A stretch of 64,000 nucleotides of DNA from a virus, in the IMG/VR virus record IMGVR_UViG_3300031236_000004, positions 11,606 through 75,605 of that record; one strand, given 5' to 3'. Under the pieces are notes generated by a model. It did not search any database, was not told where the DNA came from, and worked only from the letters and a program-made list of their open reading frames with translations. Each line of letters opens with the position of its first letter. The first letter of the stretch is position 1. The position numbers and the translations under genes are program-made. Of this stretch, positions 1 through 64,000 are shown piece after piece.

Positions 1-363
1 GAAGTAGACGCTGCCGGGCTGCAGGTCGCCGACGCCGAACATGCGCAGGAAGTCCTGCTGCCTCGCGACGACGTGGCAGACGTCCGTGGCCTCGTCGGCC
101 AGCGTCCCCCAGTCGCCCTCGTCCAAGCTGAACACCGCGGAGTTCTCGGCCTGGCGCCGGAGCGCCGCGGGCATCGCGATGCGGCCGTCGAGGCCGTAGC
201 AGTAGACGCTGCACGCGGGCGTCGGCCGGCACGAGCGGGCGATGCTCGCGTTGATCGATAGGCCCGTCTTGTCGTTCTTCGACAGGAACAGGACGTCCGG
301 CGCCTCGTCGGGCTCGACGACCGGCGTCGCGTCGCGGATGACCTGCAGCTTGGTGCGCGTCAC
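1..363 (-). CDS. Gp88-like Cys-motif protein (runs off window start)
   Basis: Not in ORF track. GTG at 363 overlaps stop of 360..611. Translation MTRTKLQV...SKNDKTGLSINASIARSCRPTPACSVYCYG...FLRMFGVGD resembles phage Gp88-family C-x5-C-x3-CY and R-x-x-G-x-GD motifs. Confidence 0.5.
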   Translation of the reverse strand, partial: MTRTKLQVIRDATPVVEPDEAPDVLFLSKNDKTGLSINASIARSCRPTPACSVYCYGLDGRIAMPAALRRQAENSAVFSLDEGDWGTLADEATDVCHVVARQQDFLRMFGVGDLQPGSVYF

Positions 364-611
364 GGCGCCTCCCGCACGTCCCGCACCGCGATGACGATGC
401 GCAGCCCGTCGATCTCGTCCGCCAGCTCAATGCCGCGGTGACCGTTCGCGTCGAAGATCTCGACGGCGCTGTCCAGGCGGTTCCGCAGGTCTTCGGTTCG
501 CTCGCCCGCGTAGGTCTCGAGGCGCGCCTCGACGTCCTCCGCGGTCAGACCCCAACCTACGGCTTCTTCTGCCGCCTCGCGCTCTTGGTCCATGACCTTA
601 TTGCTCGACAT
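360..611 (-). CDS. hypothetical protein
   Basis: 83-aa ORF in a tightly packed minus-strand run; protein-like composition. Confidence 0.7.
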   Translation of the reverse strand: MSSNKVMDQEREAAEEAVGWGLTAEDVEARLETYAGERTEDLRNRLDSAVEIFDANGHRGIELADEIDGLRIVIAVRDVREAP

Positions 612-1101
612 GCTTGCCCTCCCAGATGGCCCTGCCGCACCCGCTGCACGTCAGCCGCACCAGGGCGTACTCAGCCTTCGCGTCGCCGACGACCCCGCGC
701 CGGCCGCCGTCGCGGTCGTGCTCGAGCGTGCGCCCGTCGTGCGCCAGGTGCACCGCCCACGTGCCCTCGGTCAGGAACGTCTCGACGAGCGCGCGAGCGC
801 GCGACAGGTCCCGCTTGCACTTCGGGCAGCGCGACGGGATGTGAACCCTCCGCTTCGCGACGCGCACGATCGTCACTTCGACCTCGTGTCCCTTGCCCCG
901 GATGGGCGTGATGTCGTCCAGACCGTCCAGGCTGACGGGCTTGTGCTTGCCCTCGAACACCTGGATCCCGATGATGATGGTGTCGGCCTGCCGCTTCGCG
1001 CGCGCCAGGGCCTCCGTCTTGTCGCTCGCCTCGACCACGGCGTAGAACGGCTCGCCGTCCTCGTCGTAGGCCGCGACGACCGTCCACGGTCGCTTCGCCA
1101 T
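598..1101 (-). CDS. hypothetical protein with CxxC pairs
   Basis: 167 aa; CPKC and CSGC; RBS AGGAGG upstream. Confidence 0.75.
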   Translation of the reverse strand: MAKRPWTVVAAYDEDGEPFYAVVEASDKTEALARAKRQADTIIIGIQVFEGKHKPVSLDGLDDITPIRGKGHEVEVTIVRVAKRRVHIPSRCPKCKRDLSRARALVETFLTEGTWAVHLAHDGRTLEHDRDGGRRGVVGDAKAEYALVRLTCSGCGRAIWEGKHVEQ

Positions 1102-1108
1102 GCTCCTC

Positions 1109-1864
1109 CTAGATTAACGCGTACTGCCGCACCAGCTCGAACCCGTGCCACTCCATCGTCAGCCGCACCTCGAGGCGCGCGATGGGTACGCACTTGCAGC
1201 TTGGGCACGCGGCCCTGTGCTCGTGCACCGTCACCTTCGCGCCCTCGGGCGCCTCCTCGCGCGCGGTCCGCAGGCGCGAGTACTGCCGCGCGTCGAGGTT
1301 CTGCGGCGCGCACTCGGTGAACTTCACGTCGCCCGCGCACGCGCAGTCGCACGCGTGGCCGCGGTGGAGCATGTCGTACGGGCCGTAGCCCGGCAGCTCC
1401 AGCATCTCGGCGCAGATGTCCTCGAGGATCTCCTCGTCGCGGAGATAGCCCTCGGACATGCGGGCCCGCATCTCCTCGTCGCCGTTCTTCTCCACCCACG
1501 CGCGCAGCGCCCGCGACCGCGCGTTGCCCCTCTCGGTGACCGCGCGCGCGACCGCGGCCTCGGCCTCCGCGCGGTCCGCGGCGGCAGCCCGGGCGGCCTC
1601 CTCGCGCCTCGCTCGCCGCGCCGCGCGCAGCTCGAGGGCGGGCAGGATCGCGGCCAGCGTCGGCTCGCCGACGGGCGGCTCGCTCGCGTCCAGGCCCAGG
1701 ACCTCGCCCGACTCGTAGAGCAGCGCCAGCTCGAGGCGCAGGCTCGCCGTCAGCGCGCCGAGGTCCGCCTCCGTCACGTCGAGGGACTGCGGGCCCACGC
1801 GGGTCTTCCCGGCCAGGATGGCCGCGCGCGGCGAGACGTGGATCTTGACCTGGAGCCCCGGCAC
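1109..1864 (-). CDS. hypothetical protein with C-terminal Cys cluster
   Basis: 251 aa; HACDCAC and CPSCKC. Confidence 0.75.
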   Translation of the reverse strand: MPGLQVKIHVSPRAAILAGKTRVGPQSLDVTEADLGALTASLRLELALLYESGEVLGLDASEPPVGEPTLAAILPALELRAARRARREEAARAAAADRAEAEAAVARAVTERGNARSRALRAWVEKNGDEEMRARMSEGYLRDEEILEDICAEMLELPGYGPYDMLHRGHACDCACAGDVKFTECAPQNLDARQYSRLRTAREEAPEGAKVTVHEHRAACPSCKCVPIARLEVRLTMEWHGFELVRQYALI

Positions 1865-1865
1865 G

Positions 1866-2027
1866 TCAGGGCACCAGCACGCACACGGCGAGCGCGGCCA
1901 GAACGAAGGCGGCCCCGAAGAGGGCGAGCGCCAGGACGCCGTGCATGACGGTGTACCGGCGCGGCGGCGGGTCGCGCGGCATCAGCTGAAGGGAGGGGAA
2001 CGGCAGGACGTTGTTCTTGGTCTTCAC
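1866..2027 (-). CDS. small membrane protein
   Basis: GTG at 2027 overlaps upstream stop; C-terminal hydrophobic helix VLALALFGAAFVLAALAVCVLV. Confidence 0.55.
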   Translation of the reverse strand: MKTKNNVLPFPSLQLMPRDPPPRRYTVMHGVLALALFGAAFVLAALAVCVLVP

Positions 2028-2317
2028 GCGGGGTCTCGGTTGATCGCCTGCGTCATGCACTTCGGGCACAGGACCTCCTGGTCCAGCTGGGGTGTCGGGT
2101 CGGGGATCGAGAAGTCGGAACCGCACTGACTGCAGTCGCTGATCAGGCCGATGAAGCCGTGCTCGGGTGACGCGTGCCTGCGGATGCGCAGGAACCACGC
2201 GAGCCCGTCGACGGTCGGCCTGTTGATCTCGTTCACGAGGCGGTCGACGTCGGCCTCCGCGCCGCCCAGCTCCAGCTGGGCGTAGAGGCCCTCTAGGTAC
2301 CACTCGGCGTAGGTCAT
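2024..2317 (-). CDS. small Zn-ribbon protein
   Basis: ATG at 2317 (ATGA overlap); CSQC...CPKC. Confidence 0.65.
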   Translation of the reverse strand: MTYAEWYLEGLYAQLELGGAEADVDRLVNEINRPTVDGLAWFLRIRRHASPEHGFIGLISDCSQCGSDFSIPDPTPQLDQEVLCPKCMTQAINRDPA

Positions 2318-2736
2318 GGCTTCACCATCCCACGTTCCCTGATCCGGGCGTCGAGCGCAATGCGGGCGCGGATGTCGGGGAGGGCGTCGCGCCACGCGGC
2401 GAGCCTGGCGCCGAGCGGGCGCGCGGCGTGGACCGTCGGCAGCCACCGGGCCTCGGGTGTCCAGCCGCGCAGCTCGGTCTCGAGGGCGCCCCCCGAGCAC
2501 AGCGAGCACGACAAGGTTTCGCACTCGCGGTGGCTCTCGAATCGGTTCCTCGCGCAGTCCACGATCAGCATGATCGGGGCGTCGCTCGGGGCGTCGCGCA
2601 GGTCCGCGACCGGAACCGTCGTCGTGCCGCAGCACTTGAATTTCCAGCCGTCGACGCCGCTCGCGCACAGGCACCCGATGTTCACCGGGCAGGTGCCGCA
2701 GTCGACGACCGCCTGCTGGACCGCGTCGGCCGACAT
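2314..2736 (-). CDS. Cys-rich hypothetical protein
   Basis: Start MSADAV at 2736; CGTC, CLC, CC, CSLC. Confidence 0.65.
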   Translation of the reverse strand: MSADAVQQAVVDCGTCPVNIGCLCASGVDGWKFKCCGTTTVPVADLRDAPSDAPIMLIVDCARNRFESHRECETLSCSLCSGGALETELRGWTPEARWLPTVHAARPLGARLAAWRDALPDIRARIALDARIRERGMVKP

Positions 2737-2771
2737 CCTGAGGGCCTCCAGGATGGGCAAGCCCGGCGGCC

Positions 2772-3341
2772 TCACGGGGCCAGGTCCCCGACGTCGAGCA
2801 CGTACCTGCCCGAGGGGTGGGCGCACTCGACGGCGACCGCGTCGCCGCGGATCTGGATCGGGCTGACGGAGACCTTCGCGTTCGCGACGCGCATCAGTTG
2901 ACGGCCGCCCGGCCCTCCGAGGTCATCGCGGATGCTCACGACGGGCCCGTGCTTGAAGCACTCGTCGGGGAGCGCCAGCCGCTCGGCGACGCACCGGATG
3001 GAGTGCGGGCACCCGCGGCAGACCTGCTCTGGGGTCTTCACCAACTTCTTCACGGGAGCGTACATGTTCTCGCCGTCTCGGATGGCGCGCCGCGTCCTCA
3101 TCCGCATGACGCCCCGGCGCAGGGCGGACGAGTACGCGACCCGCAGCTCCTCCGGCAGCTCCTGGGCGCAGGCCGGGTTCAGCACCAGGCGCGCGTCCTC
3201 GATCAGCTCGAACGCGGCCTTCACGCGGACGATCAGCTCGCGCGGTACTTCGAGCACCCGCGCCACGACCTCCTCGACGTCATCTTCTGCGGACGAGTAC
3301 CTCGACTCGAAGATCGCCCGCTCTACATCATCCCCTGGCAT
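2772..3341 (-). CDS. hypothetical protein
   Basis: 189 aa; CRGC...C...C; upstream GGTATAAG -10-like element. Confidence 0.7.
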   Translation of the reverse strand: MPGDDVERAIFESRYSSAEDDVEEVVARVLEVPRELIVRVKAAFELIEDARLVLNPACAQELPEELRVAYSSALRRGVMRMRTRRAIRDGENMYAPVKKLVKTPEQVCRGCPHSIRCVAERLALPDECFKHGPVVSIRDDLGGPGGRQLMRVANAKVSVSPIQIRGDAVAVECAHPSGRYVLDVGDLAP

Positions 3342-3375
3342 TGTGTTCCCTTCGCTGGAGGCTTATACCGTAAAC

Positions 3376-4809
3376 ATGACCAAGTCGCCTGAGATCGCGG
3401 TAGAGGAGAGGACCACGGCCACGGGGGCGAAGCTGTTCGCGGTGGACGGCATGCACCCGGAGGACGCGGCCATGCTGCAGGCCCTGTACTCCCGCAGCGG
3501 CGACAGCGTCGTCGCGCACCTGGAGAAGGTGAGGGCCCAGGGCAGCGGCAAGTTCATGGCCGGACACTACGTCGGCTACGGTCACAAGAGCATCGGGGAC
3601 TGCGGGTCCACCACGATGTTCGTGGAGGACGTCAGCCTGCTCACCGCGAAGGCGGTCCAGGACAATCCGCTCTACTGCGGGCAGGAGACCTCCACGCGCT
3701 ACCTCGACATGTCGAAGCGGCGCGTGATCGACCCCATCGGAAGCGCGCAGTCCCGCGCGCTCGTCGAGTCGCTGATGGACTTCTACGGCTCCAGCCAGGC
3801 GCACGTACGCGCGCTCGTGGCGGAGCGGCACCCGAGGCGCGAGGGTGAGAACGAGGCGACGTACCAGAAGGCGGTCGCCGCTCGCGCGTTCGACGTCATG
3901 CGCGGCTTCCTGCCGGCGGGCGTCTCGACGCAGCTGAGCTGGCACACCAACCTGCGCCAGGCGGGAGACCACCTGCAGCGGCTCGCGCGGCACCCGTCGG
4001 GCGAGGTCGCCGGCGTCGCCGTCGCGCTGGAGAGCGCGCTCGCCCAGTGCTACGCGTCGAGCGGGTTCGGCAAGAGCAGCGCCGGCGTGAGCGGCGTCGC
4101 GGCGGGCGACGGGGCCGCCGAGCGCGCCGCGTGGGAGGCCTCGACGGCGGAGGCCTTCGCGTACCCGCGCGAGCTGGAACGGCCCCCCACGTACCTCGAC
4201 CTCCACGCCTCGGGGACGCTGTCGCTCGACGTGGCCGCGTGGGGGCGCGTGCTCGCGACCCGCCCGCGCGGGTGCGTGCTGCCGCACTGGATGACCGACT
4301 TCGGGCAGCTCAAGTTCGCCTTCATGCTCGACTTCGGCTCGTTCAGGGACATCCAGCGCCAGCGCAACGGCGTGTGCCGGATGCCGCTGCTGACGACGGA
4401 TCACGGGTTCGAGTCGTGGTACCTGGAGCAGCTCGACGACGGTCTCCGCGCGGCGGCGACGGAGCTGGTCTACGGCCTGAAGTCGCAGCTCGAGGCCGTC
4501 ACGGACAACCAGGTGCTCCGGCAGTACTACGTGCCGATCGGGTTCCGCGTGCAGTGCCAGCTGACGTACGCCCTGCCGGCCCTGCTCTACGTGCTCGAGC
4601 TTCGGACGAGCAAGACAGTTCACCCGACCCTCCGCAAGAAGATGCTCAAGATGGCCGAGTGGTTCCGCGGGCGGTTCCCGGACATCGCCCTCCACGCGGA
4701 CACGGACGAGGACGACTGGACCGTGCGCCGCGGCCTCCACACGATCACCGCCCGGGGCGCCCAGGACGTTCAAGACGCCCGAGGCGGTGATGCGGCGGCG
4801 CCGCGGTGA
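3376..4809 (+). CDS. thyX: FAD-dependent thymidylate synthase, tandem-domain type
   Basis: True start ATG 3376. YGHKSIGD, QETSTRY, RGFLPAG, FGSFRDIQRQR, ELRTSKTVHPTLR match long duplicated ThyX proteins. Confidence 0.85.
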   Translation: MTKSPEIAVEERTTATGAKLFAVDGMHPEDAAMLQALYSRSGDSVVAHLEKVRAQGSGKFMAGHYVGYGHKSIGDCGSTTMFVEDVSLLTAKAVQDNPLYCGQETSTRYLDMSKRRVIDPIGSAQSRALVESLMDFYGSSQAHVRALVAERHPRREGENEATYQKAVAARAFDVMRGFLPAGVSTQLSWHTNLRQAGDHLQRLARHPSGEVAGVAVALESALAQCYASSGFGKSSAGVSGVAAGDGAAERAAWEASTAEAFAYPRELERPPTYLDLHASGTLSLDVAAWGRVLATRPRGCVLPHWMTDFGQLKFAFMLDFGSFRDIQRQRNGVCRMPLLTTDHGFESWYLEQLDDGLRAAATELVYGLKSQLEAVTDNQVLRQYYVPIGFRVQCQLTYALPALLYVLELRTSKTVHPTLRKKMLKMAEWFRGRFPDIALHADTDEDDWTVRRGLHTITARGAQDVQDARGGDAAAPR

Positions 4810-5140
4810 CCTCGAGCGGAGGTCCGGTCGACACCATCACGGCGAGCTGGTGCAGCTGCTCCTCCTCGTCGAAGGTCCACACGCGCAGGGTGTGCGGATA
4901 GGCGCCGTACTCGTCGCGCGCGCAGATCGCGTAGACCTCGACGTCGCGAATGCGCGGGCCGTCGGCCGTCACCACCGTGTGGAGCCGCCGCAGGCAGGTC
5001 AGGCAGACGAAGTCCGTCCCGCCGCTGCCGTGCGGGCACGCCAGGCACGCCGCGCAGTAGGTGCGGCCGTCGCGGTAGATCCAGAGGTCGGCCTCGTTCC
5101 CGCACCGCGAGCACGACGGCTCAGGGCGCCGGCGGGACAT
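4745..5140 (-). CDS. Cys-rich hypothetical protein
   Basis: CSRC, CAACLAC, CLTC; overlaps thyX 3' end convergently. Confidence 0.6.
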   Translation of the reverse strand: MSRRRPEPSCSRCGNEADLWIYRDGRTYCAACLACPHGSGGTDFVCLTCLRRLHTVVTADGPRIRDVEVYAICARDEYGAYPHTLRVWTFDEEEQLHQLAVMVSTGPPLEVTAAPPHHRLGRLERPGRPGR

Positions 5141-6422
5141 CTCGCGATGGTACCTCGCCGGACAGGTGCGCGAGCAGGACGTCGACCGGCTCGACCTTGC
5201 GCCGGCGAGCCTCCGCGGCGACGGCCTGCCTAAGGAGGTCCCCGTAGGCGCCCCCCAGCATGCGGCGGTCGACGCCGACGATCGCGTCGCCGTCGACGAG
5301 GCGGCACGCGAGCTTGTCGCCCCTGAACGTGACCACGACGAAGTCGGGAACGACGCCCATCAGCCGGTCGGCGACGGCGCGCTCCGCCTCCGTCAGGTCG
5401 CCCGGCGCGTGCCGGGCGTCGACCTGCCCCTCGAGCCGCTTCTTGGCGGACTCGGCGGACAGGCCGCCCTTCTCGAGCAGCTCCCTCAGGACCTCGCTGA
5501 CCACCGTCGGCTTGCCGCCGACGCCCTCGACGTCCCTAGCCTCCCGCATCGTTGAGACCGGGACCGCGTCGGCGCCGTGCTCGGCCTCGTACCGCTCTCG
5601 CACGTCCTTGAGCAGCCTCTCGTCGCTGTGCCACTTGAACGCCTTGGCCTCGGGCGCGTTGGCCTTGGCCATGTCGTAGACCCGCGGCGCGGCGAGGTCC
5701 GGCGCGCGGCGGCAGGCGTCCTGCCACATCGCGGCGAGCTTCCAGTGCAGGCTGAACTCGTCCACGAAGCGGCGGTCGCGGTCGAGCGGCAGGTCCTCGA
5801 GGTCGTAGCCGCACGCCAGCTCCTCGAACTCGCGCACGAAGACGCCGCGCGAGAACACCTGGCCGCGCCGGTCTCCGGCGAGCAGGAGCCGCCCCGTGTC
5901 GAGCTTGAGGGTATCGACGGCGCGCGGCTCGTCGATGAACAGGAACTTCGTCCGCAGGACGTCCCAGGCCTCGGTCGGGAGGTTCTCGACCGTGACCATG
6001 AAGTCGGCCTCCCGCGCCGCGAGCTTGCGGGAGCGGAAGGTCATGAGCTGGTTCCCGGCGAGCGGGTGATCGCCGTCGGGCTCCTCGAATGATACGCTCC
6101 AGGACAGGTCGCCGTTGCGGAAGCTGACGTCGAGGCCCGCGCGCACGAGGGCCAGGACCCCGATGCAAAATCCCTCGCCGAAGCGGCCCCGGTGGCCGCC
6201 CGCGGCCTTGTCCGTCTTGCCCAGGATGAGCAGCTTGGCGGGGTCGACGTAGATGCCCGCGGTGGTGACCTCGAGCCGCGCGGTCTTCGGGAAGTGCTCG
6301 ACGGTCATCGCGTGGCCGTCGTCGTCCGCGTCCTTGGCGTTGGACAGCAGCTCGCGGACCCCGGCGTATACGCCCCAGTCGGAGGCGTAGTTCTTGTCGA
6401 TGTTGAGGGAGATCTTGGCCAT
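5121..6422 (-). CDS. GHKL-family (HATPase_c-like) ATPase
   Basis: N box VRELLSNAKDA and G box GRFGEGFCIG in the N-terminal domain. Confidence 0.8.
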   Translation of the reverse strand: MAKISLNIDKNYASDWGVYAGVRELLSNAKDADDDGHAMTVEHFPKTARLEVTTAGIYVDPAKLLILGKTDKAAGGHRGRFGEGFCIGVLALVRAGLDVSFRNGDLSWSVSFEEPDGDHPLAGNQLMTFRSRKLAAREADFMVTVENLPTEAWDVLRTKFLFIDEPRAVDTLKLDTGRLLLAGDRRGQVFSRGVFVREFEELACGYDLEDLPLDRDRRFVDEFSLHWKLAAMWQDACRRAPDLAAPRVYDMAKANAPEAKAFKWHSDERLLKDVRERYEAEHGADAVPVSTMREARDVEGVGGKPTVVSEVLRELLEKGGLSAESAKKRLEGQVDARHAPGDLTEAERAVADRLMGVVPDFVVVTFRGDKLACRLVDGDAIVGVDRRMLGGAYGDLLRQAVAAEARRRKVEPVDVLLAHLSGEVPSRDVPPAP

Positions 6423-6462
6423 GGTTGCCTTCTCTGTGATGCTCGTGGGATAAACGTGCGGA

Positions 6463-6873
6463 GTGTGGAAGCCCGTATCGAAGGTCGACTACGCGACCCT
6501 CGCCCCCCGCGGTCAGATCTTGGTGGTGTCGTGCCCGCTCCGCGAGCGCGCGCTGGACCGGGTCCAGCGCTGGCGCGACAGGGCCTGCGCGATCGCGCCC
6601 GACTCGAGCAAGATCCTGCGCGACGTCGTGCGCGACCTGCTCGCGAACCCGCAGGTCCGCGCGATCGTGTTCGACGGCCCCGCCTGCGGTCGCGCGGCGT
6701 ACGACGCCTTCTGGGCCGGCGCGGCGCAGCCGACCTGGCGCATCGACGAGGAGCACCTGGCCCTCGTGAGGGGTCACGTGGACCTCTACGACGACGACTT
6801 CTCGATGAAGGTTCCCGCCCAGCCGTACTGGCCCGCGCGGATCGCGTACACCGACGATATGGAGATGCCGTGA
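6463..6873 (+). CDS. stand-alone MtrA-like domain protein
   Basis: VVRDLLANPQVRAIVFDG, IDEEHLALVRGHVDL and QPYWP resemble the MtrA-like N-domain of long bacterial thymidylate synthases; RBS GGAG. Confidence 0.55.
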   Translation: MWKPVSKVDYATLAPRGQILVVSCPLRERALDRVQRWRDRACAIAPDSSKILRDVVRDLLANPQVRAIVFDGPACGRAAYDAFWAGAAQPTWRIDEEHLALVRGHVDLYDDDFSMKVPAQPYWPARIAYTDDMEMP

Positions 6874-7514
6874 TAGGGCGCCCGATCGTTGATGTGCCTA
6901 TAGGTAGTGTGTTTGATAAATGGACCGTTATTGGACGCGGTCCCGTCGTTAATAACGAACAACGGTGGATTGTTCGTTGCGCTTGTGGCGAAGAGAAAAC
7001 GCTTCCCGGTACAGTCTTGCGCCGAGGCAAGAGTAGGTGTTGTCGCAGTTGCGCAGCCAGGCAAAGTAGTCGAAAGCACGGAGAGGCGGCTGGAGGTGCA
7101 TACTCGCCTGAGTACAAGGCACATGAAGCCTTGCTTCAACGGTGTCACAACCCGAGCTGCAAAATGTACAAGGACTATGGAGGTCGAGGCATCACGGTTT
7201 GCGCGCGTTGGACGGGACCTGACGGATTTCTTCGGTTCTTGGAAGATGTAGGGCGTCGTCCTAGTGTCGACCATTCAATTGGTCGAGTCGATAACGACGG
7301 TGACTACGAACCAGGTAACGTCGAATGGCAGACCTGTCGAGAACAGCAACGAAATCGACGTTGCAATGTTTTAGTTGCCGTCAACGGACAAATTAAAACT
7401 GCAACAGAGTGGTCATTGTCGTTGGGCTCCAATACCGAACTTGTTGGCCAGCGTTTAAGACAAGGTTGGGACCCTGTACAGGCAGCTACGACCCCAAAGC
7501 GGAGGTACAAATGA
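6870..7514 (+). CDS. free-standing HNH homing endonuclease
   Basis: GTG at 6870 (GTGA overlap). RCACG, YGGRGITVCARW, HSIGRVDNDGDYEPGNVEW. GC clearly lower than flanks. Confidence 0.85.
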   Translation: MIGRPIVDVPIGSVFDKWTVIGRGPVVNNEQRWIVRCACGEEKTLPGTVLRRGKSRCCRSCAARQSSRKHGEAAGGAYSPEYKAHEALLQRCHNPSCKMYKDYGGRGITVCARWTGPDGFLRFLEDVGRRPSVDHSIGRVDNDGDYEPGNVEWQTCREQQRNRRCNVLVAVNGQIKTATEWSLSLGSNTELVGQRLRQGWDPVQAATTPKRRYK

Positions 7515-8206
7515 ACGTCATAGGATTGTGTGGAAGAATGCGTAGCGGGAAGAACACGATCGGCTCGATGCTCGTCGAGCACGACCCGCGCGGCGCGACG
7601 CTCGCCTTTGCCGACAAGCTGAAGGAAGTCGTGATCGACTTGTACGGCGCGACGCGCGACGACGTCTACACCGACGAGGGCAAGCGCCGGAAGTCGCCGT
7701 TCCCGCTCCTGAAGTGCCCGGCCTGCCAGTCCATCCAGTGCGAGCGCGTCGCGGATACGCAGGTGCTCTGCCGCAAGTGCACGGCCCTCGGCGAGCCCAA
7801 GTCGTTCCAGACGCACTGGGAGTGGCGGGAGATCTGCCAGTTCGTCGGCACCGAGGGCGGGCGCTTCGTCGACGAGAACGTGTGGGTGCGGCACGCGCTC
7901 AAGCGCGCCGCCGCGGCGCTGGAGGCGAAGACGTCGCCCAGGCGCTTCGTCGCCATCACCGACTGCCGCTTCAAGTCGGAGAAGGCCGCCATCGAGAAGC
8001 ACGGCGGCGTGGTTTGGCGGATTCGGCGCCCCGAGACCGATCACCAGTCGACGGGCCTCGCGGGCCACGCTTCGGAGACCGAGATGGAGACGATCCCGGA
8101 CACCGAGTTCGACGCCGTGATCCGCAACGACGCCTCGCTGGAGGTGCTGCGGGCCAGGGCCGCCGAGCAGCTCGAGCGCTACCTGCGTCGCGGCGAGTCG
8201 AGGTAG
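7511..8206 (+). CDS. deoxynucleoside monophosphate kinase with Zn-ribbon insert
   Basis: ATG 7511 with GGAGG RBS. P-loop GLCGRMRSGKNT, FADKLKE, GTEGGR, ITDCRF, HASE, IRND are typical phage dNMP kinase motifs. Confidence 0.85.
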   Translation: MNVIGLCGRMRSGKNTIGSMLVEHDPRGATLAFADKLKEVVIDLYGATRDDVYTDEGKRRKSPFPLLKCPACQSIQCERVADTQVLCRKCTALGEPKSFQTHWEWREICQFVGTEGGRFVDENVWVRHALKRAAAALEAKTSPRRFVAITDCRFKSEKAAIEKHGGVVWRIRRPETDHQSTGLAGHASETEMETIPDTEFDAVIRNDASLEVLRARAAEQLERYLRRGESR

Positions 8207-8209
8207 CGC

Positions 8210-8476
8210 TCAGTCGCCGTCGCCCTGCGCCTCGTCGATCATCGTCATGTCCTCGGTCACGCCGCGGAGGATGTCGTCCACGCCTCCGAGCGCGTAGCGC
8301 GTGATGCACTGGATGCAAGTGACCGGGAGGGTCTCGTCCTCGTTGACTCGCGCGTCGAAGTAGCGACCGCAGGTCGTGTACGTTTTCGACCGGAGAGCGT
8401 ACTTACGCTGGGCGCTCGTCAAGCCCACGGCCTCGTGTCGCACGCCGTACCCGTCGAGCACCGTGCCCCGGGCCAC
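8210..8476 (-). CDS. hypothetical protein
   Basis: Likely GTG start at 8476, just after upstream stop; TTCGRY...CIQC. Confidence 0.55.
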   Translation of the reverse strand: MARGTVLDGYGVRHEAVGLTSAQRKYALRSKTYTTCGRYFDARVNEDETLPVTCIQCITRYALGGVDDILRGVTEDMTMIDEAQGDGD

Positions 8477-8480
8477 GCCG

Positions 8481-8777
8481 CTACTTGTTGGCGTCGTAGT
8501 ACTTGCGGGCCGCGTGCGCGACCTGGTCGAACGCTTCTTTGCCGCCATTGTCCTCCGGTGCGGTCTCGCGGAAGTTGATCGTCACCAGCGCCAGCACGAA
8601 CACGCGCTGCTCGAACGTCAGGTCGCGGGCCTCCCAGCGCTCGGCCAGGAGGCGGACCAGGTCCTCGGCCTCCTGCGCGGCCTCGGTCTGGCGGAGCGCG
8701 GCCGCCGAGGCCTCCGCCCTCGCCCTCTGCTCGGGGGACATCGCGACGTTCTCGGCGAACTTCTCTCGCTTCGCCAT
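8481..8777 (-). CDS. hypothetical helical protein
   Basis: ATG 8777 overlaps upstream stop; MAKREKF...YYDANK. Confidence 0.7.
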   Translation of the reverse strand: MAKREKFAENVAMSPEQRARAEASAAALRQTEAAQEAEDLVRLLAERWEARDLTFEQRVFVLALVTINFRETAPEDNGGKEAFDQVAHAARKYYDANK

Positions 8778-9079
8778 CAGCGCCTCCGCCGGATCGACGG
8801 CGCCGCGGCCGGCTTCGGGACGGGCTTCGCCGCGATCCTGGGCGCCGGCTTGATCTTGAACAGGTGGCACGAGGTCTGGACCTCGGCGCCCTTCACGATG
8901 AAGGGCCGCGCGAGCGCGCCGGGGGCCTCCCGCTTGACGCCCGCGGGGAACACCTGCCCCCGCTGCTCGGTGGCGGGGTACGTCGAGCGGACGGCGCACC
9001 GGCCGTGCTGCCCCTGCTTGCCCTTTCCCTTCAGGATCGGGTCGTAGTTCGAGCACTCGCTGCAAGGCTTGTCTGCCAT
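8777..9079 (-). CDS. small Cys-containing protein
   Basis: CSEC, GRC, SCH; RBS GGAG. Confidence 0.7.
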   Translation of the reverse strand: MADKPCSECSNYDPILKGKGKQGQHGRCAVRSTYPATEQRGQVFPAGVKREAPGALARPFIVKGAEVQTSCHLFKIKPAPRIAAKPVPKPAAAPSIRRRR

Positions 9080-9089
9080 GGGTCTCCCT

Positions 9090-9602
9090 TCAGACGGCGA
9101 TCATCACGGTCACGCCGTGCTTGTGCAACACGTGAGCGGCCGCGGGCTCGCGCAGGATGCGCGCGAGCACCAGCATGCCCTCGGCCAGGGGCTTCTCCGA
9201 GAACCACAGCCGCGCGGCGCCGCCCGCCAGCTGGGACGCCGGCTGGCCGTCTTCGTCGTCATCAGCGGGCACGTTCCAGGCGTAGTCCCCGTGGCGGACG
9301 CCGATGCCGGCACCCGCGAGCGCCCGCGCGACTGGCGCCACCGCGCTCAGCTCGATCAGGCAGGCCGCGAGCACGCCCACGGCGTCGCCCGGGTTGACGA
9401 CGCGGTGCGACGTGACGTCGAAGCACGCGTGCCGCGAGCGGATGACGTACCGCCCGGGGATGCGCAGGTCCGCGTCCTTGTCGACGTCTTGGATGTCGAT
9501 CTTGTCGCTGGGCGGCTGCGGGCGCGGCGGCGCCTGGCGCAGCGGCTCGACCTTGCGCCACGGGTCGAGGATGCCGGGCTTCTTGGGGCCGCCGTCGGTC
9601 AC
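9090..9602 (-). CDS. hypothetical protein
   Basis: GTG at 9602 (GTGA overlap). Confidence 0.65.
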   Translation of the reverse strand: MTDGGPKKPGILDPWRKVEPLRQAPPRPQPPSDKIDIQDVDKDADLRIPGRYVIRSRHACFDVTSHRVVNPGDAVGVLAACLIELSAVAPVARALAGAGIGVRHGDYAWNVPADDDEDGQPASQLAGGAARLWFSEKPLAEGMLVLARILREPAAAHVLHKHGVTVMIAV

Positions 9603-9826
9603 GGCGCGATCACGATCCCGCCCTCGAGCGCCGGGTCGGCGCACGAGGCGTGGACGAACTCGAACTCGGCGGCAAGCTCGGCCGAGAGCTGCTTGGTCGC
9701 CGGGTCGCGCGTGTTCGGGTTCTTGACGATGTACGCCGGCGTCATGCGGTCGCCGGCCCTGAACGGCTTGCGGCAGCGGGCGCAGGTCGTGTGGGGGACG
9801 CGCTGCCTGAGGACGTCAAGAGTCAT
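9599..9826 (-). CDS. small Zn-finger protein
   Basis: CARC...HASC; coupled to neighbours. Confidence 0.65.
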   Translation of the reverse strand: MTLDVLRQRVPHTTCARCRKPFRAGDRMTPAYIVKNPNTRDPATKQLSAELAAEFEFVHASCADPALEGGIVIAP

Positions 9827-10077
9827 CAGCGGCTGCGCTCTCCGACGAACTTCAAGCCGGCGAGTGCCGCGGCCACGGATTGCACGGCGTAGGGGCTCGC
9901 GAGTCGCAGCTCCCCGCGCGCGATGAACCTGTCGAGCAGCGCTTGCAGGTGGTGCTCGAGTTCTTCGAATACGAACTTCCGCTGGGCGGCGTCCCCGTCC
10001 TCTCGCGGCGGGATGGCATCCCAGAAGGCGTCCACGAACGCGCTGCGCATCGCCTCGAGTTGCTCACTTCTCGACAT
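9826..10077 (-). CDS. hypothetical protein
   Basis: Start MSRSEQ at 10077 with GGAG RBS. Confidence 0.6.
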   Translation of the reverse strand: MSRSEQLEAMRSAFVDAFWDAIPPREDGDAAQRKFVFEELEHHLQALLDRFIARGELRLASPYAVQSVAAALAGLKFVGERSR

Positions 10078-10078
10078 G

Positions 10079-10741
10079 CTACTCCTCGATCCCGATCGCG
10101 CGCGGCATGACGGCCCTGACCGGTGCGAACGTCTTGCGGTGGATGGGCAGCGGCCCGCGCTCGGCCAGCAGCGCCTTGTGCTCGCGCGTCGGGTAGCCCC
10201 GGCTGCGGTCGAAGCCCCAGCGCGGGTACTCCGCGTGGAGCGCGTCGATGCGCTGGTCGTAGGTGACCTTGGCCACGATCGAGGCCGAGCCGATCCGCCA
10301 GTCCGCCTTGTCGCCGTCGGGAACGCACCGGACGTGACACGGCAGCTGGGGGCGCGGGACGTCGCCGTCGACCAGGACCTGGACGTCATCCGCGACGACC
10401 GAGGGGTCCGCCGTCTTGAGGCGCTCCAGGCACCGCAGCGCCGCGAGCTGGATGGCCTCCGGGAAGACGCCGCCCAGGAGCCGCTGGTCGATCTCCGCCG
10501 ACGTGCGCTCGATCGTGATGACGACGGAGCAGGCCGCCCGGATGGCGTCGGCGAGGGCCTCGCGGTGCGCGGGATTCCTGACCCCCTTGGAGTCGCCCGC
10601 CCGGAGCACCTTCTCCCCGCCGATGCTCTTCCACGTCGCGGTGACGCGCGGGGTCCCCTCGGGGAACGCCACCGCGCACACCACGAGCGGACCCACGAGC
10701 GCTCCGCACCCGGACTCGTCGACGCCGATGACGTACCTCAT
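10079..10741 (-). CDS. rnhB: ribonuclease HII
   Basis: IGVDESGCGALVGPLV, DSK, VDG, KADWRIGSASIVAKV, GYPT and IHRKTFAPV; start ATG 10741. Confidence 0.92.
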   Translation of the reverse strand: MRYVIGVDESGCGALVGPLVVCAVAFPEGTPRVTATWKSIGGEKVLRAGDSKGVRNPAHREALADAIRAACSVVITIERTSAEIDQRLLGGVFPEAIQLAALRCLERLKTADPSVVADDVQVLVDGDVPRPQLPCHVRCVPDGDKADWRIGSASIVAKVTYDQRIDALHAEYPRWGFDRSRGYPTREHKALLAERGPLPIHRKTFAPVRAVMPRAIGIEE

Positions 10742-10872
10742 GGCTTCTTCGCCTTCTTCTTGGGCCGCGGGCGCTGCCTGGGGAAGCGGACCTTCGCGCC
10801 GCACGACGCGCACGTCCCGCCCTGACCGCGTCCCGTCACGCGCCAGCCGCAGTCGCACACGACCACGCGCAT
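10738..10872 (-). CDS. 44-aa Zn-ribbon peptide with basic tail
   Basis: Below track cutoff; MRVVVCDCG...CASCGAK...KKKAKKP; stop overlaps rnhB ATG. Confidence 0.5.
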   Translation of the reverse strand: MRVVVCDCGWRVTGRGQGGTCASCGAKVRFPRQRPRPKKKAKKP

Positions 10873-10892
10873 CCCCTTGGGGCGGCCCGCGC

Positions 10893-11099
10893 TCACGCCC
10901 GGATCACCCAGCTGCGCTTGAGGAAGCGGGCGAGTCGCCGGAGGTGGCCCCAGTTCAGCATGGAGCGTCCCTTCTCGATCGCCGTGTACTGCGCGCGGGA
11001 CAGCTTGATGCCGCGGGCGACCTGCGCCTGCGTCAGCTTCTTGCGGCGGCGCGTCTCGCGCAGCTCCCTGAGGAGGTTCTCGTATGCGGGGTCGGGCAT
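10893..11099 (-). CDS. XRE-family HTH transcriptional regulator
   Basis: LRETRRRKKLTQAQVARGIKLSRAQYTAIEKG...LRRLA. Confidence 0.85.
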   Translation of the reverse strand: MPDPAYENLLRELRETRRRKKLTQAQVARGIKLSRAQYTAIEKGRSMLNWGHLRRLARFLKRSWVIRA

Positions 11100-11127
11100 T
11101 GCGGACACAATTCTAGTCGCTTGAGGT

Positions 11128-13272
11128 TTATGGCACAAACGCCGGTCCGGCCGCCAGCTTCGCGACCTTCCTGAAGTGCGCCGTGAACCGCGGGAGGTAC
11201 TGCTCGCACACCTTGAAGTTCGACGTGATCAGGTCGTTGGACCACGGCAGCGCGCGTCGGACCTGCGAGCCGTAGCTCTTGTCCCAGACCCTGGAGTCCA
11301 GGATGGCGACGCAGCCGCGGTCGTCCCGCGTGCGGATGAGCCGGCCCACGCCCTGGCGCAGGTCGATGAGCATGTCGACGAGCTGGACGTCGCGGAACGC
11401 GTCTGCCTTGCCGGCGAGCCGCTCGCGGGCCTTGACGATCGGGTCGTTGAACTGCGGGAACGGCAGCTTCGCCATGATGACCAGGCGCAGGTCGCCGCCC
11501 GGCACGTCGACGCCCTCCCAGAACGACTTGGAGCCGACGAGGATCGCGTCGCGCGTCGCCTTGAACTTGCCGAGCGCCGCGTTCGGGTCGCCGTCGTGCG
11601 GGTTGTTGCGGTGGCCCTGCGCGAACGTGCGGCGCGGGAAGCGCTCCTTGAGCGCGGCCGCGAACATGTCCAGCTCGTCGTTCGCGGTCGTCAGGATGAA
11701 CGCGCCGCCGTCGGACAGCTCGACGAGGCGGACGGCCAGCGCGACCCGCCGGCGCATCGAGTCGGCGTAGGCCTCGGCGTCGTAGCGGCTGACCGCGGGC
11801 ATCTCGCGGGGCACGAAGACGAAGCCCTGCGCGTCGTAGTTGAACGACGTCGGCAGGACCTCGGCCTTGACCGGCGCGATCCCGGTCATGCTGGTGACGT
11901 GGTCGAAGCCGCCCTCGACGGCGAGGGTCGCGCTGCACACCACCACCGTCTTGACCGTGGAGAGGTAGCGGCCCGCGATGCCGCCGACGCCGACCGGCGC
12001 GCACTGGATCGCGAAGCGGCCGCGGTCGTCGCTGGTCGAGTAGATGACCGTGTTGGCCAGGATGCGCGCGCGGCGCATCGCCTCCCTGTCCGGATCGCCC
12101 TCCGTCTCGATCGGGTCCGGGTCCACGATCCCCTGCGCGGTCTGCAGGCCGCGGAGCAGGGAGTCGACGCGCCGCTGCGCCTGCGTGAGCAGGGCCTGCT
12201 CGCGGGCCGAGTCGTCGGCCAGCGCCTCCCGGTCGAGCCCGCCCTCGATCCCCTCGACGGGCTCGTCGCCGACGTAGATGTCGTCGCTGACCTCGTCGGG
12301 CTCGTCGGGCTCGTCGGCGACCAGGTAGCTCGCGAGGGTCTTGGCGATCTCGAGCAGCGACGCCCGGAGGAGCCCGATGACCTCGTCGGCGGGGCCGCCG
12401 GGGAACACGGGCGCATCGCGCGCCTTGGACTCGTAGCCGCGGTCGGTGACGCCCTCGAACATCCCCTCCCACGGCCGGAGGAGCTTCTTCGTCGCGGGGA
12501 AGTCCCGGCCCGTCCGCTTGAGCACGTCCCACAGCTGGCTGATCGAGTCGTCGCCGACCTTGTGGGAGAACGCGGACCGGATGCCGGCCGCGAGCGTGTG
12601 GGCCTCGTCGATGACGAGCACGTCGTACGGTCCGCCGACCATCTTGCCGTGGCCGAAGAACATCTCGGCGCCGAGCACGTGGTGGTTGGTCACGACGAGG
12701 CGAGAGTCGGCAACCGCGCGCTTGAGGCGGATGTAGCCGCAGTTGTTGTAGTTGCCGCAGCGCTTGCCGACGCAGTCCTCGGCCGTGGCCTGCGACCACC
12801 AGCGCGGCGGCGCGCCGGGGTACTCCGCTCGGTCGCCGTACATCGAGTGACCGATGAACGTCTCAAACCTGGCGTCGTTCTCGCCGCTCTTCTCGAGGAG
12901 CGAGAAAGCTGCTGCAGCGCATGCGTAATTGGAACGGCCCTTCAAGGGCGTCGCAATGGTCGGTCCGGTTACGTTTTTGATCACGACATGTACTGCTGGG
13001 AAGTCCTTGTTGATGATCTGATCTTGGAGTGCACGCTTCGCGGTCGCGACGACGACTCGACGGCCCTTCGCCAAGAGCGTAGGCACGAGGTACGCAAGGC
13101 TCTTGCCCAAGCCGACCGGTCCTTCACAGAAATAAGCGCCGCCTTCTCGGAGGACTTGTTCGATCGATGCGGCCATTTGCAATTGCGATGGCCTCACCTC
13201 ACGGATCAATCCGAGCGCCGGGTCGGACAGGAGCATTTGGCTGGTAAGCATGGATGTTGGTTCCATAAACAT
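11128..13272 (-). CDS. dinG: DinG/YoaA-family Fe-S helicase
   Basis: Q motif RPSQ, EGPVGLGKSLAYL, four Fe-S Cys, VTNHH, IDEAH, CSATL, FWEGVDVPG, QGVGRLIR. Start may be 13250. Confidence 0.92.
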   Translation of the reverse strand: MFMEPTSMLTSQMLLSDPALGLIREVRPSQLQMAASIEQVLREGGAYFCEGPVGLGKSLAYLVPTLLAKGRRVVVATAKRALQDQIINKDFPAVHVVIKNVTGPTIATPLKGRSNYACAAAAFSLLEKSGENDARFETFIGHSMYGDRAEYPGAPPRWWSQATAEDCVGKRCGNYNNCGYIRLKRAVADSRLVVTNHHVLGAEMFFGHGKMVGGPYDVLVIDEAHTLAAGIRSAFSHKVGDDSISQLWDVLKRTGRDFPATKKLLRPWEGMFEGVTDRGYESKARDAPVFPGGPADEVIGLLRASLLEIAKTLASYLVADEPDEPDEVSDDIYVGDEPVEGIEGGLDREALADDSAREQALLTQAQRRVDSLLRGLQTAQGIVDPDPIETEGDPDREAMRRARILANTVIYSTSDDRGRFAIQCAPVGVGGIAGRYLSTVKTVVVCSATLAVEGGFDHVTSMTGIAPVKAEVLPTSFNYDAQGFVFVPREMPAVSRYDAEAYADSMRRRVALAVRLVELSDGGAFILTTANDELDMFAAALKERFPRRTFAQGHRNNPHDGDPNAALGKFKATRDAILVGSKSFWEGVDVPGGDLRLVIMAKLPFPQFNDPIVKARERLAGKADAFRDVQLVDMLIDLRQGVGRLIRTRDDRGCVAILDSRVWDKSYGSQVRRALPWSNDLITSNFKVCEQYLPRFTAHFRKVAKLAAGPAFVP

Positions 13273-13411
13273 GATAAGACATTGAACGCGGACCGGGAAG
13301 CGTACCTCGCCAAGAAACGCGATAAGGAGCGCGCGTTATCGCGCAGACCCCCGGAGGGGCGTCGGAACAGTAAACATTGTTCTCGGCAGCGAATCCTTGT
13401 ACCAAATAGCG

Positions 13412-14044
13412 ATGCCAGGTTCAGACGAGGTCAGCATCGGAGACTTCTCGAAGCCCGTCGCGCCGCGACCGAAGGCCGCAGCGCCGGCCGGCGCGCCTGG
13501 CGCGACCGGCGCCACGCGGGACGCGCTGGTCGCCGCGGAGACGCAGCTGGACGCGGAGGTCTCCAGGGACGAGGCCGCCATCAAGCCGATGGTCTCCTAC
13601 GAGGAGAAGCTCGCCGCCGTCAAGCTGACGCGCGAGCAGGCCGCGCAGATCGTCGACGCCGTGCTGCTGCGGGGCTACTGGGCCGAGGACGTCCCGGTCA
13701 CCAAGACGATCAGGGCTCGGTTCCGCACCCGCAGCGCCCGCGACGCCCGGCGCGCCTACGAGATGCTCGAGGCGCAGCGCTGGACGGTGGACGCCCACTA
13801 CTCCGACGCGATGAGCCGGATCGTGCTGGCCGCGTCGCTCGAGCAGTTCGGCGGCACGAAGCTCCCGCACGTCGCGGACCTGCGCAAGGCCTCCGCGAAG
13901 GAGGTCGAGGACGCCTTCGTCGAGCGCCTCGCCTACGTCGACGGGCTCGGGGAGCCGGCGATGCGCCTGCTCTTCGCCAAGCTCTGGAGGTTCGACAACC
14001 GGGTCTCGGTCGCCCTCGAGGAGGGCTCCGTCGAAAATTTCTAG
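13412..14044 (+). CDS. tail assembly chaperone (G-like)
   Basis: Two ORFs upstream of tape measure; ends in a canonical slippery heptamer immediately before TAG. Confidence 0.6.
   Translation: MPGSDEVSIGDFSKPVAPRPKAAAPAGAPGATGATRDALVAAETQLDAEVSRDEAAIKPMVSYEEKLAAVKLTREQAAQIVDAVLLRGYWAEDVPVTKTIRARFRTRSARDARRAYEMLEAQRWTVDAHYSDAMSRIVLAASLEQFGGTKLPHVADLRKASAKEVEDAFVERLAYVDGLGEPAMRLLFAKLWRFDNRVSVALEEGSVENF
14035..14041 (+). other. -1 ribosomal frameshift heptamer A_AAT_TTC
   Basis: In-frame X_XXY_YYZ; the -1 frame stays open to 14490; GC-rich stem potential downstream. Confidence 0.75.
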
Positions 14045-14490
14045 GTTCCCCGGGGGGCAACGCGCGCGCGGTCGTCTTCTCGCGCGGCGTGCAGCTGGCG
14101 CCCCACGGGTCCGTCGAGGACCGCGTGATGCGCGAGATGGTCTTCCGGGAGCGCCAGGAGCGCGTGGCCCACCTCGACGCGATCGGCAAGATGATCGCGC
14201 GGGTGTTCACCGTCGACGCCGAGAAGGCGTTCGGCGCGATCGTGGGCGAGTACGCGGCCGAGGTGTTCCAGGAGACCTATGACGTCGACCTCCTGAGGCG
14301 GAAGATCGCCTTCCGGCGGGCCGAACAGGCGCGCGTCCGCGCCCGGCGGCGGCAGGACGAGGACGCGATCAAGAAGCTCGAGCGGATGGGGCAGTACGCG
14401 GACCGGAAGATCGCGGCGGCGAAGGCCGCAGAGGCGGCCGCCTCAAAGGTCCCCGGCCACGCGCCGCAAAAGCCCAAACCTAACAAGTAA
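14041..14490 (+). CDS. tail chaperone T-like segment (frameshift product, or ATG 14128)
   Basis: -1 frame LGSPGG...MREMVFRERQER...KPNK; protein-like. Confidence 0.65.
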   Translation, partial: LGSPGGNARAVVFSRGVQLAPHGSVEDRVMREMVFRERQERVAHLDAIGKMIARVFTVDAEKAFGAIVGEYAAEVFQETYDVDLLRRKIAFRRAEQARVRARRRQDEDAIKKLERMGQYADRKIAAAKAAEAAASKVPGHAPQKPKPNK

Positions 14491-14520
14491 CTCGGCGGAT
14501 CTACTACAATACGAGTCTCC

Positions 14521-17500
14521 GTGGCCGATCAGCAGTCCAACGAGACGATCCGCCAGATGATGGACGGATTCAGCTCCATGCAGTTCAACCTCGGGCTGCT
14601 GCCGATGCGACAGGCCCAGGCGATGGCCGGCGCGGCCGCGCCGTTCCAGGCGCCCCCGCCGCCCCCGCAGGTCCCGCACCCGTCGGAGGCTGCGGCCGCC
14701 GCCATGCAACACCAGCAGGCGATGATGTCGCAGTCGCTGCAGATGGCGCAGGCGACGCGCTACGCGCCGCCGCCGTCGGCGCCGACGCCCGCGCTCAGCG
14801 CGATGGGGGCGTACGCGCCCGCATCTCCCGTCGGAGGCGGCGGATTCATGGGCGGCGGAATGGGCGGGTATGGCGGCATGGGCGGCGGCGTCGCCGGCTT
14901 CAGCGGCGGGGGCTTCGCGCCGGCCGCCCGGGCGATGCCGTCGATCTTCAACCCGCTCGCGCCGGCGCTGCCGGGCGCGCACTTCATGTCGCCCGCGCTG
15001 CAGCACCTGCAGGTCCAGCAGCACCACCAGTCACAGTTCATGGGGGCGGCGGTCGGGATCGGCAGCGCCGGAGTCGGCTTCGGCGGCTCCATGCTCGGCG
15101 GCGCGCTCGGGTCGGCCTTCGGCCCACTCGGCACGATGGCGGGCAGCTGGCTCGGCGGCCAGATCGGCAACGCCGTCTCGAGCATGATCTTCAACCCGGT
15201 CACGGCCGACTTCGCGCGCGGGCGCCAGATCCAGCAGATGACCTCGCCGTTCATGGTGTCGGGGCCGAGCATGAACATGGCCACGGGCCAGGGCCTCTCC
15301 GCGCAGGCCGGGCGCGACGTCGCGACGGGCATCCGGCACCTGTCCCGCGACTACGACTTCGAGCGCACCGGGTTCAACACCCAGGACGCGATGAAGATCA
15401 TGCAGTCGTCGGCGAGCGCGGGCCTGCTCACCGGCGCCCAGTCGTCCGACCAGATCGTCCAGAAGGTCAAGGACATCTCCAAGACGGTCAAGATGCTCGC
15501 GCAGCTGACGGGCGACCCCGACGTCCAGCACGCCGTCCAGGCGCTCGGCCAGATGAGGTCGCTCGGCTTCCAGGGCCTCGCCGCGCAGGCCGGCGCGGTC
15601 AACAACCGCGCGGTGTACGCGCGCATGGCCGGGCAGTCGCAGGCCCAGATGACCGCGACGATGATGGGCGGCGCGGACATGGCCGGGCAGTTCGGCCTCG
15701 TCGGCGCGACGGGCGCCACCGCCGCGATGTACGGTGCGGGCTCCGCCAACGTCGCGGCGTCGTCGGGCGCGCTGAACGACCTGCAGCTCGCCCGCGCGGG
15801 CGGCGTGCAGGGCCTGGGGCGCCTGAACACGGCGGGCGCGCTTTCCGCGGTGAACAACGAACAGTACCTGCTGGCGGCGATGGGTCGCGACAAGCAGGGC
15901 AAGTTCACGGTCGACATGGACGAATACCGGAGGCTGAAGGACCTGTCGTTCGGAGAGGTCCAGAGGCGCGCCGCCGACGCCATCCAGGGCATGGGCGCGA
16001 AGGGCATCTTCGAGTGGAACTCCCAGAAGCAGGAGCTGAAGGACCGCATCTCGCAGCAGATGCGACCCGGCGAGGCCCAGATGATGATGCGCTCGCAGGC
16101 GCTCCAGACCATGCGCGCGGTGCCGGGCATGGACATGGCAACCGCGATCTCAAAGAACACGGGCATGAGCGCGAGCGACGCGCAGAGCGTCTCGGAGGAA
16201 CTCTCGAGCCGCAAGTACTGGGACGGGATGATCCAGCAGGCCGAAGTCCAGAAGCGCGAGACCATCGATCGACAGCGCGCGCAGAACGCGCAGTACCGAA
16301 CCCCCGGTCTGATGGGGCAGCTGGGACGCAGCGCTCGCGGCTTCGTCGGGGGAGTCAGCGACGCGATCTCGTCGCCGTTTCGAAGCCTGTCCGAACGCAT
16401 CGAGCGCGCGGGCGAAGACGAGGACGCCGCGAGCCACGGGCAGCACATCCGGCGCGTCTCGGGTCTCGCGATCGCCAGGGACGACGCGGAGCGGTCGATG
16501 TCGCACATCGATCGTGAATTTCTCCAGGCCTACTCTCAGAACGTGGGCGCCTCGGTGTTCTCGCCCAAGCCAGTAACGGCACAGTCGATGTACGCCTCCA
16601 TGTTTCGCGGGGAAGCGTCGAGGTCTGAATACGGAGGTGGAAGTAACCGGATGGACAACCGGATCGGGTCGCTCCTCGGGCTCACCGCGGAGAGCGACGA
16701 GAACCGCGTCGTCAGCCTCGCGAGCCGCGCCGAAGGTTCGATGTACGGCTGGCACCCGTTCGCGTCGTTCGGCGACGTCGGGGACGCGGTGGAGAAGGTT
16801 CGAAACGTCGAGCGCGCCGCGTACTCGATCCAGCAGGCGGGGTCGATCTCGACGCAGGACACGCGGGACGTCATCGGGCGCCTGGGGCGCGGCGGCGGCG
16901 GTGGCGGGTCCGAGAAGTTCGACAAGTTCGCGGCCGCGCTCGCGGCGCACGTTCACTCGCTGGAGGCCGGCGCCGCTCCCGCCGCGCCTGACGGAGTCGA
17001 TCCCGACAGCTATGCAGGTCGACAGGGCCGAGCCATGTTGGGCATGTTCACGCGCGCGCGGAGCGCGAGCGCCCTCACCGCAGATAAGATGCGGCAGATC
17101 TACATCGACCAACAACCCGGTAACGAGAAGGCCGCGGCCGCCGAGTACGACGCCGACCCCAAGCTCGCGCAGGCCGCGCTCAAGCGCGTGATGCAGACCG
17201 GCGGCACTAAGACGCAGGAGGTGCTGGGCCTGACCTCGGACATCGGGATCGACGCGGGCGGCATCAAGGGGGGTCGCAGCCGCAAGGGAGCCGACGCGCT
17301 GATCGGCTCGGAGATCGTCGACGCCGGGATGGTCGGCGTCGCCGGCCTGGGTCAGATGGGCGAGCTGAAGTCGTTCTTCGCTCACCACGACGACAACGAC
17401 GAGGTCGCGATCGCGGCCGCCATGGCCGCGTCGCAGAGCGACGACGCAGACGTCGCCAAGCAGGGCAGCGAGCAGCTGGCCGCGATTCGCAAGCGCCTCG

Positions 17501-18141
17501 GCGAGGCCAAGTACACGGAGAAGTCCACGAGCGTCGCCGGAGACCTCACGCCGTCGTCCGCGCGCGCGCTCACCACGTTCGCGATGGGCGGGAAGGACAT
17601 CACCTCCCGCATCGGCACGGGGCGCAAGGCCTTCGGAAACATCCAGGGCAAGGCCGACATGGGCGCGGTGATGGAGAAGGTTCGAGCCCTGGGCGGCGAG
17701 GAGGGCGACGACGTGGTCACCTCGCTCAAGAGCGTCACCGGATCGCGGCTCGACGCCGAGGATGATCCGACTCTCGCGAAGCTCTTTCGGGCCGCTCAAA
17801 CCGGCGACGCGGACGCGATCGACGCGCTCGCCAAGCACCTCGCGCCCACCTCGACGGAGGCCCGCTACGGGGGAGCCGCCAGCGGCACTAAGCAGCTGGA
17901 CGCGGACATCGCCAAAATGAAGGAGGCGCGCGACCAGCTGAGCGATGACAGCTCGGCCGGAGGTTCGCAGGCCAAGGGGATGCTGGACGCCACGGCCGCT
18001 TTCACCGACGCGGTGAAGTTGTTCGCCAAGGCGGCTGGCGTCGTCGCCGACCGCGGCGATCAAGCCGAACTCGACAAGGCAAATCCGGCCGAATGGGCCA
18101 GCAGGGTCTGGGGCTACCAGCTGCCGAAGGATAAGAGCTGA
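14521..18141 (+). CDS. tape measure protein
   Basis: 1206 aa, Ala/Gly/Gln/Met-rich, Gly-rich hydrophobic stretch; follows frameshift chaperone pair and precedes baseplate genes. Confidence 0.8.
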   Translation: MADQQSNETIRQMMDGFSSMQFNLGLLPMRQAQAMAGAAAPFQAPPPPPQVPHPSEAAAAAMQHQQAMMSQSLQMAQATRYAPPPSAPTPALSAMGAYAPASPVGGGGFMGGGMGGYGGMGGGVAGFSGGGFAPAARAMPSIFNPLAPALPGAHFMSPALQHLQVQQHHQSQFMGAAVGIGSAGVGFGGSMLGGALGSAFGPLGTMAGSWLGGQIGNAVSSMIFNPVTADFARGRQIQQMTSPFMVSGPSMNMATGQGLSAQAGRDVATGIRHLSRDYDFERTGFNTQDAMKIMQSSASAGLLTGAQSSDQIVQKVKDISKTVKMLAQLTGDPDVQHAVQALGQMRSLGFQGLAAQAGAVNNRAVYARMAGQSQAQMTATMMGGADMAGQFGLVGATGATAAMYGAGSANVAASSGALNDLQLARAGGVQGLGRLNTAGALSAVNNEQYLLAAMGRDKQGKFTVDMDEYRRLKDLSFGEVQRRAADAIQGMGAKGIFEWNSQKQELKDRISQQMRPGEAQMMMRSQALQTMRAVPGMDMATAISKNTGMSASDAQSVSEELSSRKYWDGMIQQAEVQKRETIDRQRAQNAQYRTPGLMGQLGRSARGFVGGVSDAISSPFRSLSERIERAGEDEDAASHGQHIRRVSGLAIARDDAERSMSHIDREFLQAYSQNVGASVFSPKPVTAQSMYASMFRGEASRSEYGGGSNRMDNRIGSLLGLTAESDENRVVSLASRAEGSMYGWHPFASFGDVGDAVEKVRNVERAAYSIQQAGSISTQDTRDVIGRLGRGGGGGGSEKFDKFAAALAAHVHSLEAGAAPAAPDGVDPDSYAGRQGRAMLGMFTRARSASALTADKMRQIYIDQQPGNEKAAAAEYDADPKLAQAALKRVMQTGGTKTQEVLGLTSDIGIDAGGIKGGRSRKGADALIGSEIVDAGMVGVAGLGQMGELKSFFAHHDDNDEVAIAAAMAASQSDDADVAKQGSEQLAAIRKRLGEAKYTEKSTSVAGDLTPSSARALTTFAMGGKDITSRIGTGRKAFGNIQGKADMGAVMEKVRALGGEEGDDVVTSLKSVTGSRLDAEDDPTLAKLFRAAQTGDADAIDALAKHLAPTSTEARYGGAASGTKQLDADIAKMKEARDQLSDDSSAGGSQAKGMLDATAAFTDAVKLFAKAAGVVADRGDQAELDKANPAEWASRVWGYQLPKDKS

Positions 18142-19172
18142 TGGCGACGCCCGGCCTCTTCACCGAGGTGACGCAGGGCCCGTTCGCGCCCGGGTCGGTG
18201 GCCGTCCCGTTCCTGACGGCTAACGCCGGTGGCACCAGCCCGGGACAGGCCGGCGTCTTCGGGCTCAACCCGCTGATGACGCCGAAGTACTCGAAGTGGC
18301 GCCAGCGCGACGCCGAGTACAAGGACACGCTCGCGCGGCTCTACATCTCGCTGCCGACGACCGGCGACGGTTCCGTGGACCCGAAGGTCCGCCAGGCCTT
18401 CCTCGACAGCCTGCCGGGTGACCCCGCCACGCAGGCCCTCGCGCAGGTGCTCATCGCCGGCCCGGGCGGCGGGACCGGCTTCGTCGACTTCTTCCTCGGC
18501 CAGGCCAGCGAGCGAGTCCAGGAGGTCGTGCAGCTCGACAAGGTCCTCGCCGACGACTACGTCGCGTTCTTCTTCGGGCAGGAGCCGCCGCGGTTCGAGT
18601 ACTCGGGCATGCTGCTCAACTCGCTCCAGGACGACCAGCGGTCGGGCTTCGCGCGGGCCTACGGCGCGCTCCTGCGCGGCACCCAGCTGGCGCGCCGCGG
18701 CGCGCTCGCGCGGCTCAAGTACGACTCGGTGATCGTCTCCGGCGTGATGCTGGCGCACCAGCAGACGCTGAACGCCGACAACGAGCTGGCCGTGCCGTTC
18801 TCGTTCTCCTTCCTGGTGAAGGAGTACGTGATCCAGGCGGACCTGCCGTTCGCCAAGATCGACCAGGCTCAGTACGTCCAGCTGTCCGCCGACCTCGCCG
18901 TCGCCAACCTGTCGACGACGGGCGACACGCAGTCCAGCGGGGTCAGCGCGACCGCGACAGCGCCGCCCGTCCCGGCCTCGACGTCGACCGCCGGCGCCGC
19001 GCAGAATACCGCCGTGGTCGATCCCAGCCAGAACGCGGCGCAGCAGACGGTGACCGCGGCGAACGCCTCGAACCAGCCTCCGTCCCCGACGAGCAATCTC
19101 TACGGGACGCCTGTCGACGACCCGGAGAATATCGAGATAGACCCACCCCCGCCTCCGAGCGGTTCGCCGTGA
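18141..19172 (+). CDS. tail/baseplate-associated protein
   Basis: Position after tape measure; beta-rich core FFFGQEPPRFEYSG...PFSFSFLV; low-complexity C-terminus. Confidence 0.6.
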   Translation: MATPGLFTEVTQGPFAPGSVAVPFLTANAGGTSPGQAGVFGLNPLMTPKYSKWRQRDAEYKDTLARLYISLPTTGDGSVDPKVRQAFLDSLPGDPATQALAQVLIAGPGGGTGFVDFFLGQASERVQEVVQLDKVLADDYVAFFFGQEPPRFEYSGMLLNSLQDDQRSGFARAYGALLRGTQLARRGALARLKYDSVIVSGVMLAHQQTLNADNELAVPFSFSFLVKEYVIQADLPFAKIDQAQYVQLSADLAVANLSTTGDTQSSGVSATATAPPVPASTSTAGAAQNTAVVDPSQNAAQQTVTAANASNQPPSPTSNLYGTPVDDPENIEIDPPPPPSGSP

Positions 19173-19609
19173 GCGTCGCGTGCTGGTACGGCCCGTCGTC
19201 GGCCCTCGAGCTTCAGACCCTGCAGCCCATTCCGACGTACGCCCTCGAGCAGCTGCGGCAGCGCCTGCTGTTCGCGCTCACCACGTCGAGGTCGCCGACC
19301 ACGTCCGCGCGCGTGCTCCTGCAGATGGTCACGGAGACCGAGATCGGCGTCGCGCTCCAGAAGATCGTCGCGTTCCCGCCCGACGTCGCGAGCGTCGTCG
19401 TGTGCGAGCGCCGTCGCTACGTCGACGTCGACTTCGACATGCGGCTGCAGGGCTACCTGGTGAATCCGGCGCTCGCCGCGCTCGCCGGCTACGTCAGCAT
19501 CCCGGCCCCGTACGTCGATCTGGTGGCCCTCTACGCCAACTCAGACTACCCGCGGTACCGCGTGAGCGCGCTCGCCGCCGCCGTCTGCATGGGAGCCGCC
19601 CTCCAGTGA
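19169..19609 (+). CDS. hypothetical protein in tail operon
   Basis: 146 aa with GTGA overlaps on both sides. Confidence 0.65.
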   Translation: MSVACWYGPSSALELQTLQPIPTYALEQLRQRLLFALTTSRSPTTSARVLLQMVTETEIGVALQKIVAFPPDVASVVVCERRRYVDVDFDMRLQGYLVNPALAALAGYVSIPAPYVDLVALYANSDYPRYRVSALAAAVCMGAALQ

Positions 19610-22600
19610 CCGCGTCGCCGAGCCGCAGCACGTTCGCCTCGAGCGCGCCCCACCAGGCCGCGTTCATCGTCTACATCAACGGCCTGGAGGTGCCCGCCAA
19701 GTCGGTCTCGATGCGCTTCGGCGTGTGGGTCACGCCGGAGATGCAGGTCGAGATGGTCGCGGACCCGGTGCTGATCCGCCTCGGCAACGAGGATCGGGTC
19801 CAGGTCGCCGTGTTCTACCTCGACGACTGCGCCGTCGACCCGAGCGTCCAGCCCGAGTTCAGGCTCTTCGGCGAGGGCGAGATCACGGGGTGGGGCTACC
19901 GCAACACGTCGGGCGGTCGCTCGATCGTGTTCACCGTCGTCAACCAGATCGCGATCTTCACGCAGCTGTTCGTCCAGTTCATGACGACGCTCGACGACAT
20001 GGTCGGCCACAGCGCAGCCATCGACTCGACGACGAAGATCTCGGTCCCATCGAGCGAGCTGGTGTTCCCGTTCGCGCTGTTCCAGCAGGGGCTGCTGCCG
20101 ACGCAGGGACAAAAGAACTCGCTCATCACGCGCCCCTTCGACTTCCTCTACAACGCCGTCCGCTGGATGATGGACTCGGTCGTGCCGGCGGACCAGCGCA
20201 CCGTCCCGGCCGCGAACTTCTTCACGCGCTGGGCCCGCCTGACCAACTTCCACAACCGGTTCGCCGGGTGCCCGTCGTTCGACGCGACTAGCAACGCGAG
20301 CGTGTTTCCTGTATTGCAGGCTCTTCAGAGCACGTCGGCGATCGACGCCGTGATCAAGAACCTCATCCCGAACGTCCAGAACACGGGGTCCATCTGGGAC
20401 ATGCTGCAGCTCGTCTTCCAGACCATGCTGATGGAGATCGCGATGATCCCGGGGATGCCCCTGGTGAGCGTCAGCCTCGCCACCGGCATGGTGCTGCAGA
20501 CGGACTTCAGCTCGCACCAGCTGGTCCTGTCCGACGTCTTCACCTCGGGTCCTGGCATCCCTCCGCCCGTCAACACGCCCGCGTACACGGCCCTCGGCGC
20601 GGGCGCGCGCGGCCAGTGGGTCCCGACGGTCTCGGACGCCGCCCGCGCGACGCAGCCGCTGCGGATGCAGAACTATTTCCCCAAGCCGCAGATGCTGTTC
20701 AGCATCCCGCCCTCGTGCAACGTCATCTTCCCGTCGCAGCTCAAGACGATCGCGTACGAGGAGAACTACGCCACGCAGCCGACCCGGCTGTACCTCAACG
20801 ACGAAGTGCTCACGCAAATCGTGAAGGCACCGCAGAGCGGTCTGACGCAGTCGATTGAGAACGCGCTCACTATTGCATACCCTCCGCTGGCCGATCAGAT
20901 CCTGCAGAGTGCACTGAAGCAGCCCATCTACCACGCCAAGAACTTCCTCCTGTACCCCGAGGAGTTCTTCAAGGGCCCGGTCATGGATCGGAGAACGGCG
21001 CCTCCGTGGTTGTTCTTCCTGAAGCAGAACGAGGTCACGCAGGTCACGGCACCTGCGGACAACGCGGCGCCGCCGAATCCGGCGACGCCGGCGCAGACCG
21101 GCAACCAGGCACCGCCGAGGCCTGGCTCCGTCGCGCCCGGCGTTATGGTTACACAGTCGAACGCGGGCGTCGCGGGCGCGGGTCCTGGCGGGCGTCGCCA
21201 GTACGACCCGGCCACGGAGGCCCTGCGTCCCAAGATCCAGGCGCTCATCGGTACGGGCTACAACGCCATCCCACTCGATTTTGCGCTCTGCTGGGTCAAC
21301 ATGGAGTCCGGCGGGAGCATCAAGTCGACGGACCCCAGCGACGGTTCGATTGGCTACTTCCAGCTCAACAACGCGGAGCGCCCCAGCCTGCGCTCCGCCG
21401 CGTTTCCGGAGGGGGTCACGTCCGCGCAGGTCCTCGCACTGAATTCCAACTTGTCCGACTTCAACCCGGCCACCAACACGGCGATCACGTCGGGTCTGGC
21501 GTTCATCGCGCAGCTGCGCCCGCGCGCGAACGCGCTCGCCAAGCAGTTCGGGCTCAACTGGTCAGAGGGCGACATGTGGCGCCTGACTAAGGCGTTCCAC
21601 GCGGGCATCGGCTTCTGGGGAGGCACCACGTCCGGGTACCCCGGCTTCTTCGCGATCGCGAAGCAGGCGCTGGGCGGTCCCGCGCCGGACTGGTCCTCTC
21701 TGTTCAACGCGGTCCTGCCTACCCTCACGCCCGGCGGCCAGCTCCACCGAGCCCTGATGAACGCGACCGCGTGCGGGGGCGTGATCGCTACGGCCAGCGG
21801 CACGATGATCACGAAAGAGGATCCGCGGCCGTTCACGGCGCCGAGCGCGACGCCCTCGCCGCCGGCTCCGTCTGTCGCCACGTCAGCGCCGCCCGCGCCG
21901 CCCGCACCCGCGGACGCCGCTCCCGTCGTCGACGCGACCACGCAGGCCGCCGTCGCGACCTTCACCGAGGACGTCTACCACCTCTACGCGAAGTACGAGT
22001 ACTTCCGCGAGCGCTACGCCCGCCGAAGCGGCTCGGCCACCGTCGCGTGGAACCCCTACGTCGTGCCCGGTTTCCCGGGCGCGATCTTCGACCAGCGCGC
22101 CTCCCGCGTCGACCTGATGGTCTACATCACGGGGGTCCAGCTGAGCATGTCGCACGCCGGACAGCGGTCAACGACGCTGTCGTTCCTCTACGGCCGCCAG
22201 TTCCAGGAGATGTTCGAGCAGCTCGCGACCGAGTTCGCGCAGAACGACGCCACGGCGCGCGGGTCGGGCCCGCAGGAGCCCATCCGGGCGATCAGCAACA
22301 TCGTCCAGTCGTTCCCGCAGGCGGAGACGTTCTACCAGCAGCTCTTCTACGGCGGTCAGTCGCTGTTCGGCAAGGCCGCGTCGTTCGACTTCCGAGCCGT
22401 CGTCGGGCTGGAGTCCACCGTGCCGGGCGGTTCCCCGGAGCCCATCTTCGTCGACGGGCCAGACTCGGCGACGCAGGACGGCAACATCGCGGCCGCGCAG
22501 ACCATCTCGACCCTGCTGACGAAGCAGGTGGCGGCGACGTCGCTCGTCGCGTCGCTGCAGTCCCAGCTGGAGGCGGCGCAGGGCACCGCGGACACGTACG

Positions 22601-23178
22601 CGAGCCAGGGTTCGACGGTCGCGCGGGCCGCGTACCTCGCGGCCACCCAGGACGCGGCCGACCTGCGGACCCAGATCCTGGGCGCGCAGGCGCAGCTGAC
22701 GTCCATCAACGTGCAGATCGCGGCCGCGACCACGACGCTCCAGGCGCAGACGGGAACCCCCGGCGTGCCGCGGGTGCTGCACAACCTCGACGACGCGGCC
22801 GCGCGCCCGCTCGTCCCGCTTCCAGCCACGCAGACGCTGTTCGACAGCTACGACGCCGCGACGGCCTACAACTGGCGGCCGATCTGCACGCTCGACGAGT
22901 ACGTCATCTTCTACGACGTCGCGGGCGTCGGCGCGATCCCCGCGTACGGCCACCCGCGCAGCGTCGGCGCGCGCTACTTCGACCGCATCCGCACGCTCAC
23001 GCCGCCGCCGGCTCCGGTGAACGGCGTGCCCTTCGCGCCGCCGCCCGGGTCCGACGGCACGACGACGACCGCGGTACCGGGCCTCAACCAGGCATTTCCC
23101 CAGGTCGCCGCGGATTGGGACGCGCAGCTGCTCGCGTACAAGAACAACGTGCTCAACGTGAAGGCCCCCCGCACGTGA
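19606..23178 (+). CDS. baseplate hub-like protein with internal lytic transglycosylase domain
   Basis: True start GTG 19606. SLT-like motifs ALCWVNMESGG, GYFQL, KAFHAG flanked by Pro/Ala linkers. Confidence 0.65.
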   Translation: MTASPSRSTFASSAPHQAAFIVYINGLEVPAKSVSMRFGVWVTPEMQVEMVADPVLIRLGNEDRVQVAVFYLDDCAVDPSVQPEFRLFGEGEITGWGYRNTSGGRSIVFTVVNQIAIFTQLFVQFMTTLDDMVGHSAAIDSTTKISVPSSELVFPFALFQQGLLPTQGQKNSLITRPFDFLYNAVRWMMDSVVPADQRTVPAANFFTRWARLTNFHNRFAGCPSFDATSNASVFPVLQALQSTSAIDAVIKNLIPNVQNTGSIWDMLQLVFQTMLMEIAMIPGMPLVSVSLATGMVLQTDFSSHQLVLSDVFTSGPGIPPPVNTPAYTALGAGARGQWVPTVSDAARATQPLRMQNYFPKPQMLFSIPPSCNVIFPSQLKTIAYEENYATQPTRLYLNDEVLTQIVKAPQSGLTQSIENALTIAYPPLADQILQSALKQPIYHAKNFLLYPEEFFKGPVMDRRTAPPWLFFLKQNEVTQVTAPADNAAPPNPATPAQTGNQAPPRPGSVAPGVMVTQSNAGVAGAGPGGRRQYDPATEALRPKIQALIGTGYNAIPLDFALCWVNMESGGSIKSTDPSDGSIGYFQLNNAERPSLRSAAFPEGVTSAQVLALNSNLSDFNPATNTAITSGLAFIAQLRPRANALAKQFGLNWSEGDMWRLTKAFHAGIGFWGGTTSGYPGFFAIAKQALGGPAPDWSSLFNAVLPTLTPGGQLHRALMNATACGGVIATASGTMITKEDPRPFTAPSATPSPPAPSVATSAPPAPPAPADAAPVVDATTQAAVATFTEDVYHLYAKYEYFRERYARRSGSATVAWNPYVVPGFPGAIFDQRASRVDLMVYITGVQLSMSHAGQRSTTLSFLYGRQFQEMFEQLATEFAQNDATARGSGPQEPIRAISNIVQSFPQAETFYQQLFYGGQSLFGKAASFDFRAVVGLESTVPGGSPEPIFVDGPDSATQDGNIAAAQTISTLLTKQVAATSLVASLQSQLEAAQGTADTYASQGSTVARAAYLAATQDAADLRTQILGAQAQLTSINVQIAAATTTLQAQTGTPGVPRVLHNLDDAAARPLVPLPATQTLFDSYDAATAYNWRPICTLDEYVIFYDVAGVGAIPAYGHPRSVGARYFDRIRTLTPPPAPVNGVPFAPPPGSDGTTTTAVPGLNQAFPQVAADWDAQLLAYKNNVLNVKAPRT

Positions 23179-23933
23179 CGAGCCTGGCTGCCATCGCGAA
23201 GCTCGCAGCGACGAGCCGGCAGACGTCGGACCTCGAGGCGTGGCACGCCTGGAAGGCGAAGCCGACGGACGCCAACGCGAGCGCGCTGCTCGCGCAGGTC
23301 TCCCCGCTCATCCACCGCGAGGCCAACAAGTGGGCGGGCTCGCTCGCGAGGCCCCTGCTCGAGACGGAGGGCAAGCGCCTGGCGATGCAGGCGTTCCACA
23401 GCTACGACCCCGGCAAGGGCGCCGCCCTGGGGACGCACGTCGTCAACTCGCTGCAGCGGATGTCCCGGCTGTCGTACGCGAACCAGAACGTCGCCCGGCT
23501 GCCCGAGAACAAGATGCTGCTGTACCACGGCTTCAACGTGGCCCACTCGGAACTGTCCGACGCGCTGGGCCGCGCTCCGACGGCCGACGAACTGGCCGAT
23601 CGGCTCGCGTGGCCCGTCGACAAGGTCGCGGAGTACCGCAAGTCGATCGGTCGGCGCGAGATGCTCGAGTCCGGCGGCCTGTTCGAGGGCAGCGACGCCG
23701 GGCTCTACGACGCGGACAAGTCGGACCACGTCGTCGACTTCATCCACCACGACCTGCCGCCGCCGCAGAAGGCGATCTTCGAGCATTTGACAGGCTACGG
23801 AGGGGCTGACGTCCTGTCGAACCAGGAGATCCAGAAGAAGCTCGGCCTGACGCAGGGGCAGTACTCGCACCTCAAGGGCAAGCTCGTCGCGCGCGTCGAG
23901 GCGCTGACCGCCGGGGGCAGCCGTGGCGGGTAG
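23175..23933 (+). CDS. sigma-70-family factor (regions 2-3-4)
   Basis: GTG 23175. AFHSYDPGKGAALGTHV (region 2), LGRAPTADELADRL (region 3), LPPPQKAIF...SNQEIQKKLG (region 4). Confidence 0.8.
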   Translation: MTSLAAIAKLAATSRQTSDLEAWHAWKAKPTDANASALLAQVSPLIHREANKWAGSLARPLLETEGKRLAMQAFHSYDPGKGAALGTHVVNSLQRMSRLSYANQNVARLPENKMLLYHGFNVAHSELSDALGRAPTADELADRLAWPVDKVAEYRKSIGRREMLESGGLFEGSDAGLYDADKSDHVVDFIHHDLPPPQKAIFEHLTGYGGADVLSNQEIQKKLGLTQGQYSHLKGKLVARVEALTAGGSRGG

Positions 23934-25011
23934 CGCGCCACCGCCGCCGGGTCCGCCGGGGACCCCGGCGGACGTCGTGCTGCGCCTCGCGCGCGCCGGC
24001 GCCGGCCAGCGCGCCCGCGTCGGCTCTGATCTGAACCAGGCGCAGGTCGTCCCCGAGTACGACGCCGCGACCAAGAGCTACCTCTACGAGACCGCGCCGA
24101 CCGCGCTCAAGCAGCTCTTCGGTTCGCCGCTCGCGCAGAAGGGCAGCTTCGCGCGCGGCCGCGACGGCGAGAGGCTGGTCACGAGCGGCTGGGGCGACCC
24201 GCCGCCCCCGGGAGCCGGGTCCACGTCCTACAACCAGGCGATCGAGTTCGCCGCCGCGCTCGGCGAGACGGTCTTCGCGGCCGCCGACGGAATCGTCCAG
24301 TTCGTCGGCGTGCAGGCGTCGGCCGGCGGCGTGCCGGTGCCCGGGGTCCACGCGGACGAGTCCGCGCAGACGATCTTGGGCAGCAGCAACGTCGTCGTCG
24401 CGTCGTCAGCTCAGGGCAACGTCGGCTTCGGCGGCATCTACGTCGCCGTCCAGCACGACGGGGACTTCCAGGGCTACCAGACCGAGTACCACCGCCTCTC
24501 GACGGTCTCGGTCGCGAGCGGCCAGGCCGTCACCATGGGCCAGGCGATCGGCACCGTCGGCGGTGCGGGCGGCGCCTCCGGGTGGGCGAGGCAGAACTTC
24601 GTCCTGCGCTTCCAGATCGCGCTCGCCTCCGGCGGCATCCGCGCGCTGGTCAACCCGACCGCGCTCGTGCCGAACGTCTGGCCCGGGCACGCGGACTCGA
24701 CCAACACCAGCGAGGCCTCGTCGGTCCTCGTCCCGATCATCGGCCCGGTGGGGAGCCAGATGGCGATCGCGCGCGCCGCCAACCTCGTCATCGCGCTCAA
24801 CCGCAACACCGCGCTGGAGAACAAGGGCGTCGCCGAGACCAAGGCCGACATGTCCGCTCACGCGGCGAAGACCGCCCAGAACATCGCCGTGGAGAGCTGC
24901 GCGGCCCAGGCGGCCTTCAATGGGTTCCAGGACCCGGGCTCGGTGGTGCAGAACCCCATGGCATTCAACTTCACGACGGGACTCTGGACGCCGGACGGGA
25001 GGCCCGTCTGA
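23923..25011 (+). CDS. M23 peptidase-fold protein, catalytic residues degenerate
   Basis: GETVFAAADGIVQ, GIYVAVQH, YHRLSTVSVASGQAVTMGQAIGTVG; the HxxxD and HxH Zn ligands are absent. Confidence 0.7.
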   Translation: MAGSAPPPPGPPGTPADVVLRLARAGAGQRARVGSDLNQAQVVPEYDAATKSYLYETAPTALKQLFGSPLAQKGSFARGRDGERLVTSGWGDPPPPGAGSTSYNQAIEFAAALGETVFAAADGIVQFVGVQASAGGVPVPGVHADESAQTILGSSNVVVASSAQGNVGFGGIYVAVQHDGDFQGYQTEYHRLSTVSVASGQAVTMGQAIGTVGGAGGASGWARQNFVLRFQIALASGGIRALVNPTALVPNVWPGHADSTNTSEASSVLVPIIGPVGSQMAIARAANLVIALNRNTALENKGVAETKADMSAHAAKTAQNIAVESCAAQAAFNGFQDPGSVVQNPMAFNFTTGLWTPDGRPV

Positions 25012-25457
25012 TGCCCGCCTACGACGTCAACATCCAGATCATCTCCGCCGCCGACTACACCGGCATGGCGTTCTACTCGTTCGGGCAGACGCGCTCGCTC
25101 GGCGTGCGCGGCATCCAGAAGCTCGTCAACATGGTCGCCAAGTTCCTGCTCACGCCGATCGGGACGGACCCGCTCGACCCGACCTACGGGACCAACTTCA
25201 CCTACCTGATCGGCTCGAACGTCGACATCAGCGACGCGCGCGAGGTGCTGGACGCGGCCGTCGACCAGACCGCCGCCGCGATCATCGGCTGGCAGACGGG
25301 CGCCCCCGTGCCGGACGACGAGCGGCTCGCGACCCTCGCCGTGAGCGCCTACATCCAGATCCCAGACGGCCCAGGCTTTGCCGCGCAGATCCTGATCACC
25401 AACGTCAGCGGTCAGCAGCTTCAGATTCTCCTACCGACGCTGGAGGTCCGGCAGTGA
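25011..25457 (+). CDS. gp25-like baseplate wedge protein
   Basis: KLVNMVAKFLLTPIGTDPLDPTYGT; lies directly before baseplate J. Confidence 0.75.
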   Translation: MPAYDVNIQIISAADYTGMAFYSFGQTRSLGVRGIQKLVNMVAKFLLTPIGTDPLDPTYGTNFTYLIGSNVDISDAREVLDAAVDQTAAAIIGWQTGAPVPDDERLATLAVSAYIQIPDGPGFAAQILITNVSGQQLQILLPTLEVRQ

Positions 25458-27454
25458 GCACGACCATCACGATCGACGCGTCCGACGTCACCGCGGCCAC
25501 AAACTTCCTCCAGCAGTTCTTAACTGACCAAGTTCCTCTCGGCGACTTCACCGCCGGGACCGCGCTGCGCGACATCGCCATCAAGGCGATCGCGGCGGTC
25601 GTCGCGTTCCTGCGCGGCGACGCGGCCCAGATCCGCCAGATGCAGTCGCTGGTCACCGTGCAGGCCGCGACGGGCGGCGACCCCGAGGCCCTCGCCGACG
25701 CGGTCACCGGCATCCTGTCCAACTTCTTCGTCACCGCCGGGGCGGGGACGTACGCGCGCGGCTTCGCGATCGGCCACGCGTCGTCGCCCTCCGACGTGTT
25801 CATCCCGTCGACGATCAGCTTCACGTACAACGCGGGGCTCGTCTTCGTCGTCGACAACGGCGGCAACACGCTGTTCATCCCGCAGGCGCAGCTCGTGCCG
25901 ATCATCGACACGACCGGCGACGTGCTCGACTACGAGTTCCGCATCCCGCTCGTGGCCGTCGCGACGGGTACCCAGTACAACATCCAGCCGGGCTTGTTCG
26001 TGGGGTTCGACCGCTTCAACCCCTACGTCACCAGCGTCGAGTGCACGACCACCTTCGAGGGCGGAGACGGGCCGGAGTCGACGACCGCGCTCATCGCGCG
26101 CGCGCCTACCGCGATCTCGACCCGGTGCCTCATCAACACCCGGTCCATCCCCGCGACGCTTGACGCCAACTTCGACGGCATCGACGCCGTGCTGGTCGTC
26201 GGCATGGGCGACCCCGAGATGATGCGCGACATCGTCCCCACGATCGCGCCGCACCTGCTGGTCCACGTCGGCGGCTGCGCCGACGTCTACCTGCGCACCG
26301 CGCTGGTCGAGACCTCGGTCACCGCCGCCGTCGGCGGCCTGTTCGCGCGCCCCGACGGCGTCGCCAACGCGTTCCGCGACGGGCTGACGAGCTTCTCGGG
26401 GGTCCATCCCGGCGACGTCATCACCATCACGGCGGGGCTCCCCACCGTCCCGCTGCAGTTCCTCGTGACCGAGAACCTGGGGACCACGCTCCTGGTGAGC
26501 GAGTCGGCCCCGTTCCCGATCGCGACCGACCAGGCCGACCCGCCGACCACGGTCAGCTACACGATCGGCCGCGTCGCGCCGCTCTACAACGACGTCGTCT
26601 CGGGCGTGGGCGGCGTGCCGCTGACCACGGGGTCTACGTCGGGGTCGATCGGGATGTCCGGGCGCATCACCATGCCGGGCGGCCCGGTGATGAACATCCT
26701 CGATGTCGCCGTCGTCAACCCGCCGGTCGGGGAGTCGGCCTACGTCTCCACGCTGGACGGGTTCGAGCACTTCCCCAACCAGGTCAACCAGGTCCCGTCC
26801 CAGCTGCAGACCCCGGCGCAGGGACTCCAGTTCCAGACGGTCATCCACAACCCCCAGAGCGCCCAGAGTGCCCAGCAGTGGATGGAGGTCGTCGTCGGCA
26901 CGGACCTGAACCAGGGCAGGTTCGACGGCCTAAACCTGCGCGTCACCTACCAGACGCTCGACCAGTTCGGCGCGATCGACGAGTTCGTACGGAGCACGGA
27001 CGAGCGGATCGTCGCCGCTTACCTGCTGCCGCGGGCCCACAACCCGATCGTCATCAGCATGGCGATCTCGTACGTACTCAGCGCGTCCGCTACCGTGCTG
27101 GTCGACGACGGGGCGATCGCCCAGACGGTCGCGAGCTACGTCAACGCGTTCGACGCGACCGACGCGCAGATCAGCGTGTCGGCGATCATCCAGCTCATCT
27201 TGAACACCTACCCGTCGATCGCCTACCTGGTCCCGCCGCTGGCGGGCCAGCCCATCCTGACGATCTTCTACAGCCTGCTCGCGCCCACGGGCGACGTGTT
27301 CTCGTACGCGTCGTCGGACATCGTCACGGTCGACCCCTCGCGCATGATCGCGGGCCCGACGTCGTACACGCTGGCGTCGCTCGGCGTCACCGACCGGGTG
27401 ATGCGGTACGTGGCCGCCGCGTCGGACGTCGTCGTCAAGCAGCAGGGGACCTAG
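25454..27454 (+). CDS. baseplate J-like protein
   Basis: GTG 25454. LVAVATGTQYNIQPG, FEGGDGPESTTALIAR and VVGMGDPEMMRD pattern. Confidence 0.75.
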   Translation: MSTTITIDASDVTAATNFLQQFLTDQVPLGDFTAGTALRDIAIKAIAAVVAFLRGDAAQIRQMQSLVTVQAATGGDPEALADAVTGILSNFFVTAGAGTYARGFAIGHASSPSDVFIPSTISFTYNAGLVFVVDNGGNTLFIPQAQLVPIIDTTGDVLDYEFRIPLVAVATGTQYNIQPGLFVGFDRFNPYVTSVECTTTFEGGDGPESTTALIARAPTAISTRCLINTRSIPATLDANFDGIDAVLVVGMGDPEMMRDIVPTIAPHLLVHVGGCADVYLRTALVETSVTAAVGGLFARPDGVANAFRDGLTSFSGVHPGDVITITAGLPTVPLQFLVTENLGTTLLVSESAPFPIATDQADPPTTVSYTIGRVAPLYNDVVSGVGGVPLTTGSTSGSIGMSGRITMPGGPVMNILDVAVVNPPVGESAYVSTLDGFEHFPNQVNQVPSQLQTPAQGLQFQTVIHNPQSAQSAQQWMEVVVGTDLNQGRFDGLNLRVTYQTLDQFGAIDEFVRSTDERIVAAYLLPRAHNPIVISMAISYVLSASATVLVDDGAIAQTVASYVNAFDATDAQISVSAIIQLILNTYPSIAYLVPPLAGQPILTIFYSLLAPTGDVFSYASSDIVTVDPSRMIAGPTSYTLASLGVTDRVMRYVAAASDVVVKQQGT

Positions 27455-27460
27455 GCGCCC

Positions 27461-29890
27461 ATGCCGGCCATCGGGTACGGATACAACCTCCTGAGCGGAC
27501 TTTCCGACTTCTGGACTCGCTTCTTCGCCGACGCGGATCAGCTCTCGGCCCTGTACGAGGGCTCGGCCCTCCTCATCGGCCAGGCCTACCTCGACTACCT
27601 CTCGACGGTCCTCGGCGTGTCGCTGCAGGACTGCGTCGCGCTCGATCGCGAGCTGTTCCAGCTCATCACGATCCGCGAGGATCAGGTCTCGTTCGTCGAG
27701 GGCGACGTCACGGCGGACGACCGCTGGTCGTTCGCGCTGCCCAGCGTCACCGCCGGCGGCGCGCCGCAGCAGGTGGTGTCGTTCGTCTCGCTCGACAACC
27801 AGGTCGTCGAGCCGACCGCGTCGCTCGAGCCCAACCTCGACTTCGAGTTCGGCGGCAGCGCGGTCCTGTTCCACGCGGACCCGACCAACCCGACCGGCAG
27901 CGGCGTCCCGCTCGACGGGTTCGCGCGCCGCACCGTCGACGTCGCCGTCGGCGGCCAGTTCACCGACTCCGCGGTCGCGGACTGGACCGCGACGAGCGTC
28001 GCCAAGGGCGACGCGATCCGGCTGCTCGACGTCGGCACGAACGGGCTGCAGCGGCGCAGGGCGGACTACCCCGTCGTCCTGGTGCGCGCGCCTGGCCTCT
28101 TCGTCTCCAGCTCGACCCCGATGCCGCCGCCGGCCTCGTCGGTCGACTACGTCGTCCTGCGCGTCCCGTTCAACGCCCAGGTGGTGTCCGAGTCGGACTC
28201 CGTCGTCGGTGGCGTCGGGGGCACGCTGACGCTGGGGCACACGCGCGTCGACCAGGGCTCGCTGTCGATCTACGCGCCCAACCCGATCGGCGCCAACGTC
28301 GTCGAGGGCACGGACTACACCGTCAACTACGAGACCGGCGTCGTCACCGTGCTGACCGCGTGGCTGCGCCTGCCCGGCCCCTACGGCGTGAGCTACACGT
28401 GGCGCGAGGAGGTCTTCCCGGCCTCCGGCGCGTCGCCGCGCCTGGCCACCACCGGCGTCATCGCGGCGCAGTCGACGGCGACCGTCCCGCTGACGACCAC
28501 CGCGCTCGAGATCGCGGCCTGGGCGCCGGACGCCCGCGTCGATCGCCTGACGCTGGCCAACAACTTCGGCGCGCTCATCGGGTACTCGCAGCCCAGCTCG
28601 GAGGCGTACCGCGCGTTCCTGCGGGGCATCTTCCAGCTCTACGTCCTGGGCCCGGTGCTCGACCGCATCGAGAGCGCGCTCAACGTCGTCATGAACCTCC
28701 CCGTCGTCCACCAGGACGGCGAGATCTACCAGTCGGCCGACACGAGCAACCCGACGGTCTGGCAGATCTTCACGACCTCGCCGACGTCCGGGCAGACGGT
28801 CGCGTACTCGTTCCCGCCGAACACGCCGCTGCGGGCGGACTTGACCGCCGGGTCCGTCCTGTCGGCCTTCGAGGTGCTCACGACGGCGGTCACGGTCACC
28901 GACTACGTGCAGACGCCGAGCTGGTGGTACGGACAGGTCGTCCCGAAGGCGCTGTTCGGGGGAATGGTTCCCCCGATCGACCGGCGCACCGCGAGCCCCG
29001 TCTACGTCGAGCACGTCTGCAACCCGTCGGACGGCGCGCTGTGCGGCGACCCGGGCCTGATCTGCGGTGCCGACGAGGACGGGTTCGTCCCCTCGAACGG
29101 CAAGACCCCGCTGCGCCACCGCATGGCCTTCGTCCTGATGAACCGCTACCTCAAGTTCCACACGTTCTCCGTGTCGTTCAACGCGATCGCGCTGTCGGCA
29201 ATCGCCAGCTCCGCGGCCGCGTTCGCCCAGAGCCTGGACAACCTCAACAACCTCGTCCTGTCCGCCAAGCCGTCCTACACCTACGTGTTCACGACGCCCG
29301 GCACGTTCCTCGCCGACGCCGTCGAGGTGGACGAGGACGACATCTCGTTCGACCGGCTGGTGGGCTCGCGCGTGTACGGTCCCGACGAGGTGATCTTCAC
29401 GGACGGGTACCCGATCTCGGGCACCAACGGCTGGCTGTCGGGCGACTACTTCCACTACGAGGTGTTCACGGCGTCGACGGCGTTCCCGACGCCCAGCACG
29501 CCCGTCGCGCTGCCCGACGCACCGGCGTCGCCGCGCCGGCGGCGTCTGGTCAAGGTCGACATGTCCGCGGGCGCCATCGGCGGCCTCAAGCTGATCGAGA
29601 ACGTCGACTACTCGGTCGACTACGTGAACTGCACGGTCACGCGCCTCACGACGTGGACGTCCACCACGATCAACGTGACGTTCAGGCAGCTCAACATCGG
29701 CAACCTGTCGAACGCGGCCCCGACGCCGAGCCTGGGCGACATGTACCTCCAGACCGGCGGGATCGACCCCGCGCTCACCACGGCCGCGTTCAACCCCGCA
29801 GCCGCCGGGTGGGATGGTACGGTCGAGGGCCTCACTGCCCCGCGAGACATCGGGATGGTGGAGAGCCCCCTCATCATCACCGTGACCTAG
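27461..29890 (+). CDS. baseplate wedge/structural protein
   Basis: 809 aa, beta-rich, Ig-like repeats (EGTDYTVNY, ENVDYSVDY); follows baseplate J. Confidence 0.65.
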   Translation: MPAIGYGYNLLSGLSDFWTRFFADADQLSALYEGSALLIGQAYLDYLSTVLGVSLQDCVALDRELFQLITIREDQVSFVEGDVTADDRWSFALPSVTAGGAPQQVVSFVSLDNQVVEPTASLEPNLDFEFGGSAVLFHADPTNPTGSGVPLDGFARRTVDVAVGGQFTDSAVADWTATSVAKGDAIRLLDVGTNGLQRRRADYPVVLVRAPGLFVSSSTPMPPPASSVDYVVLRVPFNAQVVSESDSVVGGVGGTLTLGHTRVDQGSLSIYAPNPIGANVVEGTDYTVNYETGVVTVLTAWLRLPGPYGVSYTWREEVFPASGASPRLATTGVIAAQSTATVPLTTTALEIAAWAPDARVDRLTLANNFGALIGYSQPSSEAYRAFLRGIFQLYVLGPVLDRIESALNVVMNLPVVHQDGEIYQSADTSNPTVWQIFTTSPTSGQTVAYSFPPNTPLRADLTAGSVLSAFEVLTTAVTVTDYVQTPSWWYGQVVPKALFGGMVPPIDRRTASPVYVEHVCNPSDGALCGDPGLICGADEDGFVPSNGKTPLRHRMAFVLMNRYLKFHTFSVSFNAIALSAIASSAAAFAQSLDNLNNLVLSAKPSYTYVFTTPGTFLADAVEVDEDDISFDRLVGSRVYGPDEVIFTDGYPISGTNGWLSGDYFHYEVFTASTAFPTPSTPVALPDAPASPRRRRLVKVDMSAGAIGGLKLIENVDYSVDYVNCTVTRLTTWTSTTINVTFRQLNIGNLSNAAPTPSLGDMYLQTGGIDPALTTAAFNPAAAGWDGTVEGLTAPRDIGMVESPLIITVT

Positions 29891-29908
29891 AATTCGGAGG
29901 CCCTCCAC

Positions 29909-30451
29909 ATGCGCAAGCGACTACTGCAACGCGGACTGAATACCCTCCCGATGCGGGGGACCATCGAGATGGTCGTGCGCGACGCAAGGACGCGCAAGCC
30001 GCTGCGGAGGATCGCCATCCGCAACAAGATCATGTACCTCGCGGCGGACGTGCTCGTCGAACTCCTGGCGCAGCGGGCGACGGACCCGGCGCCGCTCGGC
30101 GACGCCATCTACTCGATGCGGATGGGGACCTCGACGACGCAGCCGACGCGCGCGGACACGAACCTCGGAGCCTTCGCGTTCGGCGTCGCGCTCGGCGACG
30201 TCGGCAAGGTCACGATCGCGCAGGGCGCGATCAGCTTCGTGGCGACGCTCGAGTCGGGCGACGCGAACGGCAACACGCTCACGGAGGCGGGGCTGTTCAC
30301 CGGCGGCACGGCGTTCTCGGTGAGCGACACGCCGGGAACGACGCCGGGGACGACTCGGATGTTCGCGCACCAGGTCTACGCTGGCATTGCTAAAAGCTCT
30401 GCAATTGTCATAGATTATAGTTGGACAATCAGTTTTACTTCGAGTCCATAG
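29909..30451 (+). CDS. tail collar/fiber-base-like protein
   Basis: RNKIMY, GTSTTQPTRADTNL, LTEAGLF and IVIDYSWTI pattern seen before myophage fiber genes. Confidence 0.6.
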   Translation: MRKRLLQRGLNTLPMRGTIEMVVRDARTRKPLRRIAIRNKIMYLAADVLVELLAQRATDPAPLGDAIYSMRMGTSTTQPTRADTNLGAFAFGVALGDVGKVTIAQGAISFVATLESGDANGNTLTEAGLFTGGTAFSVSDTPGTTPGTTRMFAHQVYAGIAKSSAIVIDYSWTISFTSSP

Positions 30452-30452
30452 C

Positions 30453-31016
30453 GTGGGCCGAATCGTCAAAATGGAAATCGGTAACACGTATGGACGCCTC
30501 ACGGTCCTTGCGCAGGAAGGCACCTTGCCTGACGGGACGCTTAAGTACCGCTGCGGATGTTCATGCGGAAATGAACACATTACTGCCGGGACAAACCTTC
30601 GCCGAGGTGTTACGCGCAGCTGTGGCTGTCTTGTGCGAGAAAACAAAGGTTCCTTGCGTTTCTTTGATCGCGAGGTTCCAGCGTTCAATCAAGTCGTTGT
30701 TGCTTATCGTACGCAAGCCGCGCGTAGGAGTCTGGCCTGGGAACTTAGCGATGACGATTGTCGTCGTCTCTTTAAGTCCGCATGTTTCTATTGCGGCGAT
30801 GTCGAGACCAACACGGTCACCAAGCAACGCAAACATCACCCTCCGTGTGTATTCAAGTACAACGGCATCGACCGGTGCGACTCTAGCCTCGGCTACGTGT
30901 TGTCCAACGTCGTGTCCTGCTGCTTTATCGACAACCGCGCGAAGCGCGACATGTCGATGTCCGACTACTTGGCGTGGTTGGCGCGCCTCATCGATCACCG
31001 CAACCGCATTTCGTAA
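30453..31016 (+). CDS. free-standing HNH homing endonuclease
   Basis: YGRLTV, CGCSCG, TRSCGC, CFYCG, GIDRCDSSLGYVLSNVVSCC; low GC. Confidence 0.85.
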   Translation: MGRIVKMEIGNTYGRLTVLAQEGTLPDGTLKYRCGCSCGNEHITAGTNLRRGVTRSCGCLVRENKGSLRFFDREVPAFNQVVVAYRTQAARRSLAWELSDDDCRRLFKSACFYCGDVETNTVTKQRKHHPPCVFKYNGIDRCDSSLGYVLSNVVSCCFIDNRAKRDMSMSDYLAWLARLIDHRNRIS

Positions 31017-31028
31017 CGGAGAACGCAC

Positions 31029-33524
31029 ATGCCCGGCACCGTAGACCAGTTCATCGACTACTCCGCAGGGTCCAACGGCGACTCGGGCGAGAACACCGTC
31101 CTGTCCGTCCTGCCGCTCCTCGACGGCCAGGCGCTGAACAACGCCAACATCATGCGCTCCGTCGAGAGCCTGCGGCAGCGCTTCGAGGCCGTCCGCAGCG
31201 TCTTCAAGGACTCGCTCTACCTCCGCGACGCGGACCGCCACCTGGTGATCGCGGGGCCGGGGCTGATCACCTGGCCCGGCAGCACGACGGCGTCGGCGAG
31301 CGGCATTCCCGTCATCAGCGACAACCTCTACGTCCTGCCGATGCTCACGCCGGGCTTCGCGCAAACGCCGCCGATCCCGCCCGTCGGCTCCGCGTTCGGC
31401 ACCATCGTCCTGCAGAAGACAGGTCCCGCCGCGGGCATCGTCGTCACGTCGCTCCGCCGGAGCTACGCCAGCGGCGACCAGATCAGCATCGACGTCGTGT
31501 CGGGCGCGTCGTTCTCGTGCACGCTCGACGTCGAGCTGGCCACGACGTTCCAGCGCACGATCCACATCGTGGCCACCGGCTCGACCGCGCTGGCCACCGT
31601 GATCACCGCGCTCGCGGCGCTCACGCCGAACGCGCCCTCGGGTGACCTGACCCCCATCGTGTCCGCGGCGCTGGCGGTCGGCGCCTCCGGCTCCGACCTG
31701 ATCCTGGCGACGCAGGCCAAGCAGTTCATGTCGGGGAACTACGACGGCGAGGGCCACACCATCACGCCGGCGAACCTCGCGGCGTTCTTCACCGCGAACC
31801 CATCCTCGGCGCTCGCCGAGGGTGACACGCTGGGCATCTCCTTCGCGGAGGTCGCCGACACCTCCACGATGGGTGGGCGCCGTCAGGCGATCCCTGAGAA
31901 TTCGAACACCGCTGTGGGCGTCGGCTCGTTCTTCAACAGCCGCGTCAGCCCCAACCTGCTCGTCAACGCCATCCCGATCTGCAAGGTCGTCAACGGCTAC
32001 CTGGTATTCGGCACCGGCGCGACCGTGCCAGCGGGCGCCGTGACTGTGAACCTCGGCACCGTCACCGCCGCGAGCGTGAACTACGCCGGGGGTCCTAACT
32101 GGGCCGACGGTACGACGAACCCCGCGACGACGGTCCAGGCGCAGCTGTCGAAAGTCATCTCGGACCTCGCCGGCGCCGCGGGCACGGCCAAGGTCCAGGG
32201 TGCGACCGTGTCATCGTGGCTCACGGCCGCGACGCTCGCGGCCCAGCTCGTCAAGCTCGAGCAGCTCGCGCGCAACCCGCGCTCGCTCGCCAACAGCGAC
32301 GTCGTCCCGCTGGTGACCTACCGGGATTTCGGCACCAACCCGCGTTCGCTCGTCGATCACAACGGCTATCGGATGGGCCAAGTCACCGAGATCAGCGACG
32401 ACTGGTCCGAGTTGCGCGCGCGGACCCTCAGGGTCTCGCCCTCGGCGGCGGCGTTCGCCGTCGGCTCGGGTACCGCGGGCGGCTGGATCACCGGGCCCGC
32501 CGCGCTCGACTTCAACTCCAGCGCTGTCGGCACGTACGACCTGGCGCTCTCCGGTGTTCCCGACGGCGCGTTCATCACCGGCGTGACCGTCTACGGAGTC
32601 GCCGGTGATGGCACGAGCACCTTCACGGCCACCCTGCAAAGCGTGGACGAGAGTGGCAGCCAGACGACGATCGTCGCTAACCACCGTACCGGCAATAGCG
32701 CGTTCTCGCTGTCACTGGGCACCTCGCCTTCTGCGGGCGCGTTGCCGTTCTACTACGACGCCGGGTTGATCATTCCCTTGTCGCTGAACCTGCAGATGGC
32801 GGTGAGCGGGTCCGTCGGCGCCTCGACCTCGGTCTTCCAGATCGAGATCGACTACGTCACGATGCCGGCGAGCTGGCAGCTCCTGGTCAGCACCGCAGGT
32901 GGCGGCAGCAACGGCTTCGTCACGGTCAGCACATCGACCGACTCGAACCTGCGGCAGCGCTCGCTCGCCCTGTCGTCGGGCACGGGCGTCAATCGATACA
33001 TCTTCGCGCGTCCCCTCAACTACAACGAGACGTTCGACGACAACTCGACCTACGTCGTCGAGTACATGCTGCGCACGGCGACCATCGACGACGGCGCGCA
33101 CGGTTGCGTGCTCCGCGCGAACCTCGTCGACGACGGCCTCGGCGCGAGTCAGGCGTTCGGCATCTACTGGGATCACTCACTGACGAACTGGCGTTTTCAG
33201 GTCGAAGCCAACATCAACACCGGCATCGCAGACAGCGTCACGAGCAGCGCGGACACCGGCGTGGCCGTGGCGAGCAACACGACCTACCGCGTGCGGCTCG
33301 AGTTCCAGGGCGCCAACGTCGTGGGCCTGTCGTCGGGCCAGGCTGAGCTGCGCTGCTACATCAACGGCGCACTTGTGGCGTCATTCGCGAGCATCACCTG
33401 GAGCAATCCCGACCTTCGTCCTCACTTCGAGGTCTACTCCAACTCGACGGGCGGACCCTACCAGATGAACGTCGGACGGGTTCGCCGCGTGTGGAACCAC
33501 CTGCTTTCGAACGACGCGCTCTAG
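31029..33524 (+). CDS. tail fiber / receptor-binding-like protein
   Basis: 831 aa, Ser/Thr/Gly/Ala-rich; last gene of tail operon; beta-rich C-terminal domain. Confidence 0.6.
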   Translation: MPGTVDQFIDYSAGSNGDSGENTVLSVLPLLDGQALNNANIMRSVESLRQRFEAVRSVFKDSLYLRDADRHLVIAGPGLITWPGSTTASASGIPVISDNLYVLPMLTPGFAQTPPIPPVGSAFGTIVLQKTGPAAGIVVTSLRRSYASGDQISIDVVSGASFSCTLDVELATTFQRTIHIVATGSTALATVITALAALTPNAPSGDLTPIVSAALAVGASGSDLILATQAKQFMSGNYDGEGHTITPANLAAFFTANPSSALAEGDTLGISFAEVADTSTMGGRRQAIPENSNTAVGVGSFFNSRVSPNLLVNAIPICKVVNGYLVFGTGATVPAGAVTVNLGTVTAASVNYAGGPNWADGTTNPATTVQAQLSKVISDLAGAAGTAKVQGATVSSWLTAATLAAQLVKLEQLARNPRSLANSDVVPLVTYRDFGTNPRSLVDHNGYRMGQVTEISDDWSELRARTLRVSPSAAAFAVGSGTAGGWITGPAALDFNSSAVGTYDLALSGVPDGAFITGVTVYGVAGDGTSTFTATLQSVDESGSQTTIVANHRTGNSAFSLSLGTSPSAGALPFYYDAGLIIPLSLNLQMAVSGSVGASTSVFQIEIDYVTMPASWQLLVSTAGGGSNGFVTVSTSTDSNLRQRSLALSSGTGVNRYIFARPLNYNETFDDNSTYVVEYMLRTATIDDGAHGCVLRANLVDDGLGASQAFGIYWDHSLTNWRFQVEANINTGIADSVTSSADTGVAVASNTTYRVRLEFQGANVVGLSSGQAELRCYINGALVASFASITWSNPDLRPHFEVYSNSTGGPYQMNVGRVRRVWNHLLSNDAL

Positions 33525-33811
33525 TCGTCGACGTCGCGAACGATCGGCTCTCCGCCGCCCCCGATCACGCGGCACCCGAACTCGCACCACCGGATGCGCC
33601 TCCCCGCCCGGTGGAACTCCACGACGAGTCCGCCCTGGCTCGGCAGCTCAGGGTCGCTCGAGGTCTTCCAGTCGTACAGCGACCTGACGACGACGGAGTC
33701 GTAGGCCGGGTGCTCGCTGGGGTAGGTGCCGACCCCGCGCTGCAGGTACGAGAACGCCAGCCTCTTCAGCATGGGGGTCAGGCCGAGCCGGTGGTCGACC
33801 TTCGCGCTCAC
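33521..33811 (-). CDS. hypothetical protein
   Basis: 96 aa; GTGA overlap with upstream ORF. Confidence 0.55.
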   Translation of the reverse strand: MSAKVDHRLGLTPMLKRLAFSYLQRGVGTYPSEHPAYDSVVVRSLYDWKTSSDPELPSQGGLVVEFHRAGRRIRWCEFGCRVIGGGGEPIVRDVDD

Positions 33812-34023
33812 CCCGCGGCCTTGGCGGGCTTCCTAACCTCGAGCGGCTGGAACTGCTCGTACGCGAACCCGCCGGGCTGGCCGCGCCGGAGCACGAGCTT
33901 GACGAGCGTGGCGTCCTTCAGGCAGGAGCCGCAGATCTCGGCGGAGGAGCGCCCGCGCTCCGTGGCGACCAGGCCCTCCTCGTCGGGGTTGAACGCGGCC
34001 TGGCAGTTGTCGCAGTTGGTCAT
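33808..34023 (-). CDS. small Zn-finger protein
   Basis: CDNC...CGSC; preceded by the conserved junction motif. Confidence 0.65.
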   Translation of the reverse strand: MTNCDNCQAAFNPDEEGLVATERGRSSAEICGSCLKDATLVKLVLRRGQPGGFAYEQFQPLEVRKPAKAAG

Positions 34024-34046
34024 GCGACAGGTTTATCACGCCGACG

Positions 34047-37000
34047 TCAGGCGATGCTACACGCGCCGCCCGCGCACGCGGGCTCCGCGGTCACGCTCGT
34101 CCCGTCCTCGGCCTCCACCATCGAGTAGTAGTCGACCGGCCGGTAGTCCGCGATCAGCTCGTTCCAGCGGCGCTCCTGGGCCTCGGTGCGCACAGCCTCG
34201 AACGGCGCGAAGGCGTAGATCGTGTCCGTGTCGTCGGGCACGAGCGACACGCCCGTGAAGTCGCCGCGGTTCCGCCAGAGGTAGTCCGCGACCGTCTTCC
34301 ACTCGTCGGACCTCACCGTAATCGTGTTCGACACGTTGTGGCTCGCGTCGCCGCGCGCGGTGCCCGGCACGACCCAGCTCTGCTGCGTCGAGCGGACCAC
34401 CTCCATGAACTGCTCGGCGGTCAGGTCCTCCTTGAGCGTCGCCCCCTCGGGAGCCTCGACGGGGAACTCGACGGTCCACTTCCCGTTCGGCATGCGCTGG
34501 CACATGTGCGGGTTGACCTGCCTGAACGCCTGGAACACGGCCTCGTACTCGTCCGCGGTGACGCGGCGGATGTAGCGCCGGGCGTGGTGCGGGTGGATGC
34601 CGGACCCGACGTTGCCCAGCTCGAGAGACGTCGTGTTGTGGCTCTTAACAGCTCCGTCGTAGAACCAGTGCGTTCCCTCAACCTCGACGTCAAATGTCGG
34701 CATCACGCCGAGCGAGCGAACCTCGCGCACCTTGCCTGCGATTTGACGACCCCGCTTTGTCTCTTTATCCATCTGCCATTCGACAAAACGAGAATCCGTC
34801 ATGTGCATCGAACATTTCACGCTGCATGCGACCAAGTGCGCGAAGGCATCCCGATCTGTGGGGCCCGCCGCCAGCACGAGGTGATACAAGTGCCGTTCGG
34901 ATTGGAAACTCTCTCCTTGGGATTGCAGCGACCGACCGAAACCAAGGCCCACCGACCACATGACCTGCTGAAAATGTCGCGCGAATGCCTCGGTCGCAGA
35001 AGACACTTGGACTCGACTGCCCGTCGACGTCGGGGAAACGCAGCCATCCGAGTCGACCAGCCCCGATGCGAACGCCACGACGTGTCGCCACGACGAGCTG
35101 CGAACGCAGCGCGGAATGATGTCGAGCGTCTTTGCTTCGGCGTATTTTTCTAGTCCATTGCGTACACACCACAGCCACAGGTGCTTCGAAGCGACCTCTA
35201 GGCTAGCCGCGTTGCGGTCTGTCAATTCGACCACCTCCCCGCGCAAGCCGAACTTCTCTTCGATGATCTGAGCAGCCTTCGCGATCGTCTGACGATTTCC
35301 GTCGACAAACCGCAGCCGGTATTTGCTGACAGACATCGCGCCGTCTCCCCATAGATAGCCGGCGAGCCACGCCAGGTCATCATCCATGACCATAGGCATC
35401 GTGATCGGTCGAGCGTTTGAGCGCATCGTTAACGCTCGGGGATTAACAGCCTTCAACGAGGCTGCGTGTTCGTTCCGATAAGGCGCGATGGCCACGTCGA
35501 GCACATCTCCGGGGCGCAGCTCGCCCGCCGGAATCCAAGCATCCACGGGCGTCCAATGAGACGTACTATTGTGGTCGTGATGGGCGTGCACACGCCACGG
35601 ATGGTTCCTCGTAGAACGGACCACCAGACCGAAATTCATTTCGACTTCGAGGACTTCAGCGAGGCCGTTGTCGAACGTTTTGGTGAGGCGAGACTGGGTC
35701 CCGTCTTGGACGGCAGACAAACCTTCAACGGGGGCCCACGTTTCCCCCGTTGGATGGTCCGCAAATAACTCTTCCAGCGTTAGGACGCCGCAGTTGGTCA
35801 CCGTCAAGGAGTCCCACGGGCGACACCCGCTGGGCTTGACGCAGGTCGTCCTCGCCGCGGGGTTGATGTCGAGCACCTCCGCCCACTCCGCGTTCCACGC
35901 GATCACGCGCGCGGCGATCGCGCGCTAGAAGGCCGGGTTGCAGGCGACGTGCGGCGCGTCCTGCATGCCGGTCATGCCGACGCCGAGCAGGGCGTCGCGG
36001 CGCACGATGGCCTCCGTCACCTTGCCGAGGTAGGGCATGTCCGTGTACGTGGCCTGCAGCGTCCCGATGACGGTCGCGGCCCAGGCCGCCTCGCGGAAGT
36101 CCTCGAACGAGGTGAGCCTCGCCGCGTTGATCTCGGTGAGGTTGCACATCGCCCAGCCCGTCGATCTCGTCTCGTTCGCGTGTTCGAGAACCGGTTGGAG
36201 GTTGATCTCACCGCAGTTCGACACGAGCAGCCCACCCGTCCAGTACGTGTGCTCCTCAGCCTCGACGGTGATGTCGTAGACGGAATGGTCGCCCATGGTC
36301 GTCCGACACTCGATCTCGTGCGTGGACCGGCCGTCTTGGTTCGGATACAGGGCTCTGTCGATCGAGCGGGCCTCACGGACCTCCACGCGCTTTCCGTGAA
36401 CCATCACGCGGTGGTTCTCCGTTCCGAAGAAAACCCCGGCTTGCGTGTGGTAACCGAAGACCGGCTTGACCCCGGTCAATACCTTGTGCGTGATCTTCGT
36501 CCACCTGACCCCGGACCAGATCGTACTCCCGACGCCGACGTCATCGAAGGTGCGGATGCCGTCGGGCGTGAGCACCGTCGCCCACCCAGGCTGACAAGGG
36601 TTCGTGACGTGGTCGTAGTCGTTCACGAACAACACGCCGGGCTCCCCGTAGTGCCGCGTCATCCCGAAGATCCGCTTGAACTGCTTCTCCTTCGCCTCGT
36701 CGCGCTTGAGCACGACCGAGTTGTTCGCGTTGGCCAGCCAGGGTTCCTTGTTGAACCAGCTGCGGTCTGCCTTGACGTTCATTAGCTCGCTGTCCTCAAG
36801 CGAGAACAGGCAGATCATCGCGCTGTTATGAACGAGTAAGCCTTCGGCCACAAATTCGTGGTCACGTTCGATCGTAAGATCAAACGTCGCACTCGTTCCT
36901 ACGCCTTGCTTGACTTCGATTACGGCGATCGGCATGAGCCCACGCCGATCTACGCCGCAGCGCTCTGCCGTGCCCGCTGTCATCTGGGCACTGACGGGTG

Positions 37001-39062
37001 ACCATTTGGTGTTGTAGTTGACGTCTTCGCCGAGGATGAATTCGCGCGGGTACCCGTAATCGAACTGCGTTCCAGTACGGGCGGGCGCGCGCTTGACGGC
37101 GTGTGGAGCAACGCGCGCGTCAAAGGCTCTACGCGGGAGTTCTCCGACGAGAGTCAGGTGCCACAGCGCTTGCCAGGTTCCCTGCTCCGGCCGGTTGAGC
37201 TTCATTCGCGTGACGATTCCCAAGCTGGCGTATACGGCTCGAACTTGCCGCACGAAGTCAGGGTAGACCGAGGATAAGAGGAGGAGCGGCCGATTGTCAG
37301 CCCCACCATCAGAATCCAACAGACCAGCCAAGTAGGCTCCACGAATAACCGGGAGTCCCTCCAGTACACACGCTGGCACGTGCAACGGGACCTTCGGCTG
37401 CTTGAAGTTCTCGCAGTAGAGCGCCAACTGTTTTCCAGCCGCTGAAACGCGGCGCGTCTCCTCGCCCTCGAGCTTCACGTCAGAACAAGACACGCCCATG
37501 CGCGCTAAAACCGCACGGAGCCTCCTCACACGCTCAGGCGTTTCTTCGTCTTGTTCGTTCATGCTGAACGATACGCAGTTGGACCCTCCCTCTGTGGAGG
37601 TTCGATTCACGTGCACGTAACCGTTTCCGTGGAGATACCCGAGAAACCACGCGATCTCCTCGTCGAGGTCTGGGACGTGGATGTCAACGCTCGTGTGGTC
37701 GTGAGGCGATCGCTCGTAGGACCACGGAGGCAACGATGTCGTGTGGCCCTCAACGACATGATCAACAAACACCATTCGGTCACCGGGCTTGAGCGAGCCC
37801 GCCGTCTTCCATTCGTACGCCGCTGTGCTCGTCAGCACGGCCACGCGATGGTTGGCCGTGCAGCGAAACGGCCCCATCTGCGTAGTCACTTCAACAAGCT
37901 GTTGCGTGCCCTGTTCGATGACGTCAGTGACGCGCGACCATCCCGCAGCAGTGCGGGCCGCGTCTCCAGCGCGGACCGCTTCGATGGGGACGAGGCCCCG
38001 GGTCAAGTGGACAAGCGTTCCAGCGGGCAAGCAGCGCCGGATGCCGCCGGAGAGCACCGCGTCGGCCGCGTGACACATGACGCGGTGGGCCTCGATCGGT
38101 CGTAGCTGACGCCCCTGGGCGCCCGCGAGCACCTCGCGGACGCGCTCGAGCGCGAGCTTCAGCTTGAGGTGGCCCGGGGCGCGGCCGCCCGACGTCTTGA
38201 GCGGCGAACCCGCCCGGCGGATCAGGTGGTACGCGAACTCGACGTGGTAGCCGCCGATGAATCCGCTCACGAGCGCGTCGAGCGCGTTGGCCCAGCCCTC
38301 GATCGTGTCCTCGATGACGTGGTGGACGACCTTCTTGGAGTCGACGTCGGCGATCGGAGGGAGCTTCTCGACGTGCTCGTATTGGACGGAGTACCCCACG
38401 CCGCAGCCGCACAGGAGCAGGTACATCGCCTCGGCGAACGCGCGCGGGCGGTCGACGAGCGTCGCGGAGCAGTTGTACTGCCGGCAGTGGACCGCCTCGA
38501 CGGCGGGACCTCCGAACTGCATGGACCGCATCGACGGCAGGACGCGCTTGTCGCGGACGAGGTCGAACGCCCGCCGGATCTCGGCGAGGCGCGCCTCCGG
38601 CAGGTGCGCGAAGCGGCGCAGGTGCATCGCCTCGACGCGCGCGACGGTTTCGTCGTAGACCTCGCGGCGCTGCTCGTCGGGGAGGTAGCGCGCGTACTTG
38701 CTGGCGTGGATGTAGTCCGACACGGCGAGCGAGTTCGGGCGCAGGCGCTCGCGGCGGGCCTCGGACCGCATCTGGCGGTAGATGATGTACGCCTTCGCGA
38801 CGGCGAACTTCTTGGCGCGCATGAGCGCGACCTCGACCAGGTCCTGGATCTGCTCGACGTCCGCGACGTCCGCGGGGAGCGTCGCCGCGACGAACGAGAC
38901 CACCCGGTGGACCTCCTCGGCGTCGGCCGCGCCCTCCACCTCGAGCCACGCCTTGCGCACCGCGCTCTCGATCTTCCCGACGTCGAACGGTTGTGTGGTC
39001 CTGCCGTCCCGCTTGCGAACCGTGGTGGGCTGAACGACGGGAATATCGAACGACGATTGCAT
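34047..39062 (-). CDS. nrdJ: class II (AdoCbl) ribonucleotide reductase with ATP cone; 3 inteins; in-frame TAG at 35925-35927
   Basis: ATP cone VRKRDG, KYARY, PSMRSMQFGG, YNC, GCGVG, GGIRR/SA, NP/CGE, CNLTE, TTCVKPSG/T, C-terminal CAGGAC. The two track ORFs are in the same frame. Confidence 0.9.
34635..35825 (-). mobile_element. intein 3 in RNR with LAGLIDADG endonuclease (397 aa)
   Basis: KPSG|CRPWD...KSHN|TTSL; LAGYLWGDG and FASGLVDSDG. Confidence 0.9.
36216..36596 (-). mobile_element. mini-intein 2 in RNR (127 aa)
   Basis: TNP|CQPGW...TENH...VYDITV...LVSN|CGEI; no endonuclease domain. Confidence 0.88.
36825..38033 (-). mobile_element. intein 1 in RNR with LAGLIDADG endonuclease (403 aa)
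   Basis: GIRR|CLPAG...TANH...LVHN|SAMI; FLGYLHGNG and YLAGLLDSDG. Confidence 0.9.
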
Positions 39063-39083
39063 CGGCGGGCTCCTGTTCGGTTG

Positions 39084-39638
39084 TCAGACTGCTGCTTTGA
39101 CGAGCTGTCGCGCGCGGCGCGGGCGACGGGGCTTCTTGTCGGCGGGGGGCGTCCGGAGGGTGCGGATGACCTCCGCCTCGCGGCGCACCGTCGCGTTCCC
39201 GACGTGCCAGGCCCGCGCGATGCGGGCCAAAAAAAACGCGTCGGCCTCGTTGTCGTTGGAGACGGACGCGCCGCAGGTCGCAGCCGCGCGCAGCATCGCC
39301 TCCTTGGTAGCGAAGGCGAGCCCGGTGGCGAACTTCTTCACGAGGACGGGCGGGACGGTGACGTAGGGGACGCGGCGCTCGGCGAGCAGGGCCTTGATCA
39401 CGCCGCCGACTTCTCCCAGCTCGAACACCCGGCCCACGGAGGCGTAGGAGTAGCCCTCGACTGCCGCCGCCGTCACCAGGAGCAGCATGCCGTCGACGAC
39501 GCTGCGGATGTGGGCGAGGCGCTCGCCGTCGCGGCGGTCGCCGGGATCCGCGGTGGTCACCGTTCGGACGTCTCCGCCTTCTCCGATGAGGCAGAGCCCG
39601 GTGGCGTTCAGGGACTGGTCTATGCCTAGGAACGCCAT
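39084..39638 (-). CDS. ruvC: Holliday junction resolvase
   Basis: FLGIDQSLNATG, VEGY, VPPVLVKKFATG, KEAM, NDNEADA. Confidence 0.85.
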   Translation of the reverse strand: MAFLGIDQSLNATGLCLIGEGGDVRTVTTADPGDRRDGERLAHIRSVVDGMLLLVTAAAVEGYSYASVGRVFELGEVGGVIKALLAERRVPYVTVPPVLVKKFATGLAFATKEAMLRAAATCGASVSNDNEADAFFLARIARAWHVGNATVRREAEVIRTLRTPPADKKPRRPRRARQLVKAAV

Positions 39639-39661
39639 GGCCGGACAGGAGGGAGCCACCC

Positions 39662-39667
39662 TATAAT
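39662..39667 (+). promoter_or_regulatory. TATAAT -10-like box inside a CCCTA/TAGGG hairpin
   Basis: AT-rich island between divergent ruvC and 39716 genes. Confidence 0.4.
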
Positions 39668-39715
39668 TTTAGGGCGCCGCGTTGCAAGTCTGACCCGCCT
39701 CTTTGAGGAGAACCC

Positions 39716-40084
39716 GTGGCTAGCTTCACGCTTCAACAAACCACGGCCATCGTCGAGGTCAACAAGTACCAGGTCGTGAACACGGTCATCCTCGCCGTCG
39801 GCGCGGACCCGAACATCTACGTCTTCAAGACCTCGACGCGGCGCTTCAGCCACTACGCGTCGGCCGCCGACGTGGCGCAGTGGCCCGTCGACTGCGACGT
39901 CGCCTCCCTCACCGGCGCGGCCTACTACCGCCAGCCCACCGTCACCCGGATCTGGGATACCGTCAGGATGATGAAGGCGGACCTCGCGGCCTCGCTGTTC
40001 CGGGCCCGGTCGCTCGCGAGCGAGCTGACCGAGCAGCAGGCCTCGCTCGTCGGCACGACGACCACCACGGTGACGGGGAGCTGA
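39716..40084 (+). CDS. hypothetical protein (paralog of next gene's N-domain)
   Basis: RBS GAGGAG; shares blocks with 40086 ORF. Confidence 0.75.
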   Translation: MASFTLQQTTAIVEVNKYQVVNTVILAVGADPNIYVFKTSTRRFSHYASAADVAQWPVDCDVASLTGAAYYRQPTVTRIWDTVRMMKADLAASLFRARSLASELTEQQASLVGTTTTTVTGS

Positions 40085-40085
40085 C

Positions 40086-41066
40086 GTGGCCTTCCTCCAG
40101 CAGACGCGCTCCGTGCAGCTGGTGCCCGGCGCCGCAGAGGCGTTCGTCATCCAGAACTTCATGCTGTCGGCGCTCATCCCGACGGAGCTGCCGCACCTCA
40201 ACGTCTTCGTCATCTCGGTCGCGGACCCGACCGACCCCACGCAGGACGCGCTCGCTCGCGTCGCTGGCATCGCCGACCTGTCCCTCATTCCGATCGGTCG
40301 GGACGCCGGGATCGCGGCGCCGGGCCCCAACGGGATCGAGTACCTGTCGCAGGCGGCCACGGTCAGCTACTCCGACATCCAGACGGCGAACACCGCCGCG
40401 ACCACGTTCGTCGACCGCGTCAGCGCGCTGGTCTCCGCCTGGATCCTCTTCGACTCCGAGTTCTACGCGCCGACGGCGACGCCCGCGACGTACCAGCTGC
40501 CCATCGTCGACGCGTCCCAGTCGCAGGCCCTCATCAACGCGTACGCGGCGGCCAAGCAGGCGGGCTACGTCCAGCTGCAGACCTCGACGGCCGCCAACGC
40601 GGCCCTCACCGCCGCGCAGGCCGACTACGCGTACAAGTCGAGCCTCCTGACCGGCATCGCGACCGTCGTCACCAGCGCGACCAAGGTCCAGACCGAGTTC
40701 GGCACCACGGTCACGCAGTTCGGCGTCCTGTACGCCACGGGCCAGACGTTCTACGCGGCCAACACCGGCGGTACCGGCGCGGCGACGTTCCTCGCGGCGC
40801 TGAACGCGGCCGTCGCGCAGCAGGGCGCGATGCCGGGCTACCTGACCGACGCGATCGCGGCCGTGACGGCGGCGACCGCCTACCAGACCGCGCGCACGAA
40901 CGACGTGACCGCGTCGGCGACCGCGCTGGCCGGTGCGCAGAACACCCAGATCACGCAGGCGCAGGCGCTGACGGCCGCGAACGCGCTGACGGCCGCGGCG
41001 CTCGCAGCCGTGCTCGCCGTGTGCCCCGACTTCGACCCGACGACCGTCCCGTACGTGCACGGGTAG
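40086..41066 (+). CDS. hypothetical, probably virion protein with Ala/Thr/Gln helical tail
   Basis: 326 aa; coiled-coil-like C-terminal half. Confidence 0.75.
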   Translation: MAFLQQTRSVQLVPGAAEAFVIQNFMLSALIPTELPHLNVFVISVADPTDPTQDALARVAGIADLSLIPIGRDAGIAAPGPNGIEYLSQAATVSYSDIQTANTAATTFVDRVSALVSAWILFDSEFYAPTATPATYQLPIVDASQSQALINAYAAAKQAGYVQLQTSTAANAALTAAQADYAYKSSLLTGIATVVTSATKVQTEFGTTVTQFGVLYATGQTFYAANTGGTGAATFLAALNAAVAQQGAMPGYLTDAIAAVTAATAYQTARTNDVTASATALAGAQNTQITQAQALTAANALTAAALAAVLAVCPDFDPTTVPYVHG

Positions 41067-41069
41067 GCC

Positions 41070-41102
41070 AAAAAAGGGGTCGACCGCGCGGGCGGGCGTC
41101 GA
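41070..41102 (-). terminator. Rho-independent terminator
   Basis: TCGAC...GTCGA GC-rich stem followed by CCCC and T6 on minus strand. Confidence 0.55.
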
Positions 41103-41284
41103 GAAGGAGCGGAGGACTCTAGCCCCTGACCAGGGAACCACCACCGGCCTTCCGCGCGATCGACCGAACAAGAGCTAGCACGCGCGACCCACGAGCGAGT
41201 GGTTTGCGCACCCCGCGCTCGCATCGGCCGTTGCGTGCTAGCCGACGCGATTCTACCTCGCGCGCCTCAGTGAGGCGACACGTA

Positions 41285-41419
41285 CTACGATCGCAGCTGC
41301 GGCGGCACGTCGGGCACGTCGTCGACGGGCATGTCGTCGTTCTCGTCGCTGCTGCAGTCCCAGTAGGTGACGCTGTTCCACGCCCAGGCCCACAGGACGC
41401 ACGCGACGAAGAACGTCAC
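41285..41419 (-). CDS. small membrane peptide
   Basis: GTG 41419; hydrophobic Trp-rich N-terminus, acidic tail. Confidence 0.5.
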   Translation of the reverse strand: MTFFVACVLWAWAWNSVTYWDCSSDENDDMPVDDVPDVPPQLRS

Positions 41420-41613
41420 CGGACCCGCTTGAGCTGGTCGATGCGTTCTCCCAGTTCGCGGATGATCCCGCGCAGCTCGCGCGCGGCGCACCGGATGCAG
41501 TAGTTGCCCATGCACCCGCCCTGGACGGGGTCGGGACAACCCTTGGTGTCGTTGCGCAGGACGGTCTCGACCATCTCGTTAGCGCGCCTGAGAGCCGCCG
41601 CGTCATCCCTCAC
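41416..41613 (-). CDS. small Cys-containing protein
   Basis: GTG 41613 overlaps upstream stop; GGCMGNYCIRC. Confidence 0.55.
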   Translation of the reverse strand: MRDDAAALRRANEMVETVLRNDTKGCPDPVQGGCMGNYCIRCAARELRGIIRELGERIDQLKRVR

Positions 41614-42764
41614 GCAGCCGCCTTCTCCCTCACCGGCGGCAACATGATCTGCCCGGCGACCTCCTCCAGCTCGAGGCGCCGCTCCGGCACCGTCAGGCTC
41701 TTGGCGAACCAGCTGATCGCGTTGGCCAGCCGGGCCTTCGTCGCCCCGCTCGGCAGCATCTCGACGTCCCCGTCGACGAACAGCTCCTTGACCTTGTCGA
41801 TCTCGCCCTTGAGCAGGCCCAGCCCGGGCAGCTCCTTCCACGCCTCGGCCGGGACGATCCGGGCCTCGAGCGCCTCGCCGATGCGGCCCACGAGGGCGTT
41901 GACCTTGTCCGGCGCGAGCACCTGGTGGACCATGTCCTTCACGGCCGAGACCATGAGGTCGGTGTCGAGGCGGTAGGTCTCCTTGGAGAACACCATGTCG
42001 TCCGAGAGTCGCTTGCCGATGTGGATCTTCCGCATGACCTGCTCGAGGGTCGCCGTGTTCGTGCAGACCAGGCGCGTGCAGAACGCGTTGAGCCCGAGCG
42101 GGCCCTTGCCGAAGTCCGAGTTGGAGAGCTGGAGCCCGAAGGCCACCACCTCCTCCATGCCGCGCTTCGCGGAGGGCTGGAACACGTGCGGCAGCATCGC
42201 CTTGATGGCCCAGCGCAGGTCCCCGCCGATGCCCTCGACGGGAACCGCTCCGATCTTCCCGCACGCTTCGACGAATGCCTTGATGATCGGCTCGGAGTCC
42301 ATGCGCTTGAACGAGTCGGACAGGACCCCGCGAACCTCGCCGTCGACGGAGCGGACGAGGAGCTTCTTGTTCTCCTCCTCTCGGTAGATCCGCGACAGGT
42401 TCTCGATGATCAGCTCGCGACCGTAGGGCTTGTCGAGCAGGCGGTTGACGTACGTGCTGGGGATGCCCGCGCGCTCCGCGATCTGGTCGAGGCCGTTCTT
42501 GTGGAGCCGGTTGCAGAAGTAGTGCTCGGCCTGGTGGTTGCGCGGGCCCATCAGGATGGCGTTGCTGTCCTCCTCGCCGTCGACCAGGAACTCGAGCTGG
42601 GTCGAGTCCGCGAGGCGGTCGTCCGGCGTCTCGCGGATGACCTTCTCGAAGACGGTCATCGCGCTGTGCTGCGTCCGGTGGATCATCTCCTCGAGCTTGG
42701 TCTTGAAGCCGGCGGCCGCCTCGCCGAGGGCAACGTCGTAGTCCTTGTCGCTGTGGTGGATCAT
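41610..42764 (-). CDS. DUF932-like protein
   Basis: VRGVLSDSF, LQLSNSDFG and RLVCTN motifs; likely start ATG 42764. Confidence 0.7.
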   Translation of the reverse strand: MIHHSDKDYDVALGEAAAGFKTKLEEMIHRTQHSAMTVFEKVIRETPDDRLADSTQLEFLVDGEEDSNAILMGPRNHQAEHYFCNRLHKNGLDQIAERAGIPSTYVNRLLDKPYGRELIIENLSRIYREEENKKLLVRSVDGEVRGVLSDSFKRMDSEPIIKAFVEACGKIGAVPVEGIGGDLRWAIKAMLPHVFQPSAKRGMEEVVAFGLQLSNSDFGKGPLGLNAFCTRLVCTNTATLEQVMRKIHIGKRLSDDMVFSKETYRLDTDLMVSAVKDMVHQVLAPDKVNALVGRIGEALEARIVPAEAWKELPGLGLLKGEIDKVKELFVDGDVEMLPSGATKARLANAISWFAKSLTVPERRLELEEVAGQIMLPPVREKAAA

Positions 42765-42958
42765 GGTTTCTTCGCGCTTTCGTGGATGCACCAGATGCAA
42801 GTCACTGGTGCTCCGTAGATGGGTCGTGGCTGCAGCCACAAGACGGTTGGATGGTGGTGATCGCACAGGGAAAGTCGGTCCGTGTGCGTGAGCTTGAGGT
42901 GGAGGACGCCGTGGTTGTCGCTGTACGCGGCGTCCAGCGTGAAGCGGGGACGTGTCAC
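42761..42958 (-). CDS. small hypothetical protein
   Basis: 65 aa; overlaps on both sides; CIWC. Confidence 0.55.
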   Translation of the reverse strand: MTRPRFTLDAAYSDNHGVLHLKLTHTDRLSLCDHHHPTVLWLQPRPIYGAPVTCIWCIHESAKKP

Positions 42959-44397
42959 ACGTCCTTGTAGTGTTTGTTATGGGCGTCGTCGCACACGATG
43001 ATCTCCCCGTAGCCCTCCGCGATGTGCGAGCTGTGCTCCGGCGTCACCAGCCAGATGACGGGGATCTCCGCGGGCAACCTGTTGTCCTGCGTGACCGGCG
43101 GAGCGTAGCCGTCCGTGTAGATCACGACGATGTCCGGCGCCTTGTCGTCCTCCTTGGCGTACTGCCACATGTACTTGAAGTACGCGTTGAAGTCGGTGCC
43201 GCCGCGCCCGAGCATCTGGCCGGGGATCGCGTCGCCCGTCTTGAGCACAACGTCGAGGTGGACCTCGCAGTCCCCCTGCATGTAGCGGATCTCCATGTTC
43301 TCGTCCGCCGAGAGCATGTGGTGCAGCTCGCTCTGGACGATCTCGAGCGACCTCGTCGCCATCGAGCCCGACGTGTCCACGAACAAGAACACGCGCCACG
43401 AGCGGTCCCGCGCGCGGCCCGGCAGCGGGATGACGCGGTCGTCCTCCTCGGCGAGCCCGAGCAGGACCCGGTTCGGCGTCGCGACGGTGCGGCGCAGCTT
43501 CGAGGCGCGCGACATCTTCGCGCGGGTCGTGAAGACGTCCCACCACGGGACGACGGGGTCGGCGAGGTAGGCCTCGAGCCACTCCTCGATGCTCCCGGGC
43601 AGCGTCCCGCGCCCGAAGCCGCCGTTCGACCGGACCGCGCTGCGGAGGGTCTGCTTGAGGTGCTCGCGGGCCCGGGTAGCCTGCGCGAGCAGATCGTCTC
43701 GCGTCTCGAACTTGCGGTCCCGCGCGTCGCCGCCGTCGCCGCCCTGGCCGTCCTTGCTACCCCCTGAACCCTGCTCCTGCCCGTCGCCCTCCTGCTCGGC
43801 CCACCGGCCGTGATCGGAGCCGCCCTCGAGCAGCACCGCGATCTCGACGACCTGCACGCGCTGCATGAGGACCCACTGGTAGTCCTCGAACGAGCCGTTC
43901 GACGGCAGGTCCCACTTCTCCGGCATCACCATGCCGTCGAGGGGGTGGGGTGACGCGGTCTGGTCCCGCGCCTTCGTCTTCGCCTCGATGCGCGCGCGCA
44001 GGAACTCCTCGACTTCCGCGCGGCCCTCGTGCTCGCGGAGCAGGCAGTTGATGGCGGCATCCATGGAGATGTTGTAGACCGCGCCGGCCTTCTTCTTCTC
44101 GAGGTCCGTCGGGCACGCCGCGAGCAGCTCGAGGTCCCGCGGGATGTGGTCGAGGAGGATGTGCAGCATCTCGTGCTCCAGCACGAAGGCGGCCGCCTTG
44201 AAGGACAGCCCCTCGATGAACTCCGGATCGTAGAACAGCGTGATCCGCCCGTCCCGCATCCCGACGGCCATCGTCCCCATGCCCGCCACGGCCACGCGCT
44301 GGATGCTCGAGGCGAGCCTGCCGTAGAAGCTCTTCTTCATCATCAGGTGGATGAAGAACTCGGAAAGTTTGGAAGTCACAGCGGATTCTCCTATCAT
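42955..44397 (-). CDS. HExxH metallopeptidase-like plus VWA domain protein (DUF2201 type)
   Basis: HEMLH, VDTSGSM, GRGGTDF, YTDG. Confidence 0.88.
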   Translation of the reverse strand: MIGESAVTSKLSEFFIHLMMKKSFYGRLASSIQRVAVAGMGTMAVGMRDGRITLFYDPEFIEGLSFKAAAFVLEHEMLHILLDHIPRDLELLAACPTDLEKKKAGAVYNISMDAAINCLLREHEGRAEVEEFLRARIEAKTKARDQTASPHPLDGMVMPEKWDLPSNGSFEDYQWVLMQRVQVVEIAVLLEGGSDHGRWAEQEGDGQEQGSGGSKDGQGGDGGDARDRKFETRDDLLAQATRAREHLKQTLRSAVRSNGGFGRGTLPGSIEEWLEAYLADPVVPWWDVFTTRAKMSRASKLRRTVATPNRVLLGLAEEDDRVIPLPGRARDRSWRVFLFVDTSGSMATRSLEIVQSELHHMLSADENMEIRYMQGDCEVHLDVVLKTGDAIPGQMLGRGGTDFNAYFKYMWQYAKEDDKAPDIVVIYTDGYAPPVTQDNRLPAEIPVIWLVTPEHSSHIAEGYGEIIVCDDAHNKHYKDV

Positions 44398-44403
44398 TAG
44401 GTC

Positions 44404-45387
44404 ATGGTCGTGGATCAGTTCTCAGACCCCGTGCTGGCCAACCTGGCTCGGCGCGTGGTCGACCGGCCCAAGCTCGCGGCGGCGCTCAAGGACTTCGACG
44501 TCGACCCCGCGGAGGCCGAGTCTCTCCCCGACGGGGCCTTCGCCTGGCCCGAGAAGCGGGCCTTTCCCCTCCACGGCCGCGAGCACGCGATGATGTCGCG
44601 GGCCTACAGCGAAGACCTGCCGGGCCTGCCGGCGCACGTCGCGACCGCCATCAAGCAGGCCTGCGCCGTCTACCTCGTCGACGACGCGCTGTACGCGCGC
44701 ACCAAGGTCGCCGCCGCGCCGCCGCCCGCGAGCGACTACCTCCTCCCCGACATCCGCAGGCTCCGCGTCACCGACGCCGCGCAGGTCAAGGTCGCCGAGG
44801 AGCGACTCCGCACCGAGGGGAGTCGGCTCTCGCTCGAGCACCGCGCGCTCGCGAGCGCCAACCTGGCGCGGAAGGCGGCCAACTACGGCGTCAGCCTGCG
44901 CCCGGAGACGCTGAAGATGGCGGGCGTGGCCGTCACCGATCGGCGGACGCTCGTCGACTGGCTCGAGGCCCGCTACGAGGCCGCGCCGGCCGAGCACAAG
45001 GACGGCTACCGCAAGCTCGCGGGCGCGGCCTCCAGGCTCCCGACCGAGCTTCGCGACCGAGAGGTGCAGGTCAAGCTCGCCGAGGCCATCCAGGAGCTGG
45101 ACGAGAGCGCGGGACTCGACCGGCACTGGGGCCGCCGCCTCCTCGACCCCGTCCTGACCGTGTTCAACACGAAGACCGCGGGCCCTGGCGTCACGCTCGC
45201 CGGGCGCCACATCCCGATGGCTCGCCTGGCGGCCTACCCGTCGAGCTTCTACTCCGACGTGCTCGGCCCCGACATCGTGCGCGAGGCCTCCGACGGCGCG
45301 GGCCAGTTCGACCCCTACAAGCTCGCCGCGGTGCTCGGCACCCTGCCCGTCGACATGCAGCGCGTGCTCTCCGCGCAGATGCGCTGA
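44404..45387 (+). CDS. hypothetical K-x-A-rich protein with two DUF6582-like blocks
   Basis: LPDGAFAWPEKRAFPLH and DYLLPDIRRLRVTD blocks; 11 of 13 Lys are followed by x-Ala. Confidence 0.75.
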   Translation: MVVDQFSDPVLANLARRVVDRPKLAAALKDFDVDPAEAESLPDGAFAWPEKRAFPLHGREHAMMSRAYSEDLPGLPAHVATAIKQACAVYLVDDALYARTKVAAAPPPASDYLLPDIRRLRVTDAAQVKVAEERLRTEGSRLSLEHRALASANLARKAANYGVSLRPETLKMAGVAVTDRRTLVDWLEARYEAAPAEHKDGYRKLAGAASRLPTELRDREVQVKLAEAIQELDESAGLDRHWGRRLLDPVLTVFNTKTAGPGVTLAGRHIPMARLAAYPSSFYSDVLGPDIVREASDGAGQFDPYKLAAVLGTLPVDMQRVLSAQMR

Positions 45388-45390
45388 GGC

Positions 45391-46044
45391 GTGTCGGCGC
45401 AGACCATCCTGCTCGACGAGGGCGCGTCCCCCGTCGGCCTCGTGCGCGCGGCTCGGGCGCGGCTCGGCGACTTCGTCGCACATGAGCCCGAGTCGATCTG
45501 GATTGAGTTGCAGCACCAAGACGTCGACGTGCCAGTCGGCAACCGGTCGAAGCTCATGGCGTGCGTCGCGCTCCTGCTGGTGCCGTCGTTCTACTGGGAC
45601 GCGATCGTCTTCGAGAAGACCGCGCTCGCCTTCGCCGGCGTCCCCGGCAACCCGGAGATCCTCGAGGAGGCGACGCCCGCGCAGCTCGCGTCGGCCGTCG
45701 CCGAGGCCGCCGCGGTCATCCGCGACGCCCGGAACACGTCGTGGGAGTTCGAGTCGGAGCCGCGCGCGTACGCGGGCGTCGTCCTGCACCGGGCGGGCTT
45801 CGTCCTGGCGCCGGCGGGGCTCGACTTCGCGCAGCGAGCCCTGTCGCGCGAGAACGGACCCGAGGCCGAGGACCTGCTGGGTCAGGTGAGGAAGCGCTGG
45901 GCCGGCGTCAGCACCGACCACCTCGAGCAGCTCTCCCTCGGGGAGACCGCCGTCGACGTCCAGATCGCGCGCCTCGCCGCCGTCGCGCTGCGCGTCCGAG
46001 AGCGCGCCGAGCGCGCGCGGCGCGACCTGGCCGACGTCGCATGA
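45391..46044 (+). CDS. hypothetical protein
   Basis: 217 aa; starts 3 nt after upstream stop. Confidence 0.75.
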   Translation: MSAQTILLDEGASPVGLVRAARARLGDFVAHEPESIWIELQHQDVDVPVGNRSKLMACVALLLVPSFYWDAIVFEKTALAFAGVPGNPEILEEATPAQLASAVAEAAAVIRDARNTSWEFESEPRAYAGVVLHRAGFVLAPAGLDFAQRALSRENGPEAEDLLGQVRKRWAGVSTDHLEQLSLGETAVDVQIARLAAVALRVRERAERARRDLADVA

Positions 46045-46067
46045 GGCCGGCTGCGCCACCGCCGGGC

Positions 46068-47336
46068 CTACGCGTCCTTCTTCTGCGCGGCCGTGCGGGC
46101 CATGTGCAGCCGGGCCACCGCCGCGCCGTAGCTCTTGATCGGAGCGAACAGCTGGTTCAACTTCGTCAGGTAGCTCTTGGCGTCGACGCCCACGCGCTGC
46201 GACTCGTCGCCCATCTTGGTGAAGAAGGACATGAGGATCTCGGGGGGCAGGTCCGCGACGAAGGCCGCGAGCGGGTCGACGATCGTGGCGGGGTCGCGCT
46301 TGAGGTCCGCGAAGATCCGGACGACGATTCCCGTCGTCAGCTGCGAGACCTTGTCGTACCGGCCGCCGTCCTCGGTGAGGTAGGCCTTGAACCGGGCCTG
46401 GACCTCCGAGTTCGGCGCGTAGGTGGTCATCACGTCCTCGGCGGTGACCAGCAGCGTGTGGTCCCTGACGTACTCGAGGAACTCGGCCGCCGACGCGGAC
46501 CCGATCGAGCCGGCGATGGACACGCGGGCGGTTACGCTGTCCAGCGGGATGCCAGCGTCCTCGAGCTTGTAGCAGTCGCGGGAGACGGACTCCCAGGTGG
46601 CCGGACAGGCGAAGGCCTTGCCCGCGCCGAGGGCCAGCTCGTCGTAGCCGGCGGAGGGCACCGCGCCGAGGTACGCCACGACGCGACCGTGGAACTTGGC
46701 CTTCTGGGCGTAGGCCATGAAATCGCCGTAGCTGTACCCGATGCCGAAGCACTTCAGGCGCCGGCGCATAGCCGGGTCCTTCTCGAACTCGTTGACCGAG
46801 AACCCGCTGCCCGACGGGTTCATCGTGGCGACGATCTGGACGCAGTCGGGGAGCGCGACGTCGCCGATCATGCGGTCGCCGATCAGGACGAACGCGGCCC
46901 GCGTGACGGACTTGTCCGAGGCCCGGTTCAGCTCCTCGATCGCGAGGATCGGGCACATGTCCTTGGGCACCTTGCCGCCGTACTTGTCCGTCATCGCGTC
47001 GCTCCACTCGAGCAGGCGCTGGAAGGTCCTCGGGATCCGCTGGTCGAAGTAGACCTTCGTGCCCTCGGCCGTCGTCGGGATGAAGAAGCCCTCCTGCGTG
47101 GCGGTCGGCATGAAGACGGGCACGTAGGGCACGCCCTTGCCGCCGTTGCGGCGCGCGGCCACCTGCTTGGGGATGGCGGTCTTGCCGATGCCGGAGGGCC
47201 CGATGGCGCACGCCACGTCGATGGACCCCGCGTGCAGGTCGATCTGCCTTTCGAACTCGCGGGGGCCCGTGTGCTCGATGCCGAGCTTGGAGGTGAAGGT
47301 GTCCTCGGCCACCTTGGGGACGTCGGTCTTGCTCAT
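46068..47336 (-). CDS. MoxR-like AAA+ ATPase
   Basis: GPSGIGKT, LAIEELNRA, VATMNP, AMRRR; start ATG 47336. Confidence 0.88.
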   Translation of the reverse strand: MSKTDVPKVAEDTFTSKLGIEHTGPREFERQIDLHAGSIDVACAIGPSGIGKTAIPKQVAARRNGGKGVPYVPVFMPTATQEGFFIPTTAEGTKVYFDQRIPRTFQRLLEWSDAMTDKYGGKVPKDMCPILAIEELNRASDKSVTRAAFVLIGDRMIGDVALPDCVQIVATMNPSGSGFSVNEFEKDPAMRRRLKCFGIGYSYGDFMAYAQKAKFHGRVVAYLGAVPSAGYDELALGAGKAFACPATWESVSRDCYKLEDAGIPLDSVTARVSIAGSIGSASAAEFLEYVRDHTLLVTAEDVMTTYAPNSEVQARFKAYLTEDGGRYDKVSQLTTGIVVRIFADLKRDPATIVDPLAAFVADLPPEILMSFFTKMGDESQRVGVDAKSYLTKLNQLFAPIKSYGAAVARLHMARTAAQKKDA

Positions 47337-47375
47337 CGTCGTGGTTCCTTTGTTGTATCGTTTGGTTAGTAGCTC

Positions 47376-50126
47376 GTGGCGGAAGCAGTCTACAGGTCGA
47401 CGATCGCGCAGGGGTTGTTCTACGTGGACGGCAAGCCCCTGTCGCTCGCGGACTACCCGATGTTCGAGGCCGTGTACGACGGCCAGTACTCGCGCATCCT
47501 GCTCAAGACTGCACGTCAAGTTTCCAAAAGTACGACGCTCGCCGCCTTCATGATCGCGGAGGCCATCGCGGTCGTCCCGTTCAAGTCGTACTACGTCTCA
47601 CCCACGCAGGAGCAGACCCGGAAGTTCTCGCACACGCGCGCTGCGAAGATCCTGGCGTACAGCCCAGACGTGCGGAAGAAGTACATCGGCCCGGAGTCCA
47701 TCGACAACGTCTACCTGCGCATACTCAAGAACGGCTCGGAGATGGCGTTCACGTACGCCATGGACGACCCGGACAGGGCGCGCGGCTACTCGGCGGACCG
47801 AACGTGTTTCGACGCGACTGCCGAAGTCCTCACGCGCGTGGGTTGGAAGCTCGTGCGCGCCTTGACGCCGACCGACGAGGTCGGGGTGCTCGCACCGGAC
47901 GGCGCGCTCGAGTGGCACCGACCCACGCGACTCATTCAGTTCCGCCACAAAGGCTCGATGGTTTGCTTCACCCACCACGGCGTTTCACTTCGAGTGACCT
48001 CCAACCACAAGATGTGGGTGAACTTTAGAGTCAAGACCTCACCTACCTTCAAGACGCCAGATGTTTGGGAGTTCGTTGAAGCGGGGTCTCTGGCGAACAC
48101 GACGCGCATGGGCTTCAAGTTCACGGGTCGCGCTGTCCTGCGCGGGAGTCAGGTGCCGCAGGTTAAGGTGCTCGAGGGCGGGGAAGGCTATGAAGTAAGT
48201 CGGCGTTCGCTCTCGATCCCATTTCTGGAATTCGCCGAGTTGGTGGGTTGGTACCTCTCCGAGGGCTCGATCGTCTGGAAGATGCTCAACGGTCGTCGCC
48301 AAGCGCGCGGCGGCGCAGGTGTGTTCTCGAACGGGTTCGCACCGCGCCGCGCGCCGAAGGGCGTCTCGATCGTGCAATGTCCGGGACCCCATGCAGACCG
48401 CATCAAGCGGTGCCTCCGTGCCTGCGGCCTCGTGTTTTCTGCACACCCAACTGAATACCAAACCAGCAGGGGCGCACGCCTCACGCACGCGTACGTCGTC
48501 ACATCCGCACAGCTCGGCAGCTACTTCGAGGGGCAGGGGCTCTGCCGGGATAAGCACATTCCAGAAGAGTTCTTTGAACATCCAGCCGCACTGACGCGGC
48601 TGTTGGAGAGCCTTCACTTCGGAGATGCGACCATGCGCGATGGGACACTGCGCACGCGTTCGAAGCGTCTGGCGGATGACGTCCACCGCGCGTGGACCCT
48701 GCTCGGGCGGTCTTCTGCCATCCACACGCGAATGATGGCGCCGCGCCCCGGCGCTCCTTTGGAGCCTCTGTACGAGGTTCAGGCCTTCAAATACGACTAC
48801 CACGTGTTCTGGCGGCCCGAATTCGAGTCGAAGAAGCGCGTCGTCGTAGAACAGGTTGTAGACGAGGACGTCTTCTGCTTCACCGTCAAACACCATCGTC
48901 CGATCGTGCGCGGCGGATTTGGACAGAGACCTATCGTTACGGGTCAGTGCTTCGACGAAGTGCAGGACATGGTCTTCGAGGCGGTCATCCCAGTCATCGA
49001 GGAGTGCATGGCGGCGTCGAAGTATCAGTACTCCTCGTACTGCGGCACGCCCAAGACGATGGAGAACACCATCGAGGTCCTGTGGGGGCTCTCGTCGCAG
49101 ACCGAGTGGTGCATGCGGTGCGACGCGTGCTCGAAGTGGACGTTCGTCGCGAGCACGAAGGCGATCGGGAAGAAGGGGCTCATCTGCCTCTCGTGCGGCG
49201 GCCTCCTGAATCCGCGCAACGGCAAGTGGATCGACATGGCGAGCGGCCAGGGCATCAAGGGCTTCCACATCAGCCAGGCGATCATGCCGACGAACGTACC
49301 GGCCGCGTGGCAGCCGGGGACGGAGGGGTACGACGTCGCCGTCGACCGCTGGGAGAAGCTGCTCTACAAGATGGAGTCGCCGCTCTACGGCGAGTCCAAG
49401 TTCCTCAACGAGTGCATCGGCGTCAGCACGTCGACCGGCGTCCGCCTCCTCACCAAGGAGATCCTCGAGGCCCTCTGCGACGACAAGCTCGCCATCACGC
49501 GGCTGCCGACCCCGACCTCGCTCCAGGGCATCGTCCGCGTCGTCGCCGGCGTCGACTGGTCCGGCGGCGGCGGCGAGGTCAAGGGCAGCGAGGGCCTCTA
49601 CAAGTCCCGCACGGTGTTCCACGTCTGGGGTCAGCAGCCGGACGGCAGGCTCCGCACGCTCACCTCGAAGGTCTTCCCCAACGGGCATGCCACCGGCTGG
49701 ATCGACGAGATCGTCGAGTTGTGCAACGCCTGGGGCGTTCAGATGGTCGGCTGCGACGCCGGTGAGGGCGCGCTCGCCAACTCGTTCCTGCGCCAGCGCC
49801 TCGGCGACCAGCGGGTCCTCGCGTTCAAGTACCAGATGATGTCGAAGCCGCTCGAGTGGAACCCCGCCGCGCTGACGTACAACGTCGACAAGACCACGAT
49901 GGTCGACACCTACGCGCGCATGCTGCTCCACAAGCAGGTCGTCTACCCGAACCTCCGGGACGCGAAGGTGGCCATCGACGACATCCTCAACGTCTACGAG
50001 GAGATCACGCCGAGGGGCATGAGGGTCTGGAAGCACTCGCCGGTGATGCCTGACGACAGTCTTCACGCCCAAATTTTCGCGTGGTTAGCCTGGGGCGTGC
50101 TGTCGGGGAACCTGAAGTTCAACTAG
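47376..50126 (+). CDS. terL: terminase large subunit (GpA-like) with intein
   Basis: ARQVSKS (Walker A), RARG, spliced ADRTCFDEVQD (Walker B), GTPKT, CDAC/CLSC Zn finger, GVDWS nuclease motif, DDSLHA. Confidence 0.88.
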   Translation: MAEAVYRSTIAQGLFYVDGKPLSLADYPMFEAVYDGQYSRILLKTARQVSKSTTLAAFMIAEAIAVVPFKSYYVSPTQEQTRKFSHTRAAKILAYSPDVRKKYIGPESIDNVYLRILKNGSEMAFTYAMDDPDRARGYSADRTCFDATAEVLTRVGWKLVRALTPTDEVGVLAPDGALEWHRPTRLIQFRHKGSMVCFTHHGVSLRVTSNHKMWVNFRVKTSPTFKTPDVWEFVEAGSLANTTRMGFKFTGRAVLRGSQVPQVKVLEGGEGYEVSRRSLSIPFLEFAELVGWYLSEGSIVWKMLNGRRQARGGAGVFSNGFAPRRAPKGVSIVQCPGPHADRIKRCLRACGLVFSAHPTEYQTSRGARLTHAYVVTSAQLGSYFEGQGLCRDKHIPEEFFEHPAALTRLLESLHFGDATMRDGTLRTRSKRLADDVHRAWTLLGRSSAIHTRMMAPRPGAPLEPLYEVQAFKYDYHVFWRPEFESKKRVVVEQVVDEDVFCFTVKHHRPIVRGGFGQRPIVTGQCFDEVQDMVFEAVIPVIEECMAASKYQYSSYCGTPKTMENTIEVLWGLSSQTEWCMRCDACSKWTFVASTKAIGKKGLICLSCGGLLNPRNGKWIDMASGQGIKGFHISQAIMPTNVPAAWQPGTEGYDVAVDRWEKLLYKMESPLYGESKFLNECIGVSTSTGVRLLTKEILEALCDDKLAITRLPTPTSLQGIVRVVAGVDWSGGGGEVKGSEGLYKSRTVFHVWGQQPDGRLRTLTSKVFPNGHATGWIDEIVELCNAWGVQMVGCDAGEGALANSFLRQRLGDQRVLAFKYQMMSKPLEWNPAALTYNVDKTTMVDTYARMLLHKQVVYPNLRDAKVAIDDILNVYEEITPRGMRVWKHSPVMPDDSLHAQIFAWLAWGVLSGNLKFN
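47805..48947 (+). mobile_element. terminase intein (381 aa), LAGLIDADG, C-terminal Gln
   Basis: DRT|CFDATAEVLT...VTSNH...VFCFTV...TGQ|CFDE; LVGWYLSEG; low GC3. Confidence 0.88.
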
Positions 50127-50701
50127 GCCGGCGCCTCGGCGTGCTTCTGGATCCCGGGGCCGTAGATCTCCATCAGGCGCAGGAAGACGCCGCGACACGC
50201 GTGCGCGTCGGCGAGCGCCGAGTGCGCGTTCTCGTAGGGGATCTTGAAGTAGGCTGCCATCGTGACCAGCTTGACGTTGACCACCAGCCCGGCGCGCAGC
50301 AGGGGCATCGCGAGCGAGACGGTGTCGAGGGAGTGGTAGCTGCCGGGCCACCGCATCGAGTGGTCCGCCAGGGCCGCCTCCAAGAACGCCTTGTCGAACG
50401 GCGTGTTGTGGCACACCAGCATCGTGTCCTTGGCCATCAGCAGCACGTTGATCAGCGCGTCGTGCGCCGAGACGGCCTCGGCGGCCCACTTCTCGGCGTT
50501 GTAGCCGTTGATGGCCGCGGCCTCCGGGTCGACGGGCTTCTTGGGGAACGTCTTGGCCACGTACTCGCCGAGCACGGTCTTGCCGCTGGGGTCGGTGCGC
50601 ACGCACGCAACCTCGACGAAGTCGTGCTTCGTCGCGGACAAGCCGCCCGTCTCGAAGTCCAGGAAGAGCAGGTTGTGGTCTTTCAGCGCGGGACGAGCCA
50701 T
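50123..50701 (-). CDS. DEDDh 3'-5' exonuclease (DnaQ-like)
   Basis: LDFETGG, CHNTPFD, LDT, HSALADA. Confidence 0.92.
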   Translation of the reverse strand: MARPALKDHNLLFLDFETGGLSATKHDFVEVACVRTDPSGKTVLGEYVAKTFPKKPVDPEAAAINGYNAEKWAAEAVSAHDALINVLLMAKDTMLVCHNTPFDKAFLEAALADHSMRWPGSYHSLDTVSLAMPLLRAGLVVNVKLVTMAAYFKIPYENAHSALADAHACRGVFLRLMEIYGPGIQKHAEAPA

Positions 50702-50767
50702 CGATGGACCTCTGCGTCCACTTATACCAACGATGCTAGGACTTTTTCCAGGGTTTATGGCACCGAC

Positions 50768-50962
50768 CTAGCGAGACTGCAGGTGCCTGTCCCGCCTCGG
50801 CAGGTACTGCCCGTGCACGCCCGCGAACGACCCGTGCCCCTCGAACAGGCCGCCGCAGAAGCAGCAGACGTAGTCCCGGTATCGCGGGCGGGTGTGGATG
50901 CAGTGGTGCGGGTGCTCCTCGTTGTCCTCGGGCGACGAGGGGCAGGTGCCCTCGCCCCTCAC
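50768..50962 (-). CDS. small Cys/His-rich protein
   Basis: GTG 50962 (GTGA overlap); HHCIH, VCCFCG. Confidence 0.5.
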   Translation of the reverse strand: MRGEGTCPSSPEDNEEHPHHCIHTRPRYRDYVCCFCGGLFEGHGSFAGVHGQYLPRRDRHLQSR

Positions 50963-51666
50963 GGCTTCCGCACCCACTGGAAGCGGGGGTCAGTGAGGTA
51001 GTCCTCGTCAGCGCACTGCCGACACAACGAGAAGATCGCAACCCGTCGCACGTCCCCGGGCTCGAACTGGTCGAACGTCATCTTCGCGATGCCGGTCGCA
51101 TCGTGCGCGGGGCGCATCTCGTGCGGGTGCGTGCCCCACTGGGAGCACGTCATCACCGCCAGCCGCTCCAATTCGGCGATCACCTTGAGGTGATCTGGGT
51201 CCGTAGTACATGCGGACCATCCACGTGCGAGACGTCCAATCGCTTCGCGCAGGACCTGGACGTGCGGGACGCGCTTCTCTTTGTTGACCTGCTCGCCCGT
51301 ATACGTGCCGGACGCGATCGCATCAAGCCCGGCCTGCGTGGGGCGCCACACCGCCGCAGGGGAGCCCGTCCGCGTGGGCCGCGTTTCCCCGGTATCGCGA
51401 GCCAGGCCGTCTCTCGCGAGGACGCCGAATCGGGCACTGAACGACGACGAGAACCGCCCGTAGCGAACCTGGGTCGCGTCAGGAGTTGCGCCATCCGGCT
51501 CGACGGCGACCAGGTGCTGCATGATCTCGAGGCGCGCCTGATCCTGCGTCTTGGCGGCAATCTTCGCTGCCGCCTTCGACGTGGCCGTCCCGTTGTGCGG
51601 CAGGGAGCCCAGTCCGCCGTCTTCGTCGTCCGTGTCGTCCTCATCACTGCCGTCGTCGTTGCTCAT
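50959..51666 (-). CDS. hypothetical protein with wHTH-like segment
   Basis: Acidic N-terminus; SARFGVLARDGLARDTGETRPTRTGSPAAVW. Confidence 0.65.
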   Translation of the reverse strand: MSNDDGSDEDDTDDEDGGLGSLPHNGTATSKAAAKIAAKTQDQARLEIMQHLVAVEPDGATPDATQVRYGRFSSSFSARFGVLARDGLARDTGETRPTRTGSPAAVWRPTQAGLDAIASGTYTGEQVNKEKRVPHVQVLREAIGRLARGWSACTTDPDHLKVIAELERLAVMTCSQWGTHPHEMRPAHDATGIAKMTFDQFEPGDVRRVAIFSLCRQCADEDYLTDPRFQWVRKP

Positions 51667-54600
51667 GATGCCTGTGCCTCCTCTTCCTCATCCTCTTTGG
51701 TGTCGAACATCGAATCCGCCTGCTTGCCGTCCTCGTCGACGACGAAGTCGTTGAGCGCGTCCTGGTCGAGCAGCTCCATCAGCTCCTGCTCCTGCGTCAT
51801 GGCGAGCCCCGGGTTCTTCTTGAGGTAGTCGTCGAGCGCGATGGTCTCGCCGTAGCTCGGGCCGACCGCGATGTCGTACGCGAAGTCGACCGGCAGCCAG
51901 GCGTACTTCTCGCGGACGCGCTGGACGCAATAGTAGTCGAAGAACGCCTTCGCCTTGTGCAGGTGCTTCTTCTTGATCACGCCCACGATCGAGTCGTGGA
52001 CCGTGATGCAGAGCCGGCCACCCAGCTCGTGGATGTGCTCGAAGATCTCGATGAGCTGCGCGATGACGATGTCCGACGACGTCGACTGGATCTTCATGTT
52101 CTTGCCGCGGCGCTCGGCCTGACCGCGGAAGAAGCCGTTGACGCCCTGGAGCGGGAACCGGCGGCGGCGGCCGAACAGCGTCTCGACGAAGCCCTTCGCG
52201 TGGATCTGCGAGACGACCTCGTCCATGTAGTTCTTCAGCGACGGGAACCGCTCGAACAGCTTGTCGATGATCTGCTGCGCGCGTTCCTCGCTGACGCCGG
52301 CGGTCTCGGCGATCTTCTTCGCCATCGCGCCGTAGAGGATGCCGAACACGACGCGCTTCACCGTCGTTCGCAGCGCGTTCATCGACAGGCCGAACTCGGG
52401 GAGGATGTAGTCCGTGTTCTCCTTCTTGGCCTCGACCTCCGCGTACGGGATGCCGAAGATCTCCTGCGTGAACCAGCTGTGGACGTCCAGCCCGTCGTTG
52501 AGCGCCTTGATCAGCTCCTCGTCCGGCGCGTACGCCGTGAACACGCGGATCTCGGCGCCCCTCCAGTCGACGTTGAACACCACCTCCTCGTCCGGATCGT
52601 CCGGGATGAAGATCTTCTTGATGTTCACGCCCGCCAGCTTCTTGGGCGTGTTTTGCATGTTCACATTCGACGAGGACGTGCGCCCGGTCGACGTGCCGTG
52701 CAGGTGGAAGCTGGTGTGCAGGAAGCCGTCGTAGGCCGAGAGGTCCTTGATGTCCTTGACGAACCCGGTGAGCGCCTTGTGCGCCGCCCGGTACTCGAGC
52801 AGCGTCCTGGCGAACAGGCACCGGGTCTGCTCGGCGATCGCCTTGAGCGTCTTCTTGTCCGTCTTGCGCTTGCCGGACTTGAGGTTCTTCTCGGCGAACG
52901 TGTGGCGCTTCACGCGCGGGCCGCTGCCCTCGAACACGCCGACGTCGAACAGCACCTCCGCGACGTGCTCGGTGGAGTTCGGGTTGAACGCCACGCCCTT
53001 CTCGGACGAGACCGTGGCCCGCTGGCCAGGCAACTTGGTGCCCTCCCACTGGGCCTCCAGGAGCTTCCGCTTCGCCTTGACGATCTCGGTGAGGTCGACC
53101 TCGAGCTTGTCGATGTAGGGCCGGTCGACGCGGAACCCGTCGAACTCCATCTTGCCGAGCGCGCGCGACGCGGGGATGCAGTGGGTCTGCATCAGGCTGC
53201 GCGCGTTGGCGTGGAAGCCCTCGGTCTTCATCCGGCCGAACTGGTGGCGGAGCAGGCGCCGGGTCAGGTCGGTGTCGATTGCCGCGTAGGTGTCCAGCGT
53301 GTCGATGGGCACCCGCTCGTACCCCGCGTCCATCGCGCTCTTCTTCTGCTCGCGCTTGGTCCCGAAGACCTCGCGCGCGACCTCGGTCTTGGTCATGGTG
53401 TAGACCAGGCCCTCCTCGATGCCGACGACGTCCTTCTTGGGCTTGCCCTTCTTGACGTTCGCCAGCGCGGCGTGCTTCTCCGCCTCCTCGGGGGTGAGCT
53501 GCTCGGCCAGCTCCTGGACCTTGTCCGCGTAGTTGCCGAACATCGGGAAGTAGGACCGCCCGAGCGTCTTGAGGCCGTAGGACCCCGTCATGTCCTCGCG
53601 CAGCAGGTGCTCGCCCAGCAGCGAGTCCCACATGACGTTGTTGACGCGCCAGCCGTGGCGCAGCTCGAGGAACTTGAGGTCGAACTTGGCGTTGTGAAAG
53701 ACCTTGGGCTTGGCGCACTCGAGCACGCGCCGGACGTGCGCGACGACCTGCTCCAGCTCCTGGGGCGTCCACGGCGCCTCGCGGTGGAACAGCGGAACGG
53801 CGCCCGCGCGTCCGGTGTCCCACGCGAACGACACGCACAGGACCTTGGCGTCCTCGCGGTGCGGGTTGAGCGTGTTCGTCTCGACGTCGACCGCGATCGC
53901 GCAGTGGGCGGCCGACGGGGCGCCCTCGACGACGTGGTTGATGATGTGGTCGCACAGCCGGCCTACCTCGTCGACCGTCTTGGGGATCCAGTAGTCCCGG
54001 GTCAGCTCCTCGAGCGTCGTGTTGGCGCCGACCTCGTCCGCGCCGCCGGCGATGCGGATCGCGCGCACGAAGTCCGCGTAGAACAGGTTGTAGAGGCCTG
54101 TCTTGGCGACCATGAGCTTGGTCGAGAACGTCGGCAGGACCTTGTAGATCTGGCCCTCGATCTCGACGTCGAGCAGGCGGCCGCGCGCCTCCATGAACCG
54201 CTCGGCCTTGTAGCCGGTGGCCTTGAGCGCGGTCGCGCCGAACGCCAGGATGATCTTGGGCTGCGCGTTCTTGATCTTGGCGCGCAGGAACGACGAGCAC
54301 CGCTGGATCGTCGACGCGTTCGCGGTGGCGCTCTGGTCCTTCCCCTCCTCGACCTGGCACTGGACGGCGTAGGTGTCCCAGCGCTTGAGGTGGGCCATCT
54401 TCAGCTTGCCGCCGTTCTTCTTGTCCAGCTCGCGGAGATCGCGCCACGCGGTGCGGATGATGCGGCCGCCTCGGCCGTAGAACATCGCCTTGTTGTTCAC
54501 CGACCAGGACGACGGCGACTCGGACACCATCATGATGTCGACGAGGCCGGAGGCGCCCTCGCCGAGCATCTGCCGCTTCTTGTATAGGGCGCAGCCCTCG

Positions 54601-54704
54601 CAGTGCCCGGACTTGCAGTCGGGGAGCTGGTTCTCGGGGAGGAGCGACGGGTCGTCGAGGGAGACGACCGGCAGCTTCACCTTGGGCTTCTTGGCGTCAG
54701 CCAT
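51663..54704 (-). CDS. polA: family A DNA polymerase with N-terminal family-4 UDG-fold and 3'-5' exonuclease
   Basis: CEGC...GEG...SESP...QC...C (UDG4 fold); VDVET, HNAKFD, YAAID (exonuclease); TGRTSS, DWRGAEIR, KRVVFGILYG, HDS (polymerase). Confidence 0.93.
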   Translation of the reverse strand: MADAKKPKVKLPVVSLDDPSLLPENQLPDCKSGHCEGCALYKKRQMLGEGASGLVDIMMVSESPSSWSVNNKAMFYGRGGRIIRTAWRDLRELDKKNGGKLKMAHLKRWDTYAVQCQVEEGKDQSATANASTIQRCSSFLRAKIKNAQPKIILAFGATALKATGYKAERFMEARGRLLDVEIEGQIYKVLPTFSTKLMVAKTGLYNLFYADFVRAIRIAGGADEVGANTTLEELTRDYWIPKTVDEVGRLCDHIINHVVEGAPSAAHCAIAVDVETNTLNPHREDAKVLCVSFAWDTGRAGAVPLFHREAPWTPQELEQVVAHVRRVLECAKPKVFHNAKFDLKFLELRHGWRVNNVMWDSLLGEHLLREDMTGSYGLKTLGRSYFPMFGNYADKVQELAEQLTPEEAEKHAALANVKKGKPKKDVVGIEEGLVYTMTKTEVAREVFGTKREQKKSAMDAGYERVPIDTLDTYAAIDTDLTRRLLRHQFGRMKTEGFHANARSLMQTHCIPASRALGKMEFDGFRVDRPYIDKLEVDLTEIVKAKRKLLEAQWEGTKLPGQRATVSSEKGVAFNPNSTEHVAEVLFDVGVFEGSGPRVKRHTFAEKNLKSGKRKTDKKTLKAIAEQTRCLFARTLLEYRAAHKALTGFVKDIKDLSAYDGFLHTSFHLHGTSTGRTSSSNVNMQNTPKKLAGVNIKKIFIPDDPDEEVVFNVDWRGAEIRVFTAYAPDEELIKALNDGLDVHSWFTQEIFGIPYAEVEAKKENTDYILPEFGLSMNALRTTVKRVVFGILYGAMAKKIAETAGVSEERAQQIIDKLFERFPSLKNYMDEVVSQIHAKGFVETLFGRRRRFPLQGVNGFFRGQAERRGKNMKIQSTSSDIVIAQLIEIFEHIHELGGRLCITVHDSIVGVIKKKHLHKAKAFFDYYCVQRVREKYAWLPVDFAYDIAVGPSYGETIALDDYLKKNPGLAMTQEQELMELLDQDALNDFVVDEDGKQADSMFDTKEDEEEEAQAS

Positions 54705-54756
54705 GGCGCGATGTTTGTACCATAAACATACCTGGCATCGTGTCCTCCTGACTGAC

Positions 54757-57700
54757 TCAGATCACGATGTCGTCGTCCCCCTGGATCTTGTCCGGGTCGA
54801 TCTCCTTCGCCTCGTCGGCCGCGCTCGCGGGGTCGGCCGGCTTGGTCATCGCGCGATCGCGCCGCGCGCGGACCTCGTCCAGCATGTGACGGACGGAGAA
54901 CACGGAGATCACGTCGAGGCGCTGGCACGGGCCCATGACGTCGACCAGGCGGTCGAGCACCTGCGCGCCCTTCACCTCCTCGACGGGGACGTGGTGGGGC
55001 GAGCGCTGGGCGATGTCCTTGAGCCATGACGGCGAGTTCCGCTTCAGCTCGGACATCGAGAGGACGCCGCGCCCGCTGGTGGCCTCGATCCAGTTGACCA
55101 CGAGCCACTCCATCTTCGTGTCGAGGTAGACGCCGACCATGGTCTTGTTGATGTCGTCGAGCTTGTTCAGCTCGCCGAGCATCTTCCTGACCGACATCGT
55201 GTCGGTCATCGCCTCCTTGTCCTTGACGTTGGTGATCTGGAACTGCGAGCTGATGACGGCCTCGAACACCTGCTCGTCCTGCGACGTCGTCTTGAGCTGC
55301 GCGAGCTGCTCGCGGCGGGACTCGGCGAAGTCGTAGGCGAACTTGCGGTAGTCCGGCGCCAGGTCTGGACGGCCGGACGCGTTGGCGAGGTTCCCGAGCA
55401 GGCGCAGCATGCACAGGACGGGCACGAGCGCCTCGCGGAAGCGGGACGTGGCGTGGGCTGGCAGCATCGCGCCGGAGGCGTACTCCTTCTCGATGGCGCC
55501 CTGCAGCTGGCGGAGGGTCAGCATGTGCGGCAGGACGCCGACGAACATGTCGTGGCGCGTCCTGGCGATGCCGACCTCCCCGTCTTCTCCGAACTTCTCC
55601 AGGAGCACGTTCTCGGGCGAGGGCCGCGCGTCGTCCTTGACCAGCTCGAACCGGATGAAGCGGGACAGCGACGCGGCGTCGCGCAGCGGGCGGATGGAGC
55701 ACGCGGCCAGCGGGAACCGCAGGCGGTAGGTCCGTGCCTCGCCCGTCGCCGTCCCGATGGACCAGTGCACGGCGTTCTCGGAGATGAGATCGCGCGTCAG
55801 CTCGAGCACCTTGCGCACCGCGATCGACTTGGCGTCGTTGCCGCCGTAGTCCTCGAACTCCTCGAGGCAGAGGCACAGGCTCGTGTCGCTGTGGTTCTGC
55901 CTGATCGACGCGGCGGTGTAGCCCTGCATGGCGACGGCGTGCGCGACGACGTTGATGCTGCGGAAACTGGTGCCTCCGATGAAGCCCGCCGTCAGCTTGC
56001 TCTTGCCGGCCTGGTGCTCGGCGTTGATGATGATCGCGGTCTGCCGCGTGAACAGCGTCATCACGCCCAGGCACATCACGTACGCGGCCAGGAATGTGCA
56101 GTCGAGGTCCTGGTGGCGGAACGCCCACCCGGTCTGGAGCATGTCGCGCACGCGCCAGAACAGCGCCACGAGGTCGACCTCCGCGCCGGCGTCGGCGACG
56201 AGGTCCTCCGCCTTGGTGACCGACTCGATCCACATCCGGCCGCTGTTGTTGAAGATGAACTCCTCGTGGCGCGGGCCCTCCAGGGCGGACGCCTCGAAGT
56301 TGGCCCCGTCGTGCTTGAGCACGTACACGTCGCGGCCGTTGATCATGTACGACAGCATCTGGGTGTCGGAGACGCGTGCCATGTGGACGCCCTGGCTGCG
56401 GGTCTGCGCGTGGTCCATGGAGGGAAGCCCCTTGGCGACCCTGAGGAGGGCCGAGTTGAGATACTCGCGGTACTTCTTCGACTTGAGCGAGACGTTGAAC
56501 GGCGGCGGCTCGTCCGGATCGTCACCCACGATGAACGGCGGGTCGCCGACGGTGGCCGCGATGAAGTCGTAGATCGGGCCGAACTTCGCCGACACGAAGG
56601 TCTCGGCGTTGCGCTCGTCGTTGAGGACGACGGACGTCATCGCGCGCGAGGTCTTGTCCCACATCAGCAGGATCTTCTTGCGCCCCTCCGCGTTCTGGAT
56701 GCCCAGCGGGTGGTAGTGCACCAGGAGCGCGACGTGGACGCGCTTGATGAACTCCTCCTCGTTGTCCTCCTTGACGAAGATGTCTCGACGCAGGACGACG
56801 GGGTCCAGGCCATAGTTGCTCGCAATCGCGTTGCAGAACGCGACGCAGACCTGCTCCTCGCGGATGAGCGCGCCCCACTCCTTGGCGACGCGGCTGACGG
56901 CGGCCATGTCCTTGTTGTTCCCGCCGTCGATGACGGCGGCGGCCTGGTCGTAGCACCACTCGTTGATCGCGACGTAGGAGCCGGCGTCGTCGCGGCAGTA
57001 CCGCACCCAGCGCGGGTAGCCCAGCTCGCGGATGGCGTCGTCGACGTCCTTGATGGACGCGTCCGGGCGGGTCGGGTCGCGCCAGTCGGCGTACTCGCCC
57101 GGCCAGTCGAAGATCCGGTACCCGAAGTCCTTCTTGGCAGTCTCCTCGAGGACCTGCTTGACGAACTTCACGCCGCCGTCGTCGCGGTCCTGCAGGAACC
57201 GGACGCGCAGGACGCCGAGGTCGTAGAGCTTGTCGACGCCCTGGGCCCCGCCGCCGCTGAGCCCGAGCGCGATGTAGTCGTCGCTCGCGCGGCGGATCTG
57301 CTGCGCGATGCCGGCCAGCGCGTCGAACTCGCCCTCGCTGACGTAGCCGAGGTGGCCCTTGTCGGGACCGTCCGCACCGTGGGCGGGGTCCGTGAGGTAG
57401 CTGGCGTAGTAGCGCAGCCCGTAGAACCCGCGGAACGAGCCCATCTGGGCCTCGTAGGCGTCGGGGATCCACCGCTGGACGACGCACGGCTTGGCGGGCT
57501 CCCTGAGCTTGAACCTGGCGATGGACGTCGGCGTGTCGTCGTACGGGAAGACGAGGTGGCCGTGGTACGTCTGGCCGCCGATGCACTCGCCGAAGTAGCT
57601 CTCGAAGAACCTCGCCTCCTCTGAGGTGTCGCCGAACTTGTCGCGCACGTACCCGGTGGGCGGGAAGACGCCGAGGAGCTGGTGGCTGCAGATCAGCGAC

Positions 57701-58299
57701 ACCCAGACGCCGTACTGGTCAAACTCGCCCGTGGACTCCTGCCCGGCGGGCGCCAGCTGGCGGAGCCCGTTCTCGCCGAGGCGGCGCGCCAGCAGGTACT
57801 CCACGGCGGCGCCGGCCCAGCCCAGCCCGTCGGCCTCGAGCTGGCCGCGCGAGTACGACGCCATGCACTGGAAGAGCAGCTCCGCGAAGTACTTCATCAG
57901 CGTGGTCTTGTTGCGCTGGTAGACCTCGTGCGCGCGGATCGTCTCGAACATCTCCTTGGGGATGGCGGCCGAGAGTCCCCACCGCTTCTTCGCGAAGAGG
58001 AGCGCGTCCGCGATGCTCGTATTGTTGACCTCCGAGATGAAGTGGATGGGGCTCCAGAAGGCCCTGCGGCAGCCGAAGCACGACGCCCGCATCTTGTGCG
58101 GTGAGAGGTGGAACGACGCGGTCGAGTCCTCGTGGAACGGGCAGCGGCCCTTGACGTGGTTGCCGCTGACCCTCCACATCCCGTCGGGGCGGACCTCCGC
58201 CAGCCACGAGGCCCACGCCGACAGGTCGACGTCGGTCCAGATGCGGTTGAGGCGCTTGAAGGTGACCTTGCCGTCCTGGGGCTTCTTAGACTTCGCCAT
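54757..58299 (-). CDS. DNA primase (CHC2 Zn finger + TOPRIM) fused to P-loop ATPase
   Basis: CPFHEDSTASF...CFGC; SEGEFDA...DRDDGG; AEHQAGKS and LEEFED. Confidence 0.8.
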   Translation of the reverse strand: MAKSKKPQDGKVTFKRLNRIWTDVDLSAWASWLAEVRPDGMWRVSGNHVKGRCPFHEDSTASFHLSPHKMRASCFGCRRAFWSPIHFISEVNNTSIADALLFAKKRWGLSAAIPKEMFETIRAHEVYQRNKTTLMKYFAELLFQCMASYSRGQLEADGLGWAGAAVEYLLARRLGENGLRQLAPAGQESTGEFDQYGVWVSLICSHQLLGVFPPTGYVRDKFGDTSEEARFFESYFGECIGGQTYHGHLVFPYDDTPTSIARFKLREPAKPCVVQRWIPDAYEAQMGSFRGFYGLRYYASYLTDPAHGADGPDKGHLGYVSEGEFDALAGIAQQIRRASDDYIALGLSGGGAQGVDKLYDLGVLRVRFLQDRDDGGVKFVKQVLEETAKKDFGYRIFDWPGEYADWRDPTRPDASIKDVDDAIRELGYPRWVRYCRDDAGSYVAINEWCYDQAAAVIDGGNNKDMAAVSRVAKEWGALIREEQVCVAFCNAIASNYGLDPVVLRRDIFVKEDNEEEFIKRVHVALLVHYHPLGIQNAEGRKKILLMWDKTSRAMTSVVLNDERNAETFVSAKFGPIYDFIAATVGDPPFIVGDDPDEPPPFNVSLKSKKYREYLNSALLRVAKGLPSMDHAQTRSQGVHMARVSDTQMLSYMINGRDVYVLKHDGANFEASALEGPRHEEFIFNNSGRMWIESVTKAEDLVADAGAEVDLVALFWRVRDMLQTGWAFRHQDLDCTFLAAYVMCLGVMTLFTRQTAIIINAEHQAGKSKLTAGFIGGTSFRSINVVAHAVAMQGYTAASIRQNHSDTSLCLCLEEFEDYGGNDAKSIAVRKVLELTRDLISENAVHWSIGTATGEARTYRLRFPLAACSIRPLRDAASLSRFIRFELVKDDARPSPENVLLEKFGEDGEVGIARTRHDMFVGVLPHMLTLRQLQGAIEKEYASGAMLPAHATSRFREALVPVLCMLRLLGNLANASGRPDLAPDYRKFAYDFAESRREQLAQLKTTSQDEQVFEAVISSQFQITNVKDKEAMTDTMSVRKMLGELNKLDDINKTMVGVYLDTKMEWLVVNWIEATSGRGVLSMSELKRNSPSWLKDIAQRSPHHVPVEEVKGAQVLDRLVDVMGPCQRLDVISVFSVRHMLDEVRARRDRAMTKPADPASAADEAKEIDPDKIQGDDDIVI

Positions 58300-59107
58300 C
58301 GCTCACCATCCGCTTGTAGGCGTCGCACGACGCCTGGTAGCCGCACCACGCGCAGGGCCAGCGGGGTGCCGGCCTCGCCTGGAGGGGCTCGACGAGGTTC
58401 TCGGCCGCATCGCAGATGCGCCCGAACAACCAGGGGACGTGCGTCTTCCGCAGCAGCGCCGCGGGGACGTAGGTCCCGAACTGGATCCGCAGGTCCTCGT
58501 CTCCCTGCATGAAGTGGATGCCTCCGCGCACGCCCGCGATGTCGGGCACGTTCGGCAGGGCGAGCACGGCGTAGGCCTGGAGCTGCTGGCGCTTCTTCTG
58601 ATCGCGGGCGAGCGGCTTGGCGCGGCCCGACTTGTGGTCGATGAGGTAGAGGTCGTTGTCGCGGGTGATCGCGCCGAGGTCGAGCTTGCCGCGGAAGTAG
58701 ACGTCCGCGCCGAAGAAGTCCGCCTTCTGGTACGCGTCGGTGAAGCCCCACGCCTCCTCGCAGAGGATCTTGGTGACGCCCTCGCGCTTGCAGAACGCGT
58801 CGAAGCGACGGAGGAAGTCGTCCATGCTCTCGTCGAGCAGCTGGAGCATCTCCCGCTCCTGCGTCGTCAGCGGGGACGCGTCGGAGGCGGCCTTCTTCGC
58901 GTCGGCCTCGGGCAGGCCCTGGACGCGGCGCTCGAGGATCGCGTGGGCGACGATGCCGACCTTGGTGTCGGAGGTCGCCGGCGCCGAAGCCGTCTTGCGG
59001 ACGTGCTTGTGCGCGAACTGGGCCGGGCACGACTCGGCCGTCTCGAGCTTGGAGAAGCTCCAGGGCGCGTACTTGCGGGCGAGTTCCGAGATCGGGTAGG
59101 CGGGCAT
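58286..59107 (-). CDS. PD-(D/E)XK (RecB/Cas4-like) exonuclease
   Basis: SFSKLETAESCP, GKLDL, IDHKSG, QLQAY, CAWCGYQASC; RBS GAGGAG. Confidence 0.88.
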   Translation of the reverse strand: MPAYPISELARKYAPWSFSKLETAESCPAQFAHKHVRKTASAPATSDTKVGIVAHAILERRVQGLPEADAKKAASDASPLTTQEREMLQLLDESMDDFLRRFDAFCKREGVTKILCEEAWGFTDAYQKADFFGADVYFRGKLDLGAITRDNDLYLIDHKSGRAKPLARDQKKRQQLQAYAVLALPNVPDIAGVRGGIHFMQGDEDLRIQFGTYVPAALLRKTHVPWLFGRICDAAENLVEPLQARPAPRWPCAWCGYQASCDAYKRMVSDGEV

Positions 59108-59124
59108 CGGCTCCTCGTCGCGTG

Positions 59125-59151
59125 AAAAAAGAAGTGCCAGTCTCTCCTGGC
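59125..59151 (-). terminator. intrinsic terminator 18 nt upstream of nuclease start
   Basis: GCCAG-GAGAGA-CTGGC followed by ACTTCTTTTTT. Confidence 0.6.
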
Positions 59152-59261
59152 TGTCACGACTGTTCCGGGCGGCGACCAATTGCCTTGTTCCGTGACGGGC
59201 GCTACCCGCCATCAACTATCCCGAGGCTCGTCGTTTCCTTGGTCTCGTCGGGCCCCGGGCC

Positions 59262-60305
59262 CTACATCGGCTTGTGCGTCGACCTCGCGTTCTTGTTGCC
59301 GGTCGCGATCGGCGTCACCGGCGTCGTCAGGTCGGCCTCCTCGCCGCCGCTGCCGTCGCCCGACGCGAGGTTGGCGTCGATCGCGCCGGCGGCGAAGTTC
59401 CCCTCCGCCTCCGCGGCGGCCTGCGGCGCGCGCGCCGGCCTGGTGTAGTGGCCGTGGAGCATCAGCTTGCGCTCCGCGATGTACAGCGCGTAGATCGTCT
59501 CGACCAGCTTGCGCACGTGGTCCGGGTTGTTCCGCCCGGTGGCCTCGACCTTGTAGTGCCACCACTTGCCGGACGCGTTGTTCGACACGTCGGTCGTGAT
59601 CCGGTAGCTCTGCGCCCACACCTGCTTCTGCGCGCCTGCGAGCTGCATCATCGCGCGGCCCGCCTTGTGGGACGTCTTGCCGAACTGCACCGCGTAGACC
59701 TGGGACAGGTCGGTAGGCACCGCGATGCAGACGATGTTGTTGGTGCAGTCCGTCGGCGCCTGGTCACCCTGGCCGCCGTTCTGCTTTCCGAACGGCAGGA
59801 ACGGGCACTTCGCGCACTCGCCCAGCGGGGAACCGAGCTTGGCGTCGGGCGACGAGCAGACCGGCACCTTCTGCCCGTCCTTGAAGTTGATGTTCTCCTC
59901 GTGGAAGTAGGCGGGGATGATCTCGAACGGCTTCGGGAGGAGGATGCCCGCGGTCGTGAAGAGGTCTCCGCCCTTGGCGCTCTCCGGCTTGGCCTCCGTG
60001 CGCGTGGACAACTGCGCGATCATGACGCGCGGCAACTTCCAGGCGACCAGCATCTCCTCGAGGCCGGGCTTGGTCGGCGAGGCGTAGGCCGCGAGATCGC
60101 GCACCGCCTGGCGCGCGTCCTCCGGCATCGACGGGTCATCGACCAGGGCGAACAGCCTGTCGCGGCACGCGAGGATGTTGGCCTGCAGCTCGACGGGGTC
60201 GGCCTGCGCGGCGAGGAGTCCCATGTGGAGCTTGGCGCTCTTGGTGGTCAGGGCCTTGGGTGCGAGGGCCGCGTCGCTCGAATCGTTACCGTTGGATTCC
60301 GTCAT
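59262..60305 (-). CDS. hypothetical, possibly ssDNA-binding/annealing protein
   Basis: CSSPD...CAKC...C; aromatic beta strands (WWHYKV); acidic flexible tail; adjacent to exonuclease and primase. Confidence 0.45.
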   Translation of the reverse strand: MTESNGNDSSDAALAPKALTTKSAKLHMGLLAAQADPVELQANILACRDRLFALVDDPSMPEDARQAVRDLAAYASPTKPGLEEMLVAWKLPRVMIAQLSTRTEAKPESAKGGDLFTTAGILLPKPFEIIPAYFHEENINFKDGQKVPVCSSPDAKLGSPLGECAKCPFLPFGKQNGGQGDQAPTDCTNNIVCIAVPTDLSQVYAVQFGKTSHKAGRAMMQLAGAQKQVWAQSYRITTDVSNNASGKWWHYKVEATGRNNPDHVRKLVETIYALYIAERKLMLHGHYTRPARAPQAAAEAEGNFAAGAIDANLASGDGSGGEEADLTTPVTPIATGNKNARSTHKPM

Positions 60306-60452
60306 GTCACTACCTTTGCGGGTGTGAAGGTTGGAGGGTCAAGCTATCGGGCCCGGTGTTCGTTTGACAAGCTCGACGCCAAAGTTTCGTAGCACTAGGG
60401 GTTGTGGTGTCATTTGGGACACCACTAGACGGTAGTCTAACTACGCGATAGG

Positions 60453-61550
60453 TTGTGTCTACGCATGCACACGAAAGCTCCGCGTACCTCGGCCACGTAC
60501 TACGCCGACATCGCCCGTACGCTGCTGGTCGACGACCCGGCGGAAGAGCGGAAGCTGCTGCGGCGCTGGCAGGCGCGGGGCGACGTGGCCGCCCGCGACG
60601 CCATCGTCAAGACGCACCTCCGCTTCGTCGTGAAGATGGCGCACAAGCGCACCAAGGACCCAGAGGCGGTCAAGGACTACATCGCGGCGGGCAACCTGGG
60701 CCTCCTCAAGGCGGCCGACAAGTTCGACTGCGAGCGCAAGCCGTACATCCGCTTCCTGACCTACGCGGGCTGGTGGGTCTACGAGGAGATGTCCAATCAA
60801 GACTACACCATGGCCTCGCTCGTCCACGTGCCGGCGCACCGGCACAAGACGCAGCGGCGCCAGGCGCGCGAGTTCCGCGCCGCGCTGCAGGAGTACGGGC
60901 CCGACAAGGTCGCCGAGCACGCCGGCGACGCCGTCGAGCGGCTGGTCGAGCTGCGCGCCCAGGCCAAGAAGGCCCAGGGCCCCGCGCTGCGGCGCGTCGA
61001 GAAGCAGATCCGCTTCTACGAGGCGATCCAGGAGCCCGGCCTTCCCGAGGGCGTCGTCACCACGATCGACGCGGTGCGCAACGCGCCCGACCTCCCCGAG
61101 ACCGAGCCCGCCGTCAGCTACGACGCGGAGCGGCTGCGCGGCACGGTGCGCCAGGCCATCGCGCGGCTGCCGCTGCGCGAGCAGACCGTCCTGAACCAGT
61201 GCTTCGGGGTCAAGGACGAGCCGCGCAACCTCGTCCAGATCGCGGCGATGATGGGCGTGTGCTCAGAGCAGGTGCGCCTGCTCAAGATCCGGGGCATGCG
61301 CCTGCTCCACCGCGAACTGGTGCTCGGCGCGGTGTCGAGCCTCCCGCTCCTCGAGCGGACGGTGATCGAGCGGAGCTTCGGGCCCGAGGGCGAGCCGCAG
61401 ACCGCCGAGACCGTGGCCGGCGACATGAAGTTGACCGTCGCGTGCGTGCGGCGCATCCAGCAGGCGAGCATGCGACTCCTGCAGTCGGAGCTGCACTCGC
61501 GCGTAGGGATGTCGATCGAGCCGCTGGCGGCGATGACCGCGGCGACCTAG
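60453..61550 (+). CDS. sigma-70-family factor with tandem duplicated region 4
   Basis: Region 1.2 (EERKL), THLRFVVKMA, GNLGLLKAADKFD, RFLTYAGWWV, and two LP-x3-E/Q...FG...MRLL units. Confidence 0.9.
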   Translation: MCLRMHTKAPRTSATYYADIARTLLVDDPAEERKLLRRWQARGDVAARDAIVKTHLRFVVKMAHKRTKDPEAVKDYIAAGNLGLLKAADKFDCERKPYIRFLTYAGWWVYEEMSNQDYTMASLVHVPAHRHKTQRRQAREFRAALQEYGPDKVAEHAGDAVERLVELRAQAKKAQGPALRRVEKQIRFYEAIQEPGLPEGVVTTIDAVRNAPDLPETEPAVSYDAERLRGTVRQAIARLPLREQTVLNQCFGVKDEPRNLVQIAAMMGVCSEQVRLLKIRGMRLLHRELVLGAVSSLPLLERTVIERSFGPEGEPQTAETVAGDMKLTVACVRRIQQASMRLLQSELHSRVGMSIEPLAAMTAAT

Positions 61551-62014
61551 AACCCGAGGAACTTCAGCTCCTCGTACGTGAGCCTGAACAGCTCGACGTA
61601 CTCCGAGCCGCTCGCCGTGCGCCGGTGGACGTTCTTGATGTTGCGGACGAGCAGCTCCAGCCGCTCGACCTGCGCCTTCTCGCCGCTGATGAAGTCCTGC
61701 TCGGTGAGCAGGAAGTTCACGACGCCCGCTCCGACCGTGACGGTCTGATCCCCTCCCCCGTCGTCCGACCGGACGCTCGAGCTGTACTGCGCGATCGCGG
61801 CGTTCTGCGCCTGCGCGCGCATCTGGTTCATGATGTCGTTGAGCACGGCGTCCGTGATCTTGTGCTCATCGCGCGTCCGGCGGATGCGCTGCTTGCGCTC
61901 CTCGATCTTGAGGTCGATGCGGTGCGCCTTCTCGCGCGCGGCCGTGCGGATCTCCTCCGCGGTCTTCTCGAACGTGATGCTGTTGAACAAGTTGTCGATG
62001 CGCTGAACCTGCAT
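61547..62014 (-). CDS. hypothetical coiled-coil protein
   Basis: Start MQVQRI at 62014; ends ELKFLGF. Confidence 0.7.
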   Translation of the reverse strand: MQVQRIDNLFNSITFEKTAEEIRTAAREKAHRIDLKIEERKQRIRRTRDEHKITDAVLNDIMNQMRAQAQNAAIAQYSSSVRSDDGGGDQTVTVGAGVVNFLLTEQDFISGEKAQVERLELLVRNIKNVHRRTASGSEYVELFRLTYEELKFLGF

Positions 62015-62016
62015 TG

Positions 62017-62517
62017 CTATTTCTTTCTCTTCCTGTTCGTCGCCTCGCGCCTGGCCGCGAACACCGCGTCCTCGCACAGCGACTGGATCTCCTGGAGCAG
62101 CGTCTCCCTGTCGTCGGTCGCGTCGACCACGCGGAAGACCGTGAGCTGGTTGGCCTCGTTGAGCGCGTTCGCGACGGCGGCGCTGCCGAGCAGGTCGACG
62201 TTGAGCGACGCGATCGGGTTCTTGGCGTCGTCCCGCGCGAGGATGCGGACCATCATGAAGTGGACGGGATCCAGCACCCAGCCCGCCGGCTCGACCCGGA
62301 AGAGCCTCGCCATGAGGTTGACGGGGTCGACCGGCGCAATCGCCAAGAGCGCCATGACGACGTCGGGCGTGCAGAGACCGAGCCGCTGGAGCTTCGCGAG
62401 GTTCTTGAGCGCGCCCGGGGAGGGCTGCTCATCCAGCCGGAACTTGACGTCTACCGGCGGTTCGACGTCGAACATCTGGTCGGTGTCGATGCGGGCCAGG
62501 TCGTCGAGCGTTCGCAT
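62017..62517 (-). CDS. hypothetical protein
   Basis: Start MRTLDD at 62517, overlapping upstream stop. Confidence 0.7.
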   Translation of the reverse strand: MRTLDDLARIDTDQMFDVEPPVDVKFRLDEQPSPGALKNLAKLQRLGLCTPDVVMALLAIAPVDPVNLMARLFRVEPAGWVLDPVHFMMVRILARDDAKNPIASLNVDLLGSAAVANALNEANQLTVFRVVDATDDRETLLQEIQSLCEDAVFAARREATNRKRKK

Positions 62518-62675
62518 CAGAAGTCCCGAGCGTGCTTGAGGATGTCGAGGACGGTGTCTCGGATGTACGCGCTCTTCCGCGCGCGGTTGCGATCCCACAG
62601 GACGATCGCCAGCCCGGCGACCTCGAGCAGGATCAGGCCGACGGCGCGGGCTCGCGCCGACGTTATGGCTCGCAT
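62517..62675 (-). CDS. small membrane peptide
   Basis: MRAITSARARAVGLILLEVAGLAIVLWDRN...; below track cutoff. Confidence 0.5.
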   Translation of the reverse strand: MRAITSARARAVGLILLEVAGLAIVLWDRNRARKSAYIRDTVLDILKHARDF

Positions 62676-62678
62676 GCG

Positions 62679-62924
62679 TTACTCCCTCGCGTGCGCCAGG
62701 GCGCGCTCGCGGCTGATGCGGGTGAACTTGAGCTGGTGGAGGGGCGTCCCCATCATGAGGTCGCCGACGAGGCCGACGAACTCCGCCCCGATGGCGTCGT
62801 GCGACCAGCGCGGGTCGTTGGTGGCCGCGAACCACAGCGACCGGATGTCCCGATAGCGCGCGGCGATGTCGACCACGACGCGCGCGGCGACGCCGCTGCG
62901 CCCGCTCGCCTTGCGGCGGGTCAC
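62679..62924 (-). CDS. hypothetical protein
   Basis: GTG 62924 overlaps upstream stop. Confidence 0.55.
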   Translation of the reverse strand: MTRRKASGRSGVAARVVVDIAARYRDIRSLWFAATNDPRWSHDAIGAEFVGLVGDLMMGTPLHQLKFTRISRERALAHARE

Positions 62925-63079
62925 GGGCTTGGTTCTAGCGCCTTGGTTCCGCACCTGGGACATATTGGCACGTTGGCGTCGAGCCTGAGCGGCGACCTGC
63001 ATGACGGGCACGATGGGGTCTTCTCTTCGGCGGCCGTCTTGGCCGTCTTGGGGTCAACGTCGACGCCGTACTTCTCCAT
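62921..63079 (-). CDS. 52-aa Zn-ribbon peptide
   Basis: MEKYGVDVDPKTAKTAAEEKTPSCPSC...CPRCGT; below track cutoff. Confidence 0.65.
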   Translation of the reverse strand: MEKYGVDVDPKTAKTAAEEKTPSCPSCRSPLRLDANVPICPRCGTKALEPSP

Positions 63080-63088
63080 GCGTCGACT

Positions 63089-63457
63089 CTAGCGCAGCGT
63101 GACCTTCTTGTTGGCGCCGACCCGCAGGCCGCGGAGGACCGCGTAGGTCTCGGGGGCGCCCTGCGCGTTCAGGAACTTCTCCGCCTTGGCCGGGGTCTCG
63201 AACTCGTGGACCTCGCCGACGACGATGAAGATCTTCTTGGACTTCGCGAGGCGTTCCGCCTTGGCCGCGGCCTTCTCGGCCTCCGACATGTCGGCGGCCT
63301 TCTTGCGGGGCGGCTGAGGCGGCGCCGCCGGCTTGGCGTCCGCGTGGCCCGCGTGCGACTCGGTGGTCGGCGCCGCGGGACCGCTCATGGCGGCGGCGGC
63401 CGCTGCTGCGCCGAGCGTGGAGGCGAGGGACGGCTTGTGGCCTTGTGCTTGCGTCAT
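63089..63457 (-). CDS. hypothetical protein
   Basis: Ala/Pro/Lys-rich N-terminus, compact C-terminal domain. Confidence 0.7.
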   Translation of the reverse strand: MTQAQGHKPSLASTLGAAAAAAAMSGPAAPTTESHAGHADAKPAAPPQPPRKKAADMSEAEKAAAKAERLAKSKKIFIVVGEVHEFETPAKAEKFLNAQGAPETYAVLRGLRVGANKKVTLR

Positions 63458-63470
63458 AAACATCCTCGTA

Positions 63471-63794
63471 TCACGCACGCGTACGTAACCGCAAGAACTC
63501 GAAGATTGTCTTCGGACCCTTCTTCAGGTTGCACGTCTTGCAGGCGGGCCTAAGATTCGCAGGCCAGTTCGTCCCGTTCCGCGAAAATCGAGCGACGCTC
63601 GTTTTCCGCTTGTCGGGATTGGCCGCCGCCCAGCGTCGAGATAATGCACGTGCACGTTCAGGGTCTGCGGCGCGTCTCACGCGGACCTTGTTTCGCGATT
63701 TTTCTAAGTCCTTCGCATAACGAGCACGTTCCTGCGTGCGAATCCTTTCTTTATTCGCTTCCCTATACGCACGCCACTGTTCCTTACTCCGCAA
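63471..63794 (-). pseudogene. internally deleted HNH endonuclease remnant
   Basis: GTNWPANLRPACKTCNLKKG is present but the preceding CxxC and DH motifs are missing; low GC. Confidence 0.65.
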
Positions 63795-64000
63795 CTATTT
63801 TCCTCGGCAATGGCGCCATACACTGCACCAGCGTTCCGAGCACCACCAATTAGACGGATCAGTCATTCCAAACGTGCCCTGACCAATCGCTTTCGCTACG
63901 CCCTCGACGACCGCGACCGCGTGGGCCGCCATCTTGGCCGTGACCACGCCGGTGAGCTTCTCGTAGCGGGGGCGCGGGACCTTCGCCCGCCCCTTGACCA
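63795..64000 (-). CDS. C-terminus of a probable PD-(D/E)XK nuclease (partial)
   Basis: Open frame from window end to TAG at 63795; ends FGMTDPSNWWCSERWCSVWRHCRGK, a Cas4-like three-Cys tail. Confidence 0.55.
   Translation of the reverse strand, partial: VKGRAKVPRPRYEKLTGVVTAKMAAHAVAVVEGVAKAIGQGTFGMTDPSNWWCSERWCSVWRHCRGK

Follow-up and report, generated by a model that had tools for sequence, protein, structure and literature searches.

The recurrent motif found at gene junctions of this phage genome is real and is one view of a dyad to which a dimeric phage regulator most likely binds; a sigma-factor promoter is the less likely identity. Here, the window denotes the whole 64,000-nucleotide stretch of DNA analyzed. 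With moderate confidence, we read the dyad as an operator at which a dimeric phage regulator would mainly exert repression, with a 68-aa XRE protein as the leading candidate reader.

A 19-bp dyad at gene junctions

The first-pass annotation had listed nine copies of a 15-bp motif, all of which were present and all of which lie at gene junctions. Its consensus, GYYNGYNNNRTAAAC, was matched exactly by seven of the nine; the copies at 3361 (GCTTAT...) and 13361 (GTCGGA...) deviate at position 5 or 6. These seven exact fits in the window compare with 0.09 expected and a maximum of two in 100 dinucleotide shuffles, placing the motif far above chance. The same annotation had considered an AT-rich motif unlikely by chance, which holds for the motif as a whole but not for the AT-rich hexamer alone, as RTAAAC occurs nine times in the window against 7.2 expected. 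The above-chance feature is the upstream part attached to every RTAAAC.

The 15-bp core can be written as GTTTAY-N3-RTAAAC, and mirrored AT flanks extend it, in a symmetric matrix, to the 19-bp palindrome ATGTTTAY-N3-RTAAACAT. The best copies had already been remarked on as quasi-palindromic, and the segment given as GYYNGY is the weaker half-site of the dyad. Because the motif is a dyad, the earlier description of seven copies pointing toward the next gene and two lying antisense has no meaning. At a threshold of 14 bits or more, the symmetric matrix identified 91 sites in 763 kb, compared with 2–5 in reversed or shuffled controls. A GYTKRY partner of RTAAAC was observed with a 3-bp spacer only, and about none was seen at the other spacers from 0 to 12; in five genomes, the partner at 3 bp accompanied 9/13, 21/54, 16/62, 16/42 and 11/44 RTAAAC hexamers. 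Two inverted half-sites at fixed spacing, as tested for in a dyad operator, were thus observed, and the half-sites vary independently of each other, with no covariation.

An independent check was made with a weight matrix built from four related genomes only (leave-one-out) at a cut-off of 12 bits or more. Eight of the nine sites were recovered, compared with 0.2 in shuffles; site 13361 scored as a lone half-site, and a weak tenth copy was detected at 60358–60372, upstream of a sigma gene.

No strand is assigned to the dyads, and core coordinates are given for each. The first, GCTTATACCGTAAAC (3361–3375; 22.9 bits), occupies a divergent junction, directly adjacent (0 nt) to the ThyX ATG (3376–4809) and 19 nt away from that of the minus-strand gene 2772–3341, with orthologous sites in G001, G005 and G007. 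Another divergent junction holds GCTCGTGGGATAAAC (6441–6455; 17.2 bits), from which the ATG of 5121–6422 (minus strand) lies 18 nt away and the GTG of 6463–6873 (plus strand) 7 nt away; a dyad is found there in 5/5 genomes. At 13256–13270, GTTGGTTCCATAAAC (23.0 bits) lies in the divergent junction between a DinG-like helicase (minus strand) and a tail-chaperone/tape-measure operon (plus strand), where a dyad was present in 4/5 genomes and in every further relative examined. The copy GTCGGAACAGTAAAC (13361–13375; leave-one-out score below 9 bits) is degenerate and retains the right half-site alone. It lies 36 nt upstream of the tail-chaperone ATG (13412), and its ortholog in G003 is a full site.

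In three cases, the dyad abuts or overlaps the upstream stop codon. Read on the minus strand, GTTTGTGCCATAAAC (11126–11140; 21.4 bits) overlaps the TAA stop of a helicase gene, GTCGGCGTGATAAAC (34031–34045; 12.7 bits) lies 1 nt past the upstream TGA and 7 nt ahead of the ATG of a 71-aa gene (33808–34023), and GTCGGTGCCATAAAC (50753–50767; 12.7 bits) adjoins the TAG of 50768–50977, 51 nt from the ATG of an exonuclease (50123–50701). The latter two junctions carry a dyad in 4/4 and 5/5 genomes, respectively. The best copy (core 54713–54727; 28.3 bits) is the near-perfect 19-bp palindrome ATGTTTGTACCATAAACAT (54711–54729), 8 nt ahead of the ATG of DNA polymerase A (51663–54704, minus strand), and the dyad upstream of Pol recurs in G001, G003 and G005 in either “orientation.” The weak candidate GTTCGTTTGACAAGC (60358–60372; 10.5 bits) lies in the divergent junction between a Pam3-gp34-like gene and the sigma gene, with clear orthologous sites (GCTTGCCAAGCAAAC) in G003, G001 and G005. 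Finally, GCTTGCGTCATAAAC (63447–63461; 22.6 bits) is positioned 58 nt ahead of the ATG of 63089–63388 (minus strand) and has near-identical orthologous sites in G001, G003, G005 and G006.

Conservation and placement relative to genes

The dyad is common to at least nine related phage genomes of ∼150–190 kb, in which it occupies the same orthologous junctions. These genomes form a clade of large peat and soil phages, each with about 10–27 dyad-fronted genes or transcription units. At nine junctions, the dyad was found in at least four genomes (4–5 of 5, or all four with the gene family). The complete genome G007 holds 27 sites against 0 in the control, and 14 strand matches in G006, four in G008 and six in G009 were observed among further clade members. 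Identity of the Pol protein among these genomes is only 63–75%, and their GC content ranges from 53 to 68%; both the motif and the recognition helix of XRE are invariant across the clade. The term regulon, applied when the motif was first noticed, is a fair one, as sites are conserved at orthologous junctions fronting operons for replication, for nucleotide metabolism and, in some cases, for morphogenesis.

The great majority of sites (88/101, about 87%) are intergenic. Divergent junctions were occupied in 25 of 64 cases (39%), co-directional junctions in 47 of 354 (13%) and convergent junctions in 1 of 26. Similarly, RTAAAC with a partner half accounted for 90 of 139 occurrences in intergenic DNA and for 6 of 76 in coding DNA. 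No orientation relative to genes was apparent. Perfect half-sites were distributed 48 versus 44 with respect to the downstream gene (p = 0.75), the better half in co-directional junctions was gene-proximal in 27 cases and distal in 22 (p = 0.57), and the weaker halves were equally good in co-directional and divergent junctions. Independent halves, independence of orientation and a position at or beside promoters, all tested for in a dyad operator, were thus found.

The distance from core to start codon varies from 0 to about 60 nt, and the offset of the core to recognizable −10 hexamers varies between promoters from 3 to 30 nt. Such variable geometry suits a repressor and is unsuited to a fixed activator or promoter element. 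A separate −10-only motif, ccTAnnATT, behaves as a promoter class of these phages, being strongly directional (45 sense versus 10 antisense; p = 2e-6), its positions peaking 5 nt ahead of start codons. The two kinds of site belong to largely different genome modules, and a recognizable ccTAnnATT −10 was located nearby in only about 8 of 88 dyad-gene pairs. Where it is absent, the AT-rich dyad itself may supply the melting region.

The candidate reader and alternative readings

A two-fold symmetric (dimeric) phage DNA-binding protein would occupy the dyad, and its best candidate is the XRE protein (10893–11099, minus strand; Pfam HTH_31 and HTH_3), which has a Cro/C1-type HTH and matches PHROG transcriptional repressor families. 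As first proposed, the XRE gene has a copy upstream, the 11126–11140 dyad, located 26 nt before its start; the same holds in at least five relatives. A −10-like hexamer of the ccTAnnATT class, TAGAAT (11110–11115, minus strand; 14.7 bits), has the dyad core 10 nt before it and the ATG 10 nt after it. This 26-nt arrangement, with the dyad 10 nt from a TAnnAT hexamer, is seen in five or more genomes, including G001, G003, G005 and G006; at the equal offset, the hexamer of XRE orthologs is TATCAT, TATGAT or TAAGAT. Exactly one HTH_3 or Cro/C1-type gene was found per genome, two complete genomes included, and its recognition region is invariant.

An XRE homodimer was predicted with an ipSAE of 0.53 (0.00 for the best of three controls), a partner pLDDT of 89 and 100% agreement between runs, although this pass may partly reflect likeness, given that the XRE family has solved dimers. 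Of proteins solved as one-chain pairs, 20 of 30 attained this ipSAE mark, as did 1 of 23 solved as single chains. In the predicted model, contact is made through the C-terminal strand and the HTH would stay free. The nearest solved relatives are the small dimeric regulators DBP48, the QseC controller and C.AhdI.

From these features we infer protein binding at the dyad, XRE as that protein and repression as the effect. The sites overlap or closely adjoin the core promoter or the initial nucleotides of the transcript, so that binding would repress or time the linked units. These putative targets include ThyX, the DinG-like helicase, the exonuclease, DNA polymerase A, a Dam methylase, an SNF2 helicase/portal-RNAP operon, the tail operon and the XRE gene, where binding of XRE to its own upstream dyad would result in negative autoregulation. 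Such autoregulation is not universal, because G002, G008 and G009 retain XRE and dyads elsewhere but have no dyad upstream of XRE, and G007 has a degenerate half-site alone at this position. The earlier choice between sigma promoter and XRE operator is supported in part: the operator reading fits the dyad, the lack of orientation bias, the variable position, the copy upstream of XRE, the single Cro/C1-type gene and the predicted dimer, and the sigma-promoter reading is disfavored.

The same operator might instead be read by an unannotated phage protein or an exploited host transcription factor, which we consider somewhat unlikely. The whole of the dyad evidence applies to such a reader too, as does the missing XRE-upstream site in G002, G008 and G009. 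Many, indeed most, proteins of these phages could not be assigned to a family, which leaves room for a different dyad binder; however, no further conserved classical DNA-binding domain was found, including ParB, HTH_17 and RHH_1, which were searched for across the phages. In one version, this protein might be an activator at −10-only promoters, with the dyad centered near −30 or −26 (the promoters of XRE and of an 83-aa gene). Where a ccTAnnATT hexamer is present, exactly 6 or 10 nt separate it from the end of the core upstream, in the place where a −35 element would lie. Against activation, roughly 20 of 80 gene-site pairs have their start codon only 0–11 nt past the core, too close for an activator working from about −30. 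A host factor is further disfavored by retention of the motif at 53–68% GC, in hosts that are probably different, which favors a phage-encoded reader.

That the motif is a promoter or promoter core for the phage's own RNA polymerase and one of its two sigma-like factors is disfavored, and we judge it unlikely. Here, the AT-rich RTAAAC half would serve as a −10 or melting element, often giving leaderless or short-leader mRNAs. The phage does encode a fused β-β′ RNA polymerase and two sigma-family proteins, and virions of Arash, a distant cultured relative, are rich in polymerase subunits and one sigma (PMC10585845). Consensus scans showed no sigma-70 promoters above chance, most dyad-linked genes have no other recognizable −10, and dyads and ccTAnnATT sites are found in largely separate modules. 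Twelve gene-site pairs have a start codon 5–8 nt past the core and no Shine-Dalgarno, other pairs have a Shine-Dalgarno 6–13 nt past the core, and at the Dam methylase junction a terminator-like T-tract precedes the dyad in four genomes. By contrast, the dyad has no preferred orientation, unlike ccTAnnATT and the directional tgGTATAAG of Arash. In co-directional junctions, conservation is equal for the gene-distal and gene-proximal halves, and the distal half and its AT flank are kept even where there is no transcription that way. The core-to-start distance is 0–1 nt at several genes and differs between orthologs (1 versus 5 nt, 5 versus 7 nt), so there is no fixed start-site register. There is also no conservation 15–45 nt upstream of the motif, and nothing at −35. 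A promoter of the sigma-70 type does not fit, as the blocks are mirrored and 3 bp apart rather than forming a directional −35/−10 pair with a ∼17-bp spacer, and neither orientation toward the gene nor a fixed distance to the start codon was found.

It is quite improbable that the dyad itself represents a novel promoter class, used by the fused β-β′ RNA polymerase that the phage encodes and probably carries in its virion, and read by a 365-aa sigma-like factor whose two tandem region-4 HTH domains would engage one half-site each. If true, this would be a symmetric, compact, −35-less promoter able to fire leaderless mRNAs.

Action of the palindrome in RNA, as a hairpin or A/U-rich leader serving as a translational operator, enhancer or processing site, is very improbable. 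Many copies do lie 0–25 nt before start codons, several without a Shine-Dalgarno, but the halves are independent, with base-pairing of 5.04 observed against 5.15 in shuffled halves, hence no excess. Pairing potential is equal in sense and antisense, hairpins average only −1.5 kcal/mol, some sites precede the −10 hexamer and would therefore fall outside the transcript, and zero Rfam matches were returned. An intrinsic terminator or REP-like hairpin, which would combine a stable GC-rich stem with a following T-tract and be enriched at gene ends and convergent junctions, was rejected on the same hairpin energy, the near absence from convergent junctions and the lack of a T-tract after the motif. 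An N4-type hairpin promoter, which has a 5–7-bp stem and a 3-nt loop, was likewise rejected, as there is no compensated stem, each half changes independently of the other and mismatches number 2–4 in many copies.

Comparison with known systems

As an operator, the dyad resembles those of restriction-modification C proteins, including C.AhdI, and of Cro/C1-type (XRE) dimers, in that the candidate reader is a protein of ∼70 aa with a single HTH and a predicted dimer. Operators of the C.AhdI type are also short inverted repeats whose spacer is short and fixed, with a copy fronting the regulator gene. C proteins and Cro/CI, however, act next to their own gene at one operator or a few, unlike the 10–27 dispersed sites per genome observed here. 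No integrase or ParB was found in these phages, and with sites so dispersed, this is probably not an immunity system.

A further parallel is offered by the operators (OB) of KorB of plasmid RK2 and those of P1 C1, repressors that act globally through a dozen dispersed sites or more. The likeness lies in about 12 or more dispersed operators for one regulator, at varying positions relative to promoters of a mobile genome. OB is a short TTTA...TAAA-type palindrome, as is the dyad; KorB, however, is a ParB-family protein, and these phages have no ParB domain. The operators of P1 C1 are asymmetric, unlike the dyad, and the operator sequences differ in both cases.

Stoperators of Cluster A mycobacteriophages, read by L5/Bxb1-type repressors, are likewise many copies of a short site at gene junctions (PMC9283540, PMC6550527), scattered over a phage genome and read by a phage repressor, for which there is a candidate here. 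A stoperator is an asymmetric 13-bp site that a monomer reads, oriented with transcription and carried by temperate phages (PMC9283540); the motif described here is symmetric and orientation-free, does not fit the stoperator so defined, and its phages look virulent.

Phage-specific promoters are known in phiKZ and AR9, which have their own multisubunit RNA polymerase (PMC7598289). Like these and the tgGTATAAG of Arash, the dyad is a short conserved AT-rich motif at many genes of phages with an RNA polymerase and sigma-like factors. Those motifs are directional and at fixed distance from the start site, and in Salmonella phage Arash, all ∼30 promoter-like ggGTATAAG/tgGTATAAG copies lie on one strand, with the genes; the dyad has neither direction nor register. 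The ccTAnnATT motif is a better counterpart than the dyad to the promoter motifs of Arash, phiKZ and AR9.

Architecture and placement of the dyad

All nine copies of the 15-bp motif that the first-pass annotation had reported at gene junctions of the window were recovered in place. Seven of them fit the degenerate string proposed there, compared with 0.09 expected, and the sites at 3361 and 13361 break it. The RTAAAC hexamer by itself is not enriched in the window (9 occurrences versus 7.2 expected); the signal is a related upstream block beside every RTAAAC. A matrix built without this genome recovered eight of the nine window sites, versus 0.2 in shuffled sequence, with a lone half-site only at 13361 and a weak extra copy added at 60358-60372. 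Two more copies are present in the whole record, outside the window set, and pattern matches in related phage genomes number 3-13 per genome, versus 0-1 for a reversed-pattern control.

The pattern matches were aligned across five genomes: this record (G000) and its relatives G001-G003 and G005. Conservation extended just beyond the 15-mer, to a T on its 5′ side and A-T on its 3′ side, and no position was conserved 15-45 nt upstream of the motif; a search for flanking elements at a fixed position, such as a −35, found none. A relaxed matrix retrieved perfect palindromes such as GTTTATCGGATAAAC, and the symmetrised matrix, ATGTTTAY-N3-RTAAACAT, gave 91 sites of at least 14 bits in 763 kb, versus 2-5 in reversed or shuffled controls. 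In an assumption-free test, the GYTKRY partner of RTAAAC occurred at a 3-bp spacer only and was essentially absent at other spacers from 0 to 12. A partner half lay beside 65% of RTAAAC hexamers in intergenic DNA versus 8% in coding DNA. Given this architecture, the block first written as GYYNGY is the weaker half of a dyad.

Genes were called with a codon-model caller that covered 86-93% of each genome and placed start codons approximately. Here, 88 of 101 sites were intergenic, and a few “coding” sites, such as 3361, are start-codon miscalls. By junction type, a site was present at 25 of the 64 divergent junctions, at 47 of the 354 co-directional ones that have a gap, and at 1 of the 26 convergent ones; a terminator lay immediately upstream of 5 of 50 sites and 10 of 230 controls. 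Nine orthologous junctions carry a site in at least four genomes (4-5 of 5, or all 4 having the gene family). Those with a site in five of five genomes precede a 433-aa gene, an exonuclease and, from one shared divergent site, an SNF2 helicase and the portal operon. At least four genomes have a site at a 136-aa gene divergent from the 433-aa gene, at a DinG-like helicase and the tail operon (one common divergent site), at a 69-aa gene and at a Dam methylase. Further site-bearing units are ThyX, XRE, DNA polymerase A and a sigma/Pam3-gp34-like junction.

Additional clade members, G006-G009, were located through the XRE protein. G006 has 14 strand matches to the motif, and the complete genome G007 has 27 sites, versus 0 in the control. 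The more distant G008 and G009 (53-58% GC) have four and six sites, respectively. No dyad was found in Salmonella phage Arash.

Promoter and operator readings

The motif had originally been proposed to be either a promoter element for a phage sigma factor or an operator for the XRE protein. The lack of direction and register favors the operator, and four results oppose a directional promoter element. The dyad has no preferred orientation: in 50 co-directional junctions the better half was gene-proximal in 27 and distal in 22 (p = 0.57), perfect half-sites numbered 48 and 44 in the two directions, and the weaker half was as good in co-directional as in divergent junctions. The distance from core to start codon spreads smoothly from 0 to ∼60 nt and differs between orthologs (e.g. 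1 versus 5 nt, and 5 versus 7 nt). The offset between the core and a recognisable −10 hexamer also varies among promoters, from 3 to 30 nt. Finally, a second enriched intergenic motif of these phages, ccTAnnATT, behaves as a promoter is expected to, unlike the dyad. What keeps the promoter reading alive is that sigma-70 consensus promoters are not above chance, that the ccTAnnATT hexamer is present at only ∼8 of 88 dyad-gene pairs, that twelve such pairs have a start codon 5-8 nt past the core with no Shine-Dalgarno sequence, and that the phage encodes two sigma-like proteins and a polymerase of its own. At promoters under its control, the AT-rich dyad may therefore coincide in part with the melting region or even provide it.

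A role for the palindrome at the RNA level is unlikely, given that its halves do not covary, that pairing is equally poor on the sense and antisense strands, and that the hairpin energy is ∼−1.5 kcal/mol; terminator and N4-like hairpin promoter readings were rejected on the lack of covariation, the hairpin energy and the single site among 26 convergent junctions.

The ccTAnnATT motif is oriented with the gene (45 sense versus 10 antisense; p = 2e-6) and peaks sharply 5 nt upstream of start codons. A hexamer ∼5 nt before the start codon is the geometry of a −10 element driving a leaderless mRNA. Given this orientation and spacing, ccTAnnATT is probably a −10-only promoter class that gives leaderless mRNAs. 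Examples in the window include TATCATT at 44392-44398, 5 nt before the ATG at 44404; CTATAATTTTAGGG at 39661-39671, which reads in both directions between RuvC and 39716; and the copies at 7521-7527 and 11109-11115. In the complete relative G003, the motif is found mainly before head and structural genes. A CTATAAT at 30414-30420 (−), in the low-GC stretch 30001-31000, is also kept in G003. It lies inside or antisense to a called gene, 29951-30451 (+), with no downstream minus-strand gene called, and may point to a small transcript, antisense or non-coding, or to an error in gene calling.

In phage Arash (OQ632216.1), ∼30 promoter-like copies of tgGTATAAGtaaagTGTA were found on a single strand, oriented with the genes and ∼20-30 nt upstream of Shine-Dalgarno sequences. 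The bare GTATAAG has 40 matches, 4 on the plus strand and 36 on the minus strand. In appearance, tgGTATAAGtaaagTGTA is an extended −10-type phage promoter; it goes unmentioned in the Arash paper, in which the word “promoter” occurs 0 times (PMC10585845).

The phage and its transcription genes

The window corresponds to bases 11606-75605 of an 86.6-kb IMG/VR record with 68% GC and an estimated completeness of 46%, and its DNA is contained in peat-metagenome sequencing runs. By its gene content, this is a large tailed phage. The window encodes ThyX, a dNMP kinase and RNase HII; the 68-aa XRE helix-turn-helix protein and the DinG-like helicase; a tail-chaperone, tape-measure and baseplate block; a ribonucleotide reductase with an intein, RuvC and a terminase with an intein; and a DnaQ-like exonuclease, DNA polymerase A, a primase and a PD-(D/E)XK nuclease. 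The intein of the ribonucleotide reductase (35925-39062, −) carries a LAGLIDADG endonuclease, and a LAGLIDADG domain is also present in the adjacent open reading frame (34047-35906, −). In the terminase-like gene (47376-50126), the GpA_ATPase match is confined to the N-terminus, and in DNA polymerase A (51663-54704, −) a uracil-DNA-glycosylase-superfamily domain (residues 54-196) precedes the 3′-5′ exonuclease and polymerase domains. A 333-nt stretch (63462-63794) that separates the dyad at 63447 from the PD-(D/E)XK-family gene contains no called gene; the corresponding gap in the complete relative G003 is only 29 nt. The stretch has no tRNA or Rfam match, and scans of the whole window for tRNA and Rfam families also found none.

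A 1,450-aa protein encoded directly after the portal gene (G000:C1:80955-85301), ∼5.3 kb past the right end of the window, combines bacterial β (Rpb2_6, E = 4e-47) and β′ (Rpb1_1/2) domains and is a fused, shortened multisubunit-type RNA polymerase. An ortholog is present at L031:9358-13755, and the protein shares 34% full-length identity with Arash gp206, the most abundant virion protein of that phage (PMC10585845). The Arash polymerase subunits and one sigma factor are abundant in virions (PMC10585845). One sigma-like gene of the window (23175-23933, +; Sigma70_r3, phrog_351) lies within the baseplate and M23-peptidase block, and its position matches that of the virion-associated sigma factor gp10 in Arash. 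The second, a sigma-70-family gene at 60453-61550 (+), has two tandem region-4 matches (Pfam, two stretches) with different recognition helices, CSEQVRLLK and TVACVRRIQ; the weak dyad copy lies upstream of it.

A megablast search of the window against phage records gave no match. The nearest cultured relatives by protein are Arash and Vibrio phages, at ∼34% identity in the RNA polymerase, and the relatives located by a DNA polymerase search share 63-75% amino-acid identity. Gene order is syntenic among the compared genomes, and no conserved integrase was found in those of the clade, whose phages look virulent. The clade comprises uncultivated peat and soil phages of ∼150-190 kb that encode two sigma-like factors and a bacterial-type RNA polymerase of their own.

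A candidate regulator and its known counterparts

A single Cro/C1-type helix-turn-helix gene, the ortholog of XRE (10893-11099, −), is present in every genome, two of which are complete. The helix-turn-helix region is invariant across the clade, and a comparison for protein-DNA co-variation that took in the more distant members G008 and G009 showed both the motif and the recognition helix unchanged. No conserved ParB/KorB-type, HTH_17 or ribbon-helix-helix (RHH_1) protein was found in the clade. In this genome and at least five relatives, a dyad lies 26 nt upstream of the XRE ATG and 10 nt upstream of a TAnnAT hexamer, and thus spans approximately −37 to −23; it is absent in G002, G008 and G009, and G007 keeps a degenerate half-site only. 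XRE is predicted to form a homodimer through its C-terminal strand that leaves the helix-turn-helix free (ipSAE 0.53 versus 0.00 for the best of three controls; partner pLDDT 89; runs agree 100%). Of proteins solved as one-chain pairs, 20 of 30 reached this ipSAE mark, as did 1 of 23 that were solved as single chains, and the pass of the XRE family may partly reflect existing solved dimers. Of the solved proteins, those nearest to XRE are small dimeric regulators, among them C.AhdI.

What the sequences show directly is how the dyads are built, how far they exceed chance, where they lie and that they are conserved; that a protein binds them, which protein this is and the sign of regulation are inferred. 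We propose that an XRE dimer would occupy the dyads, which, depending on the promoter, lie over the −35/spacer, the −10/start region or the transcript's first 20 nt. Occupied dyads would repress or time the genes for replication and nucleotide metabolism, together with some morphogenesis operons and the XRE gene. Given that the phages look virulent, a role for XRE in temporal regulation is more likely than one as an immunity repressor. The dyads are filed as a putative dispersed operator regulon of a phage-encoded helix-turn-helix regulator, in an undescribed clade with its own RNA polymerase. Such a regulon is concrete and testable, with a single 19-bp palindrome, a single candidate regulator of 68 aa and a defined, conserved group of target operons (replication, nucleotide metabolism, portal-RNA polymerase and tail). 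Together with the putative leaderless ccTAnnATT class, the dyad sketches a transcription program for phages that may largely use their own polymerase. Should XRE bind in the proposed way, a Cro-like protein would act in temporal regulation across the whole genome of a large virulent phage, which would extend known principles and overturn none.

The KorB and P1 C1 operators resemble the dyads in site number and dispersal. KorB is a ParB-family protein, and because a ParB domain is absent here, the dyad system is not KorB. Stoperators are similar in the number and spread of sites (PMC9283540, PMC6550527) but are asymmetric, have an orientation and bind a monomer (PMC9283540), whereas the dyad is symmetric and is therefore not a stoperator. 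In its proposed working mode, the system is like the operators of small Cro/C-protein dimers.
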